From contig CAZUJN010000002.1 of NCBI GenBank assembly GCA_964620475.1, forward strand, positions 33,185 to 75,773: 42,589 nucleotides of DNA, read 5' to 3'. The DNA comes from an uncultured Candidatus Saccharibacteria bacterium. Lineage in GTDB: Bacteria; Patescibacteriota; Minisyncoccia; Phycocordibacterales; CAIZLB01. The position numbers and the translations under genes were made by a program. Under the pieces are notes generated by a model. It was not told the DNA's origin. It ran no database searches and saw only the letters and a program-made list of their open reading frames with translations. Shown here in pieces: positions 1 through 42,589 of this stretch; the first letter of the stretch is position 1, and the number at the start of each line of letters is the position of its first letter.

Positions 1-506
1 AGTATCTCTTCTGTCATCTCATTTGTAACAACATTACCAGCAATGATTATATGTTGTGGACATAATTTTCTAACAAGCTTAATGGTGTCCAAAAATCTTT
101 CAAGATAACCATTTGGCACATCGATACAAATAAAAGAAAAATTATCAAGAAGTTTCTTAGCTTTCATTTGCTTTAACTTCTTGATATCTTCATCTCTTAT
201 GCCTAATGTATAACAAACATAATCTGGTTTTTTGAATTTTTTAAAAAATTTTTCAAAATCTTGAATTGTATAATATTTATGAAATGTGGTAATGATTTTA
301 TGTTTAGACAAAGTTTCTGCCATAGAGAAAGTACCACATGAAGCCATGTTCGCAGTCATGATAGGTACACCTGTCCAAGTTTTCGGAGAGTGTAAAAAAG
401 TAAATGTTCTTTCTAATGAAATATCTTTTCTTGAAGTTAATGTACTTCTTTTAGGTCTAAGTAATACATCATCATAATCAAGTTTTATATCATTATCTAT
501 ACGCAT
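1..506 (-). CDS. guaC: GMP reductase (partial, runs off the window start)
   Basis: Not in the ORF track. Manual translation from ATG at 506 gives MRIDNDIKLDYDDVLLRPKRSTLTSRKDISLERTFTFLHSPKTWTGVPIMTANM...FICIDVPNGYLERF...IIAGNVVTNEMTEE, closely matching E. coli-type GuaC motifs. Confidence 0.93.
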   Translation of the reverse strand, partial: MRIDNDIKLDYDDVLLRPKRSTLTSRKDISLERTFTFLHSPKTWTGVPIMTANMASCGTFSMAETLSKHKIITTFHKYYTIQDFEKFFKKFKKPDYVCYTLGIRDEDIKKLKQMKAKKLLDNFSFICIDVPNGYLERFLDTIKLVRKLCPQHIIIAGNVVTNEMTEEI

Positions 507-531
507 ACATTTATTATATGCCCGTGTCTAC

Positions 532-1089
532 TTAATAGAAAAGGTTAACATATTCAATAATGTATTTTATATTTGGTGAAGGACTATTTATCCAAATAAG
601 TGGGATTTTATCTTTATTTTTACTATTTTCAATCTTATATTCTATCCACTTTATCACCTCTTGTTTATCTATATCTTCTTTAGAAGCTAAATCAGGTTCT
701 TTGATTTTTGTTTTTTTATTAGCCTCTTCTTCATTTTCTTCTATAACTCTTGACAATATAGTTGACAATAATTTTATATTATTATTTGTATATAAAATAA
801 TGCAATTTTCTTTATCTATATCTTCCAAAATTTTCAATAAAGAATTTTGAGCTTGTATAGAGATATCATCAAATATTAAAATTCCTAATTTTTTAAAATC
901 CGAATTTAACTCTTGAGATTGTTTTTGAAAATATTCTTGAAAATTTCTTATACTATCAACTGACAAACTCTTATCACTTAATATAAAAATATCTGAATTA
1001 TTTTCAAAATTATCATTTACAAAAGATAATCTTGCATCAATATTCTTATTAGTCTTTATTAAAACAGCTTCACCTTTTAATATTTTCAT
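532..1089 (-). CDS. holB: Short DNA polymerase III delta-prime-like clamp-loader subunit
   Basis: AQNSLLKILED...IILYT...LLSTILSR matches the HolB/DnaX core. At 185 aa it is truncated and has no Walker A. Confidence 0.65.
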   Translation of the reverse strand: MKILKGEAVLIKTNKNIDARLSFVNDNFENNSDIFILSDKSLSVDSIRNFQEYFQKQSQELNSDFKKLGILIFDDISIQAQNSLLKILEDIDKENCIILYTNNNIKLLSTILSRVIEENEEEANKKTKIKEPDLASKEDIDKQEVIKWIEYKIENSKNKDKIPLIWINSPSPNIKYIIEYVNLFY

Positions 1090-1097
1090 AATTAAAA

Positions 1098-2111
1098 TTA
1101 TCTCTTAGTTACTATAGCTTTTTTATACGCATTTAAGTGATCAAGAGCTATACCTGTTCCCTTTGCCACACAATAAAGTGCATCATTAGCAACATGAGCC
1201 TTTACACCAGTACGACGGAAAACCAATTCATCCAAATTACGAAGCAATGACGAACCACCTGTCATAGTAATACCCTGATCTATAATATCAGATGCAAGTT
1301 CCGGAGGCGTCTCTTGTAATACATCTTTGATCGCTTTGATCATATCACGAAGCTCTTTTGATATAGCTTTAACTATTTCATTTGTTTTCAGCTCTATTGA
1401 CCTTGGCAGTCCGGTTATATAATCACGACCTTTTACAGAAACAGATAATTCTTCTTCAACCGCTACAGCTGAACCTATCTTAATCTTTATATCTTCAGCA
1501 GTTTTTTCACCTATAGCTAGGTTATAATTTTTCTTTACATAATCAACTATAGCACCATCTATACGAGTACCAGCACATTTTACAGATGAACAAACTACTA
1601 TACCTCCAAGTGATATAACAGCCACATCAGTGGTACCACCACCTATATCTACAATCATGTTTCCACATGGATCTTGTATAGATATACCGGCACCTATAGC
1701 GGCCAATATAGGTTCTTTAACAACATATGCATTTTTAGCTCCAGCACGTATAGCGGCTTCTATAACAGCACGTCTTTCTGTTGAAGTAACACCGGCTGGA
1801 ACAGATATCATGACTTCAGGAGCGATAAGATTCCATTTTCCTAAAGCTTTATGTATAAAATATCGAAGCATCGCTTCTGTTACTCTATAGTCAGCAATAA
1901 CACCATCACGCATAGGACGATATGCGATGATAGAATCTGGAGTTTTTCCAATCATTTCTTTTGCTTCTATACCAACAGCTAAGATCTGATTATCACCTTC
2001 TGATACAGCCACAACAGATGGTTCATTTAATACTATACCCTTACCTGGTAAAAACACTAAAGTGTTAGCGGTTCCCAAATCTATACCGAGTTTTTTTGAA
2101 AATAAAGACAT
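1098..2111 (-). CDS. mreB: Rod shape-determining actin homolog MreB
   Basis: GIDLGTANT, EPSVVA, VDIGGGTTDVA and TGGSSLL motifs. Confidence 0.97.
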   Translation of the reverse strand: MSLFSKKLGIDLGTANTLVFLPGKGIVLNEPSVVAVSEGDNQILAVGIEAKEMIGKTPDSIIAYRPMRDGVIADYRVTEAMLRYFIHKALGKWNLIAPEVMISVPAGVTSTERRAVIEAAIRAGAKNAYVVKEPILAAIGAGISIQDPCGNMIVDIGGGTTDVAVISLGGIVVCSSVKCAGTRIDGAIVDYVKKNYNLAIGEKTAEDIKIKIGSAVAVEEELSVSVKGRDYITGLPRSIELKTNEIVKAISKELRDMIKAIKDVLQETPPELASDIIDQGITMTGGSSLLRNLDELVFRRTGVKAHVANDALYCVAKGTGIALDHLNAYKKAIVTKR

Positions 2112-2176
2112 TTTTAAAAATATGTTATATAATTATGATTATTAATATAATATAGCATAAAATACATAAAAAATAT

Positions 2177-2485
2177 ATGAAAAATATAGCCCAAGAATTC
2201 AAGACTTTTATCATGAGAGGCAATGTTATGGACTTAGCGATAGGTATAGTTATAGGTACAGCATTTACTAAGATAGTCACTTCTCTAGTTGATGACATCA
2301 TAATGCCGGTTTTAGGATTATTTAAGAAAGTTGATTTATCACATGTTATGTTCGGTCAAATTAAAATTGGCATGTTTTTAAATAACATCATAAACTTCTT
2401 AATAGTTTCCTTTGCAGTTTTCGCAATGATAAAAGTATTAAATAGATTATCTAAAAGACAAATAGTAAATCCTGAAGTTAAGTAG
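2177..2485 (+). CDS. mscL: Large-conductance mechanosensitive channel
   Basis: [24 protein letters not shown]...[12 protein letters not shown]...[13 protein letters not shown]. Confidence 0.96.
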
Positions 2486-2487
2486 TA

Positions 2488-3819
2488 TTATTTGACTTGT
2501 ATAAATTTTCTCAAACTCAAAACATAGACAACACAAGATATCCAAGCACCAACAGTAAACGCTTTCGCAATATCTATGGCTGTTTTGTTTGATATATATG
2601 CTAAAAATATAACAAAGGCTGTTCCGACTATACTCAATATAGCTGGTCTAATATTATCACCACGAGCATAATACACTCTTATGATTAATAACTCTATACA
2701 TTGAGGTATTAATGAGAGTGCAAATATTCCAAAAGCTGTCGCTATAACTTTATAAGTTGATATATCACCTAATAATATCAAGACTATATAATCCTTTAAT
2801 AACCAAATGGCTATAGTTGCCAAACCACAATATAGAGTAATTTTTCCCGCAGTATATTTAAATAAATTCCAAAAAGCCTTTTCATCACCTTCTGCATATT
2901 TCTTACTAAAACCAGGAAAAGCTGCTACCACGAAAGATACACCAATAAGCGCCAGAGGTACACCTTGCAAGTTGTTAGCAAAATTTAATATTGATGTATT
3001 TCCTGGAGCAGAATGAGAGGAAAAACTGTTTAAAAATAAAAATTGTATTTGTAACATTGATAATATAAAAGCTCTTGGTAAAGAAGTTAATATAACTTCC
3101 TTAATTATAGACAAATCACTTTTCTTTATCCTTATAAATCTTGGTAAGAAATTGTGGCTTTTAACAAAAGGTATCTGTATAAAACCATGCAATAAACTTC
3201 CTATAACTATACCGTAAACAACACCTTTTATACCAAAAAATGGATATAAGAAAATAAGACCTAATACAGTCGCTAAATTATATACCACAGGAGAAAGAGA
3301 ATATAATAAAAATCTTTCTCTCATTTGAACATATGATCCTAGCAAATTGGATATACCAAGGAAAAGTGGTTGTAATAATAATAATCTGGAATATAAGATA
3401 ATATTTTCAACAGCATTTAGATCTCTAACACCAGGAGCAACCAGATTTGATATTAAATATGGCATAAATATTATCAAAAATATAATCACTGTTATAGAAA
3501 ATAATAAGAATACGGAAAAAAGTATATTATATACTCTTCTCATATTTTCAGTGTCCTGCTCTTTATCATATCTAACAAGTAATGGTATTAAAACCGTCAC
3601 TGATACCAAAGATGTAAAAATGGCGAACATAATATCCGGTATCTTAAATGCATAATAATAACTATCCAATGTTAGACCTGTACCAACTTTATACGCAAAT
3701 AATCTATCCCTAACCAGAGACAATAATTGAGCCAAGAAAGTGAATCCAGCTATCATGAATGCGGTTTTTTGTAGAGATTTTGATTTCAACTTATTTTGTA
3801 TAAAGAGTTTTATATTCAT
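2488..3819 (-). CDS. murJ: Lipid II flippase MurJ/MviN
   Basis: LSLVRDRLFA, YYYAFKIPD and ANNLQGVPLALIG motifs, many TM segments. At 443 aa it is shorter than typical. Confidence 0.9.
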   Translation of the reverse strand: MNIKLFIQNKLKSKSLQKTAFMIAGFTFLAQLLSLVRDRLFAYKVGTGLTLDSYYYAFKIPDIMFAIFTSLVSVTVLIPLLVRYDKEQDTENMRRVYNILFSVFLLFSITVIIFLIIFMPYLISNLVAPGVRDLNAVENIILYSRLLLLQPLFLGISNLLGSYVQMRERFLLYSLSPVVYNLATVLGLIFLYPFFGIKGVVYGIVIGSLLHGFIQIPFVKSHNFLPRFIRIKKSDLSIIKEVILTSLPRAFILSMLQIQFLFLNSFSSHSAPGNTSILNFANNLQGVPLALIGVSFVVAAFPGFSKKYAEGDEKAFWNLFKYTAGKITLYCGLATIAIWLLKDYIVLILLGDISTYKVIATAFGIFALSLIPQCIELLIIRVYYARGDNIRPAILSIVGTAFVIFLAYISNKTAIDIAKAFTVGAWISCVVYVLSLRKFIQVK

Positions 3820-3855
3820 TTTATTTATTTTAACAGATTATATTTGACTATATAC

Positions 3856-3888
3856 TTGACAAAACAGCAAAAACAATATAAATATAAT
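3856..3888 (+). promoter_or_regulatory. Probable rnpB promoter
   Basis: TATAAT at 3883-3888 lies just before the P1 helix start. TTGACA at 3856-3861 has non-canonical spacing. Confidence 0.55.
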
Positions 3889-3892
3889 ATAT

Positions 3893-4261
3893 CCTCCAAA
3901 CAGATAATCGCTGTAATACTCAAATAGAAATATTAAGAATATTATAGAGGAAAGTCCGAACACTTGCCTGATGAAAATCAAGCAGACATGTAGAGGGTAA
4001 TACCCTTCTCTAGCAATAGAGAGATGCGAACAGTGACGTGTGTTTTTGAAAATTAACACAACCTACACAAGGTATGCTCGATATAGTGTTGAAATAGTAT
4101 CGAGATTGAAACGGCTAAATTCTTACATAAGTGCAAGGCCGTGTGCGCTATAAGCGTAAGTGCCGCTTGAGGTAAAGAGTAATCTTTATCCCAGATAAAT
4201 GATTATCGTTAATATTTGTCTCGATAAATATTAATACAGAATTCGGCTTACAGTTTGAAGG
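3893..4261 (+). ncRNA. rnpB: RNase P RNA
   Basis: Conserved GAGGAAAGTCC (CR-I), ACAGTGACG, TGAAACG, GCAAGGCC, AGATAAATG and ACAGAATTCGGCTTA (CR-V). P1 (CCTCCAAAC/GTTTGAAGG), P2 (GATAATCG/TGATTATC), P4, P8, P9, P18 and P19 can be paired by eye. Confidence 0.96.
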
Positions 4262-4272
4262 AAAATAAAAAT

Positions 4273-4297
4273 ACCGACCTACATGGTTGGTTTTTTT
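4273..4297 (+). terminator. Intrinsic terminator after rnpB
   Basis: ACCGACC-tacat-GGTTGGT followed by a T run. Confidence 0.7.
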
Positions 4298-4321
4298 ATT
4301 TTTGTGATAATATTATTATAT

Positions 4322-4813
4322 ATGCAAAAATTTATTTTATTTGTACTAGCTGTTGGTTTAGCCCTATTTTTATATTTACTAAAAACAGGATATATATCTA
4401 ATGAAGATTTCAATATTAAAAATTTTCAATCACAAACAAAATTTGAGATTAGAGATAATAAATCCAGCATAGATTCAAATACAAAGCGATCGGATATATA
4501 TGCAATTATAAAAAATAAAGAATTTAAAATTTTTACTTTTGATGGTGATGATTTTAATATTTTATATAAATATCAATATGTAGATAATAAATACAAAGTA
4601 CCTGTAGATGCATTAACAGCTACAACAGGGGTGTATATTGGAAATAGATATGTATTTTATATTATTGAAAAAAAGGATGATAATGGCAAAGTAGTACAAT
4701 ATGATATTTATAAGACAGAATATCCTACAGATGAACCTAGTAAGTTACAATACACAAAGATCAAATCCGTAGACGAATACGAATTTAGCGATAAAATAGA
4801 AGTTAAGTATTAG
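4322..4813 (+). CDS. Hypothetical protein with N-terminal signal/TM segment
   Basis: The ORF-track start at 4283 overlaps the terminator. MQKFILFVLAVGLALFLYLL from 4322 is a better start. No recognisable family. Confidence 0.7.
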   Translation: MQKFILFVLAVGLALFLYLLKTGYISNEDFNIKNFQSQTKFEIRDNKSSIDSNTKRSDIYAIIKNKEFKIFTFDGDDFNILYKYQYVDNKYKVPVDALTATTGVYIGNRYVFYIIEKKDDNGKVVQYDIYKTEYPTDEPSKLQYTKIKSVDEYEFSDKIEVKY

Positions 4814-5265
4814 AATAATACATCAACTGCATTTTTAACCACAACACCATCAGCCTTACCTTTAAGGTCTTTCATTATCTCTGACATTAATTTACCTTTA
4901 TCTTTGGCATCCACTATACCAAGTTCAGTTTTTTTTGCTTCTACATGTTTTTTTACATCTTCTTCAGACATCATTTGAGGAAGGAAAACTTCAAGATAAA
5001 CCAATTCATCTTTCTCATTTTGAGCAAGATCATCACGTCCTCCTGCTGTAAATTGTTCTATAGCATCTTTTCTCTGTTTTACCTGTCTTCTAATAACCGC
5101 AAGTGCTTCCTCATCTGTTAATTCACTTTGAGGTGTTCTTCCTTTGGCAACTAATTCATTTGTAAATGCAGAAGATAGTCCACGAAGAACTGTAAGTCTT
5201 ACAGCTTCTTTTTTTAACATTGCATCTTTGATTTGATTTTTTATTTGTTGTTGTAGAGTTTCCAT
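4810..5265 (-). CDS. yqeY: GatB/YqeY domain protein
   Basis: LQQQIKNQIKDAMLKKE...LRGL...RRQVKQRKDAIEQFTAGGRDDLA..EKDEL..LEVFLPQ...GKLM...LKGKADG. Start trimmed to 5265, with TATAAT 7 nt upstream. Confidence 0.92.
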   Translation of the reverse strand: METLQQQIKNQIKDAMLKKEAVRLTVLRGLSSAFTNELVAKGRTPQSELTDEEALAVIRRQVKQRKDAIEQFTAGGRDDLAQNEKDELVYLEVFLPQMMSEEDVKKHVEAKKTELGIVDAKDKGKLMSEIMKDLKGKADGVVVKNAVDVLF

Positions 5266-5314
5266 GTTCGTCATTATATATGAAATTGTGTTTTGTGGCG
5301 AGGATTGATCTTTA

Positions 5315-5343
5315 TTGACTATATCAGATTTTACTTGTATTAT
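5315..5343 (+). promoter_or_regulatory. Sigma70-type promoter of GC-rich unit 1
   Basis: TTGACT(5315-5320)-N17-TATTAT(5338-5343), ATG 9 nt downstream. Confidence 0.75.
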
Positions 5344-5352
5344 TGTTTGAGT

Positions 5353-5841
5353 ATGAAACTTCAATTCCTCAAGTTGCGTGGAGGTAAATTTGCAATTATT
5401 CCTCCTGACGAAATTCAACAAAATATCGTTCAGAGACGCAGATTTGGATTTTGGCCTCAAACCAAGGTCAAGCAGATTCAAATCAAGTACCACATCCTGG
5501 ATGGACATCTCATTGCGACATTTCACCGAATCGACAAATCAGTCACCTTTTTCAACAGACAGGCGGCTGAAAAATGGTTCGAGAAGAAGCTTGATGTATC
5601 GCCATTGGTCGGTAACAAGATCATCACCTCTGATGCCGAACTTCAAATGACATTCTCTTGCCCTCATTGCGGTACAATCAAGTCGCAAAAACGGCGCAGA
5701 TTCTTCCATGTGCCGGAAAAGGTTCTGGATCATAAGGCCGCCATTCCAGAAACGCAGATTCAAGGTGCGACTTGTAAATGCGGCAAGAATTGTCACCTGG
5801 ATGTTCATCAAATCGGGAACATTCATGTTCGAGTACGTTAA
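5353..5841 (+). CDS. Orphan basic protein with putative zinc ribbon (GC-rich unit 1)
   Basis: ORF lies between a promoter and a terminator. It has CPHC...CKC(xxx)CH and elevated GC with C/G-ending codons. Confidence 0.75.
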   Translation: MKLQFLKLRGGKFAIIPPDEIQQNIVQRRRFGFWPQTKVKQIQIKYHILDGHLIATFHRIDKSVTFFNRQAAEKWFEKKLDVSPLVGNKIITSDAELQMTFSCPHCGTIKSQKRRRFFHVPEKVLDHKAAIPETQIQGATCKCGKNCHLDVHQIGNIHVRVR

Positions 5842-5868
5842 CCCTCTCAACCACCCTCAACCCAAAAC

Positions 5869-5903
5869 GCGCGTATCCTTCACAGGACCGCGCATTTTTA
5901 TTT
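5869..5903 (+). terminator. Intrinsic terminator of unit 1 (probably bidirectional)
   Basis: GCGCG-ta-TCCT-tcac-AGGA-c-CGCGC then ATTTTTATTT. An A4 run precedes it, and the convergent GNAT gene stops at 5911. Confidence 0.75.
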
Positions 5904-5910
5904 ATAAAAT

Positions 5911-6387
5911 CTAATTTACAAAACCACCCCTCAATCTCATATCCATCAACACATGCTCTTGATTACTATAATAATCAGGAAGTATAGCTCTAATCTTAAA
6001 ACCTAACTCTTCATACATAGTTCTTGATTTCCAATGAGTTCCTGTCTCTAATTTTATAACATGACACTCTTTTTTCTTAGCATCTTCTATTATATATTTT
6101 ATAAGATCACAACCTATATCTTCTATATTGTCAGTTTGTTTAAACACTATAGAAACTATAGTTGCCACGCCCATATTTGTTTCTAAGACAGCATAACCTA
6201 TTATTTGATTATTTTTCTCTTCTCTAACAACATAAATAAATCTCTTTTGAGAATACAACCTGGTCACTTCACCAAAATGTTCTGTGTCTACCATATCCCA
6301 TTCAGTAGTTAGAAATTCATTTAATACTTCAGGGTTTTTTTGTAAATCAAATTCTTGTATTGTTACATCTATTAATTCTTTATCCAT
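5911..6387 (-). CDS. GNAT-family N-acetyltransferase (RimI-like)
   Basis: IIGYAVLE, IGCDLIKYIIEDAK, IKLETG..W.SRTMYEELGF and LPDYY match the GNAT fold. Confidence 0.85.
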   Translation of the reverse strand: MDKELIDVTIQEFDLQKNPEVLNEFLTTEWDMVDTEHFGEVTRLYSQKRFIYVVREEKNNQIIGYAVLETNMGVATIVSIVFKQTDNIEDIGCDLIKYIIEDAKKKECHVIKLETGTHWKSRTMYEELGFKIRAILPDYYSNQEHVLMDMRLRGGFVN

Positions 6388-6395
6388 AAAAATAA

Positions 6396-8801
6396 TTATA
6401 TAACAAAACTGATTATTTTACCTGGTATATATATTTCTTTTTTTATAACCTTCCCCTCTATATGATTTTTTACTTGTTTCTTAGCTTCTTCTAAAACTTT
6501 TTTATTATCCCAAGAATCATCTATCTCTAAAACACCACGGAGTTTTCCATTTACCTGTATACCTAATTTAGCCATATCTTTAACTATTTTCTTTTCGTCA
6601 TATTTAGGCCATGAAGATATGTTTATAGATTTTTTATTTCCAAACATTAACCAAATCTCGTCTGATATATGGGGAGCAAATGGTGCTAATATTTGTATGA
6701 AAGTCAGAAAATCTTTTTTATTAATATTTTCATCCAAATTATTCAATAAAATCATAAGTGATGATACAGCTGTATTAAATGCAAAATCATTTATATCATC
6801 TGTAACTTTCTTGATAGTTTTATGAATTTCAGAAACTATCTTTGAATCAGTTTTGATATTTTTATTCTTAATATTATTTTGTTTTACAACTTGAGCTAAA
6901 CGCCAAACCTTATCCAAAAATCTTCTAGTACCTATAAGACCTTCAGTTTGCCAAGGAAGTTGTGAATCAAATGGACCTAAGAACATTTCATACATACGAA
7001 AAGCATCGGCACCATAAGTATCTATACAGTCATCAGGATTAACAACATTACCCCATCTCTTACTCATCTTTTGATTATCTGATCCAAGTATCATACCTTG
7101 ATTTCTCAAAGCCTTAAAAGGTTCTTCTGTTTGAGCTATACCTATATCTTTTAAGAATTTATTCCAAAATCTAGAATATAAAAGATGTCCAGTTGCATGC
7201 TCAAGTCCACCTACATACATATCAACATTTTTCCAAATTTTAACAGCTTTTTCTCCTACAAGCGCTTTCTTATTGTCAACATCCATATATCTTAAATAAT
7301 ACCAAGATGATGCTGCCCATCCCGGCATAGTATTTGTCTCATACCCGGCCTTAACCCAAGATGAAACAGAAGCCAATGGTGATTCACCTGTGCCTGTTGG
7401 TTCATATGAAGATACTTTTGGCAAAGTTAAAGGTAAATCTTTATCAGATAAAGGTGTGATAATTCCGTCTTTATTGTATCTTAAAGGTATAGGTTCACCC
7501 CAATATCTTTGACGTGCAAAAACTGCATCACGCATTTTATACTTTGATATAGCTTTAGCATTCAATCTTTTAGCTACAATCTCGGCATCTTCCAACTTAG
7601 TGTCTTTTATGGCTATGTCATACATAGATGCAAAATCAGCATCTCTATCATCTTTATCTGGCACACCCATCACAGCACCGGTACCATAATCAGATAAAAC
7701 ATAATTGGTAACGTAAACAGGTATTTTGTGTTTATTATCTGGATGTATAGCATGAACATTTTCTAATAATATACCTTTTTTAATCTTTAGATCGGATTCT
7801 GACACTCCCCAAGTTTTTGTCTGCTGTGTTATATGTTTAAAAACATTAGGGTTTTTATTTATTAATTCATGATCTTTTGCTATAGCTAAAAAAGTTACGC
7901 CATGTAAAGTGTCTAATCTAGTGGTATATACCTTTATCCTATCTACTTCACCAACATCTTTATTTAGTGGAAAATCTAATTCATAACCATAACTCTTTCC
8001 TATCCAATTTCTCTGTATAGTCTTTACATGTTCTGACCAATCAAGCTCTTCTAATCCTGAAAGTAATCTATCGGCATAAGCTGTTATACGTAAAAACCAT
8101 TGACGCATCATTTTCTTTTCAACAGGAAAACCACCTCTTTCACTTTTTCCATCTATAACTTCATCATTTGCTAGTACCGTTCCAAGTGTGGGACACCAAT
8201 TTACCTCGGAATGACCTTCATAAGCCAATCTATATTTCATAAGATCGTCTTGTTTTTCTTTATCCGAAAGAGCGGACCAGGCTTTATCTTTTGACTTGAT
8301 AGCTATCAAATCCTCTATGGGTCTAGCTTTCTGTTTTTTCTCATCATAATAATGATTATATAATCTCAAAAATATCCATTGAGTCCATTTATAATAATCT
8401 TCATTTGTGGTGTTTATACGTCTAGACCAATCATATGACAAACCAATTATAGATAATTGTCTTTCAAAAGTTTTAACATTTATATCGACAGCTTTTTTGG
8501 GATGAACTTTATTTTGTATAGCATATTGTTCAGCAGGTAAACCAAAAGCATCATAGCCCATAGGATGTAAAACATTATATCCTTGCATACGCTTTAAGCG
8601 TGCATAAACATCAGAACCAACATATCCTCTAGGGTGACCAACATGAAGACCGGCTCCAGATGGATAAGGAAACATGTCTAAAACGTACATTTTGGGTTTC
8701 TTATTATCATTCTTAGTCTTATATATAGAATCTTTCTCCCATTTCTTCTGCCAGAAAGCATCTATTTTCTTATGATTGTAAAATTGATTGTCTGCTGTCA
8801 T
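6396..8801 (-). CDS. leuS: Leucine--tRNA ligase
   Basis: MFPYPSGAGLHVGH, RQRYWGEP, GGLEHATGHLLYSRFW and KMSKR motifs. Start trimmed to MTADNQFY at 8801. Confidence 0.97.
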   Translation of the reverse strand: MTADNQFYNHKKIDAFWQKKWEKDSIYKTKNDNKKPKMYVLDMFPYPSGAGLHVGHPRGYVGSDVYARLKRMQGYNVLHPMGYDAFGLPAEQYAIQNKVHPKKAVDINVKTFERQLSIIGLSYDWSRRINTTNEDYYKWTQWIFLRLYNHYYDEKKQKARPIEDLIAIKSKDKAWSALSDKEKQDDLMKYRLAYEGHSEVNWCPTLGTVLANDEVIDGKSERGGFPVEKKMMRQWFLRITAYADRLLSGLEELDWSEHVKTIQRNWIGKSYGYELDFPLNKDVGEVDRIKVYTTRLDTLHGVTFLAIAKDHELINKNPNVFKHITQQTKTWGVSESDLKIKKGILLENVHAIHPDNKHKIPVYVTNYVLSDYGTGAVMGVPDKDDRDADFASMYDIAIKDTKLEDAEIVAKRLNAKAISKYKMRDAVFARQRYWGEPIPLRYNKDGIITPLSDKDLPLTLPKVSSYEPTGTGESPLASVSSWVKAGYETNTMPGWAASSWYYLRYMDVDNKKALVGEKAVKIWKNVDMYVGGLEHATGHLLYSRFWNKFLKDIGIAQTEEPFKALRNQGMILGSDNQKMSKRWGNVVNPDDCIDTYGADAFRMYEMFLGPFDSQLPWQTEGLIGTRRFLDKVWRLAQVVKQNNIKNKNIKTDSKIVSEIHKTIKKVTDDINDFAFNTAVSSLMILLNNLDENINKKDFLTFIQILAPFAPHISDEIWLMFGNKKSINISSWPKYDEKKIVKDMAKLGIQVNGKLRGVLEIDDSWDNKKVLEEAKKQVKNHIEGKVIKKEIYIPGKIISFVI

Positions 8802-8841
8802 ATGTTGTAAATATAGCATAAATATGATAGAATTTGCGAAT

Positions 8842-9084
8842 ATGTCATTAAACGTATCAATTAAGAAAAACAACAACGAGTCACCTTCATCTGTGATCAA
8901 AAGATTCACTAAAAAAATGCAAGAGTGGGGTGGTTTAAATAAGGCTCGTAAAAAAAGATATGCAGAAAGAAAACTGTCATATTATAAGGTTAAAAAAGAA
9001 GCTTTGAAAAAAATTAAAAATAACGAAACAAGGCTTGCTGATATAAAAATGGGTAAATACTTTAATACAGCTAATAAAAAATAA
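8842..9084 (+). CDS. rpsU: Ribosomal protein bS21-like
   Basis: VSIKKNNNES.SSVIKRFTKKMQEWG.L..ARKKRY resembles bS21. Promoter TTGTAA-N17-TAGAAT at 8805-8833. Confidence 0.65.
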   Translation: MSLNVSIKKNNNESPSSVIKRFTKKMQEWGGLNKARKKRYAERKLSYYKVKKEALKKIKNNETRLADIKMGKYFNTANKK

Positions 9085-9097
9085 TACTTATAAATAT

Positions 9098-9517
9098 ATG
9101 AAATATATTATAGATACAGATAATCTATCAATCTCCTATAATATCAAGAAAGCACCAAAAATAGATGGTGTTTTTTTGCATAAAATCAAAAAAAATATAC
9201 TCGGTGATAAGTTTGAATTAAATATTTATTTTGTAGGTCAAAAAAAGATACGCGAGATCAACAAGAAATTTAGAAAAAAAGATTATGTGACAGATATATT
9301 GTCATTCCCTTTTTTGGAAGATAATTTTGGTGAAATATATATTTGTTTAGATAAAGTTAAACAAAAATCAAAGTCTTTTGACACTGATTCAGAAAATTAT
9401 CTAAATTATTTATTTGTTCACGGAATGATACATCTTAGAGGGTTAGATCATGGTGATATTATGGATAAATTGGAAAAAAAATACACAAAAAAACTTAACA
9501 TTTTCTATCCTTACTAG
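9098..9517 (+). CDS. ybeY: rRNA maturation endoribonuclease YbeY
   Basis: NKKFRKKDYVTDILSFP, GEIYI and HGMIHLRGLDH (H3xH5xH) motifs. Confidence 0.95.
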   Translation: MKYIIDTDNLSISYNIKKAPKIDGVFLHKIKKNILGDKFELNIYFVGQKKIREINKKFRKKDYVTDILSFPFLEDNFGEIYICLDKVKQKSKSFDTDSENYLNYLFVHGMIHLRGLDHGDIMDKLEKKYTKKLNIFYPY

Positions 9518-9533
9518 TATACTATACGTATAT

Positions 9534-10823
9534 ATGAAGAAAAATGATTCAGATGTAATAGTAATAGAAGTTGCTACCACCGCCCTACGCTTGATTATTA
9601 TTAACAAAGAATCAGGTAAGATTGTTGCTACAAGTAATGTGCCTATAGAATATATAAAAAGAGGCATCATTAAAGATGTTGAAGCTTTAACAAAAAGCAT
9701 AAGAACATTAATATCTCAGACAAATAAAAACTACCTTAATACCATAAAGAAAGTAGTAATTGCACTTTCTGGCTCGGCTATATCAAGCATCTCTTCATCA
9801 GCAGAAGTAAAAATAAACAACAAAAACAAAATAATAGATGGTGAGATAATGGATGAAATATTTCAAAAGCTAGAAAATAAAATACCTGAGAATATATCTC
9901 AAAACAAAAAGATAATACATACAGTTCCGCAAAAATATAAGATAGACGGTAAAACTATAAACACCAGCAAACCGATAGGTTTATCTGGAAACATATTAGA
10001 ACTACAAGCTTTGTGTATATTCACAAATAAACAACATCTAGAAAATGTACTTTTAGCATGTGAGGAAAATAATTTAGATGTGGAGGATGTAATTGTATCA
10101 GAGTATGCATATTCTAAAAATCAGATCTCAGAGGCCGATAGATTAGCCGGTGTATGTATAGTAAATATAGGCGGTGACACCACAACGGTTATAAGTTATG
10201 AAGAAAATGTGCCAATATTACTCGAAGTTATACCTTTAGGCTCTGAAGACATATCTAGAGACATAGCTTTAGGTTTGAAAGTTACATTATCACAAGCAAA
10301 AATGATTAAGATGTATCCAGATACTGAATTAAAAAAATTAGCTTCAGAGTTAACCGAGGTATTTATTACTGGTCAGAAAATGCACATAAGGAGGGATCAA
10401 AGAGAAAAAGCTTTCTTCTTATCTCTACAAGAAAAATATCATGAAATCATATACGCTCGTATTATAGATATATTTGAACTTATACAAAAACACTTAAAGA
10501 AAATTGGCAGAGATAGGTTATTACCTGCCGGTGTTATAATACACGGAGGAGGATCTATGACTAAAGATATAGCTACAATATCCAGAGAGATATTGCATCT
10601 TCCAACACAAATCAGAAGTGAAAATATATGTAATTTAGATTTATGCAAGTTCAAACAAAGTAAAAATATATGCATAGAGTGTGGTGATACTATGAGTATA
10701 TATGCCACAGGTTTATATTATCTAGATCAGGATGAAGATGAGTACTTTAGTAATAAAGGACATAAAGGCTTATCACATACAATGAAAAAAGTTTTGAATT
10801 GGTTAAAACCTTTCTTGCCTTAA
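9534..10823 (+). CDS. ftsA: Cell division protein FtsA (divergent)
   Basis: IIHTVPQKYKIDG..PIGLSG..LE, GVCIVNIGGDTT, IPLGSEDISRDIALGL, IIYARI.DIFELI and LLPAGVIIHGGGS motifs, near ftsZ. Start trimmed to 9534. Confidence 0.88.
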   Translation: MKKNDSDVIVIEVATTALRLIIINKESGKIVATSNVPIEYIKRGIIKDVEALTKSIRTLISQTNKNYLNTIKKVVIALSGSAISSISSSAEVKINNKNKIIDGEIMDEIFQKLENKIPENISQNKKIIHTVPQKYKIDGKTINTSKPIGLSGNILELQALCIFTNKQHLENVLLACEENNLDVEDVIVSEYAYSKNQISEADRLAGVCIVNIGGDTTTVISYEENVPILLEVIPLGSEDISRDIALGLKVTLSQAKMIKMYPDTELKKLASELTEVFITGQKMHIRRDQREKAFFLSLQEKYHEIIYARIIDIFELIQKHLKKIGRDRLLPAGVIIHGGGSMTKDIATISREILHLPTQIRSENICNLDLCKFKQSKNICIECGDTMSIYATGLYYLDQDEDEYFSNKGHKGLSHTMKKVLNWLKPFLP

Positions 10824-10824
10824 A

Positions 10825-11358
10825 CTATTTCAATAATTCATCGGCTAAAGCGAATAGTTCATATGATTGATGTGTTTTAGCTATTTTGACAACATCTTCT
10901 GTGGATAAACTAGAGTCAGATAAATACAATTCATATATTATCTTGATATGGGTCAGATACTCTAATTCTGTATTGGATACATGTTCGATATTTTTAGAGA
11001 TAACATTTATTAATTTATATAATAATAATATAGAAATAATTCTTCTATTTTTAATATCCACCGTCTCAGTTAATTCAAGATTCGGTTGCACATCTCTAGA
11101 TCTAGACCAACTTACATCGAGTAATATATCCTCAAAGTCAGAATAATCTTCTGTATCATGAACATTATCTAATCTAATAACATAATTCATAATTTGATAC
11201 ACAGGATCTGTTAAATTTTTCCCATCAAATAATTTTTTAAAAGTTTTTTTAAAGAAAATTAATAAATAATGAGCTAATTCAGTATTAGACATCGACTCTA
11301 TAGATTCTCTAATAGTTTTAACTTCTGATTTTGAAATTGATTCACTTTCTGAAACCAT
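10825..11358 (-). CDS. Hypothetical AT-rich orphan between ftsA and ftsZ
   Basis: Acidic, helical-looking ORF. TATAAT at 11366-11371 lies 7 nt before ATG 11358. Confidence 0.65.
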   Translation of the reverse strand: MVSESESISKSEVKTIRESIESMSNTELAHYLLIFFKKTFKKLFDGKNLTDPVYQIMNYVIRLDNVHDTEDYSDFEDILLDVSWSRSRDVQPNLELTETVDIKNRRIISILLLYKLINVISKNIEHVSNTELEYLTHIKIIYELYLSDSSLSTEDVVKIAKTHQSYELFALADELLK

Positions 11359-11440
11359 AAATATAATTATACCCTCTTTTTTTATAAAAAACATCAAAAA
11401 AACCCTTAAAATCACAACACATAATCAATTTTGTCTCAAA

Positions 11441-11469
11441 TTGGCAGGCAAAAACTTCCGTGATATAAT
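11441..11469 (+). promoter_or_regulatory. ftsZ promoter (leaderless type)
   Basis: TTGGCA-N17-TATAAT with TGn extension, ATG 8 nt downstream. Confidence 0.75.
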
Positions 11470-11477
11470 CATGAATT

Positions 11478-12677
11478 ATGCCACAAGTAAAAACTGAAAT
11501 ACAAACATTTGCAAGAATTAACGTAGTTGGTGTCGGTGGATCTGGAAAAAACGCTACAAATCACATGATTAACAATAAAGTGAAGGGTGTTGATTTTATA
11601 GCCATAAATACAGACGCTCAGGATCTTAATAATTCCCTAGCCCCTAAGAAAATACACATAGGTAAAAATCTAACTAAAGGTTTAGGTGCTGGTATGAATC
11701 CAGAAGTTGGTAAAAACGCAGCAGAAGAAACAAGAGCTGAAGTACAAGAAGCCTTGAAAAATGCTGATATGGTTTTTGTTGCAGGTGGACTTGGTGGAGG
11801 TACCGGTACAGGAGCTAGTCCTATAGTTGCTCGTATATCAAAAGAGATGGGTGCACTTACTATTGGTGTAGTAACAAAACCTTTCATGTTTGAGGGTCAA
11901 AGACGTATGAGATTGGCAGAAGAAGGATTAGCAGAATTATCAAAATCAGTTGATGCTCTTATAGTTGTACCAAATGACAAATTGATGGGGGCTATATCAA
12001 AAGACACAACAGCTAAAGATGCATTCGCTATGAGTGATGAGGTTCTTAAACAAGCTGTTGAAGGTATATCAGATCTTATAACAACTCCAGGTGCTATTGG
12101 TAACATAGACTTTGCAGATATCAGAGCTGTTCTTGAAAACGCAGGTTCAGCGTTGATGGGTGTAGGTCAAGCTTCAGGTGAAAACAGAGCGGTAGAAGCT
12201 GCTAAAGCTGCTATATCGTCACCTCTTATAGATATATCTATACATGGAGCTAAAGGAGTATTATTCTCTATAGCAGGTAGTGATGATCTTACAATGTTTG
12301 AAATATCAGAAGCAGCTAGAGTTATCACAGAGTCAGTGGACCCAGATGCTAAAATAATATTCGGTACAGTTAAGGATGATAAATTAAAGAAAAATGAAGT
12401 TAGAGTAACAGTTGTTGCGGCCAACTTCCCTGATAAACTTACAGCAGTTAGAAATATATTCCGTGATAGAGAAACTATGGTACAAGACTCTGTATCATCA
12501 CAAGACGATACTAAGCCAGGTAAAATATTTAATTCTATAAATATAAACAAAAAGAAAGAAGAAAAAGAAGAGGTTGAAGAGGAAGATAATTCAAATGTAA
12601 TGAAGCCGGCAGCAGATATTGACGAAGATGATTGGTCAGCAGTTCCAGCATTTCTAAGAAGATCAAAAAATAGATAG
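11478..12677 (+). CDS. ftsZ: Cell division protein FtsZ
   Basis: GVGGSG.NA, GGLGGGTGTG, NIDFAD and the C-terminal VPAFLRR tail. Confidence 0.99.
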   Translation: MPQVKTEIQTFARINVVGVGGSGKNATNHMINNKVKGVDFIAINTDAQDLNNSLAPKKIHIGKNLTKGLGAGMNPEVGKNAAEETRAEVQEALKNADMVFVAGGLGGGTGTGASPIVARISKEMGALTIGVVTKPFMFEGQRRMRLAEEGLAELSKSVDALIVVPNDKLMGAISKDTTAKDAFAMSDEVLKQAVEGISDLITTPGAIGNIDFADIRAVLENAGSALMGVGQASGENRAVEAAKAAISSPLIDISIHGAKGVLFSIAGSDDLTMFEISEAARVITESVDPDAKIIFGTVKDDKLKKNEVRVTVVAANFPDKLTAVRNIFRDRETMVQDSVSSQDDTKPGKIFNSININKKKEEKEEVEEEDNSNVMKPAADIDEDDWSAVPAFLRRSKNR

Positions 12678-12705
12678 TTTATTTACAAATAATCTTAAAA
12701 TATAA

Positions 12706-13617
12706 ATGGAAAATACAAATCAAAAGTATGATTTAGTAATTATAGGCGGCGGCCCTGCTGGATCAGCAGCCGCTGTTTATGCTGCTAGAAAGAAGATAAA
12801 ATCAGCAATAATAACAACTGAATTCGGCGGTCAAAGTGTGGTTTCTGATGATATACAAAATTGGATAGGAACACCCCATATCTCAGGTATGGATTTGGCA
12901 AAATCTCTCGAGACTCATGTTAAAGAGTATCAAGGAGATATTTTACATATTATAAAAGAATTAGTATCTTCTATTACACAAAACGAAAATAAGACATTTA
13001 CTATAAAAACAAATAAAGGTGATATAACAACTCGTTCAATACTTATAGCTACAGGTAGTAAAAGACGTAAACTTGAAGCTAAAGGTGCGGATGAATTTGA
13101 ACATAAAGGTGTGACATATTGTGCATCTTGTGACGGTCCCATGTATAGAGATACAGCTGTAGCTGTTATAGGCGGCGGTAATGCTGCCTTTGAATCAGCT
13201 CTTCAGTTAGCTGCTTATTGTACAAAAGTTTATATATTAAACAGAAGTGAATCATATAGAGCTGATGAGATAACTGTTGATAAAGCTAAAAGTAAATCGA
13301 ATATAGAAATAATAAATAATGCGGTTGTTACAGAAGTGTTTGGTGAACAATTTGTAAAAGGTTTAACTTATAATAATGATAATAAACTTGATGTTGAAGG
13401 TATATTTGTTGAAATAGGACAAATACCAAATACTGATTATATAAATATAGTTGAGAAAAATAATACTGGTAATATAATAGTTGATCCAAGAACACAAAGA
13501 ACTTCTATTGAAGGTATATGGGCAGCCGGTGATTGTACAGATGGTTTATATCATCAAAATAACATCGCTGTTGGCGATGCTGTTAAGGCTTTGGAGAATA
13601 TATATGTGTGGTTGTAA
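12706..13617 (+). CDS. trxB: Thioredoxin-disulfide reductase family (TrxB/AhpF-C-like)
   Basis: IIGGGPAG, ATGS, redox motif CASCDG, VIGGGNAA and GIWAAGDC. Confidence 0.9.
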   Translation: MENTNQKYDLVIIGGGPAGSAAAVYAARKKIKSAIITTEFGGQSVVSDDIQNWIGTPHISGMDLAKSLETHVKEYQGDILHIIKELVSSITQNENKTFTIKTNKGDITTRSILIATGSKRRKLEAKGADEFEHKGVTYCASCDGPMYRDTAVAVIGGGNAAFESALQLAAYCTKVYILNRSESYRADEITVDKAKSKSNIEIINNAVVTEVFGEQFVKGLTYNNDNKLDVEGIFVEIGQIPNTDYINIVEKNNTGNIIVDPRTQRTSIEGIWAAGDCTDGLYHQNNIAVGDAVKALENIYVWL

Positions 13618-13638
13618 AAATTTATTTATTACATCAGT

Positions 13639-14604
13639 CTATACACTCAACCCACAAATCTTCTTCACTTCACTCATTTTTTTAGCTGCCAAACTCGCCG
13701 CTACATCATTTCCCTCTTTCAACACTTTCATCACATAACCCATATCAGCCTCAAGCTTAGCTCTTTTTTCACGAAGTGGTTTTATGAATGCGTCTAAATC
13801 TTCTATAAGAATATCTTTTAATATTTTATATTTTCCTTTATTTTCTTCATATATAGCTTTCAATTCTTTTTCATCACGAACCAGTTTGTGTATAGCATAA
13901 ACATTTTCTGGTATATCAGATCCTGAATCAGTAACTATCTTTTTAACCAATTTCTCTATCTCTTCTCTAGTTGAAAAAAGTGGTATATGATTTCCATAAC
14001 TTTTACTCATTTTACGACCATCTATACCTGGAACAAGTTGCATGTCTTTTATTAGATATTCTTTTGGTTCTTGAAAATATTCAACACCATATTCTTTATT
14101 GAACTTACGAGCTATGTCGCGAGTTATCTCTAGATGCTGCTTATTATCTATACCAACCGGTACATGAGTAGCATCATACATAAGTATATCCGCTGCCATA
14201 AGTACTGGATATAAGAAAGTTCCGGCTATAACTTCTTTACCTTTTGCTTCAGCATCTTTATATAAATGACCTCTCATCAGATATGGCACTGTTGCCAGAT
14301 AAGAGAATATCATTGCCAACTCTGGATGATAGGCTGTGTGTGATTGTATAAATATTTTAGAGATTTTTGGATCTATGCCTATAGCAAGATAATCTAAAAC
14401 AACATCAATGGTTGCCTGACGCATACTCTCACCCTTATTGGCATCAAGTGTGTGCAGATCAGCTACCATAAAATACCTATCAGCATCTTTAAAATCTGCA
14501 TCGTATTGCATATCAACAAACTGCTTCATGGCACCAAAATAGTTTCCTATATGAGGACGTGCCGATGGTCTAACACCTGAAAGTATAATTTTCTTTTTAT
14601 TCAT
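13639..14604 (-). CDS. trpS: Tryptophan--tRNA ligase
   Basis: SGVRPS..PHIGNYFGA, YPVLMAADIL, VPVGIDNKQHLEITRDIA and KMSKSYGN. Confidence 0.97.
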   Translation of the reverse strand: MNKKKIILSGVRPSARPHIGNYFGAMKQFVDMQYDADFKDADRYFMVADLHTLDANKGESMRQATIDVVLDYLAIGIDPKISKIFIQSHTAYHPELAMIFSYLATVPYLMRGHLYKDAEAKGKEVIAGTFLYPVLMAADILMYDATHVPVGIDNKQHLEITRDIARKFNKEYGVEYFQEPKEYLIKDMQLVPGIDGRKMSKSYGNHIPLFSTREEIEKLVKKIVTDSGSDIPENVYAIHKLVRDEKELKAIYEENKGKYKILKDILIEDLDAFIKPLREKRAKLEADMGYVMKVLKEGNDVAASLAAKKMSEVKKICGLSV

Positions 14605-14628
14605 AATTTTATTTTATCATTTTTTATT

Positions 14629-15942
14629 TTAACTCCCTACTCTACTTAGAACTGTTCTAATAGTTTTTAGGAAAATTTGTAATTCTAAACTAATAGATCT
14701 ATGTTTTATATAATAGAAATCATAAGAAAGCTTTAATCTTGTCTCTCTTAGATTTGACGGAACATAATCTTGATTAACCTGTGCCCAACCTGAGAGTCCA
14801 GGTCTTACTAATGTTCTCATCATAAAATATGGCAAATCTTTGGTTAAATCATCTGCTATATGCTTAAACTCTGGTCTTGGACCTATAAGTGATAGGTCAC
14901 CACGAAGTACAGATAATATTTGAGGTAATTCATCTATACGAAGTGGTTTTATTATAGAACCCACTTTCGATACAGGGTTATCTTCTGATTTAGCTCCAAA
15001 TTTAACACCAGCATCATCGTATTTTCTATTTCTGATTTTTGGTATTTTTATTATTTTACCAAGTTGTCCAAGTCTTTTATTTTGTATAAAGAATTTACCA
15101 GGACCTTCAAAATACATAAATAATCTTATAAATGGAAACATTATAAATGTTGGCAATAATAGTAAACAGAAAAATATATCAAAAAATCTTTTAAATGATA
15201 AATACACTGGACTTGCCTGCCTTTGTATATATGTCAAAAACCATAACTCGTCTATTTGAGCTAAAGGTATTCTTTTCATGACTTGTTCAAAGAAAGTTTT
15301 CAACTCAGTGTATTTAATACCTAAATATATACTCTCATATAAATACTCTTTTATGGTCTTTATTTTGGCATGATCTGTATCTATTACTATAAGATTTTGA
15401 CTGTCTAATGGTATATTTTTAAATTCCCTTTTTATATCATCAACAAACATTTTATCTAGATCAACATATTTAGCTAGACGATAATAATGATCTTTATTTG
15501 TTTTTAAATAATCTATCAAATCATTAAAATCTTCACCTGTACCAAAAACATACACATTTTGTACAAATGGATTTAATTTAGCAAAAACATATCTCCAAGC
15601 ATTCATTAAAACCAAAGAAGTTATAAAGAAAATCAAAAGATTAGTCTTTGGACTAATACCCAAAGTACTATATGAAAAATAAAAGAATAAAGTTGATGCA
15701 ATAAAGACTGATATATTTACTATAAATATTCTCAAGAAATTAGCCTTATAATCAGCCGCGGTTCTATCGTATAGACCAACTATATATTGGCCCATCAAAA
15801 GAGCCGATATAACCCCCACAAAAGGCCAAAAATGGGCATCCAGGCTTAAGTTTCTAGCAAAAACCATGATATAGAAGGCTGCCCCGAAAAGTATAATATC
15901 ACCGAAAAATTGAAGTATCTGTATGGATTTTGACTTATTCAT
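14629..15942 (-). CDS. Polyprenyl-phosphate sugar phosphotransferase (WcaJ/WbaP-like)
   Basis: N-terminal TMs, FKRFFDI, RIDELPQILSVLRGDLSLIGPRPE, RPGLSGWAQVN and DFYYI. Confidence 0.92.
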   Translation of the reverse strand: MNKSKSIQILQFFGDIILFGAAFYIMVFARNLSLDAHFWPFVGVISALLMGQYIVGLYDRTAADYKANFLRIFIVNISVFIASTLFFYFSYSTLGISPKTNLLIFFITSLVLMNAWRYVFAKLNPFVQNVYVFGTGEDFNDLIDYLKTNKDHYYRLAKYVDLDKMFVDDIKREFKNIPLDSQNLIVIDTDHAKIKTIKEYLYESIYLGIKYTELKTFFEQVMKRIPLAQIDELWFLTYIQRQASPVYLSFKRFFDIFFCLLLLPTFIMFPFIRLFMYFEGPGKFFIQNKRLGQLGKIIKIPKIRNRKYDDAGVKFGAKSEDNPVSKVGSIIKPLRIDELPQILSVLRGDLSLIGPRPEFKHIADDLTKDLPYFMMRTLVRPGLSGWAQVNQDYVPSNLRETRLKLSYDFYYIKHRSISLELQIFLKTIRTVLSRVGS

Positions 15943-15959
15943 ATAAAAATAAGTATACT
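15930..15959 (+). promoter_or_regulatory. Leaderless promoter of the GT4 gene, overlapping the start of the divergent gene
   Basis: TTGACT(15930-15935)-N18-TATACT(15954-15959), ATG at 15966 exactly 6 nt later. Confidence 0.65.
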
Positions 15960-15965
15960 ATGAGT

Positions 15966-17084
15966 ATGACAAAAATTCTATACTGTATAACTAAGGGTAA
16001 TTTTGGTGGGGCCCAGAGATATGTTTATGATTTGGCGACAAATTTAGACAAAAATCAATACAATATAACGGTACTTTGTGGCGAAGGTGACACTTTACCA
16101 AATAAACTTCAAGAAAAAGATATAAAAGTTATTAGACTAAATGTTTTAAAACGTGACATAAGTATAGTAAATGAATTTAAATCTTTTATAGAGATATATA
16201 AAATTTTCAAAAAAGAGAAACCAGATATAATACACTTGAATAGTTCTAAGATGGGCGGTATAGGTGCATTTATCGGAAGAATAGTCGGCATTAAAAATAT
16301 TATATTTACAGCTCATGGTTTTGCATTCAATGAAAAAAGACCTTTGTGGCAGAAATTAATATTAATATTCTTTCATCATTTAACAATATTACTTACACAT
16401 AAAACCATAATGGTTTCCGAAAAAACAAAAAGAGATATAGATTATTTACCATTTATAAAAAATAAATTAATAAAAATTTATAATGGTATTGACACACATC
16501 TTGACTTTTATGACAAAGAAAAATCCAAAGAAATTTTAAAAGAAAAAAATATAAATTTTAATAATAAAAAAATATTATTATCTATAGGAGAATTACATAA
16601 GAATAAGGGCTATGATATATTTATCCCCCATCTTAAAGAAATTAAAAAAGATTTTTTATATATAATAATCGGCAATGGAGAAGAAAAAGAAAATCTTGAT
16701 AAAATAATTAAAGAAAATAATTTGACGGAAAAAGTTTATTTACTTGGAAGAGTTGAAGAAGCTTATAAGTATATAAAGATGTCTGATATATTTATATTAC
16801 CTTCCAGAACTGAGGCGTTCCCTTATGTATTACTTGAATCTGGTTTAGCATCTAGTGTTATATTGGCTTCGAGAGTTGGTGGTATACCTGAGATAATATT
16901 AGAAAATGAAACTGGTTTACTATTTGATTTATACGACAAAGAAAATGTTGTAAGCAAAATAGAGCAATTGTTATCTGATGAAAATATAAGATATAGACTT
17001 TCAAATAATATACATAGAAAAGTTGTTGAAGAGTTTTCTATAGAAAAAATGCTGGAACAAACTTTGAGCGTTTACAGTAAATAG
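15966..17084 (+). CDS. Glycosyltransferase family 4
   Basis: ITKGNFGGAQRYV, IIHLNSSK, IFTAHG, GELHKNKG and EAFPYVLLES...SRVGGIPE. Confidence 0.93.
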   Translation: MTKILYCITKGNFGGAQRYVYDLATNLDKNQYNITVLCGEGDTLPNKLQEKDIKVIRLNVLKRDISIVNEFKSFIEIYKIFKKEKPDIIHLNSSKMGGIGAFIGRIVGIKNIIFTAHGFAFNEKRPLWQKLILIFFHHLTILLTHKTIMVSEKTKRDIDYLPFIKNKLIKIYNGIDTHLDFYDKEKSKEILKEKNINFNNKKILLSIGELHKNKGYDIFIPHLKEIKKDFLYIIIGNGEEKENLDKIIKENNLTEKVYLLGRVEEAYKYIKMSDIFILPSRTEAFPYVLLESGLASSVILASRVGGIPEIILENETGLLFDLYDKENVVSKIEQLLSDENIRYRLSNNIHRKVVEEFSIEKMLEQTLSVYSK

Positions 17085-17099
17085 AGTTCATGGTATTTT
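17071..17099 (+). promoter_or_regulatory. Promoter of unit 2
   Basis: TTTACA(17071-17076)-N17-TATTTT(17094-17099) with TGn. The -35 lies in the last codons of the GT4 gene. Confidence 0.55.
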
Positions 17100-17127
17100 T
17101 ATATTTGTCGAACCTAAAAAACACCCA

Positions 17128-17532
17128 ATGAAATTTAAGATCCAACTAATCCGTCTTGCTGTCGAAAACTGGAAGATGTTTTCCTTTCTTTCGATTACAA
17201 TGTCTATAATCTCAGCATCCAAAAAACTACCATGCAATAACTTTCCTATAATCTGCATGTTTGGAATTATGGTGACTATATTATCCAGCCGACTACTGAT
17301 TCACATGTCAGACTATGTCTACAACACAGCTGCAAGAAGACAGCTGAGCGATTCAGAGCATAATATAAATAGAACCAAGACTGTGGCAATATGCTCTTGT
17401 TTAGGGTCTGCATTCATCCTTTTCTTCTCGTCACTTTCAGCTGGTCACCCATTGACTAATCTTGGTCAAGGAACGAATATTCAAGGTCAGCCGGTATCAA
17501 CCTTCCGGTTAATTAACCGGATATTCGAATAA
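17128..17532 (+). CDS. Orphan membrane protein (unit 2, moderately GC-elevated)
   Basis: 134 aa with 2-3 hydrophobic segments, C/G-ending codons, followed by a terminator. Confidence 0.65.
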   Translation: MKFKIQLIRLAVENWKMFSFLSITMSIISASKKLPCNNFPIICMFGIMVTILSSRLLIHMSDYVYNTAARRQLSDSEHNINRTKTVAICSCLGSAFILFFSSLSAGHPLTNLGQGTNIQGQPVSTFRLINRIFE

Positions 17533-17533
17533 C

Positions 17534-17565
17534 AAAAACTCGGGTCCAATCCCCGAGTCTTTTTT
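17534..17565. terminator. Bidirectional intrinsic terminator (unit 2 / efp)
   Basis: A5-ACTCGGG-tccaatc-CCCGAGT-c-T6. The efp stop abuts it at 17564. Confidence 0.8.
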
Positions 17566-18139
17566 ATTTACTAACTCTTTCTACATACTCACCTGTTTCT
17601 GTATTTATTCTAACCACATCTCCCGGCTCTATAAACATCGGTGCAAGTATTGTTGCTCCAGTAGCAAGGGTGATAAGTTTGTTACCACCTTTAGCAGTAT
17701 CACCTCTAACAGCCGGCGGAGCTTCTGTAACCTCAAGTTCAACTTTTATTGGTAATCTAACACCTATAGGTGTCTCACCAAAATATTTTACATCTATAAG
17801 ATCATTTGCTAATAAATATTTTGTTGCATCACCCAACAATACTTCTGATAATTTAAATCTATTCCCTGCATTCTTTTCATCACAGAACCACCACTCACCT
17901 TTATTATTATATAAATATTTAACTTTTTTAGTTTCTATTTCAGCCTCTTCTGCTTTATCTGTAGCCTGAAAAGAAACTTCTATAGTACGTCCTGAAAGAA
18001 GATTTCTCATCTTGACTGCGTTAACAGGTTTACGCATCTGCTTTCTAAAAACATGTGAGTCCAAGATCTCATAAGGCTCACCATCATCATATATAATTAC
18101 TTTTCTAATAACGATTTCGTTGTATTCTAACATTGACAT
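17564..18139 (-). CDS. efp: Elongation factor P (non-canonical tip loop)
   Basis: KMRNLLSG, YLYN..GEWWF and the C-terminal EAPPAVRGDTA.GGNKLITLATGA.ILAPMFIEPGD.VRINTETGEYVER. Confidence 0.95.
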   Translation of the reverse strand: MSMLEYNEIVIRKVIIYDDGEPYEILDSHVFRKQMRKPVNAVKMRNLLSGRTIEVSFQATDKAEEAEIETKKVKYLYNNKGEWWFCDEKNAGNRFKLSEVLLGDATKYLLANDLIDVKYFGETPIGVRLPIKVELEVTEAPPAVRGDTAKGGNKLITLATGATILAPMFIEPGDVVRINTETGEYVERVSK

Positions 18140-18178
18140 AATGTATACAATATAAGCTTTTTTAAACAGTTTTGCAAC

Positions 18179-18793
18179 CTAATCTAATAAGAACCAGCCA
18201 TGATTTTTAGCATATCTTCTAAGCCTCTTATTTGGATTTACAGCATATCTATATGTCGCTTTTTTAAGCAAAGGTATATCAGAATTATGATCACTATAAG
18301 CAAATGAATCATTAAAATCATAATCACGAAGTCTATTAACCTTTTCTTCTTTATAATTTATTTTTCCAAGAATTTTTCCTGTATATTTACCATTCTTTAT
18401 TTCAAGTTTAGTGGCAACATAATCATGTATATGAAAATATCTGGCAGCGTATTTTGCTATAGGCTCAAATGAAGTTGTAACTAACACTATTTTTTTATCT
18501 CTAGTATTATGTTTTTCTAATTCAGCTACGGCTGCTAAATTTTTTATTTGATCAAATTCTGTAAATATAAAAGCCTTCATAACTTTATCCAATCTATTCA
18601 TATCAACACCTTGAAAAAGCTTAGCTAAAGTCTTCATTTTTTTATCTATATTACGTCTCATCAATAAGAAAAATCTATAATATAAAAATTTTCTAAAAGA
18701 AATAACTCTTCTACGCCTAAGAACGTTTAATACTATCTCATAACTATTTTTAGTAATGAGGGTTTTATCCAAATCAAAGAAAACATAACTCAT
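18179..18793 (-). CDS. HAD-IB family phosphatase
   Basis: FFDLDKTL (DxDxT), VTTS, GKYTGKI, EEKV, AYSDHNSDIPLL and AVNP. Confidence 0.9.
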   Translation of the reverse strand: MSYVFFDLDKTLITKNSYEIVLNVLRRRRVISFRKFLYYRFFLLMRRNIDKKMKTLAKLFQGVDMNRLDKVMKAFIFTEFDQIKNLAAVAELEKHNTRDKKIVLVTTSFEPIAKYAARYFHIHDYVATKLEIKNGKYTGKILGKINYKEEKVNRLRDYDFNDSFAYSDHNSDIPLLKKATYRYAVNPNKRLRRYAKNHGWFLLD

Positions 18794-18837
18794 AGACTAG
18801 ATATTATAAGGGTTTTTAGGAATTTTATCAATTTGAC

Positions 18838-19575
18838 TTATTCCCAAACCTTATCCATAACAATAGATGCGACTTTCTTATTTCTCTCTATATCAACATC
18901 ATATTTAGAATCTTTTTTTAATTCATTTAAAACATCTTCTATGTGAATAACTTTTCTATATTTGACTTCTATCGTAGGTCTCTGAAAAGTAAACACTTTA
19001 AACCAATTTATATTTCTAAGGCCTCTAAGTTGTACAGGTACAATATCTGTTTTTGTGTACTCAGCAAGAAAACCAATACCTCCTTTTGCTTCACCGGGTC
19101 TAAAAGTTTCCATACCCATCTTACCCTCTGGAAAAACACATACCGATTTTCCATGCTCTAATAATTCGATATGATTAATAAGAGATGCTTGATAATCTCT
19201 CATACCAAGATAAGCTGGATAAGCTCCTAATATCTTAAAAAATTTTCCACCATAAAAATATTTACGCCAACCAAATTTTTCATCCTGATAATGCTCTCTT
19301 GTCATCGATACATAATACATTGGCATTATAGGTATGATAAAAGGCAATCCATATCTAACAACAAGTGGATCATATTCACTTATATGATTTGGAGCAAATA
19401 ATATACCTTTTTCTTTTGATCTATAATCTTTCAATAATTCTACAATCTCTTTTTTTCCTTCAACCTTAAACTTAAAGAATAATTTAAGAAAAATTAACAC
19501 AAATATTTGTATTATAAATTGCAAAGATATTTGCAAATACTCTATATTTTGATGTTTACTACTTCCTATACTCAT
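18838..19575 (-). CDS. Lysophospholipid/1-acyl-G3P acyltransferase (PlsC family)
   Basis: NHISEYD (HX4D), VCVFPEG, GIGFLA..T..DIVPV and an N-terminal hydrophobic helix. Confidence 0.88.
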   Translation of the reverse strand: MSIGSSKHQNIEYLQISLQFIIQIFVLIFLKLFFKFKVEGKKEIVELLKDYRSKEKGILFAPNHISEYDPLVVRYGLPFIIPIMPMYYVSMTREHYQDEKFGWRKYFYGGKFFKILGAYPAYLGMRDYQASLINHIELLEHGKSVCVFPEGKMGMETFRPGEAKGGIGFLAEYTKTDIVPVQLRGLRNINWFKVFTFQRPTIEVKYRKVIHIEDVLNELKKDSKYDVDIERNKKVASIVMDKVWE

Positions 19576-19584
19576 GTTGTAATA

Positions 19585-22224
19585 TTATAACACCTTCTTC
19601 AAATATTGTCCAGTATAACTGTTTTTATTGTTAGCCACCTCCTCTGGAGTACCTTTAGCTATAAGATCTCCACCCTTATCCCCTCCTTCTGGACCAATAT
19701 CCAATATATAGTCAGCACACTTTATCAAATCCATATTATGCTCTATAACTATAACTGTATTACCAGCTTGAACAAGACGTTGAAGTATCTCTATTAACTT
19801 TCTAACATCATGATAATGTAAACCGACAGTAGGCTCATCTAATATGTATATAGTTTTTTGAACATGCGGTTTATATAACTCTGAAGCAATCTTTACTCTC
19901 TGGGCTTCACCACCTGAAAGGGTTGTTGCTGATTGACCAAGCTCAAGATAACCAAGACCTACTTCTTGTAATGTCTTAACCCTATCATATACACCAGGCA
20001 TATCTTCGAAAAATGTCACGGCATCATCAACTGTCATAGTTAAGATATCATGTATATTTTTATTTTTATATAATATCTCTAAAGTTTCTTTCATGAATCT
20101 TTTTCCGCCACAAACATCACAAGTAACATATACTGTTGGTAAAAAATGCATTTCAACCTCTATAGAACCATTACCCTGACAGTTCTCACAACGACCACCC
20201 TTAACATTGAAAGAAAATCTTCCTGGACCCCACGCTCTGGCTTTAGCCTCTATAGTCTCAGCAAATAAATCACGTATATGAGTGAAAGCGCCTGTATAGG
20301 TTGCAGGGTTTGATCTAGGTGTACGACCTATAGGTGATTGATCTATAAGTATAGTTCTTCCTACGTATTCTGTACCGCTAAAAGAAGTACAATTATAAAT
20401 CTGACTTGTTCTATGTTCTCTATCAAGTTTTCCTAAAAGATTTTTATATAAAATTTCATAAACAAAAGAAGATTTTCCAGATCCTGATACACCTGTAACA
20501 CAAACTAGTCTTCCTAGCGGTATTTCTACATTTAGGTTTTTTATATTATTAACCTTACCTCCAGCTATTTTTATAAAACCTTTATTTGTATCCCTTCTAT
20601 TTTTAGGAACCTCAACTTCATGAGCGCCACGAAGATAATCAAGAGTTAATGAACCGGTAAAAGATTCTGAGTCAGAATGTTTTTTGTTTATAGGTAAAGA
20701 TTTTATGGGATCACGTAAAAGTTTATCTAAATAACCTTGTACAACAACATTACCACCTTTTACACCCGCACCTGGACCTATATCAACAAGATAGTCAGCT
20801 GATAATATGGTATCTTCATCATGTTCTACAACTATAACAGTGTTACCCATCTCTTTAAGTTGTAACAATGTTTTTATCAATCTATCATTATCTCTTTGAT
20901 GTAAACCTATAGTTGGTTCATCTAAAACATACATAGCGCCAACAAGACCTGAACCTAGCTGTGAAGCTAGGCGTATACGTTGTGATTCGCCACCTGAAAG
21001 CGTATGTGCACGACGATTTAATTGTAGATAATCTAAACCAACTTCTTGCATGAATTCTAGACGAGATAATATCTCTTTTACTATCACCGCCGATATCTCT
21101 CTGTCTATATCAGACATTTCCATACCCAAAACATAATCTATAGCTTCATTTATAGTCATGTTGGTAAAATCTATAATATTTTTCTTACCTGACAGAAAAA
21201 CCTTTAACGCCTCAGGTCTAAGTCTAGCACCTTGGCAAACTTTACATATTCTGTTCACAAAAAAACTATCTGTTCCTAAACCATTACACTCCGGACAAGC
21301 ACCGTAAGGAGAGTTGAAAGAAAATAATCTAGGCTCTATTTCAGGAAATGAAAAACCATCATATGGACACATAAATTTTGAAGATATAAGATGCTCTTCT
21401 TTATCTGTATATATACGAAGTAAACCCTCAGCTTCACGAAGAGCTCTCTCTATTGCATCATTTAATCTTTCTTTAAATGATTGTGAAGGTTCATTTATCT
21501 CTGATATATAAAATTGATCAATCAATATATCAATATCGTGTTTTTTTGTTTTTGTTAATTCTATCTTTTCACGAAGTTTATGTGTCTTTCCATCTATTCT
21601 AACCTCTTCAAAGCCTTTACCTAGATAATCATATAACATCTGATAATATTCACCCTTACGACCTATAACAACAGGAGCATATATTTTGAATATCTCTGAA
21701 TCTACCTCCACACCCATTATTTCTTTTTTACCCTTTAAGTCTTTTTTATTTATAGACTTAACTATATTATGTATAGTATCAACTATCTCCTCTTTAGAAA
21801 GTCTCTTTATCTCTCTGTCACAAGTTAGACAATGAGGTTTACCAACACGTGCATACAAAACACGAAGATAATCATATATCTCTGTTATAGTTGCAACCGT
21901 TGAACGTGGATTATTTGATCTTGATTTTTGATCAATAGATATAGCTGGAGATAAGCCTGTTATCTCATCTACATCTGGTTTCTGCATTTGCCTTAGAAAT
22001 TGTCTAGCATATGATGACAAAGATTCAACATATCTTCTTTGCCCTTCAGCAAAGATAGTATCAAAAGCCAAAGATGATTTACCACTACCTGATAAACCAG
22101 AAATAACAGTCATTTGACCACGAGGAATAGACACATCTATATTTTTAAGATTATGTGTTCTGGCACCTTTTACATGTATCATGTCTAGGTCCATTTTTGA
22201 GTCTTTTTTATCGGACTTTTTCAT
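19585..22224 (-). CDS. uvrA: Excinuclease ABC subunit A
   Basis: GARTHNLKNID, two Walker A motifs (GLSGSGKSS, GVSGSGKSS), LSGGESQR/LSGGEAQR and zinc-finger CxxC pairs. Confidence 0.98.
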   Translation of the reverse strand: MKKSDKKDSKMDLDMIHVKGARTHNLKNIDVSIPRGQMTVISGLSGSGKSSLAFDTIFAEGQRRYVESLSSYARQFLRQMQKPDVDEITGLSPAISIDQKSRSNNPRSTVATITEIYDYLRVLYARVGKPHCLTCDREIKRLSKEEIVDTIHNIVKSINKKDLKGKKEIMGVEVDSEIFKIYAPVVIGRKGEYYQMLYDYLGKGFEEVRIDGKTHKLREKIELTKTKKHDIDILIDQFYISEINEPSQSFKERLNDAIERALREAEGLLRIYTDKEEHLISSKFMCPYDGFSFPEIEPRLFSFNSPYGACPECNGLGTDSFFVNRICKVCQGARLRPEALKVFLSGKKNIIDFTNMTINEAIDYVLGMEMSDIDREISAVIVKEILSRLEFMQEVGLDYLQLNRRAHTLSGGESQRIRLASQLGSGLVGAMYVLDEPTIGLHQRDNDRLIKTLLQLKEMGNTVIVVEHDEDTILSADYLVDIGPGAGVKGGNVVVQGYLDKLLRDPIKSLPINKKHSDSESFTGSLTLDYLRGAHEVEVPKNRRDTNKGFIKIAGGKVNNIKNLNVEIPLGRLVCVTGVSGSGKSSFVYEILYKNLLGKLDREHRTSQIYNCTSFSGTEYVGRTILIDQSPIGRTPRSNPATYTGAFTHIRDLFAETIEAKARAWGPGRFSFNVKGGRCENCQGNGSIEVEMHFLPTVYVTCDVCGGKRFMKETLEILYKNKNIHDILTMTVDDAVTFFEDMPGVYDRVKTLQEVGLGYLELGQSATTLSGGEAQRVKIASELYKPHVQKTIYILDEPTVGLHYHDVRKLIEILQRLVQAGNTVIVIEHNMDLIKCADYILDIGPEGGDKGGDLIAKGTPEEVANNKNSYTGQYLKKVL

Positions 22225-22261
22225 AGCATAAATATATCATAAATCTACAGATAAAAAAGGT

Positions 22262-22328
22262 ATAAAAAAAAGACCGTCTCCTTGGGTAAGGATCCGGTCT
22301 GGGTTGGCGACGGTGGTTAAGTCCGTCG
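22262..22328 (-). terminator. Double hairpin/terminator of unit 3
   Basis: Minus strand: CGACGG-N9-CCGTCG, then AGACCG-ga-TCCTT-accc-AAGGA-ga-CGGTCT and T8. Confidence 0.8.
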
Positions 22329-23057
22329 TTAGTGATGATGTTCGCGGGCAGGCATACGCCTCGTCTTGGTCTTACCGCCAGAAGACAGGTCACCCTGTTT
22401 TTGACGACGGAAAAAAGTCGTGATGCGTCCGCTGATTTCACCAGAGACTTCATCAACAGACCTCATGCCGTCAATCTCGTAGATCTTGACTCCGAGTTGT
22501 TTGATGACGGAAAGAGTACGTCGACGCTTGGTCGCCCAAGCGTGCCAACGAGCCTTAACCGTCTCAGGATCGAAATCATCAAGGCGCCCTTCGATTTTCG
22601 CACGGTATTCGGCTCTGTAGAGTGCTTCTTCAAGCGTGATACCGATATCGAATCCCATAGCGCGACCTGGTTGTGCGATGAAACTGTTCAGCTCCCTGCC
22701 TTGATCATAATCCCGCGGGATACCATCAAGACAAACCGTCGAACCTGGAAAAATCTCAGTCTCGCTGACAAATTCACGGACAAGACCCATGACCACAGGG
22801 TGCGGTAGATATCCGCCGCGAGCCATGGTCGGACCATGAGTCTGGGCGAAGTGTTCATCATCCTCGCACTTGAGACGTGCTTGAGTTCCCGTGCTCAAAT
22901 GAACGTTAGCATGCCGTTTGGCTTGAGTACCCTTTCCAGAGAGAGGGTGGCCCAAAAACAAGACAACATTGATATCCATTCCCGGACGATTAAGAATATG
23001 CGATCTAGACATGATACAGTGGGTGTTGGTTTGAATGTGTGCATGCACCAGCTCCAT
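22329..23057 (-). CDS. Divergent adenylate/NMP kinase-family protein (GC-rich unit 3)
   Basis: LFLGHPLSGKGTQA P-loop, HLSTG, LDGIPR..DQ, R...GRLDD...V..R (short LID) and EIDG.RSVDEV. About 50-57% GC in sampled lines. Confidence 0.82.
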   Translation of the reverse strand: MELVHAHIQTNTHCIMSRSHILNRPGMDINVVLFLGHPLSGKGTQAKRHANVHLSTGTQARLKCEDDEHFAQTHGPTMARGGYLPHPVVMGLVREFVSETEIFPGSTVCLDGIPRDYDQGRELNSFIAQPGRAMGFDIGITLEEALYRAEYRAKIEGRLDDFDPETVKARWHAWATKRRRTLSVIKQLGVKIYEIDGMRSVDEVSGEISGRITTFFRRQKQGDLSSGGKTKTRRMPAREHHH

Positions 23058-23075
23058 TGCTGACACATAAAAAAT

Positions 23076-23104
23076 ATCATACATAAAAAAACACCTTACG
23101 TCAA
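23076..23104 (-). promoter_or_regulatory. Promoter of unit 3
   Basis: TTGACG(23104-23099)-N17-TATGAT(23081-23076), just after the uvrB stop. Confidence 0.8.
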
Positions 23105-23111
23105 ATATAAT

Positions 23112-25154
23112 CTATAAGTCCTCAAGTATATTATTTATTGCCTTTATCTCATCTCTGAGTATTGCAGCAGTTTCAAAATCAAGCTCTTTCACAGCATTAT
23201 TCATCTCATTTTCTTTCCTTTTTAATATAATCTTAACATCTTTTTTCTTTAAAGATTTTATATTGTCAATATCAATGTCAAGAGATAACATTTTCTTCAC
23301 AGTCTTTTCATGATTTGATTCTATGGATGCTGTAATATCATGAATATTCTTTTTAATTGATTGAGGTGTGATATTATTTTTCTTATTATATTCTTCTTGT
23401 ATCTTTCTTCTTCTATTAGTCTCGTCTATGGCATAGCGTAAAGAATCAGTCATATTATCAGCATATAATATAACTCTACCATTTAGATTACGAGCTGCAC
23501 GGCCTATTGTTTGTATTAAAGCTGTACGTGATCTTAGAAAGCCTTCTTTATCAGCATCTAATATACCTATCAAAGATACTTCGGGTAGATCCAAACCTTC
23601 ACGAAGTAAGTTAACACCGACCAACACATCAAAATCACCTTTTCTTAATTCTGTTAATATTTGTATTCTCTCAAGTGTCTCGACATCACTATGCAAATAT
23701 CTTGTTTTTATTTTCTTTTCTTTCAAAAATTCTGATAAATCTTCAGCCATCTTTTTTGTTAAAGTCGTAGCTAAAGCCCTTTCACCTCTTTTTACAACCT
23801 GTTCAACTTCATTTATAAAATCATATATTTGCCCAACATATTCTTTATCAGCCACTACCGGTTTTACTACAAGTTGTGGATCCAATAATCCTGTTGGTCT
23901 AATAATCTGTTCTATTATATGTTCTTTCTTACAATGCTCATATTCATATTTTCCTGGAGTAGCTGAAACATATATAGATTGACCGACTTTTGATTCAAAT
24001 TCTTCAAAACGAAGAGGTCTATTATCTGCAGCTGAAGGTAATCTAAAACCAAAATCAATAAGATTTTTCTTTCTTGATTGATCGCCTGCATACATACCAC
24101 CTATTTGAGGTATTGTAACATGTGATTCATCTATCACTGTTAAAAAATCATCAGGAAAATAAGAAATTAATGTATCAGGTGCCTCACCCTCTGCTTTACC
24201 AGAAAAATGTCTAGAGTAATTTTCTATACCATTACAATAACCGACTTCTCTGATTAAGGACAAATCATAAGTCGTTCTTCTTTTTAATCTCTGATACTCT
24301 ATCTGCTTATCTTCTTTTTCTAATTGTTTTAATCTTTGATCTAATTCTTTTTTTATAGATTCTATAGCTTTAGTTTTAGCTTCGTCAGAAGTCATAAAAT
24401 GTTTTGCTGGAAATATAAAAACTGATTCAACATCATCCTCTAATATGACTCTGGTTATATGATCTATTTTTTCTATAGTCTCCAGAGTATTCATATTAAA
24501 AATCAATCTATACACAACTCTTTCATGTATTGGCATAATCTCTATATTATTACCAGTCATACGAAATTGTCCCTGACCAAGATCCGCTAAAGTCCTAGAA
24601 AATTGCATTTGTATTAATTTTTTAGCAATCTCATTTCTATCATATTTCTCACCCTTTTTTATATGAAAATTTGTATCTAAATATTCTTTAGGTGAACCTA
24701 AACCATATATACAAGATACTGAAGCTACTATTATTACATCATTTCTTGTTAATAAGGCCTGAGTTGAGGCATGACGAAGTCTATCTATCTCTTCATTAAT
24801 CTGTGCTTCTTTCTCTATATATGTATCACTATGAGAAATATATGCCTCAGGTTGATAATAATCATAATATGATACAAAATAGTGCACAGCATTTTCAGGA
24901 AAAAATTCCTTAAACTCCTGAGCAAGCTGAGCAGCTAAAGTTTTATTATGAGCTATAACTAGAGTTGGTTTTTGAACCTGATTTATAACATTGGCAATAG
25001 TAAAAGTCTTACCTGTACCCGTAGCACCAAGTAATGTTTGATGATGTTCCCCTGATTTTAAACCCTTAACCAAAGATTTTATTGCCTCAGGTTGATCACC
25101 ACGAGGTTCATAATCAGAAATCAATTTAAATTTTCTATTATTTTCCTTGCTCAT
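23112..25154 (-). CDS. uvrB: Excinuclease ABC subunit B
   Basis: GDQPEAI, LLGATGTGKT, AHNKTLAAQL, YFVSYYDYYQPEAY, VIDESH and NLLREGLDLPEV. Start trimmed to MSKENN at 25154. Confidence 0.98.
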   Translation of the reverse strand: MSKENNRKFKLISDYEPRGDQPEAIKSLVKGLKSGEHHQTLLGATGTGKTFTIANVINQVQKPTLVIAHNKTLAAQLAQEFKEFFPENAVHYFVSYYDYYQPEAYISHSDTYIEKEAQINEEIDRLRHASTQALLTRNDVIIVASVSCIYGLGSPKEYLDTNFHIKKGEKYDRNEIAKKLIQMQFSRTLADLGQGQFRMTGNNIEIMPIHERVVYRLIFNMNTLETIEKIDHITRVILEDDVESVFIFPAKHFMTSDEAKTKAIESIKKELDQRLKQLEKEDKQIEYQRLKRRTTYDLSLIREVGYCNGIENYSRHFSGKAEGEAPDTLISYFPDDFLTVIDESHVTIPQIGGMYAGDQSRKKNLIDFGFRLPSAADNRPLRFEEFESKVGQSIYVSATPGKYEYEHCKKEHIIEQIIRPTGLLDPQLVVKPVVADKEYVGQIYDFINEVEQVVKRGERALATTLTKKMAEDLSEFLKEKKIKTRYLHSDVETLERIQILTELRKGDFDVLVGVNLLREGLDLPEVSLIGILDADKEGFLRSRTALIQTIGRAARNLNGRVILYADNMTDSLRYAIDETNRRRKIQEEYNKKNNITPQSIKKNIHDITASIESNHEKTVKKMLSLDIDIDNIKSLKKKDVKIILKRKENEMNNAVKELDFETAAILRDEIKAINNILEDL

Positions 25155-25776
25155 GTTTTTTGTGTTTTCTAAATTTAAAATAATATAATGCCACAAAAAC
25201 CAAAATAATCAAAGTTAATAATATACTTATATCAGAGACCCATTTTTCTATCTCTTTAAAATATGTACCAAAATAATAACCTACTATTATATACAATGAA
25301 GACCACACAAAAGCAGATAATATATCATAAAACATAAACTTAGAAATATTCATTTTGATGCTTCCGGCTATTAATGGAACTATAGGTCTTATTGGACCAA
25401 CAAAACGACCTATGAATATACTTTTAAAACCATGATTTGAGAAGAACTTGTGACCTTCTTCTATATGAGAATGCTGTAGTAATTTTTTGTGTTTTAATAA
25501 AAAATTTGATCCATATTTACCTAACATATAAGCAAGTAAATCACCAACAACTGAACCTATGGTAGCAGCAAGTATCAAGAGAGATATATGAACATCTAAC
25601 CTTGATGCAGAAAATCCAAAGAATAAGAAAAATAGTGTTCCAGGTGTTAAGGTCCCTATAAATGGTGTTGATTCCAACACAGCAGATAAGAAAACCAATA
25701 TCGGAAAATAAGCTACCAAAAAATTAGCATGAGTATTTAAATATAATATAAACAAATCTATATATGGAGATAACAT
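25138..25776 (-). CDS. dedA: DedA family membrane protein
   Basis: LES...G.LTPG, GSVVGDLLAYMLG, IFIGRFVGPIR..VPLIAG and F...DILSAFVW. Confidence 0.92.
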   Translation of the reverse strand: MLSPYIDLFILYLNTHANFLVAYFPILVFLSAVLESTPFIGTLTPGTLFFLFFGFSASRLDVHISLLILAATIGSVVGDLLAYMLGKYGSNFLLKHKKLLQHSHIEEGHKFFSNHGFKSIFIGRFVGPIRPIVPLIAGSIKMNISKFMFYDILSAFVWSSLYIIVGYYFGTYFKEIEKWVSDISILLTLIILVFVALYYFKFRKHKKHEQGK

Positions 25777-25782
25777 AATTTT

Positions 25783-26457
25783 CTATTTTTTTATAATTAT
25801 AACAAATTCGCCCTTAACTTTTGAAGGATTATTAACATAGAAATCTAATATATTTTTAACATTGTCAGCTTTTATATCTTCATACATCTTAGTCAATTCC
25901 CTGCCCACGACAATAAACTGTTCTGGGTTTATGTTAATTATCTCTTCTAATAATTTTATAAATCTATGCACAGACTCATATAAGACAATATTTGTATCGG
26001 TTTTTAATAACTCAGTCAATATCTTTTGTCTACCTTTTTTATGTGGCAAAAAACCATAAAACATAAAAGGTGTCTCTCTTATTCCAGAGACGGATATCAA
26101 TGCTGTAATAGCTGATACGCCTGGTATAGGTATAATCTCTATATCATTATCTCGGCATGCTTTAACTAAAACCGCTCCTGGATCAGATATGCCAGGACTT
26201 CCAGCGTCGGACACATAGGCAATATCTTTACCCTCATTCAATATATCTATACAATATTTTATATTTTTATCTGTAGCAAATTCATTTATAGATATAAGCT
26301 GTTTTTTAGATATCTTTAACAAAGACAATAATTTAGATGCAACCCTAGTATCTTCTGCGGCTATTATATCAACTTGATTCAATGTCGATACGGCACGAAT
26401 AGTTATATCGTCTTTATTTCCTATAGGTGTTGCTACTATATATAATTTTCCTTTCAT
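25783..26457 (-). CDS. rsmI: 16S rRNA (cytidine1402-2'-O)-methyltransferase
   Basis: LYIVATPIGN.DDIT.RA, AAEDTR, SDAGSPGISDPG, YESVHR and RELTK.YE. Confidence 0.97.
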   Translation of the reverse strand: MKGKLYIVATPIGNKDDITIRAVSTLNQVDIIAAEDTRVASKLLSLLKISKKQLISINEFATDKNIKYCIDILNEGKDIAYVSDAGSPGISDPGAVLVKACRDNDIEIIPIPGVSAITALISVSGIRETPFMFYGFLPHKKGRQKILTELLKTDTNIVLYESVHRFIKLLEEIININPEQFIVVGRELTKMYEDIKADNVKNILDFYVNNPSKVKGEFVIIIKK

Positions 26458-26461
26458 ATAA

Positions 26462-27265
26462 TTAATATTCTACGTCTATACTAGTAAATCCATCTCTGGT
26501 AACAATGACATGATCCAATAAAGCTATACCTAAAACCTTACCAGCTTCTATAATCTGTTTAGTTATAAATTTATCTGATTCACTTGGTGTTGATACACCA
26601 GAAGGATGATTATGTACTAATATAAAAGCGGCAGCACCGTATTCTATGGCTGGTTTAAAGACCTCACGAGGGTGAACTATACTGCTGTTTATAGTACCTA
26701 TAGATAAAACCTCATCATGTATAACTTTATTATGAGTGTCCAGATAAAGACCTCTCAAATGTTCTTTTGATAGAGAGTGCATATCTTTAGTATGATCATA
26801 TACATCATCGGCAGTTCTGATTGTTTTTAAGCCATTTATGTTTTTATCAAACAGTCTCTTACCAAGCTCTCCGCAAGCTATAATCTGACAAGTCTTAATA
26901 AGAGGTATACCAAGATCTTTAGAAATCTTCTCTATATCGGAACCTGTATCTGAGAATATACTTTTACCATATTCTTTAAGAACACGAGAGGCCATAGACA
27001 ATACATCTTCCTTCTTGGTTCCAGTGATTAAGACAACTGACAGTAATTCAGATAAATTCAAAGATTTAGGACCAAAAGCCAATAGTTTTTCTCTAGGTTG
27101 ATCATGGGTTGGTAAGTCCTTCACCTTCAAAACATAATGTTTAAGGTTTTTATCAGAATAAGATATACCTTTATCTATAAATATCAAATCACCGTTTTCT
27201 ACTTTAGCATACGGTGATTTGATGAGTTTATTATCTTGTTTAGTTTTTATTTTTTTTGTTGACAC
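26462..27265 (-). CDS. radC: RadC/JAB (MPN) domain protein
   Basis: PREKLL..G...L..SELL, SIGTINSSIVHPREVF and HNHPSG...PS.SD...LLDHVIV. A GTG start at 27265 is proposed, with TATAAT 6 nt upstream. Confidence 0.92.
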   Translation of the reverse strand: MSTKKIKTKQDNKLIKSPYAKVENGDLIFIDKGISYSDKNLKHYVLKVKDLPTHDQPREKLLAFGPKSLNLSELLSVVLITGTKKEDVLSMASRVLKEYGKSIFSDTGSDIEKISKDLGIPLIKTCQIIACGELGKRLFDKNINGLKTIRTADDVYDHTKDMHSLSKEHLRGLYLDTHNKVIHDEVLSIGTINSSIVHPREVFKPAIEYGAAAFILVHNHPSGVSTPSESDKFITKQIIEAGKVLGIALLDHVIVTRDGFTSIDVEY

Positions 27266-27313
27266 AAGTGTATTATAACACACCTGTATTTTCATAAAAA
27301 TTGACTGTATTGA

Positions 27314-28735
27314 TTATATAGTCTCTACCACTAAGACATTTGATTCAGCGGTCTTTTTAAAAGGTGTACCTGAAACAACAACAACTTTATCTCCTTTTTT
27401 AACCAATTTATCTTTCAATAGAGAAGCTTTTGCATTTTTCCACGCATCTTCAAAATTTGTATATTTTGGAGTAACTCTTGCATATGTACCGTAGAATAGG
27501 TTTGATTGATTGGCTGTTGTTTGATCTGGGGTCATAAGTATAAGAGGTTTTTGGCCTTTATAACGAGCAAGCATTCTTACTGCGTAACCAAATTCACTTA
27601 TAGCAACTATAAACTTTGAATCTATGTTGTCAGCTGTAAATACCGCTGATTCACATATTGATTGACCTGTACTATGTTCATTTACACCTATATTGAACAT
27701 AACATTTTTCTGTCTAAGTTCATTCTCAACTTTCATGGCAACTTTAGTCATCATCTCTACGGCCTCTACCGCATAATCACCTAATGTTGTTTCTTCTGAA
27801 AGCATTATTGCATCTGTACCGTCATATATAGCGTTTGCTATATCTGAGATTTCAGCACGTGTAGGAACTGGATTTTTAATCATACTCTCTAACATCTGTG
27901 TAGCTGTTATAACTGGTTTACCTGCATGATTACATTTTTCTATAATCATTTTTTGATAACCGGGAACTGCTTCATAACCAACTTCAACCGCCAAGTCACC
28001 ACGACCGATCATAATAGCATCTGATGCTTCTATGATTTCATCTATATTTTCTATAGCTTCTGGGGTCTCAATCTTAGACATTATCATAGCTCTTGATTTT
28101 GCTTTATTTAAAATATCTCTAAGCTCTTGTACTTCTGATGCTTTTTTAACAAAAGAGAAAGCAACTATATCTACTTTATTTTTTATACCGAAAGCTATAT
28201 CTTTTTTATCTTTGTCTGTTAAAGCTCTTATTTTTAAATTTGCACCTGGTAAGTTTACTGATCTTCTTCCTTTTGTTTCTCCACCAACAAGGATTTTACA
28301 TTTTATCTCTTTACCTTTTATCTCCACTACTTCAAATTTCTTTTTACCATCATCAACCAAAACTATATTACCCACAACCAACTCTTCATGTAATGTTGGA
28401 TAATTCATGGCAACTCTATCCTTTGTACCCTTTTCAAGTTTATCACAAGTAAGTGTGATATATTCACCAGCCTTCAACATAACTGTAGGAGTTTCGAAGT
28501 CACCTATTCTAAACTTAGGACCTGAAAGGTCTTGCAATAACGCAGCTTTCAAACCTGTTTTAGCTGATGCTTTTTTATATGAATCTATTTTTCCTTGATG
28601 TTCAGCGAAATCACCATGAGAGAAGTTCATACGAATAACATTCATACCTGCCTTTAACAATCTTTCCATCTGTTGTGGAGACTCTGTTTTAGGACCTATT
28701 GTACATACGATTTTTGTTTTTTTACCAAGATGCAT
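27314..28735 (-). CDS. pyk: Pyruvate kinase
   Basis: KTKIVCTIGP, RMNFSHG, DLSGPK.R, KIETPEA, MIGRGDLAVE, TATQMLESM and DAIMLSEET. Confidence 0.97.
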   Translation of the reverse strand: MHLGKKTKIVCTIGPKTESPQQMERLLKAGMNVIRMNFSHGDFAEHQGKIDSYKKASAKTGLKAALLQDLSGPKFRIGDFETPTVMLKAGEYITLTCDKLEKGTKDRVAMNYPTLHEELVVGNIVLVDDGKKKFEVVEIKGKEIKCKILVGGETKGRRSVNLPGANLKIRALTDKDKKDIAFGIKNKVDIVAFSFVKKASEVQELRDILNKAKSRAMIMSKIETPEAIENIDEIIEASDAIMIGRGDLAVEVGYEAVPGYQKMIIEKCNHAGKPVITATQMLESMIKNPVPTRAEISDIANAIYDGTDAIMLSEETTLGDYAVEAVEMMTKVAMKVENELRQKNVMFNIGVNEHSTGQSICESAVFTADNIDSKFIVAISEFGYAVRMLARYKGQKPLILMTPDQTTANQSNLFYGTYARVTPKYTNFEDAWKNAKASLLKDKLVKKGDKVVVVSGTPFKKTAESNVLVVETI

Positions 28736-28808
28736 ATTTTTATTTTATTTTTATTTTCTATTAATTTGTAATATGTCTTGTAATATAACACATTTTTAGG
28801 AAAAATGT

Positions 28809-30581
28809 TTATCTATCTGCAGGTATTTCATAATAAGAGATAAGAAAATCAGACAAGTCAAGAAAAGGATTAGCTAAAGACTCTGAAGCATATCCAGAAT
28901 TTTTAGGATCAACAGTATAAATAAATACTATAAATTGTGGTTTATAGGCCGGAAAGAAACCTATGAAAGTATGTATACTTTTACCATCTATATAACCTCC
29001 TGTCTCTGATGCTACCTGAGCTGTACCTGTCTTAGCCGCTATAGTATAACGTGGGTTTTTTCTTTTACCATTTAACAATGAATGATCTACGTTATATACC
29101 AACATACTTCTAATCTCATCTATAGTTGCAGGTTTTAATACGGGTGTCTGTTTTGTTAAATCTTCAGGCTTGATTTCTTTAAATCCACCAATTTCGTATT
29201 TTATTTTATTCACTATATGTGGAGAGACCACATATCCGCCATTTGCAACGACAGACAAAGCTCTTATTGTTCCTATAGGACTCATGGCTATACCTTGACC
29301 AAAAGAAACTGTAGCATGTTCCACATCACCTTTCTCAAGATTTGACGTCAAAGGAGCTGATTCATTTGGTAAATCTATATTTGTTTTTTTATTCATACCA
29401 AAACTATAAAAATATTTTGTCATGACATCATTACCGACAAGTCTTGATATATACACAAGACCAGTGTTAAGTGACTGTGATAATGCCTCTTGCATAGGTA
29501 TATACCCTCTACCTTTTTTATCAAAGTTATGTATTGTCCTATCTTTTACCTTTATAAATCCTTCATCATTATATTTTGAATCAGCATGCACTTTATCGGT
29601 ATCTATACCCATAGCCATAGTTAAAGATTTTATAATAGATCCCATTTCATAAGAAGATTCAACTATATCATTTTTATAATATTCTATAGGAAAAGCACTT
29701 TCGTCATTATGTGAAAATGTTGGAACTTTAGCCATGGCAATAATCTCCCCTGTATATGGGTTCATAACTATCGCACCAGTTAAATCTGAATTTTGTTTAT
29801 TGTGTATCTCTCTAATCTTATTTTCTAGTTCTTTTTGAACGACTGGTTCTATGGTGGTATATATATCACCCTCCATCTGTGATTTATCCGTTATAACCTT
29901 TTTGGCACCTGCAAATAAATCTACAAAAAAATTACTATAGGCCTTATCTGCTCTATTCAAAATATTTTCATAATACTTTTCTAGACCGTATCGACCAGCC
30001 AATTCATCACCTTTAAAACCTATAGTACCTATAACATTAGATGCTAATTCATTACCTGGATAATATCTTTTTTTCTCTTTACCGAGACCCAAAAAATCTA
30101 ATTTTAAATCTCTTATTTGTTTTTGTTCATCCTCACTTAAACCTTTAACAAGCTCTAAATAAACATCATTCTTCTTCGCTTGTATCTTGATGAATTTTTC
30201 CTCTAAAATTCGTTTTTTATCCTCATTTAATTTTAATGTATTTAAAATCTTTGATTTAGTATCTGCAATCAATTGTTCCTCACTTTGCTTATTAATATTT
30301 TTATCTGATTTAACAAAAGTATAAAATGATTTTGGATTTATATACAAAGTATAATCATCTTTCATCGTTGCGGCCGCTACATGTGAGCCGTCTTTTTTGG
30401 TAAAGAAAATGCTACCCCTATCTACAATATTAGAATTTTTCTTTATGTATTGTCTATCACCTAAAGCAACATAATTATCATGTCTAACTACCTGAACTAT
30501 ATAAAGCTTAAATATCAAAACTATAGCCACCAAAATAAAGGCTATCGCCAATAATCTGATTCTATTAATAAAAGTATTCAT
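28809..30581 (-). CDS. ftsI: Class B penicillin-binding protein (FtsI/PBP2-like)
   Basis: N-terminal TM, RGSIF, RYYP, GLEKYY, YEMGSIIK (SxxK), SLN and KTGTAQ. It lies downstream of mraZ-rsmH-ftsL. Confidence 0.9.
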   Translation of the reverse strand: MNTFINRIRLLAIAFILVAIVLIFKLYIVQVVRHDNYVALGDRQYIKKNSNIVDRGSIFFTKKDGSHVAAATMKDDYTLYINPKSFYTFVKSDKNINKQSEEQLIADTKSKILNTLKLNEDKKRILEEKFIKIQAKKNDVYLELVKGLSEDEQKQIRDLKLDFLGLGKEKKRYYPGNELASNVIGTIGFKGDELAGRYGLEKYYENILNRADKAYSNFFVDLFAGAKKVITDKSQMEGDIYTTIEPVVQKELENKIREIHNKQNSDLTGAIVMNPYTGEIIAMAKVPTFSHNDESAFPIEYYKNDIVESSYEMGSIIKSLTMAMGIDTDKVHADSKYNDEGFIKVKDRTIHNFDKKGRGYIPMQEALSQSLNTGLVYISRLVGNDVMTKYFYSFGMNKKTNIDLPNESAPLTSNLEKGDVEHATVSFGQGIAMSPIGTIRALSVVANGGYVVSPHIVNKIKYEIGGFKEIKPEDLTKQTPVLKPATIDEIRSMLVYNVDHSLLNGKRKNPRYTIAAKTGTAQVASETGGYIDGKSIHTFIGFFPAYKPQFIVFIYTVDPKNSGYASESLANPFLDLSDFLISYYEIPADR

Positions 30582-30877
30582 TATCTTCTAGCTAAACTAA
30601 TATCATTTATATTAACATAAGCTATTATATCTTCTGTGTTTTTCTTATAGCCCATAGAAATAGCCTTGTCTAAATTTATTGCAGAAATCTCTCTTATATA
30701 ATCATATTCTTTTTGATTTATATCAGCAGATAGACTCTCAACTTGCTTATTATTTAACTCTGAAGCAGAGGCCAGAACAACAGTTTTATATATACATATT
30801 ATGTATGACAATGTTAACGCTATTGTCATTACTATAACTGATAATGTATATGTATTTTTTGTTATTCTGTTTTTCAT
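30581..30877 (-). CDS. ftsL: FtsL-like bitopic coiled-coil protein
   Basis: Sits between rsmH and the PBP. It has a single TM followed by a coiled-coil-like region and the I...A..MG motif. Confidence 0.55.
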   Translation of the reverse strand: MKNRITKNTYTLSVIVMTIALTLSYIICIYKTVVLASASELNNKQVESLSADINQKEYDYIREISAINLDKAISMGYKKNTEDIIAYVNINDISLARR

Positions 30878-30890
30878 TTTTATTAATTTA

Positions 30891-31820
30891 TTAATTTTTA
30901 TTAAATATTCTTAATTTTGCGCTTCTAGATTTTGGATTATTCTTTATTTCTTCCTCTGTTGGTATAATAATTTTTTTATTTACTCTCTTACCTTTATTTT
31001 CTTCTTCTAATTTCTTAAAATATTGTTTAACAATAATATCTTCCAAACTGTGATAACTTATAACCGCGATATATCCATCATTTCTTAAAATATCATAGGC
31101 ACCACTTAAACCTTTGTCTAAAGATTGTAATTCATCATTAACAGCAATCCTTATGGCCTGAAAAGTTTTTGTAGCTGGGTGAATCTTAAATTTCTTACCA
31201 TTAAAAACTTGATTTTGTATAATATCCGCCAATTGACCCGAAGTTTCTATTTTTTGTTTTTCCCTGACTTCAGCTATTTTATTGGCTATACGCCAGGCAG
31301 ATTTTTCATCAGCATAATTTCTAAGTATTAGAGTTATATTTTCGACAGACCAAGAATTTACAATATCATAAGCAGTTAATTCATTTTCTTTTGCATCTAA
31401 GGTTGAGAATCTCATGTCTAACCTTTCATCGTATTTAAATGAGAACCCTCTACCAGCGCCATTCAACTGATATGTACTTAATCCTAAGTCAAATAAAACA
31501 CTATTGAATTTTATACCTTTGATTAGATCTAATATATTAGCGAAGTTTCCTTGTATGATATTTATATGAATATTTTTATTATCTTCATATTTTTTAAGAA
31601 ATTCTTTACCTCTTTTTATTGCATCTTGATCTAAATCAAATGCATAAATAAATATGTTTTTATATTTTTTTGAAGATAATAGATTTTCTATAAAATATTC
31701 TACATGTCCACCATCACCAAAATTACAATCTAAATGATAATAATCTTCAAACCCACCCTTATTATTAATGACAATGTGCTCATAAATCTCTTTGGCTAAT
31801 ACAGGTATATGTCTGATCAT
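30891..31820 (-). CDS. rsmH: 16S rRNA (cytosine1402-N4)-methyltransferase
   Basis: HIPVL, DC.FGDGGH, DLGLSTYQL...GRGFSF, IHPATKTFQAIRIAVN, SYHSLED and NPKSRSAKLR. Confidence 0.97.
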   Translation of the reverse strand: MIRHIPVLAKEIYEHIVINNKGGFEDYYHLDCNFGDGGHVEYFIENLLSSKKYKNIFIYAFDLDQDAIKRGKEFLKKYEDNKNIHINIIQGNFANILDLIKGIKFNSVLFDLGLSTYQLNGAGRGFSFKYDERLDMRFSTLDAKENELTAYDIVNSWSVENITLILRNYADEKSAWRIANKIAEVREKQKIETSGQLADIIQNQVFNGKKFKIHPATKTFQAIRIAVNDELQSLDKGLSGAYDILRNDGYIAVISYHSLEDIIVKQYFKKLEEENKGKRVNKKIIIPTEEEIKNNPKSRSAKLRIFNKN

Positions 31821-31824
31821 TTTT

Positions 31825-32283
31825 TTATATTGCTCCTATTGAACTTAATTTAGATGCTAGACTATCTGCTTGTTTTAAAATCTTTTCTTTATATTCTTTC
31901 CATCTCTTATCTTCCCAAATCTCTATACGAGTATGAACTCCGGCAAAAACTAATTTACTATTTGATTTTTTATCATCTGTTGTTTTTACACCAGCATATT
32001 CTCTCAAGAAATCAGGAATCAAGATTCTTCCAGCGGTATCTATTTCCAATTCAACAGCACCTGCCAACATAATTCTGTTAAAACCACGAGAGTCTGAATT
32101 ACCTATTGATAAATTTCCTAATTGCTCAGCGATTTTACTCCATTGTGACAATGTAAACATAAACAAACAGTTGTCGAGACCGTGTGTGACAATAACTTTC
32201 TTACCAAGTTCTTTTCTAAACTTGGAAGGAAGTGAAAGTCGTTTTTTGTCATCCAATGTATGTGTAAATTCGCCAATAAACAT
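31825..32283 (-). CDS. mraZ: Division/cell-wall cluster transcriptional repressor MraZ
   Basis: MFIGEFTHTLDDKKRLSLPSKFR, LD.AGRILIP.FLREYAG and IEIW. Start trimmed to 32283. Confidence 0.97.
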   Translation of the reverse strand: MFIGEFTHTLDDKKRLSLPSKFRKELGKKVIVTHGLDNCLFMFTLSQWSKIAEQLGNLSIGNSDSRGFNRIMLAGAVELEIDTAGRILIPDFLREYAGVKTTDDKKSNSKLVFAGVHTRIEIWEDKRWKEYKEKILKQADSLASKLSSIGAI

Positions 32284-32307
32284 AATTTTTAATAATTTTC
32301 TTTTATA

Positions 32308-32357
32308 ACACTTTGTCCCACTACATACCATTATATACCACTTACCTACATTTGCAA
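32308..32357 (-). promoter_or_regulatory. mraZ promoter with 10-bp-periodic MraZ-box-like repeats
   Basis: Minus strand ATGT/GTGG/ATGG/GTGG/GTGT at exact 10-nt spacing (32351, 32341, 32331, 32321, 32311), overlapping TTGCAA-N16-TATAAT. Confidence 0.8.
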
Positions 32358-32378
32358 ACAAAAAACCACACTTTGTTG

Positions 32379-32387
32379 TGTGGATAA
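32379..32387 (-). promoter_or_regulatory. Perfect DnaA box
   Basis: TTATCCACA on the minus strand, upstream of the mraZ promoter. Confidence 0.65.
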
Positions 32388-32389
32388 TT

Positions 32390-32425
32390 AAAAAGGGTCC
32401 GACGCTGTGTTATGGCGTCGGACCC
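32390..32425 (-). terminator. Terminator of unit 4
   Basis: Perfect 11-bp stem GGGTCCGACGC-cataacaca-GCGTCGGACCC plus T5. Confidence 0.85.
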
Positions 32426-32454
32426 AGTGAAAACGCGGGTGAGGCGTAAGGGTT

Positions 32455-32889
32455 TCAGGATTCTTCGTCTTCCTCAATCCGCTTTGCGGCAATGATCATG
32501 ACATGATGACCCGTAATTGCCATATTCGGACTGAATCTGACTTTTTTCCAAGTCTTCCGTTCGCGGTCCCACAAGAGACAGTTCCTTCGATCGTCGCGAT
32601 GCCTGAGCGGAATCGCGAGGTCAAATTTCATCTCAACCGGATCCGGCAGATTGATGACAGAGTCTTCGATATGAATCGAATCAATCACACCCGTGGGTGC
32701 AAAAGTGTAATTCTCATCGATGACGTCTGACATCATGGCACAGATGTCAACCGGTTTCGTCCTGTCAATCGGTAAGACCACGCCAAGAAGAGTGGCTTTA
32801 TCGAATTCACCGAGCGGTACAACCACCCAGTCCGTCGTCGTTGTTGCTTCAGCAATCATAGTGTCCCAATGTATTAGTGTTTTGTTCAC
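32455..32889 (-). CDS. Orphan protein (GC-rich unit 4)
   Basis: About 55% GC in a sampled line, between a promoter and a terminator. Start is GTG 32889 or ATG 32859. Confidence 0.72.
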   Translation of the reverse strand: MNKTLIHWDTMIAEATTTTDWVVVPLGEFDKATLLGVVLPIDRTKPVDICAMMSDVIDENYTFAPTGVIDSIHIEDSVINLPDPVEMKFDLAIPLRHRDDRRNCLLWDRERKTWKKVRFSPNMAITGHHVMIIAAKRIEEDEES

Positions 32890-32947
32890 ACCAAGAGCTC
32901 TCGACCGGTCCCAAGATCGGAGGGGTGTTCAGGGTGCAACGTATTTA

Positions 32948-32976
32948 TTTATACCACATTAAACCTCATGACTCAA
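32948..32976 (-). promoter_or_regulatory. Promoter of unit 4
   Basis: TTGAGT(32976-32971)-N17-TATAAA(32953-32948) with TGn. The -35 lies inside the last murG codons. Confidence 0.7.
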
Positions 32977-34098
32977 GGCTATATTCAATACTTCATGAGC
33001 TATTGTTTTTGCTGCATTGGGAGTAGAAAAATCCCTAGCATTCTTAGACATTTTCTCATGTAAATCTGGATTATTTAAAATCTTCTCTATCTCATTTATC
33101 AAAATCTGTGGTGATAAATTTGCCTCTTCAACCACGGCACATGCCCCGCTTCTAGAATAGTTAAAAGCATTTTTTCTTTGATGATCACCATTTGAATCAG
33201 TTATGGGTATAAGTATAGATGGTACTCCCCAAGCTGCTATCTCAAATATACCTGATCCAGATCTTGAAATAATAATATCTGATATACCACCCAACATTCT
33301 CATAGACATCATATTTAGATAATCCATAGGTTTATATCTATCAGGATTTGTAGCACCTTCTAAAGATATATCTGCCATACCTTTAACTATTTCAAAATTT
33401 GCTTTCCCTGTTTGATGAATTATTTGATATTTTTTAACTAATTCTGGTAAAACACTAACTATAATATCATTTATCTTCTTTGCGCCTTGAGATCCGCCCA
33501 ACACTGATATGGTTTTTAGATTTGGATCAAGTTTTAAATATTCATAAGCACCAATCTTAATAGGTGTTAATAATTCTGATCTAACTGGCTGACCTGTATA
33601 TGCAACTTTTTTAATATCAAAATGCTCTGCTGCTTCTTTAAAAGATACTGCTATTTTTTGAGCAAATTTACCCGCCCATACATTTACCCTGCCAGGAACA
33701 GAATCTGATTCATGTACTATAACTGGTATACCAAAAAATCTAGCGGCAAATAAAGTTGGAAAACTAGTATAACCGCCTTTTGCAAAAACAACATCTGGGA
33801 AAATGGTAAATATCTTTAAAATACCAATAAACACACCGAAGCCCATTTTAAATATATCTATAAAATTATTCAAAACAGCTATACCCTTAGGGTTTACACG
33901 TCTCTTGCCTGCTGGTATACGAACAAATTTAATATCTCTATCAAAGAGTTCTTTAGCATTATATGGACTAGGGCCAGTATAATATATCTTTGGATCCAAT
34001 ATTTTTTGTTCTGCACACTCTGCCCTTATAGCATCCACCACAGCTAATAATGGATAAAAGTGACCTCCTGTTCCACCTCCGGTTATAACTATTTTCAT
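32959..34098 (-). CDS. murG: UDP-GlcNAc:lipid I GlcNAc transferase
   Basis: TGGGTGGHFYP, KGGYTSFP, HESD.VPG..N, LGGSQGA and HQ..NA. Confidence 0.97.
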   Translation of the reverse strand: MKIVITGGGTGGHFYPLLAVVDAIRAECAEQKILDPKIYYTGPSPYNAKELFDRDIKFVRIPAGKRRVNPKGIAVLNNFIDIFKMGFGVFIGILKIFTIFPDVVFAKGGYTSFPTLFAARFFGIPVIVHESDSVPGRVNVWAGKFAQKIAVSFKEAAEHFDIKKVAYTGQPVRSELLTPIKIGAYEYLKLDPNLKTISVLGGSQGAKKINDIIVSVLPELVKKYQIIHQTGKANFEIVKGMADISLEGATNPDRYKPMDYLNMMSMRMLGGISDIIISRSGSGIFEIAAWGVPSILIPITDSNGDHQRKNAFNYSRSGACAVVEEANLSPQILINEIEKILNNPDLHEKMSKNARDFSTPNAAKTIAHEVLNIALSHEV

Positions 34099-34122
34099 AA
34101 TATTTTGATTATAACATCTATA

Positions 34123-35286
34123 CTATTTTACTCCAATCTTCTTCTCCCTAGAGGCTGATAAAATAATACCTATAGACATCAAGGATATAAGTAAAGATGT
34201 TCCTCCATGACTAACAAATATTAACGGTGTACCTGACAATGGCAACATACCCATCATAGCACTCATATTTATAAATGACTGTATAACTATAAGACATAAT
34301 AAACCCACTATAACAAGAGATCCATATGAAGATGATTTTGTAGCAATTTTAAAACCTCGAAGTAGAAATATTATATATAATGTTATTAGTAAAAATGTAC
34401 CAATAAAACCAAAATCTTCAGCAGCGACTGCAAATATGGAGTCACCAATAGGTTCTGGTAAATATTTAAATTTTTGCAAACTTTGACCATATCCACGACC
34501 TGTTATCCCTCCTGAACCTATTGCAATCAATGATTGTTGAAATTGATAACCCGCACCTGTTGGATCACTACTTGGATCCAAGAATATATGAACTCTCTTC
34601 ATAACATAAGGTCTAGAAAATACTATTACAGATAGGACTATTCCACCTATTAGACCCAATATTATTATATCCTTATAATTACCACCAGAAACAAAATACA
34701 TTATAACCAAAGATAGCAGTATAACACCCAAGATATCTGTATCAGGCTGCAATAAGAATAAAATACTACTTATACCTGATATTATAATAAGCGGTAAAGT
34801 CCTAACAAAAAAATTATCATTTGTATTTAATTTTTTTCCAAAATCTTTCATTAACCACATAGCCATGTATAATACTACACCTATTTTATAAAATTCAGCA
34901 GGCTGAAAACTAAAGCCAAATATCTCTACCCAACGTCTTGCACCACCATGATAAACACCTATACCAGGGACGAAAACCATAATCATGAGTATTACAGTTG
35001 CAACATATATATAAAAAGATGTCTTTCTCCAGAAATTTATTGGTATTTTATAACATATATACATCAATATTAATCCACCCATAAACCCGAGTCCATATTG
35101 ATTAAATCTAACAGCATCGTATTTTACTGTACCAATAAGCATAATAATAGCCGATGAAAATATAATCAAACCAACAGTTATTAATGCAAAGGTAATAAAT
35201 AAAAATGGTTTATCAACGCCCTGTTCTATCTTCGCCAAGGTTTTTGATTTTCTATTATTGAGATTTTTCTTTTTAAAAAGGTTCAT
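34123..35286 (-). CDS. ftsW: SEDS peptidoglycan glycosyltransferase FtsW/RodA
   Basis: GARRWV, SFQPAEF.K, LLQPD, GYQ..QSLIAIGSGG..GRGYG.S.QK..YLPE..DSIF..EDFG and PL.G.PL.FVS.GG. Confidence 0.93.
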   Translation of the reverse strand: MNLFKKKNLNNRKSKTLAKIEQGVDKPFLFITFALITVGLIIFSSAIIMLIGTVKYDAVRFNQYGLGFMGGLILMYICYKIPINFWRKTSFYIYVATVILMIMVFVPGIGVYHGGARRWVEIFGFSFQPAEFYKIGVVLYMAMWLMKDFGKKLNTNDNFFVRTLPLIIISGISSILFLLQPDTDILGVILLSLVIMYFVSGGNYKDIIILGLIGGIVLSVIVFSRPYVMKRVHIFLDPSSDPTGAGYQFQQSLIAIGSGGITGRGYGQSLQKFKYLPEPIGDSIFAVAAEDFGFIGTFLLITLYIIFLLRGFKIATKSSSYGSLVIVGLLCLIVIQSFINMSAMMGMLPLSGTPLIFVSHGGTSLLISLMSIGIILSASREKKIGVK

Positions 35287-35310
35287 AGTTTAGTAAATAG
35301 ATAAATTTTA

Positions 35311-36396
35311 TTATGACAATAAAGCAATTATAACTCCTAACACTGAGCATATTATAGATATAATCCAATAACGCATAGTTACTCTAGCTGAAGACCAGCC
35401 TATAGCTTGAAAATGATGATGTAATGGTGCTATGCGGAATATTTTTTTATGAAAATATTTCTTAGAAAACATTTGTATTGTCGATGAAGCAGAGGTTGCT
35501 AATAAAGGCAAAGCGATGATAGCAAGCACAACAACTTCACCTGTTAAAAATGCAAACATGGACAATACTATAGTCAAACCCAACATACCTGTTTCTCCTA
35601 AATAGAATCTAGCTGGAGGTATATTAAACCATAAAAACGCTAACAAACCTCCAACTATAGCGCCACCGAGTGCCGCAAGATCATATTGATCTCCAGCAAA
35701 AGCGATAAGAGTATATGCCATGAATGCAGGTATCATCACACCTGCAGCTAAACCATCTATACCATCTATAATACCCCCAGAAAATATAGCCAAAGAAACT
35801 ATCAGGAATAAAAACACAAAACCAAAACCTAAATATATATCACCCATAAAAGGTATATGAACAGTATTCATACCGAGTTTTACATAAAACCAATATGCTC
35901 CTATAAGGGCTGTTAATAATACAAAGAATATACGTGTTTTTCGTGATATACCGTCACCTAATTTTAAGTCCCTACCATATATTTGCAATAAGTCATCAAT
36001 TAATCCAAATATAGATCCCGCAATTAAGGCAACAATTAGTAAAGCTGTTTGATTCCTTGAAAAGAAATTTATCTTATCTAATAGATTATGAGCTATGATA
36101 TGATCATAACTTATATATTCTCTCACTATTAATTGAAATAAAAATGTAAATACTATAGTTAATATAATCGACAGCCAAACTATTATTCCACCCACCCTAG
36201 GTGTATGTATCTCTTCTTCATGATTATGAATCCTTTGAAATTCTAGAGACATGGCTGCTGTATTTTCTGAACTTCTAGATTTCTTTTTCCACATCTTATA
36301 TTTATACATCAATGATGTTAAATATGGCGTAATTAAAATACCGATTATGAATGATAATAAAGTCGGTAATAAAACTTTTAGAGCTGATAGTATCAT
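35311..36396 (-). CDS. mraY: Phospho-N-acetylmuramoyl-pentapeptide transferase
   Basis: TPRVGG, GLIDD, DGIDGLA, FN..PAR.YLGETG and IAPLHHHF...GW. Confidence 0.93.
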   Translation of the reverse strand: MILSALKVLLPTLLSFIIGILITPYLTSLMYKYKMWKKKSRSSENTAAMSLEFQRIHNHEEEIHTPRVGGIIVWLSIILTIVFTFLFQLIVREYISYDHIIAHNLLDKINFFSRNQTALLIVALIAGSIFGLIDDLLQIYGRDLKLGDGISRKTRIFFVLLTALIGAYWFYVKLGMNTVHIPFMGDIYLGFGFVFLFLIVSLAIFSGGIIDGIDGLAAGVMIPAFMAYTLIAFAGDQYDLAALGGAIVGGLLAFLWFNIPPARFYLGETGMLGLTIVLSMFAFLTGEVVVLAIIALPLLATSASSTIQMFSKKYFHKKIFRIAPLHHHFQAIGWSSARVTMRYWIISIICSVLGVIIALLS

Positions 36397-37193
36397 ATAT
36401 TAGATTTTACCAAGAAATCAGCTATATTTTGAACATCGACAAAACGATTTTTCTCTGTTGAATTTAAAACCAATATAAATATATCTCTACCTAAACCTTT
36501 CTGTACTGACACAAAAAGATTGCCACCTGACAAATCTGTATAACCCGTCTTGCCTCCTGTTAAAAATTTTAAATCTTTAACTATAATATTTGTATTATCT
36601 TTTGATTCAACTATAGTCTGATCAAATATCTCTGGATATTTATTATAATAATCTTTAATGAAATATATAATATCTATAGGTTTTCCTTGACCACCCGCTA
36701 TTCTATTACCATTTACATCTTTTATATCTAAACCACTAGCATTTCTAAAAAACAGATTATATTTACTAACCCTATAATTTATATATGAAATTTTATCTTG
36801 ATGATACATATTAAAAACATCAGCCAATTTTTCGGCTTCTCTATTATCAGATGTTTTCATCATATTACGTATATCATTTAATTTGGTTTTATCTTGTTCA
36901 TAGACCAAATATCCTGTCACTATTTTTGTTAATGAGGCCAATGAATATACTCTGTCTATATTCTTTTGTCCGAGTATTTTATTATTTTTAACATCATATA
37001 CTATAACCCCCTCTGCATATGTATTATCTATAATGTTTTGTAAATTAGATAAATCTTCATCACTATTTTTAAGATTTATAAAATTATCAACTATTTTATC
37101 AGGAACATTATTATAATTATCATCTATATAAGATAATATTAAAAATAATATAAATAATATTGATATAACTCTAAATAATCTAATTATTCTCAT
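36393..37193 (-). CDS. Compact D-Ala-D-Ala carboxypeptidase (peptidase S11-like)
   Basis: SLASLTK (SxxK), SDN (SxN), F.NASGL and GGKTGYT, with an N-terminal TM. Confidence 0.8.
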   Translation of the reverse strand: MRIIRLFRVISILFILFLILSYIDDNYNNVPDKIVDNFINLKNSDEDLSNLQNIIDNTYAEGVIVYDVKNNKILGQKNIDRVYSLASLTKIVTGYLVYEQDKTKLNDIRNMMKTSDNREAEKLADVFNMYHQDKISYINYRVSKYNLFFRNASGLDIKDVNGNRIAGGQGKPIDIIYFIKDYYNKYPEIFDQTIVESKDNTNIIVKDLKFLTGGKTGYTDLSGGNLFVSVQKGLGRDIFILVLNSTEKNRFVDVQNIADFLVKSNI

Positions 37194-37731
37194 CTTTCTT
37201 AAAGGTAGATAATTTATTTATAACCTCCTCGAAATCTGGCAATTGTTTTATGTCTGTAATACCAAGAAATGACAATAAATCTAGTGATGGTTTATAAAGA
37301 AAAGATCTTTCATCCTTAGGATCATCAACACGAGCTATAAGGCCTCTTATTAATAAATTTCTTAATATGAATTGAGAATTAACTCCTCTTATATAATCTA
37401 TATCCGCTCTCTTAATTGGACCCTGATAAAGTATTATAGCCAAAGTCTCCAACGCTGATTTACCTAACTCTTTTTGTAAATCATCTTTAATCATATTTTC
37501 AATGAAATCACTTACATCAACATGGGTACCTAAAGTTAACATATCATCATAATGAATAACCACTATACCTGTATCTGTTTTTTCTTTATCTTTTAATATA
37601 TCTATAGCTTTTTCAACCGTCTCCTGATCTATATCCAATAACTTCATAATAGATTTTATTGTAACAGGCTCACCTTTCCAAAATAGATAGGCTTCAATTT
37701 TTTGTGCAATTTTATTTATATTTTTATTCAT
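37180..37731 (-). CDS. scpB: Segregation and condensation protein B
   Basis: IEAYLF..GEP, LETLAII.YQGPI.RADIDYIRGVNS and LL.RGLI. Confidence 0.95.
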   Translation of the reverse strand: MNKNINKIAQKIEAYLFWKGEPVTIKSIMKLLDIDQETVEKAIDILKDKEKTDTGIVVIHYDDMLTLGTHVDVSDFIENMIKDDLQKELGKSALETLAIILYQGPIKRADIDYIRGVNSQFILRNLLIRGLIARVDDPKDERSFLYKPSLDLLSFLGITDIKQLPDFEEVINKLSTFKKDENN

Positions 37732-37741
37732 ATTTTTATAT

Positions 37742-38500
37742 CTATATATTATTATATTTACTTACATCTATTTCTTCAAATAAATCATTTTGCTTGGCCA
37801 TAATCATATTTTGTTTTATTAATTCCAATAATGCCAAGAAACTAACCACTATATGTTTCTTGTGCTGCTTAAATTCCTCTTCATCTTTATAATCTTTTCT
37901 TAATTTTCCAGAAAAACTTGTAAACTTGAAATTCCAAGCAGTAGTTAATCTTTCACTTAAACGACCCATCATCTCTTCTATGCTCACAGTCTTATGTATT
38001 TTGACCTTATCTATTTCTTTTTCTATTTTAGGGATTTTACTTAATACTTTATCTATAGATTCTCTAATGCTTGAAATATTTATATCGGGAGTTGGGGTAA
38101 ATATGACTATATCTTTCTTAAAATTACCCTGAAAATATAATACTTTTTTATTAAATAGCATTTCTATTTTTTGACCATATTCCCTCATCAGTTTTAAAAT
38201 ATTCAATCTTCTTTCCAGATCCTCTATCTCAACATCTTCCTCTTGTGTGACCTCAAGATTTGGTAATAATGATTTTGATTTTATCAAAAGTAATACTGAA
38301 GCTATAGAAACAAATTGGGTTTTATGTTTCAAATAAAATTCATCTTCTGTGTCTAATTGTTTAATGAAATTAACAAAATCCTCTGTTATTAAAGATAGAG
38401 ATATTTGATTTATTAATAATTTCCTCTTTTCAATCAAGTTCAAAAGTATATCGAGTGGTCCTTCAAAGTTTTCAGTTTTATATATATACTCTTTACTCAT
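37742..38500 (-). CDS. scpA: Segregation and condensation protein A
   Basis: FEGPLDILL.LI, LL.IKSK.LLP and VVSFLALLEL, adjacent to scpB. Confidence 0.95.
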   Translation of the reverse strand: MSKEYIYKTENFEGPLDILLNLIEKRKLLINQISLSLITEDFVNFIKQLDTEDEFYLKHKTQFVSIASVLLLIKSKSLLPNLEVTQEEDVEIEDLERRLNILKLMREYGQKIEMLFNKKVLYFQGNFKKDIVIFTPTPDINISSIRESIDKVLSKIPKIEKEIDKVKIHKTVSIEEMMGRLSERLTTAWNFKFTSFSGKLRKDYKDEEEFKQHKKHIVVSFLALLELIKQNMIMAKQNDLFEEIDVSKYNNI

Positions 38501-38503
38501 ATA

Positions 38504-39346
38504 TTAATTAATCTCTATAGACTTTAATTCTTTAAGAGCTATCTCTGCTTCGTCAACATTTGGAGCTTTTCCGTGCCAAATATAATTGTTCTCCATAAAA
38601 GATACCCCTTTTCCTGGTATAGTATTAGCAATAATTATAGAGGGTTTACCTTTTGTATTTTTAGCAATATTTATAGAATTTATAATTGCATTAATATCAT
38701 GTCCATCTATTTCCTGTACATGCCAATTGAAAGCTTCCCATTTTTTATTCATAGGATCCAATGGTAATACATCTTCAGTTTTTCCATCTATTTGTATATA
38801 ATTTCTGTCGACAAAAACTATCAAATTATCAAGTTTTTCTCTGGCACCCAATAAAGCAGCTTCCCAAATCTGACCTTCATTTTGTTCACCATCAGATATA
38901 AGACAATAAATATATTTTATATTATTATCTTTGAATTCTTTTTTATCTACCAATGCCATACCTATAGCTTGAGATAATCCAGAACCTAATGATCCCGAAC
39001 TCGTTTCCAACATAGGTAAAAATTCTCTATGTGGATGACCTTGTAATATAGAACCAAATTGTCTAAGCGTAAACAGCTTTTCCATAGGAAAATAATTTGC
39101 ATGTGCCATAGTAGCATATAATACTGGACATATATGGCCATTTGATAAAACAACTTTATCTCTGGCTTCCCAAAAAGGATTCCTAGGATCATGTCTTAAT
39201 TCCGAAAAATACAAAGTTGCAAATATATCAGACATACCTAAAGGTCCAGCACTATGACCTGATCCAGCTTTAACAAGCATTTCTATTATAGAAATTCTTA
39301 TATCTTTAGCTTTTTGTTTTATTAAATTTATTTTTTCTGTTTCCAT
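38504..39346 (-). CDS. Transketolase, N-terminal (TPP-binding) subunit
   Basis: GSGH..G, RD.VVLSNGH, LQGHP, SGSLG.GLS.A.G, SDGE.NEGQIWEA and GKG.SFME. Confidence 0.93.
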   Translation of the reverse strand: METEKINLIKQKAKDIRISIIEMLVKAGSGHSAGPLGMSDIFATLYFSELRHDPRNPFWEARDKVVLSNGHICPVLYATMAHANYFPMEKLFTLRQFGSILQGHPHREFLPMLETSSGSLGSGLSQAIGMALVDKKEFKDNNIKYIYCLISDGEQNEGQIWEAALLGAREKLDNLIVFVDRNYIQIDGKTEDVLPLDPMNKKWEAFNWHVQEIDGHDINAIINSINIAKNTKGKPSIIIANTIPGKGVSFMENNYIWHGKAPNVDEAEIALKELKSIEIN

Positions 39347-39359
39347 TTTTATATATTAT

Positions 39360-39854
39360 CTATTGTAGATTTATAGATGCATAAACATGATAATTTGAAT
39401 CAACTAATAATACATATTTATATACATCAAAAGATATATCACCGCCTTTCATATCTATATTATATTGTCTCATGCCATTATCTGTTATTAATGGACCGAA
39501 ATCTATATACTCTGTCTGATTTGTAACTTGTGGAGTATTGGTAAGCCATATATTTATCTTTTCATTACCTCTATTTGCACCCTCTACAGTCAAAACCAAT
39601 TTACCCAGACTCTTTTCTAAGGTTATTTTACCTACATATTTTGCATCGTCTGGATTAGCATATCTATATTGAGGCACATTTGAATAAGTTGGATATACTT
39701 GATTTATTTGATTAACATAATCGGTTCCAACCTGAAATGGTGATTTGTTTTTACCTATAACCACATTGGTTAAGAATGGTAACAAGACTAGAGCCTTAAT
39801 AGCAAGATAAATTATTAATAATATCAAAATTAATCCTATAAATTTTCTAATCAT
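39360..39854 (-). CDS. Membrane-anchored hypothetical protein, weakly DM13-like
   Basis: N-terminal TM. INIWLT...YIDFGPL...G.RQY.I....DIS...YKYVLL resembles the DM13 pattern from memory. Confidence 0.5.
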   Translation of the reverse strand: MIRKFIGLILILLIIYLAIKALVLLPFLTNVVIGKNKSPFQVGTDYVNQINQVYPTYSNVPQYRYANPDDAKYVGKITLEKSLGKLVLTVEGANRGNEKINIWLTNTPQVTNQTEYIDFGPLITDNGMRQYNIDMKGGDISFDVYKYVLLVDSNYHVYASINLQ

Positions 39855-39863
39855 GTATTTATT

Positions 39864-40574
39864 TTAACATAAATCTTTAAAATAATTTAAGTTTTCCCTG
39901 GGATTTCCTTTTGAAAATATAGCTGAACCTATCACAATCTCATCAACATTTTCAAATACATTATCAATTGTATCATCATTGATACCACCATCAACTCTTA
40001 ATGTTAAATTATTATATTTATGTCTAAGATCTTGAATCAATTCTATACATCTATCATCAAAAGATTGACCTTGAAAACCAATATTTTTTATAGTCATAAC
40101 TTGTAATAATTTTATATTTGATGATTGTATTAATTCATCTATTAGAGATTGTTGTTCGATATATTCATCATAAGTAAAAGCCAATATAACGTCTATCATA
40201 TATGATTGTATATCCGATATAAAACTATTAATATGTTCCCTGTCTTTGAATGAAGATAAATGAATAATAACCTTACTTGCACCTAGTCTACCCCAAATAT
40301 CAGTATGTAAATCTGGATTTTTAATCATTAAATCAAATTCATAATCAATATTTTCCCAATGAGGTAAGCCTATATCTTCGTTTAGCAGATCTTTAAGTAC
40401 AGAATTTTCCTCTATTCTATTGTTAGATGATTGACTATATGGCCATGTTTTTTGAGAAGTCATTAAACCATCACAAATATCTATGTGCACAATATCAGTA
40501 TCAACAGAGACAGAGTCTATTTTTCTTTCTATTTCTAAATAGTCTTTTTCCAATACAGCGGGTATTATTTTCAT
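39864..40574 (-). CDS. rpe: Ribulose-phosphate 3-epimerase
   Basis: IIPAVL, HIDICDG, FDLMI, QVMTI..GFQGQ.F, RVDGGIN and IGSAIF. Confidence 0.88.
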   Translation of the reverse strand: MKIIPAVLEKDYLEIERKIDSVSVDTDIVHIDICDGLMTSQKTWPYSQSSNNRIEENSVLKDLLNEDIGLPHWENIDYEFDLMIKNPDLHTDIWGRLGASKVIIHLSSFKDREHINSFISDIQSYMIDVILAFTYDEYIEQQSLIDELIQSSNIKLLQVMTIKNIGFQGQSFDDRCIELIQDLRHKYNNLTLRVDGGINDDTIDNVFENVDEIVIGSAIFSKGNPRENLNYFKDLC

Positions 40575-40578
40575 ATTT

Positions 40579-41043
40579 TTATTTTTTATCTATTTTATCT
40601 ATACGTCTAATATGTCTCTCATCACCTGAAAATTTTTCAGATAGCCAGATTTTCAACAATTCACCAGCTTCTTTTTCTTCTATAAATCTAGCGGCAAAAG
40701 ATATAACATTAGCATCATTATGCTCTCTAGTTAATTTAACTATATTTTGATTTAAATCAAAATCATTACCATATACCAGAATAGATCTAACATTTTCAAA
40801 TCTGTTTGCGCAAATATTTTCACCTTGACCAGATCCACCTATAATAATACCCCTATATTCTTCTGGGTTGTGATTTTTAGATATATATTCTCCAACACTT
40901 TTTACATAATCAGGATAATCATCATTTTCATCATACAAAAGAGGGCCAAAATCTGTGATCTCTAAGCCCATTTCTTCCAATAAACTTATAAAATATTTTT
41001 TTAATTCAAATCCTGCATGATCTGAAGCTATAGCTATTTTCAT
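40579..41043 (-). CDS. rpiB: Ribose-5-phosphate isomerase B (RpiB/LacA/LacB)
   Basis: IASDHAGFELK, DDYPDY, GGSGQG..I.ANR, REHNDANV and F.G.ERH.RRI.KI. Confidence 0.94.
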   Translation of the reverse strand: MKIAIASDHAGFELKKYFISLLEEMGLEITDFGPLLYDENDDYPDYVKSVGEYISKNHNPEEYRGIIIGGSGQGENICANRFENVRSILVYGNDFDLNQNIVKLTREHNDANVISFAARFIEEKEAGELLKIWLSEKFSGDERHIRRIDKIDKK

Positions 41044-41119
41044 ATTTATGATTATATCATGAAAAGAAAAAGACTTATACCGTTATGATATAAGCTTTTT
41101 CTAATAGATATTATTAATA

Positions 41120-41965
41120 TTATTTAAGTTCAGGCATTGGTATATTAGCACTTGAACATAGCAATAGATTCGCCTGTCTTTGTGTAGTCTTGTAGAAGTA
41201 TCCTGTTGATTTTGTTAAACCCCATGGTTTTAATACAGAATCAGTATATTTTTCTTGAAATGTTTTAACAGCTTTTTCTGTTAAATCACCAAAAAATCCT
41301 GTTGTTTTAATATTTAATAATTTTTGTAGTTTTTTAACTTCATTAATATCATTTTTCTTACCTTTTTTCATGTAAGTTTTAAACATATCAGCACAGTTTG
41401 GTTCTGTAGTTGTAGCTGTTGAAGTAGCTGAGATAACTGAACCTGATGTTATAGATGATATAGGTGAACCTGATGATATACCACCACCTATTGTTGAGCC
41501 ACTACCAAATGATGGACCAGAGAATGTAGACACCACTGGAGTTGATGTAGCTTCTGTTGAAGTAGATGTTGTCACAAGAAAAGTAACACAATCTGGATCA
41601 GCTAAACCTGTAAGTGTATCACCGTCAGCATCTGTACCAGCTGTACATGAAGTTAAAGTTTCTGAAGTTATTACTGGAATTACAAATGATGAACAATCTG
41701 GATCAGCAACGCCAACCAATGTATCACCATCAGCATCTGTACCAGCTGTACATGATTCTGATGTCTCTGGAGTAACAATAACAGTTAAAAATGAGGCACA
41801 ATCAGGATCTGATATACCTGTAAGTGTATCACCATCAGCATCTGTGCCAGCTGAACATGAAGTTGCATCTTCAACTGAAGGCAATGAAATAGCGAAAGTT
41901 TTTATTGATAATATACTTGAAAATGCTAAAAGCATTACAATTGATAATAATATTAATTTTTTCAT
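41120..41965 (-). CDS. Secreted surface protein: Cys/Asp repeats, Ser/Thr linker, peptidoglycan-binding domain
   Basis: Signal peptide MKKLILLSIVMLLAF, three C.AGTDADGDTL.G..DPDC repeats, and a C-terminal EVKKLQ..L...TGFFG.LT..AVK.FQ (PG_binding_1-like). Confidence 0.8.
   Translation of the reverse strand: MKKLILLSIVMLLAFSSILSIKTFAISLPSVEDATSCSAGTDADGDTLTGISDPDCASFLTVIVTPETSESCTAGTDADGDTLVGVADPDCSSFVIPVITSETLTSCTAGTDADGDTLTGLADPDCVTFLVTTSTSTEATSTPVVSTFSGPSFGSGSTIGGGISSGSPISSITSGSVISATSTATTTEPNCADMFKTYMKKGKKNDINEVKKLQKLLNIKTTGFFGDLTEKAVKTFQEKYTDSVLKPWGLTKSTGYFYKTTQRQANLLLCSSANIPMPELK
41589..41862. repeat. Three coding tandem repeats with 105-nt period
   Basis: CAATC(T/A)GGATC starts at 41589, 41694 and 41799, and each unit contains GTATCACC(A/G)TCAGCATCTGT. 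Confidence 0.9.
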
Positions 41966-41973
41966 AGGAAATA

Positions 41974-42002
41974 ATGATACCATTTATAGTTTTTTATGTC
42001 AA
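41974..42002 (-). promoter_or_regulatory. Promoter of the surface-protein gene
   Basis: TTGACA(42002-41997)-N17-TATCAT(41979-41974) with TGn, ATG 41965 8 nt downstream. Confidence 0.8.
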
Positions 42003-42004
42003 AT

Positions 42005-42057
42005 AAAAAGGCATCCTGCTGTTTGATGGCAGGATGCCGATTAGCCGAAAAGTCGGC
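42005..42057 (-). terminator. Double hairpin/terminator of unit 5
   Basis: Minus strand GCCGA-cttt-TCGGC, then the perfect stem GGCATCCTGC-catcaaaca-GCAGGATGCC plus T5. Confidence 0.85.
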
Positions 42058-42071
42058 AAAGCTGTGAATGT

Positions 42072-42589
42072 TCACGTTGGAGGCGGCGAGAATGATCCCG
42101 TAGCGATACGGAAGAATTTCCGCGGAGTTCCAGGATCATATACGAAGCTGATGGTTACCCCATTGCCGTTATCAACGATGGTAGCTTCCGGTGGGGTTAC
42201 CCCCGACCAAATAAGCAAATCAGTTGACTTCTCAATCCCCCAAAGAAGACCAAAGTCCCCGGGCAAAATGCCGGTGACCGGGAATGAAATCTTCCCATCA
42301 GCGATGACCGGGTTCCCTGTCACCGGGTTGATGACTGCTGTCACCCTCGACGAAGTCGAGATGGTGAAAGGGGTAACGATACCGTTGATGGTCGCATTGC
42401 CGGAAATCGAGCGTGAAAGCTCGTAATAATCTCCGGGTTTGGACATCTTCGGAAATGACCCGCCGAGAGTCACCTTGTGTTCGGTGATCCAAAGCGACGT
42501 TGGTGAGACAATAGCCGTGCCGACCAAACTACCCGACGGTGAAGTCGGCGAAGCAAAGATTGACGGAATACTGGTGTCTGACTCCGGAT
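42072..42589 (-). CDS. C-terminal part of a GC-rich, probably secreted beta-rich protein (unit 5, runs off the window end)
   Basis: The frame stays open upstream of the TTG at 42527 to the window edge (..PESDTSIPSIFASPTSPSGSLVGT..). It ends WGIEKSTDLLIWS...RKFFRI. About 60% GC in a sampled line. Confidence 0.75.
   Translation of the reverse strand, partial: PESDTSIPSIFASPTSPSGSLVGTAIVSPTSLWITEHKVTLGGSFPKMSKPGDYYELSRSISGNATINGIVTPFTISTSSRVTAVINPVTGNPVIADGKISFPVTGILPGDFGLLWGIEKSTDLLIWSGVTPPEATIVDNGNGVTISFVYDPGTPRKFFRIATGSFSPPPT

What the first reader, a model, noticed from the sequence alone, without database searches (positions are those of the whole stretch)
5353..42589. Family of dispersed GC-rich single-gene 'promoter-ORF-hairpin' units inserted between core genes
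Five units (5353-5903, 17128-17565, 22262-23057, 32390-32940, 42005-end) break sharply from the AT-rich background. Hand-counted 60-nt lines give 28, 26, 34, 33 and 37 G+C, versus 17-20 in sampled core-gene lines. Each holds one unrelated ORF (zinc-ribbon orphan, membrane orphan, divergent NMP kinase, orphan, secreted protein). The four complete units follow a 17-bp-spaced sigma70 promoter, and all five end in a GC-rich hairpin plus U-tract. Two split conserved neighbourhoods (uvrB|uvrA, murG|mraZ). No integrase, transposase, terminal inverted repeat or target duplication is visible. A regular architecture with unrelated cargo suggests a recurring gene-acquisition route distinct from integrons and IS elements. 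That interpretation is inference.
Basis: partly seen in the sequence, partly recalled or inferred. Interest (0 to 1): 0.85.

Follow-up and report, generated by a model that had tools for sequence, protein, structure and literature searches.

The report
GC-rich single-gene islets in Parcubacteria
Five GC-rich single genes lie between housekeeping operons of an AT-rich Parcubacteria genome; they are real, but they are old, fast-evolving accessory genes that keep their positions and are swapped between strains by ordinary recombination, not a new kind of mobile element.

Summary
Five of about 45 genes in this 31.6% GC window are strong GC3 outliers (0.41-0.60 against a median of 0.20). Each is a single ORF with a promoter conserved in relatives and a hairpin plus T-tract. 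Independent assemblies span the junctions, so they are not chimeras.

The units share no repeats, target duplications or boundary motif, and the window encodes no recombinase. Relatives carry a gene at the same sites. Units 1, 2, 3 and 5 have clear but fast-diverging homologues there. At the unit 4 site relatives carry ORFs of similar size with no detectable homology. uvrB and uvrA abut only in distant Parcubacteria.

Turnover looks like homologous recombination limited to the coding sequence:
- Unit 2 is a 38%-identical allele between flanks that are 97-99% identical.
- The unit 3 CDS has dS 0.06 beside a uvrB with dS 0.86.

Best reading: old, horizontally acquired, moron-like genomic islets that recombine often.

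One point is unexplained. GC-richness persists in positional orthologues despite saturated synonymous divergence, and unit 1 shows no drift towards AT.

No function is assigned except unit 3, a divergent short adenylate-kinase-like NMP kinase.

The parts
5315..5343 (+). u1 promoter-like site, TTGACT-17-TATTAT
   Evidence: 10 of 12 matches. L176 has the same TTGACT...TGTATGAT arrangement.
5353..5841 (+). u1 ORF, 162 aa: beta-rich protein with a four-cysteine zinc ribbon. GC 0.44, GC3 0.46.
   Evidence: Only 8 relatives among 1.84 billion representative proteins. Invariant C103, C106, C141, C143. AF2 pLDDT 81 with no PDB fold match. Positional orthologues in L003, L170 and L176.
5868..5903 (.). 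Bidirectional hairpin terminator between u1 and the convergent GNAT-LeuRS operon
   Evidence: -12.4 on the + strand, -15.9 on the - strand. Conserved in L003, where the blastn alignment resumes at 5853.
17071..17099 (+). u2 promoter-like site, TTTACA-17-TATTTT with TG upstream; overlaps the GT4 3' end
   Evidence: Read. The region is identical in L004 and L006, and its core ATGGTATTTT is kept in L003.
17128..17532 (+). u2 ORF, 134 aa: small hydrophobic, probably membrane, protein (judged by eye). GC 0.39, GC3 0.41. Hypervariable allele.
   Evidence: It is 37-38% identical to the 140-aa alleles of L004/L007 and L003, between flanks 97-99% identical.
17538..17568 (.). Bidirectional hairpin terminator shared by u2 and the convergent efp
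   Evidence: Stem conserved in all alleles.
23076..23104 (-). u3 promoter-like site, TTGACG-17-TATGAT
   Evidence: 10 of 12 matches. Invariant in L001/L002 although the uvrB 3' end is about 85% identical.
22329..22979 (-). u3 ORF, 216 aa from the conserved start: divergent short-type adenylate-kinase-like NMP kinase. GC 0.50, GC3 0.48. About 90 nt of GC-rich 5' UTR lies upstream (22980-23068).
   Evidence: Pfam ADK 8.4e-13. NCBIfam Adk equivalog models hit, all below cut-off. Nearest non-self relatives are Peribacteraceae kinases at 30-36% identity. Conserved GKGTQA, DGIPRD and RAKIEGRLDD motifs.
22264..22300 (-). u3 GC-rich hairpin plus T8
   Evidence: -15.0. The L001 version differs by compensatory stem changes.
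32948..32976 (-). u4 promoter-like site, TTGAGT-17-TATAAA with TG upstream; the -35 element lies inside the murG 3' end
   Evidence: Read. The TGGTATA -10 core is invariant in the window, L089, L090 and L091.
32455..32859 (-). u4 ORF, 134 aa: orphan with an acidic C-terminus. GC 0.48, GC3 0.54.
   Evidence: only one 99%-identical cluster among 5.8 billion proteins. No Pfam, PHROG, PADLOC or NCBIfam hit better than E 0.02.
32390..32425 (-). u4 terminator: 11-bp GC-rich stem plus T5
   Evidence: -21.9 kcal/mol.
32360..32383 (-). Resident AT-richer hairpin plus T6 just downstream of the u4 terminator and upstream of the mraZ promoter
   Evidence: Conserved with L090, which has a different GC-rich terminator of its own upstream.
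42072..42589 (-). u5 ORF, C-terminal 172 codons of a 277-aa secreted orphan; runs off the window. GC 0.53.
   Evidence: P0122 96%, P0123 80%; signal-peptide-like N-terminus MRTIIALIVALTCTVSAQ, judged by eye. dN/dS 0.14. Complete unit seen in L171/L172.
42005..42038 (-). u5 terminator: 10-bp GC-rich stem plus T5
   Evidence: -18.1. The L172 version keeps its pairing through wobble changes.

Best explanation
The five segments are lineage-restricted accessory genes of a Parcubacteria/Paceibacteria population from wastewater and freshwater. They fit the description of genomic islets that look like phage morons. Each is a monocistronic unit: an AT-rich promoter, a GC-rich 5' UTR, one ORF, a C-rich spacer and an intrinsic terminator. 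Each lies at a boundary between housekeeping operons, and the terminator would shield the next core operon from read-through.

They entered these junctions by horizontal transfer long ago. This step is inferred from their composition and from the empty uvrB|uvrA junction in distant relatives. Since then they have kept their positions while the proteins diverged 5-10 times faster than flanking genes.

Shown: present-day turnover is homologous recombination with tracts close to the coding sequence. u2 exists as deeply divergent alleles between near-identical flanks. A nearly identical u3 CDS is shared by lineages whose flanks differ by about 15%.

Inferred: no dedicated mobility machinery is involved. 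The five share only what any independently expressed foreign gene would share.

Inferred, less certain: GC-richness persists because these coding sequences pass between lineages of differing GC content more often than their flanks do, or because GC is maintained in place.

Functions:
- u3 is an auxiliary short NMP (adenylate-like) kinase.
- u2 (membrane) and u5 (secreted, next to a fibre-like Peptidase_S74 protein) are probably cell-surface components under diversifying selection.
- u1 (zinc ribbon) and u4 have no assignable function.
For: - Composition outliers.
- Architecture and conservation of promoters and hairpins. L008, L010 and L054 carry a GC-rich hairpin after the ADK-like ORF, and L008 also shows a promoter-like site upstream.
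- Real junctions: independent Logan, ENA and NCBI contigs span them.
- Protein-coding: Pfam ADK; dN/dS 0.26 for u3 and 0.14 for u5; ORFs and motifs kept across alleles.
- Positional conservation:
  - u1 in L003 and L176, at 41-65% aa identity.
  - u2 in L003, L004, L006 and L007.
  - u3 in L001/L002 (96%), L008 (31%), L010 and L054, grouping together in an NJ tree.
  - u5 in L171-L175.
- Ancestral empty site: uvrB-uvrA gaps of 31-146 nt in L028, L030, L065 and L071-73.
- Recombination:
  - u2 CDS about 50% nt identical between identical promoter and terminator, with flank dS 0.01-0.05. Allele B is seen independently in run X7.
  - u3 CDS dS 0.06 against 0.86 in the adjacent uvrB, with the high-identity tract at about 23035-22335.
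  - dS along L003 varies from 0.27 to 1.2.
- No mobility signature: and Pfam.
Against: - u4 has no detectable homology to the ORFs at the same site in L089, L090 and L091 (blastp E 0.14-2.1; hhalign E 0.11). Each lineage also has its own GC-rich terminator between a conserved -10 element and, in the window and L090 (the only relative whose contig reaches that far), a conserved resident hairpin. That pattern would also fit true cassette replacement.
- A single old acquisition followed by neutral drift towards AT does not fit. GC3 stays 0.19-0.33 above background in positional orthologues despite saturated dS. Polarised changes in u1 are balanced, 24 GC>AT to 19 AT>GC at third positions where 75% GC>AT is expected (P about 0.004).
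- No donor was found for any unit.
- The ADK tree rests on very long branches, so long-branch attraction is possible.
- There is no usable transcript evidence. The one metatranscriptome was too shallow.
- Only 42.6 kb of the genome was seen.
Confidence: 0.6

Rival explanations
1. A recurring, dedicated acquisition route. Promoterless GC-rich cassettes, made of 5' UTR, ORF and own terminator, are repeatedly placed downstream of resident promoters at operon boundaries. This would be a chromosomal counterpart of phage morons or a dispersed integron-like system.
For: - The GC-rich stretch starts after the AT-rich, conserved -10 element and ends with a unit-specific hairpin.
- At the site 3' of murG, four relatives carry ORFs of 134-166 aa of which only L089 and L091 are clearly homologous. 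The window and L090 each have their own GC-rich terminator, and L089 has a GC-rich hairpin-like stretch at its contig end.
- The uvrB|uvrA gap holds different genes in different lineages.
- L176 has extra genes beside u1.
- C-rich spacers precede the hairpin in u1, u3, u4 and the L008 unit.
Against: - No shared sequence at any boundary, and no direct or inverted repeats.
- No recombinase in 42.6 kb.
- u1, u2, u3 and u5 have homologues at the same site in relatives.
- All near-identical strains examined carry the same u4.
- The extra genes in L176 are AT-rich, so these junctions accept genes of any composition.
- No relatives in IMG/VR or GenBank phages.
Confidence: 0.15
2. The GC-richness is produced or maintained in place and is not a mark of foreign origin. 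These loci recombine often, and GC-biased gene conversion, or selection on GC at synonymous sites, holds their GC3 well above the genome's AT-biased equilibrium.
For: - Direct evidence of recombination at u2 and u3.
- GC3 excess persists in orthologues across saturated divergence.
- No AT-ward drift in u1.
- No donor found for four of the five.
Against: - Evidence for GC-biased conversion in bacteria is weak and inconsistent. [quoted passage not shown]
- Heteroduplex-based conversion cannot act between alleles about 50% identical.
- The L091 ORF at the u4 site has background GC (0.32), and the L003 u2 allele is only 0.34.
- The polarised counts rely on parsimony at near-saturated sites, and the AT-rich control gene shows the method's bias.
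Confidence: 0.15
3. Artefact: chimeric assembly or contaminating GC-rich reads joined into an AT-rich contig.
For: Sharp compositional boundaries.
Against: The same junctions appear in contigs assembled independently from different runs, studies and pipelines: L005, L006, L088, L170 and L171 at 98.9-99.97% identity, and L001/L002 at 90%. Contigs of X2, X3, X6, X7 and X10 span u4 and u5. Relatives have orthologous GC-rich genes at the same sites.
Confidence: 0.01
4. The GC-rich segments are structured non-coding RNA genes, as is common for GC peaks in AT-rich genomes, and the ORFs are incidental.
For: GC-rich sequence gives long ORFs by chance. The RNase P RNA in this window is also a GC bump.
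Against: - No Rfam hit in any unit, even at E 0.1.
- ORFs and amino-acid motifs are kept where the DNA is about 50% diverged.
- Pfam ADK hit; dN/dS well below 1.
- The folding z-scores (-2.7 to -4.9) are largely accounted for by the terminator hairpins.
Confidence: 0.01

Closest known systems
Phage morons (HK97/HK022; reviewed in 'The moron comes of age', PMC3594210)
   Same: A single extra gene lies between conserved neighbours. Its GC content differs from the surroundings, and it has its own promoter and terminator so that it is expressed independently (definition read).
   Different: These lie in a bacterial chromosome among housekeeping genes (uvrAB, dcw cluster, efp, leuS), not in a phage or prophage. 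No phage genes are nearby and no phage homologues were found. They are not variably present among the close relatives sampled, but conserved in position.
Genomic islets: small horizontally acquired single-gene insertions without mobility genes (own knowledge)
   Same: Compositional outliers of 0.4-0.9 kb at operon boundaries, with no integrase, tRNA or repeats, restricted to one lineage, with orphan or divergent cargo.
   Different: The outliers are GC-rich in an AT-rich host, and the anomaly has not decayed over divergence at which synonymous sites are saturated. Density is high: 5 in 42.6 kb of otherwise core genes.
Replacement-type flexible genomic islands and hypervariable loci kept by allele exchange, such as O-antigen/capsule loci and fliC (own knowledge). 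Cell-surface genes are recombination-hot in PMC4866539.
   Same: For u2, the same locus in near-identical strains carries alleles too divergent to align, bounded by conserved flanks. The exchange is homologous recombination, and the product is probably in the envelope.
   Different: The locus is a single small gene rather than a multigene cluster. Only u2 shows the classic pattern. u3 shows the inverse: a conserved CDS between diverged flanks.
Integron gene cassettes
   Same: A promoterless-looking ORF plus a 3' hairpin-forming element lies downstream of a resident promoter, and the cargoes are unrelated.
   Different: There are no attC features, no intI/attI platform and no tandem array. The hairpins are followed by T-tracts, as in intrinsic terminators.

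Membership tests
Phage moron | Autonomous transcription unit with its own promoter and terminator | tested here: met
   Promoter-like sites with 17-nt spacing upstream of all five, conserved in relatives. Hairpin plus T-tract downstream of all five, with compensatory changes in u3 and u5. This is sequence evidence only; there are no transcript data.
Phage moron | [quoted passage not shown] | tested here: met
   GC3 0.41-0.60 against a median of 0.20.
Phage moron | Located in a phage or prophage genome, as an addition absent from related phages | tested here: not met
   All neighbours are cellular housekeeping genes. No homologues in IMG/VR or GenBank phages. The sampled relatives that share these junctions (down to about 68% UvrA identity for u3) carry a gene at the same sites.
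Integron cassette | attC recombination site (imperfect inverted repeat with conserved R/L boxes and a GTTRRRY core) at the 3' end | tested here: not met
   The five 3' elements share no sequence and are GC stems followed by T-tracts.
Integron cassette | IntI integrase with attI/Pc platform; cassettes in tandem | tested here: not met
   No integrase domain in any window gene. The units are dispersed 5-12 kb apart. The rest of the genome was not available.
Integrase-mediated genomic island / IS / MITE | tRNA-adjacent insertion, flanking direct repeats or terminal inverted repeats, integrase or transposase | tested here: not met
   No tRNA or tmRNA. Apart from one 3x105-nt tandem repeat inside the PG-binding gene, only low-complexity AT-rich chance repeats, and none at the unit boundaries. 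No such proteins.
Replacement-type hypervariable locus | Conspecific strains carry deeply divergent alleles at one locus between near-identical flanks | tested here: met
   Met for u2 only: 37-38% aa identity between flanks 97-99% identical, with breakpoints at the start codon and the terminator. Not seen for u4 in the strains sampled.
Diversity-generating retroelement target | Template/variable repeat pair differing at adenines, with a nearby reverse transcriptase | tested here: not met
   No such repeat pair in the window and no reverse transcriptase. The u2 alleles differ along the whole CDS.
Adenylate kinase (u3 only) | ADK/NMP-kinase fold with P-loop and conserved NMP-binding and catalytic arginine motifs | tested here: met
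   Pfam PF00406 at 49.1 bits against a cut-off of 26.8. GHPLSGKGTQA, DGIPRD and RAKIEGRLDD align with short-type ADKs.
Adenylate kinase (u3 only) | Equivalog-level match, meaning the same function as housekeeping Adk | tested here: not met
   The best NCBIfam Adk model scores 76 bits against a cut-off of 187, and identity to any sampled kinase is at most 36%. Whether the genome also has a canonical adk could not be tested.

The most novel reading that the evidence does not exclude
These single-gene loci may belong to a gene pool shared between Parcubacteria lineages, with its own compositional equilibrium of about 45-50% GC. In this reading coding sequences are repeatedly exchanged or replaced, tract by tract, inside fixed promoter/terminator 'slots' at operon boundaries, so they never drift towards the host's AT-rich composition. 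Alternatively, recombination-linked GC-biased conversion keeps them GC-rich. Either would make them a distinct, persistent compartment of reduced CPR (candidate phyla radiation) genomes rather than decaying transfer scars.
Probability: 0.2. Interest if true: 0.65.

Novelty: new member of a known kind. Interest (0 to 1): 0.38.

Why it matters
CPR/Parcubacteria genomes are small, syntenic and thought to be gene-poor in accessory functions. Here about a tenth of the genes in a core region are autonomous, fast-evolving, compositionally foreign genes, and at least two of them are exchanged between strains. That marks candidate loci for interaction with hosts or phages in organisms that cannot be cultured.

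The finding also gives a concrete case in which the usual reasoning, that atypical GC means recent transfer, fails: the positions are old but the composition has not decayed. If that persistence proves general, it bears on how composition-based detection of gene transfer and amelioration clocks are used in metagenome-assembled genomes.

The claim of a new mobile-element class is not supported.

Tried and rejected
- **Structured RNA genes.** Rfam at gathering and at E 0.1 found only RNase P elsewhere, and no tRNA. The fold z-scores are explained by the terminators. Rejected.
- **Chimeric assembly.** Rejected by independent contigs.
- **Phage or defence origin.** PHROGs gave only E 0.02-0.06 hits and PADLOC none. 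Four IMG/VR scans and three phage tblastn searches found nothing. A weak Pam3_gp32 / phrog_5888 hit to u4 (E 0.02-0.05) is not usable.
- **Integron, IS or DGR signatures.** None.
- **Homology of u4 to the ORFs at the same site in relatives.** Not significant by blastp or hhalign, so this stays open.
- **Structure-based function.** The u1 model is confident, but the best Foldseek PDB hit has E 0.2 and TM below 0.3. The u5 model is unusable, pLDDT 38.
- **Expression.** The only metatranscriptome holding this organism (X19) has a few 150-220-nt contigs on core genes and none on u4 or u5, which is too shallow to interpret.
- **Literature.** Two full-text searches found no description of GC-rich islets in Parcubacteria.

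Full report
**1. What is in the sequence**

The window is 31.6% GC.

Per-gene statistics make the contrast clear. Median GC3 of about 45 genes is 0.20 with a MAD of 0.032. The five units have GC3 0.41-0.60, robust z 6.7-12.7, and nothing else exceeds z 3.5. Conserved proteins such as MreB and FtsZ have raised GC1 and GC2 but ordinary GC3. The islands are therefore a nucleotide-level anomaly, not an amino-acid effect.

Pfam confirms the flanking genes:
- YqeY | u1 | GNAT-LeuRS
- GT4 | u2 | EF-P
- UvrA | u3 | UvrB
- MraZ | u4 | MurG
- PG-binding protein | u5

The remaining window genes that match a Pfam family are all housekeeping (MreB, MscL, MurJ, YbeY, FtsA, FtsZ, TrpRS, PBP, RsmH, FtsW, MraY, ScpAB and others). 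There is no integrase, transposase or reverse transcriptase and no tRNA.

**2. Anatomy of the units**

Each island holds one ORF:

| Unit | Size | What it is | Source |
|---|---|---|---|
| u1 | 162 aa | Four-cysteine zinc-ribbon protein | |
| u2 | 134 aa | Small hydrophobic, probably membrane, protein (judged by eye) | |
| u3 | 216 aa | ADK-like; Pfam ADK 8.4e-13 | |
| u4 | 134 aa | Orphan | |
| u5 | 277 aa | Secreted orphan; only the C-terminal 172 codons lie in the window | |

The u3 start needs correcting. The upstream ATG of the 251-aa ORF is ACG in L001/L002, so the conserved start gives 216 aa.

A custom hairpin-plus-T-tract scan places the strongest intergenic terminators of the window at u4 (-21.9), u5 (-18.1) and u3 (-15.0 kcal/mol). 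The u1 and u2 hairpins are bidirectional and also serve the convergent GNAT and EF-P genes.

Consensus promoter matches are no more frequent than in shuffled sequence, so the scan alone proves nothing. Phylogenetic footprints do support the promoters:
- The u2 promoter region is identical in L004 and L006, and its core is kept in L003.
- The TGGTATA -10 core of u4 is invariant in four lineages.
- TTGACG...TATGAT of u3 is invariant in L001/L002, where uvrB is about 85% identical.
- TTGACA-17-TAATAT of u5 is identical in L171 and L172.

The GC-rich stretch coincides with the transcribed part. The promoters are AT-rich.

**3. Not artefacts and not RNA genes**

Contigs assembled independently from several runs and pipelines reproduce every junction.

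Rfam finds nothing in the units even at E 0.1. ORFs and motifs persist where the DNA is about 50% diverged. dN/dS is 0.26 for u3 and 0.14 for u5. The excess folding energy is largely the terminators.

**4. Relatives**

The organism belongs to Parcubacteria/Paceibacteria, judging from the record titles of the nearest loci, and occurs in wastewater, activated sludge and freshwater metagenomes.

*u1.* GC-rich orthologues lie between yqeY and GNAT in two lineages:
- L176: 65% aa identity, GC3 0.39 against a background of 0.14-0.18.
- L003: 41-43% aa identity, GC3 0.53.

 L176 also has two extra AT-rich genes at that junction.

*u2.* Every relative that has EF-P next door carries a homologous 134-140-aa gene.

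*u3.* L001/L002 carry it at 96% aa identity. L008 (UvrA 90% aa), L010 and L054 (UvrA 68-69%) each carry a GC-rich ADK-like gene in the uvrB|uvrA gap. These genes are 0.47-0.50 GC against flanks of 0.36-0.39, and each is followed by a GC-rich hairpin; L008 also shows a promoter-like site upstream. In an NJ tree these site-resident kinases group together, in the order expected from UvrA similarity, though on long branches.

*Other lineages at uvrB|uvrA.* In more distant Parcubacteria uvrB and uvrA abut, with gaps of 31-146 nt. Others carry an HPF-like, response-regulator-like or MurB-like ORF (named by eye from the sequence) or another small ORF in the gap.

*u4.* Only a 99%-identical cluster exists among 5.8 billion proteins. 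Relatives with 79-84% MurG identity each have one ORF of 149-166 aa after the same -10 element. L089 and L091 are homologous to each other (E 3e-16). The window's u4 is not detectably related to any of them. The window and L090 share the resident hairpin and the mraZ promoter, but each has its own GC-rich terminator.

*u5.* It is present at 96% and 80% aa identity in two relatives at the same site. The gene upstream ends in a Peptidase_S74 domain.

**5. How they turn over**

*Window against L004.* The sequence is identical up to the u2 start codon and again from the terminator onwards. The CDS between is about 50% identical at the nucleotide level and 37-38% at the protein level. Flank dS is 0.01-0.05 while the CDS is saturated. 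Run X7 confirms the second allele independently. This is allele replacement by recombination.

*Window against L001.* The pattern is the inverse. The u3 CDS and part of its 5' UTR (about 23035-22335) are about 98% identical, dS 0.06. The adjacent uvrB has dS 0.86. The 3' UTR and terminator have diverged, with compensatory stem changes. This indicates a recent homologous import of the coding sequence between lineages about 15% apart.

*Core genes.* dS along L003 ranges from 0.27 to 1.2, so the core genome is a recombination mosaic as well.

Nothing at any boundary suggests site-specific or transpositional insertion.

**6. Interpretation**

The units fit the descriptive definition of morons: different GC, own promoter and own terminator (PMC3594210). 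They fail the defining context, because they are not in a phage and not variably present among close relatives.

They are best filed as old, horizontally acquired genomic islets that remain autonomous and evolve fast. Nonsynonymous divergence (dN) is 0.6 for u1 against 0.07-0.08 in its flanks. They are exchanged by homologous recombination, and u2 behaves as a replacement-type hypervariable locus. The proposal of a dedicated, recurring acquisition route is not supported. The u4 site keeps it from being excluded.

**7. The unexplained part**

If each unit were a single old acquisition drifting towards the host's composition, its GC3 should by now be near 0.2. UvrA dS between the window and L008 is about 2.4 and LeuRS/GNAT dS to L003 is 1.0-1.2. 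A two-state model with equilibrium GC3 0.2 predicts loss of most of the excess over that distance.

Instead, the excess is 0.19-0.33 in the positional orthologues of u1 and u3. Polarised changes in u1 are balanced: 24 GC>AT against 19 AT>GC at third positions, where 75% GC>AT is expected (P about 0.004).

These counts use parsimony at near-saturated sites, and the AT-rich control gene shows a method bias, so this is suggestive rather than proof. Two explanations remain open:
- The coding sequences are replaced repeatedly from a GC-richer pool shared between lineages.
- GC is maintained in place, by selection or by biased conversion, for which bacterial evidence is weak (PMC4866539).

**8. Function**

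u3 keeps the P-loop and the catalytic arginine motifs of short-type adenylate kinases. It scores far below the equivalog cut-offs, and its nearest sampled relatives are Peribacteraceae (Peregrinibacteria) kinases at 30-36% identity. It is probably an auxiliary NMP kinase.

u1 gives a confident AF2 model (pLDDT 81) with no PDB fold match. u5 could not be modelled. PADLOC, PHROGs, IMG/VR and GenBank phages gave nothing for the units tested.

**9. Verdict**

The new-mobile-element reading is not supported. Interest is moderate, because of the persistent GC anomaly and the recombination limited to coding sequences in a CPR genome.

Noticed in passing
window 3892-4266 (+): A bacterial class A RNase P RNA scores 91.1 bits, just under Rfam's gathering score of 100 (E 2e-28, full-length model match). 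It lies in the 460-nt gap between murJ and an orphan gene and is followed by a hairpin terminator at 4273-4299. The default Rfam run missed it.
   Followed up: yes
window 41588-41902 (within gene 41120-41983, - strand): Three tandem copies of a 105-nt (35-aa) repeat, 72-74% identical to the first copy, lie inside the secreted PG-binding protein gene next to u5. This explains that gene's local GC bump and its high GC2.
   Followed up: no
L172 1-666 and L171 1-216 (just beyond the window's right end): The gene upstream of u5 ends in a Peptidase_S74 (endosialidase chaperone) domain (E 4e-17) followed by a Thr-rich tail. This is typical of phage tail fibres and large fibre-like surface proteins. 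u5 may belong functionally with it.
   Followed up: partly
window 14629-17084 versus L003 4990-5055: The sugar-transferase and GT4 glycosyltransferase genes between trpS and u2 are absent from the related genome L003 but present in L004. This is a 2.4-kb AT-rich indel of envelope glycosylation genes beside the hypervariable u2.
   Followed up: partly
L176 1388-2490: A relative has two extra AT-rich genes (124 and 233 aa, rich in charged residues, no Pfam hit on record) between the u1 orthologue and GNAT. The same junction therefore also accepts genes of host-like composition.
   Followed up: partly
L003 versus window 5853-21990: Synonymous divergence between the two genomes varies about fourfold along 16 kb: efp/acyltransferase/trpS 0.27-0.33, ftsZ 0.70, leuS/GNAT 1.0-1.2. 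This indicates a recombination mosaic in core genes too.
   Followed up: partly
window 5842-5867, 22301-22328, 32426-32454; L008 9887-9935: The spacers between stop codon and terminator hairpin in u1, u3, u4 and the L008 unit are C-rich and G-poor (for example CCCTCTCAACCACCCTCAACCC). No explanation was tested.
   Followed up: no
P0126: A 1146-aa protein in the representative library matches the u1 query in ten stretches, the best covering u1 residues 63-115, so this region of u1 also occurs as a repeat module.
   Followed up: no
L089 1400-1450, L091 2805-2845, window 32895-32925 (-): A hairpin followed by a T-tract lies between the conserved -10 element and the start codon of the ORF downstream of murG in L089 and L091, with a weaker version in the window. 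It could be the murG terminator or a leader attenuator.
   Followed up: no

Follow-up and report, generated by a model that had tools for sequence, protein, structure and literature searches.

GC-rich single-gene units in fixed slots between core genes of a candidate-phyla-radiation bacterium

Composition and boundaries of the units

The window (the entire 42,589-nt stretch analysed) belongs to a candidate-phyla-radiation bacterium with a 640-kb genome of 31.9% GC, and carries short GC-rich units (Table 1). Unit 3, between uvrB and uvrA, encodes an adenylate-kinase-like kinase whose start codon was set by the 216-aa homologue P0001. Unit 4, between murG and mraZ, encodes an orphan protein whose start codon was chosen after the 134-aa members of its cluster; its AF2 model (pLDDT 78) had no fold match in the PDB. 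The frame that follows unit 4 comprises a hairpin (CCACAC..GTGTGG plus a T-run, containing TTATCCACA) and then the mraZ promoter (TTGCAA, 16 nt, TATAAT). Unit 2 contains a local 330-nt high-GC stretch of about 0.42 GC. At unit A, a “TATAAA” beside the GC edge was rejected as a promoter, being the terminator tail read backwards on a unit that lies on the plus strand.

Table 1. Genes and predicted signals of the GC-rich units and their core neighbours
Feature	Coordinates	Strand	Basis
Unit A, promoter to terminator (outside the range given piece by piece)	5315..5899	+	sequence, genus comparison
Unit A promoter TTGACT, 17 nt, TATTAT	5315-5343	+	
Unit A ORF, 162 aa, Cys-pair (zinc-ribbon-like)	5353-5841	+	
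Unit A terminator, preceded by C-rich spacer	5869-5899	+	
Unit 2: promoter TTTACA, 17 nt, TATTTT, ORF, terminator (name from the earlier note)	17071..17568	+	
Unit 2 ORF, 134 aa	17128-17532	+	
Unit 2 terminator	17538-17568	+	
uvrA, core gene downstream of unit 3	19585..22224	-	Pfam UvrA_inter, ABC_tran
Unit 3 3'UTR: small hairpin, terminator stem, T-run	22263..22328	-	sequence
Unit 3 T-run	22263-22271	-	
Unit 3 terminator stem AGACCG...CGGTCT	22271-22300	-	
Unit 3 small hairpin in 3'UTR	22308-22328	-	
Unit 3 CDS, 216-aa adenylate-kinase-like P-loop kinase, GC 0.52	22329..22979	-	Pfam ADK, E 8e-13
Unit 3 GC-rich 5'UTR, 87 nt, GC 0.47	22980..23066	-	change point
Unit 3 promoter TTGACG (23104-23099), 17 nt, TATGAT (23081-23076)	23076..23104	-	sequence, scan match
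uvrB, core gene upstream of unit 3	23112..25196	-	Pfam UvrB, UvrB_inter, Helicase_C, UVR
mraZ, core gene downstream of unit 4	31825..32283	-	Pfam MraZ; start as in the 152-aa MraZ of L166
Conserved AT-rich frame after unit 4: hairpin, mraZ promoter	32330..32383	-	
Unit 4 terminator: 11-bp GC stem 32395-32425, T-run 32390-32394	32390..32425	-	sequence, change point
Unit 4 CDS, 134-aa orphan alpha/beta protein	32455..32859	-	no Pfam match
Unit 4 GC-rich 5'UTR, 82 nt, GC 0.52	32860..32941	-	change point
Unit 4 promoter TTGAGT (32976-32971), 17 nt, extended -10 TGgTATAAA (box 32953-32948)	32948..32976	-	sequence
murG, core gene upstream of unit 4	32959..34098	-	Pfam Glyco_transf_28, Glyco_tran_28_C
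Fifth GC-rich unit, truncated by contig end	42005..42589	-	
Fifth unit: partial ORF	42072-42589	-	
Fifth unit: terminator stem 42010-42038, T-run 42005-42009	42005-42038	-	

Maximum-likelihood change points placed the GC edges of unit 3 at 23066 and 22272 (GC 0.29, 0.52 and 0.32 across the three segments); those of unit 4 fell at 32941 and 32395. The earlier note had proposed that the GC-rich segment of each unit coincides with a transcript, and in units 3 and 4 it does match the predicted one: GC climbs from about 0.23-0.30 to about 0.5 at 6-10 nt after the -10 box (the rise starting 10 nt past it in unit 3 and 7 nt past it in unit 4), and the 3' edge lies on the final base of a GC-rich hairpin stem, right before the T-run. 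By segment, GC in unit 3 was 0.23 in the promoter, 0.61 in the 3'UTR and 0.22 in the next 60 nt. The positions read for the -35 boxes also agree with the sequence, namely within the last murG codons for unit 4, 7-8 nt after the uvrB stop for unit 3, and, for unit 2, within the final codons of a 384-aa ORF that lies upstream (called GT4 in the note).

Across the genome, about 41 small genes have a GC3 of 0.4-0.6 vs 0.2 in core genes, and gene GC is bimodal with a second mode at 0.42-0.46. The 3' coincidence held in 23 of 27 clean islands, where the change point lay -2 to +3 nt from a T-run (7.8% at random positions). At the 5' side, 10 of the 27 had a promoter-like site (score at least 9/12) whose end lay 2-20 nt before the change point (5.4% at random); in the remaining islands the GC edge was close to the start codon and followed a CA-rich leader. 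The spacer separating two adjacent units falls to 0.21 GC. Promoter-like hexamer pairs were no more frequent than after shuffling of the sequence (86 found, 94 expected), so their presence alone is no proof of a promoter; their conservation in 8-10 genomes is, and it upholds the note's description of the promoters as resident, since they persist across the genus whichever allele follows. In 10 genomes of the genus, TTGAC and TAT(G/T)AT of the unit 3 promoter are invariant and TGGTAT(A) of the unit 4 promoter is kept; in 7 of these 10 the murG stop is followed, about 27 nt on, by a separate TTGnnn -35 box, while the window's genome (G000), G009 and G011 lack the spacer. The terminators are ordinary, mutually unrelated hairpins followed by T-runs, and a relative of the unit 3 terminator is conserved across the genus. 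RNA-structure excess was modest and nearly strand-symmetric (mean z -1.55 sense, -1.18 antisense; AT-rich genes -0.59), with a z of -1.66 for the predicted unit 3 transcript.

Allele replacement within conserved slots

The islands are old, fixed slots common to the genus, not fresh foreign DNA behind host promoters. One protein family occupies the murG-mraZ slot in 10 of 10 genomes (motifs ...YxFVPxG... and D.AIPLR..RxNY..W) and a single family the unit A slot in 8 of 8; an adenylate-kinase-like gene follows uvrB in G003, G009, G010, G011 and G015, with a weak homologue in G002. Among 10-17 genomes of the genus there was none with an empty site; every slot contained a distant homologue of the same family.

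Within these slots, alleles move between lineages. The uvrB-uvrA flanks of G000 and its closest relative, G009, are 97.2% and 99.2% identical, while the kinase leader and CDS between them are 45.8% identical with 94 gap columns (28% for the allele); metagenome contig L053, in contrast, has flanks only 87% and 78% identical to those of G000 around a leader and CDS that are 96.8% identical. In the G000/G009 pair, identity stops at about the predicted +1, and the edge 23066/23067 of unit 3 doubles as the 5' breakpoint of the replacement; the unit 3 3'UTR is common to both genomes despite their different CDSs. In L170, flanks 95-100% identical to those of G000 enclose a swapped core of only 35-60% identity, and the promoter, 5'UTR, C-terminal tail, 3'UTR and terminator around it are shared. 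Breakpoints differ from swap to swap: some are at +1 or at the start codon, others 17 nt before the stop or where a C-terminal sorting tail begins. The GC-rich 5'UTR, 3'UTR and terminator are often kept while the coding core is replaced, which makes them part of the resident frame. At unit A, the stretch from 5357 to 5853 sets G000 apart from G009 and G014, and the fifth unit has the same allele in G009 at 92%. The GC-rich genes are what varies in the genome: among 28 others, G009 has matches of at least 85% to about 9, G014 has matches of at least 80% to 3 (at least 85% for 2) and G001 has none.

The best reading of these patterns, and in our judgment a fairly probable one, is that the islands are resident, hypervariable, monocistronic accessory-gene units swapped by homologous recombination. 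Each would carry its own signals for expressing a single small accessory gene: behind a conserved, near-consensus sigma70-type promoter come a leader rich in GC or CA, an ORF of 70-255 aa that evolves fast, a spacer rich in C and poor in G, and a GC-rich intrinsic terminator 35-60 nt past the stop. With slots fixed between core genes genus-wide and the coding core as the variable part, the core would be replaced by distant homologues of the same family; promoter and leader would serve as the 5' recombination arm, the gene's 3' end, 3'UTR and terminator as the 3' arm, and the neighbouring core genes as further arms. The alleles would probably arrive by uptake of DNA from co-occurring relatives, and selection would probably favour diversity in secreted, cell-wall-active and other accessory proteins.

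Origin of the GC excess

How GC-rich a unit is goes with the recipient lineage rather than with the type of allele. Across genomes, three slots rise and fall together in GC (r 0.85-0.97; 6-9 genomes, related to each other), and at the murG-mraZ slot G014 and G003 share an allele type, yet GC3 is 0.55 in one and 0.26 in the other; two unit A allele types near saturation at four-fold sites (identity 0.44-0.50) both have a GC3 of about 0.45-0.5. The lineage has kept this level for a long time; it is no fading remnant of DNA imported recently. High expression by itself does not explain it, since highly expressed core genes are not GC-rich (GC3 0.16-0.21 in those for EF-G, L2, enolase, GAPDH and RecA). 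The modest, nearly strand-symmetric excess of RNA structure also counts against the favoured reading. We suggest that GC edges coincide with +1 and the T-run because promoter and T-run must be AT-rich and because all transcribed parts of these units, conserved UTRs included, stay at about 45-55% GC. In our judgment, some constraint or bias that acts on the unit as transcribed is a likelier cause than repeated import from GC-rich donors.

Import would take the form of ordinary horizontal transfer, with moron-like genes from a pool or donor of about 50% GC recombining into the slots and decaying AT-ward, and with lineages differing in how recently they imported. The GC1/GC2/GC3 of the GC-rich class (0.51/0.40/0.49) fits a genome of about 48% GC, the movement of alleles between lineages is as this reading expects, and the near-background GC of the corresponding slots in G003, G004 and G001 is what decayed copies would show. 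Two units end in PEP-CTERM-like tails although no exosortase was detected, which hints at foreign ancestry for some units. A GC-rich reservoir (phage, plasmid or unsampled lineage) may be the source, absent from the genome because binning by GC would have removed it. However, neither a donor nor a close homologue outside the clade was found among 5.8 billion proteins or GTDB genomes, all carriers known have AT-rich genomes and share the frame, and the conserved resident UTRs and terminators are GC-rich too. GC follows lineage at three unlinked slots, gene GC shows a second mode rather than a continuum, GC3 has not fallen behind GC2, and polarised changes inside the units are balanced (28 AT>GC vs 19 GC>AT, a weak test). 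We therefore regard horizontal transfer of this kind as unlikely. GC-biased gene conversion, with the slots as recombination hot spots where biased heteroduplex repair raises GC at a strength set by each lineage's recombination rate and population size, would account for the lineage-specific level, for the recombining segments being the GC-rich ones, and for the effect on every codon position and on UTRs. It is improbable given a sharp GC step, complete within about 10 nt and without a gradient reaching into the core genes on either side, which serve as arms, and given frame parts that are identical between alleles and still GC-rich.

The earlier note had offered a bolder reading, in which foreign segments, from transcription start to U-tract, would be captured behind resident promoters, possibly through an RNA/cDNA or ssDNA intermediate. 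The match of the GC-rich stretch to the predicted transcript, the end of G000/G009 identity at about +1 and a reverse transcriptase encoded in the genome all speak for capture, but that enzyme is part of a classical diversity-generating retroelement that has a target of its own (a 130-nt TR/VR pair with 26 of 27 mismatches at template adenines). Empty sites, which the note would have aligned to place the breakpoints relative to the -10 and the U-tract, were absent from the 10-17 genomes, and 3' breakpoints of the swaps fall inside the gene. With cargo homologous genus-wide, resident UTRs and terminators, no donor among the 5.8 billion proteins, and a cDNA from +1 that would have no 5' homology arm, the RNA/cDNA route finds no support and we consider capture very improbable; the note's alternative, that selection keeps only inserts landing behind a promoter, agrees trivially with the data and is not needed. 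Targeted hypermutation of the transcribed region, making the units both hypervariable and GC-rich, would agree with their high divergence between species and with depletion of sense-strand adenine (0.28 vs 0.38), yet thymine is depleted too, cytosine rises most, and alleles differ by many indels. Short-term divergence is at or below background: unit 4 differs between G000 and G009 at 11 of 547 sites (2.0%) vs 2.8% over 5 kb, and the G000-type kinase allele differs by 3% where its flanks differ by 13%. Local hypermutation is absent, and as an explanation of the units we give it next to no credence.

Comparison with known systems

By the definition quoted in PMC4378225, a moron of lambdoid or Mu-like phages is a single ORF with its own promoter and terminator and deviant composition, inserted between backbone genes. 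The units share this layout, being one ORF with its own signals between conserved genes and with a composition unlike that of its neighbours, but they lie in a bacterial chromosome, their slots keep homologues of one family across the genus, and their odd composition is long-lived and tied to lineage. Since none of the related genomes is without the unit, it does not count as “more DNA” in the sense of a moron. Integron gene cassettes, too, are small modules of one gene each, have a hairpin at the end and are swapped between genomes; the units, however, are dispersed rather than arrayed, each has its own promoter, the hairpins are terminators of the ordinary kind described above, and no integrase gene was seen beside the slots read. 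With the targets of diversity-generating retroelements the units have in common that they are hypervariable accessory genes in a CPR genome, but they have no template repeat, their variation is not adenine-specific, and their alleles differ by indels and share 28-45% amino-acid identity. A true diversity-generating retroelement is present elsewhere in the same genome.

Work on marine bacteria has described replacement-type flexible genomic islands and islets that are exchanged by homologous recombination. Like these, the units hold a fixed position in all relatives, differ strongly in content between close strains, have conserved flanks that can act as recombination arms, and carry alleles that cross lineage boundaries. 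In contrast to flexible islands, each unit is a single small gene rather than a multigene cluster, about 40 of them are dispersed over the 640 kb, their breakpoints lie inside one transcription unit, and their GC is raised uniformly, by about 15-20 points, in the conserved UTRs as well.

GC-rich units in the window and across the genome

The study genome (G000; 640,733 bp in 25 contigs, 31.9% GC) belongs to the Patescibacteria (CPR), and the window (positions 33185-75773 of contig C2) contains four sharply GC-rich stretches of ~0.5 to 0.8 kb each, as well as a fifth, weaker one. The units considered here occupy slots, i.e., fixed places between core genes: units 3 and 4 lie in the uvrB-uvrA and murG-mraZ slots and unit A in a third (see table). 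GC content of the units was 0.47 to 0.52 (GC3 of 0.4 to 0.6) compared to 0.28 to 0.33 in neighboring genes (GC3 of 0.2 in core genes). In units 3 and 4, GC content rose 10 and 7 nt past the predicted −10 box, respectively, so that the leaders were already GC-rich (87 nt at 0.47 in unit 3; 82 nt at 0.52 in unit 4), and at the 3′ end of both a GC-rich hairpin runs into a T-run; the 60-nt stretches bordering them on both sides had a GC content of only 0.22 to 0.30. The −35 box of unit 4 (TTGAGT) falls within the final murG codons, as the earlier note had read it. A “TATAAA” beside the GC edge of unit A was rejected as a promoter, being the terminator tail read in reverse. The unit 3 protein matched the Pfam ADK family above the cut-off (E = 8e-13) and its motifs GxxxxGK, YLPD, DG..R..Q and RxDD are kept in four alleles; its sequence places it in the adenylate kinase family, with a P-loop NMP-kinase fold signature. 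For the unit 4 protein, an AlphaFold model graded as confident (pLDDT 78, pTM 0.75) found no fold match in the PDB using Foldseek (best E = 1.5).

Features of the window and of related loci (unprefixed positions are window positions; GC values are given across maximum-likelihood change points, and promoters are predicted)
Feature	Position	Strand	Description
Unit A	5353-5841	plus	Third slot
Fifth GC-rich stretch	17128-17568		Weaker
Unit 3 island	23066-22272	minus	GC 0.29 / 0.52 / 0.32
Unit 3 promoter	−10 box 23081-23076	minus	Sigma70-type; TTGACG, 17 nt, TATGAT
Unit 3 product			216-aa adenylate-kinase-like protein, between uvrB and uvrA
Unit 4 island	32941-32395	minus	GC 0.32 / 0.51 / 0.33
Unit 4 promoter	−10 box 32953-32948	minus	Sigma70-type; TTGAGT, 17 nt, TGgTATAAA
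Unit 4 product	32455-32859		134-aa orphan protein, between murG and mraZ
Extra ~170-aa gene	L002:849-1367 (genome G003)		Columns 150-790 of uvrB-uvrA slot alignment A4
~80-nt insertion	L170:~2330-2420 vs G000 C4:~3643		Genome 95-100% identical apart from it
Diversity-generating retroelement	G000 C4:39037-42846 (L066:4038-7846)		Classical type

Promoter-like hexamer pairs were no more common in the window than in shuffled sequence (86 versus 94 ± 11 expected), so their presence alone carries no weight and conservation is what counts. Across the genus, unit 3 had invariant TTGAC and TAT(G/T)AT boxes in 10 genomes, unit 4 kept its extended −10 box in 10, and TTGACT of the third unit was invariant in 8, in agreement with the earlier proposal that the promoters are resident. 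A genome-wide change-point analysis, which the earlier note had suggested, likewise bore out its GC boundaries: the 3′ change point fell −2 to +3 nt from a T-run in 23 of 27 clean islands (7.8% of random positions), and a promoter-like site (≥9/12) ended 2 to 20 nt before the 5′ change point in 10 of 27 (5.4% of random positions). In the remaining islands, the GC edge was near the start codon and was preceded by a CA-rich leader. Taken together with promoter conservation, these statistics establish the GC islands as real, most strongly at the 3′ end. Assembly breaks at the units were dismissed, since GC-rich genes showed no enrichment near contig ends (12.5% versus 13.2%).

Gene GC content was bimodal across the genome, with a GC-rich class of ~41 open reading frames (ORFs; 70 to 255 aa, GC ≥0.43, GC3 of 0.4 to 0.6) against a genome median GC3 of 0.21. 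No paralogy was found among the 49 ORFs with GC ≥0.42 (this class plus borderline ORFs). Terminators lay 35 to 60 nt past the stop codon, after a C-rich, G-poor spacer. The 3′ hairpins had no common recombination motif, and their shared part was the C-rich spacer only. This spacer (e.g., CCCACCCCAACTCAAAACC) recurs between stop codon and terminator hairpin (e.g., at window positions 5842-5868, at C5:19378-19400 and on contig C10), and might function like a rut site or bind a protein.

Occupied slots and exchange of alleles

Comparison with orthologous sites, proposed earlier as a way to locate insertion breakpoints, yielded no empty uvrB-uvrA, murG-mraZ or unit A site in the 8 to 17 genus genomes read; each slot was occupied. 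Downstream of uvrB, genomes G003, G009, G010, G011 and G015 carry an adenylate-kinase-like gene (and G002 a weak homologue), the murG-mraZ gap measures 0.6 to 0.8 kb in 10 of 10 genomes and codes for one protein family with common motifs, and the third slot holds one paired-cysteine family in 8 of 8. Slot proteins were 20 to 45% identical within the genus, compared to 73 to 99% for core genes.

Alleles at these slots were decoupled from their flanks. Between the window and its closest relative, G009, the flanks of unit 3 were 97.2 and 99.2% identical, versus 45.8% (94 gap columns) for leader and kinase gene and 28% for the protein. Identity ended exactly past TATGAT-ATTTTTTATG (23067/23066) and returned 17 nt ahead of the kinase stop codon, so that the 3′ untranslated region (UTR) and terminator are common to both. 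In unit C4:3747-4283, the core was 35 to 60% identical to that of L170, a genome with near-identical flanks (95 to 100%), whereas promoter, 5′ UTR, C-terminal sorting tail, 3′ UTR and terminator were the same. In unit A, one breakpoint coincided with the start codon and the other lay 12 nt past the stop; here G009 and G014 have an allele type in common that differs from that of the window, while in the murG-mraZ slot G014 groups with G003. Among 28 further GC-rich genes, ~9 had matches of ≥85% in G009 and 3 had matches of ≥80% in G014 (2 of these ≥85%); G001 had none. Local hypermutation was rejected as a source of this divergence, as the unit 4 allele common to G000 and G009 differed at 11 of 547 sites (2.0%) versus 2.8% over the surrounding 5 kb, and a metagenome contig (L053) carried the kinase allele of the window at 96.8% identity despite flanks of 87 and 78% and a different terminator. 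Sample records ERZ28655916, ERZ4216102, DRR359554, DRR359555 and SRR28926387 contain close relatives.

The units are most likely resident, monocistronic, hypervariable accessory-gene units. Promoter and leader on one side, the gene 3′ end, 3′ UTR and terminator on the other, and the neighboring core genes would serve as arms for homologous replacement, by which the coding core would be exchanged for alleles circulating among relatives. On this reading, GC edges coincide with the predicted +1 and the T-run because promoter and T-run are AT-rich by function and all transcribed sequence of the unit is GC-rich. The earlier note had instead suggested that the units are foreign segments, from transcription start to terminator, captured behind resident promoters, perhaps through RNA/cDNA; this is not supported, given the lack of empty sites in the genomes read and the varying breakpoints, which are intragenic at the 3′ side. 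Nor is capture through a resident reverse transcriptase supported, as the sole one in the genome (342 aa) belongs to a diversity-generating retroelement of classical type that has a target of its own. Its template repeat (130 nt, L066:5466-5595) is paired with a variable repeat (L066:5953-6082) located 3′-terminally in a 632-aa ORF, and 26 of the 27 mismatches fall on template adenines.

Several further features were observed at and around the slots. A ~170-aa gene without Pfam match lies between uvrB and the kinase-unit promoter in six genomes and is missing in G000, G009, G010 and G011. The kinase-unit leader TAGTCTTGGATTTGGGTGAGTGCTCG is conserved in G003, G004, G010, G012, G013 and G016 (A4 columns 837-870) and is a possible regulatory RNA element; the leader of G000 and G009 differs. 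In several genomes (e.g., L003:2300-2345 of G010, A4), the −35 box of the kinase unit, TTGACC, lies within the loop of the preceding terminator hairpin, and this short sequence reads as terminator and promoter at once. A hairpin with T-run before the mraZ promoter (window positions 32366-32383) is conserved at the same place in 10 genomes (slot alignment A3) and contains TTATCCACA, a match to the DnaA-box consensus, with GTGG-type repeats at ~10-nt spacing downstream around the mraZ −10 box. MraZ or DnaA may bind at these sites. In L170 (GCA_964478465.1), a ~80-nt GC-rich insertion with hairpin and T-run, just before the PEP-CTERM-like unit and its promoter, may represent a small element or, alternatively, the tail of a lost unit. 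A ~9.3-kb block at C5:~3362-12712 of G000, missing in G009 (C11:5435-5647), is probably a mobile island.

Cause and meaning of the GC excess

GC level is tied to lineage and unit, not to allele. The GC content of the three slots co-varied across genomes (r = 0.85 to 0.97), being highest in G000, G009 and G014 (0.44 to 0.52), followed by G010, and near background in G001, G003 and G004. In the murG-mraZ slot, the allele type common to G014 and G003 had a GC3 of 0.55 in the former and 0.26 in the latter, the differing kinase alleles of G000 and G009 were both at ~0.5 GC, and the two allele types of unit A, with a four-fold site identity near saturation (0.44 to 0.50), each had a GC3 of ~0.45 to 0.5. 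The shift affected all codon positions, with the largest gain in sense-strand C (0.08 to 0.28 at third positions), and conserved UTRs were GC-rich, while a 154-nt spacer between two neighboring units had a GC content of 0.21. Polarized changes within units (28 AT>GC, 19 GC>AT) were balanced, which is weak evidence because outgroups are distant and alleles mosaic. RNA genes were ruled out as the cause by the absence of tRNAs and Rfam matches in the window, and high expression or codon adaptation by the low GC3 (0.16 to 0.21) of highly expressed core genes (EF-G, L2, enolase, GAPDH, RecA). Predicted transcripts of units 4 and 3 had structure z-scores of −3.65 and −1.66, respectively, but mRNA structure was set aside because the overall excess was modest and alike on both strands (mean z: sense, −1.55; antisense, −1.18; controls, −0.59).

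Biased gene conversion is very improbable, as it predicts a GC gradient into the flanks and none was seen. Alternatively, though with low probability, the units may have been imported from an unsampled pool of ~50% GC. Two GC-rich genes (C4:3747-4283 and C1:156098-156724) carry PEP-CTERM-like tails (IPEP..., hydrophobic stretch, RRRR) and an exosortase (PF09721) was not detectable in the 94%-complete G000 genome, consistent with import, yet no donor was found: a search of three cargo proteins against 5.8 billion proteins returned matches only from the same clade or at ≤36% identity, and a scan of GTDB genomes for a donor returned generic adenylate kinases only. A further, rather unlikely scenario is that CPR keep a dedicated compositional class of units in which the whole transcript is actively held GC-rich by a transcript-tied force. 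Such a class may comprise several dozen hypervariable accessory genes, each monocistronic and under a strong promoter, held ~15 to 20 GC points (~30 in GC3) above the AT-rich genome, conserved UTRs included. The force may be selection that acts on unit RNA or DNA, or else a transcription-linked repair bias, its strength set by lineage.

Odd composition is the usual marker of recent acquisition; here it marks old, fixed loci in which cores are swapped while frame and GC content persist, meaning that island-finding tools would misread ~6% of the genes of this genome. Should the GC excess depend on transcription or RNA, it would point to a novel expression constraint in AT-rich minimal genomes, and if GC content is actively kept up, the rule equating odd composition with recent transfer would fail for these genes. 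Most of what varies in this 640-kb symbiont genome seems to lie in the units, and their products include secreted and cell-wall-active proteins (3D, YkuD-like, PEP-CTERM-like tails), making them candidates for the interface with host or phage.

Relation to known systems

A full-text literature search returned no published description of such units in CPR genomes. Morons, by the definition quoted in PMC4378225, are phage accessory units made up of promoter, coding region and terminator, located between genes that are adjacent in relatives. The units resemble them in being single coding regions with a conserved sigma70-type promoter and a hairpin/T-run terminator (both predicted), and in differing from adjoining genes in composition. 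However, they were not missing from any related genome read, and their neighbors are uvrB, uvrA, murG and mraZ, with no phage or prophage setting. Integron cassettes have an attC-type recombination site in common and form arrays next to an integrase gene; the units are dispersed rather than arrayed, each with its own promoter, and have mutually unrelated hairpins, each followed by a T-run. Targets of diversity-generating retroelements differ in that unit alleles vary by indels and all kinds of substitution; action of the resident retroelement on the units was rejected, and its template/variable repeat pair occurs only at C4:~40465-41082. Retrogene-like RNA capture would leave inserts with the same ends as a donor transcript at sites that relatives have empty; the units differ in the occupancy of their slots and the position of their breakpoints. 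Replacement-type flexible genomic islets combine a fixed position with divergent content and are exchanged by homologous recombination. The units likewise hold the same position in relatives with divergent content that is decoupled from the flanks (G000/G009/L053, G014/G003 and G009/G014), and we infer homologous recombination as their mechanism of exchange. The nearest named concepts are phage morons and replacement-type flexible genomic islets.
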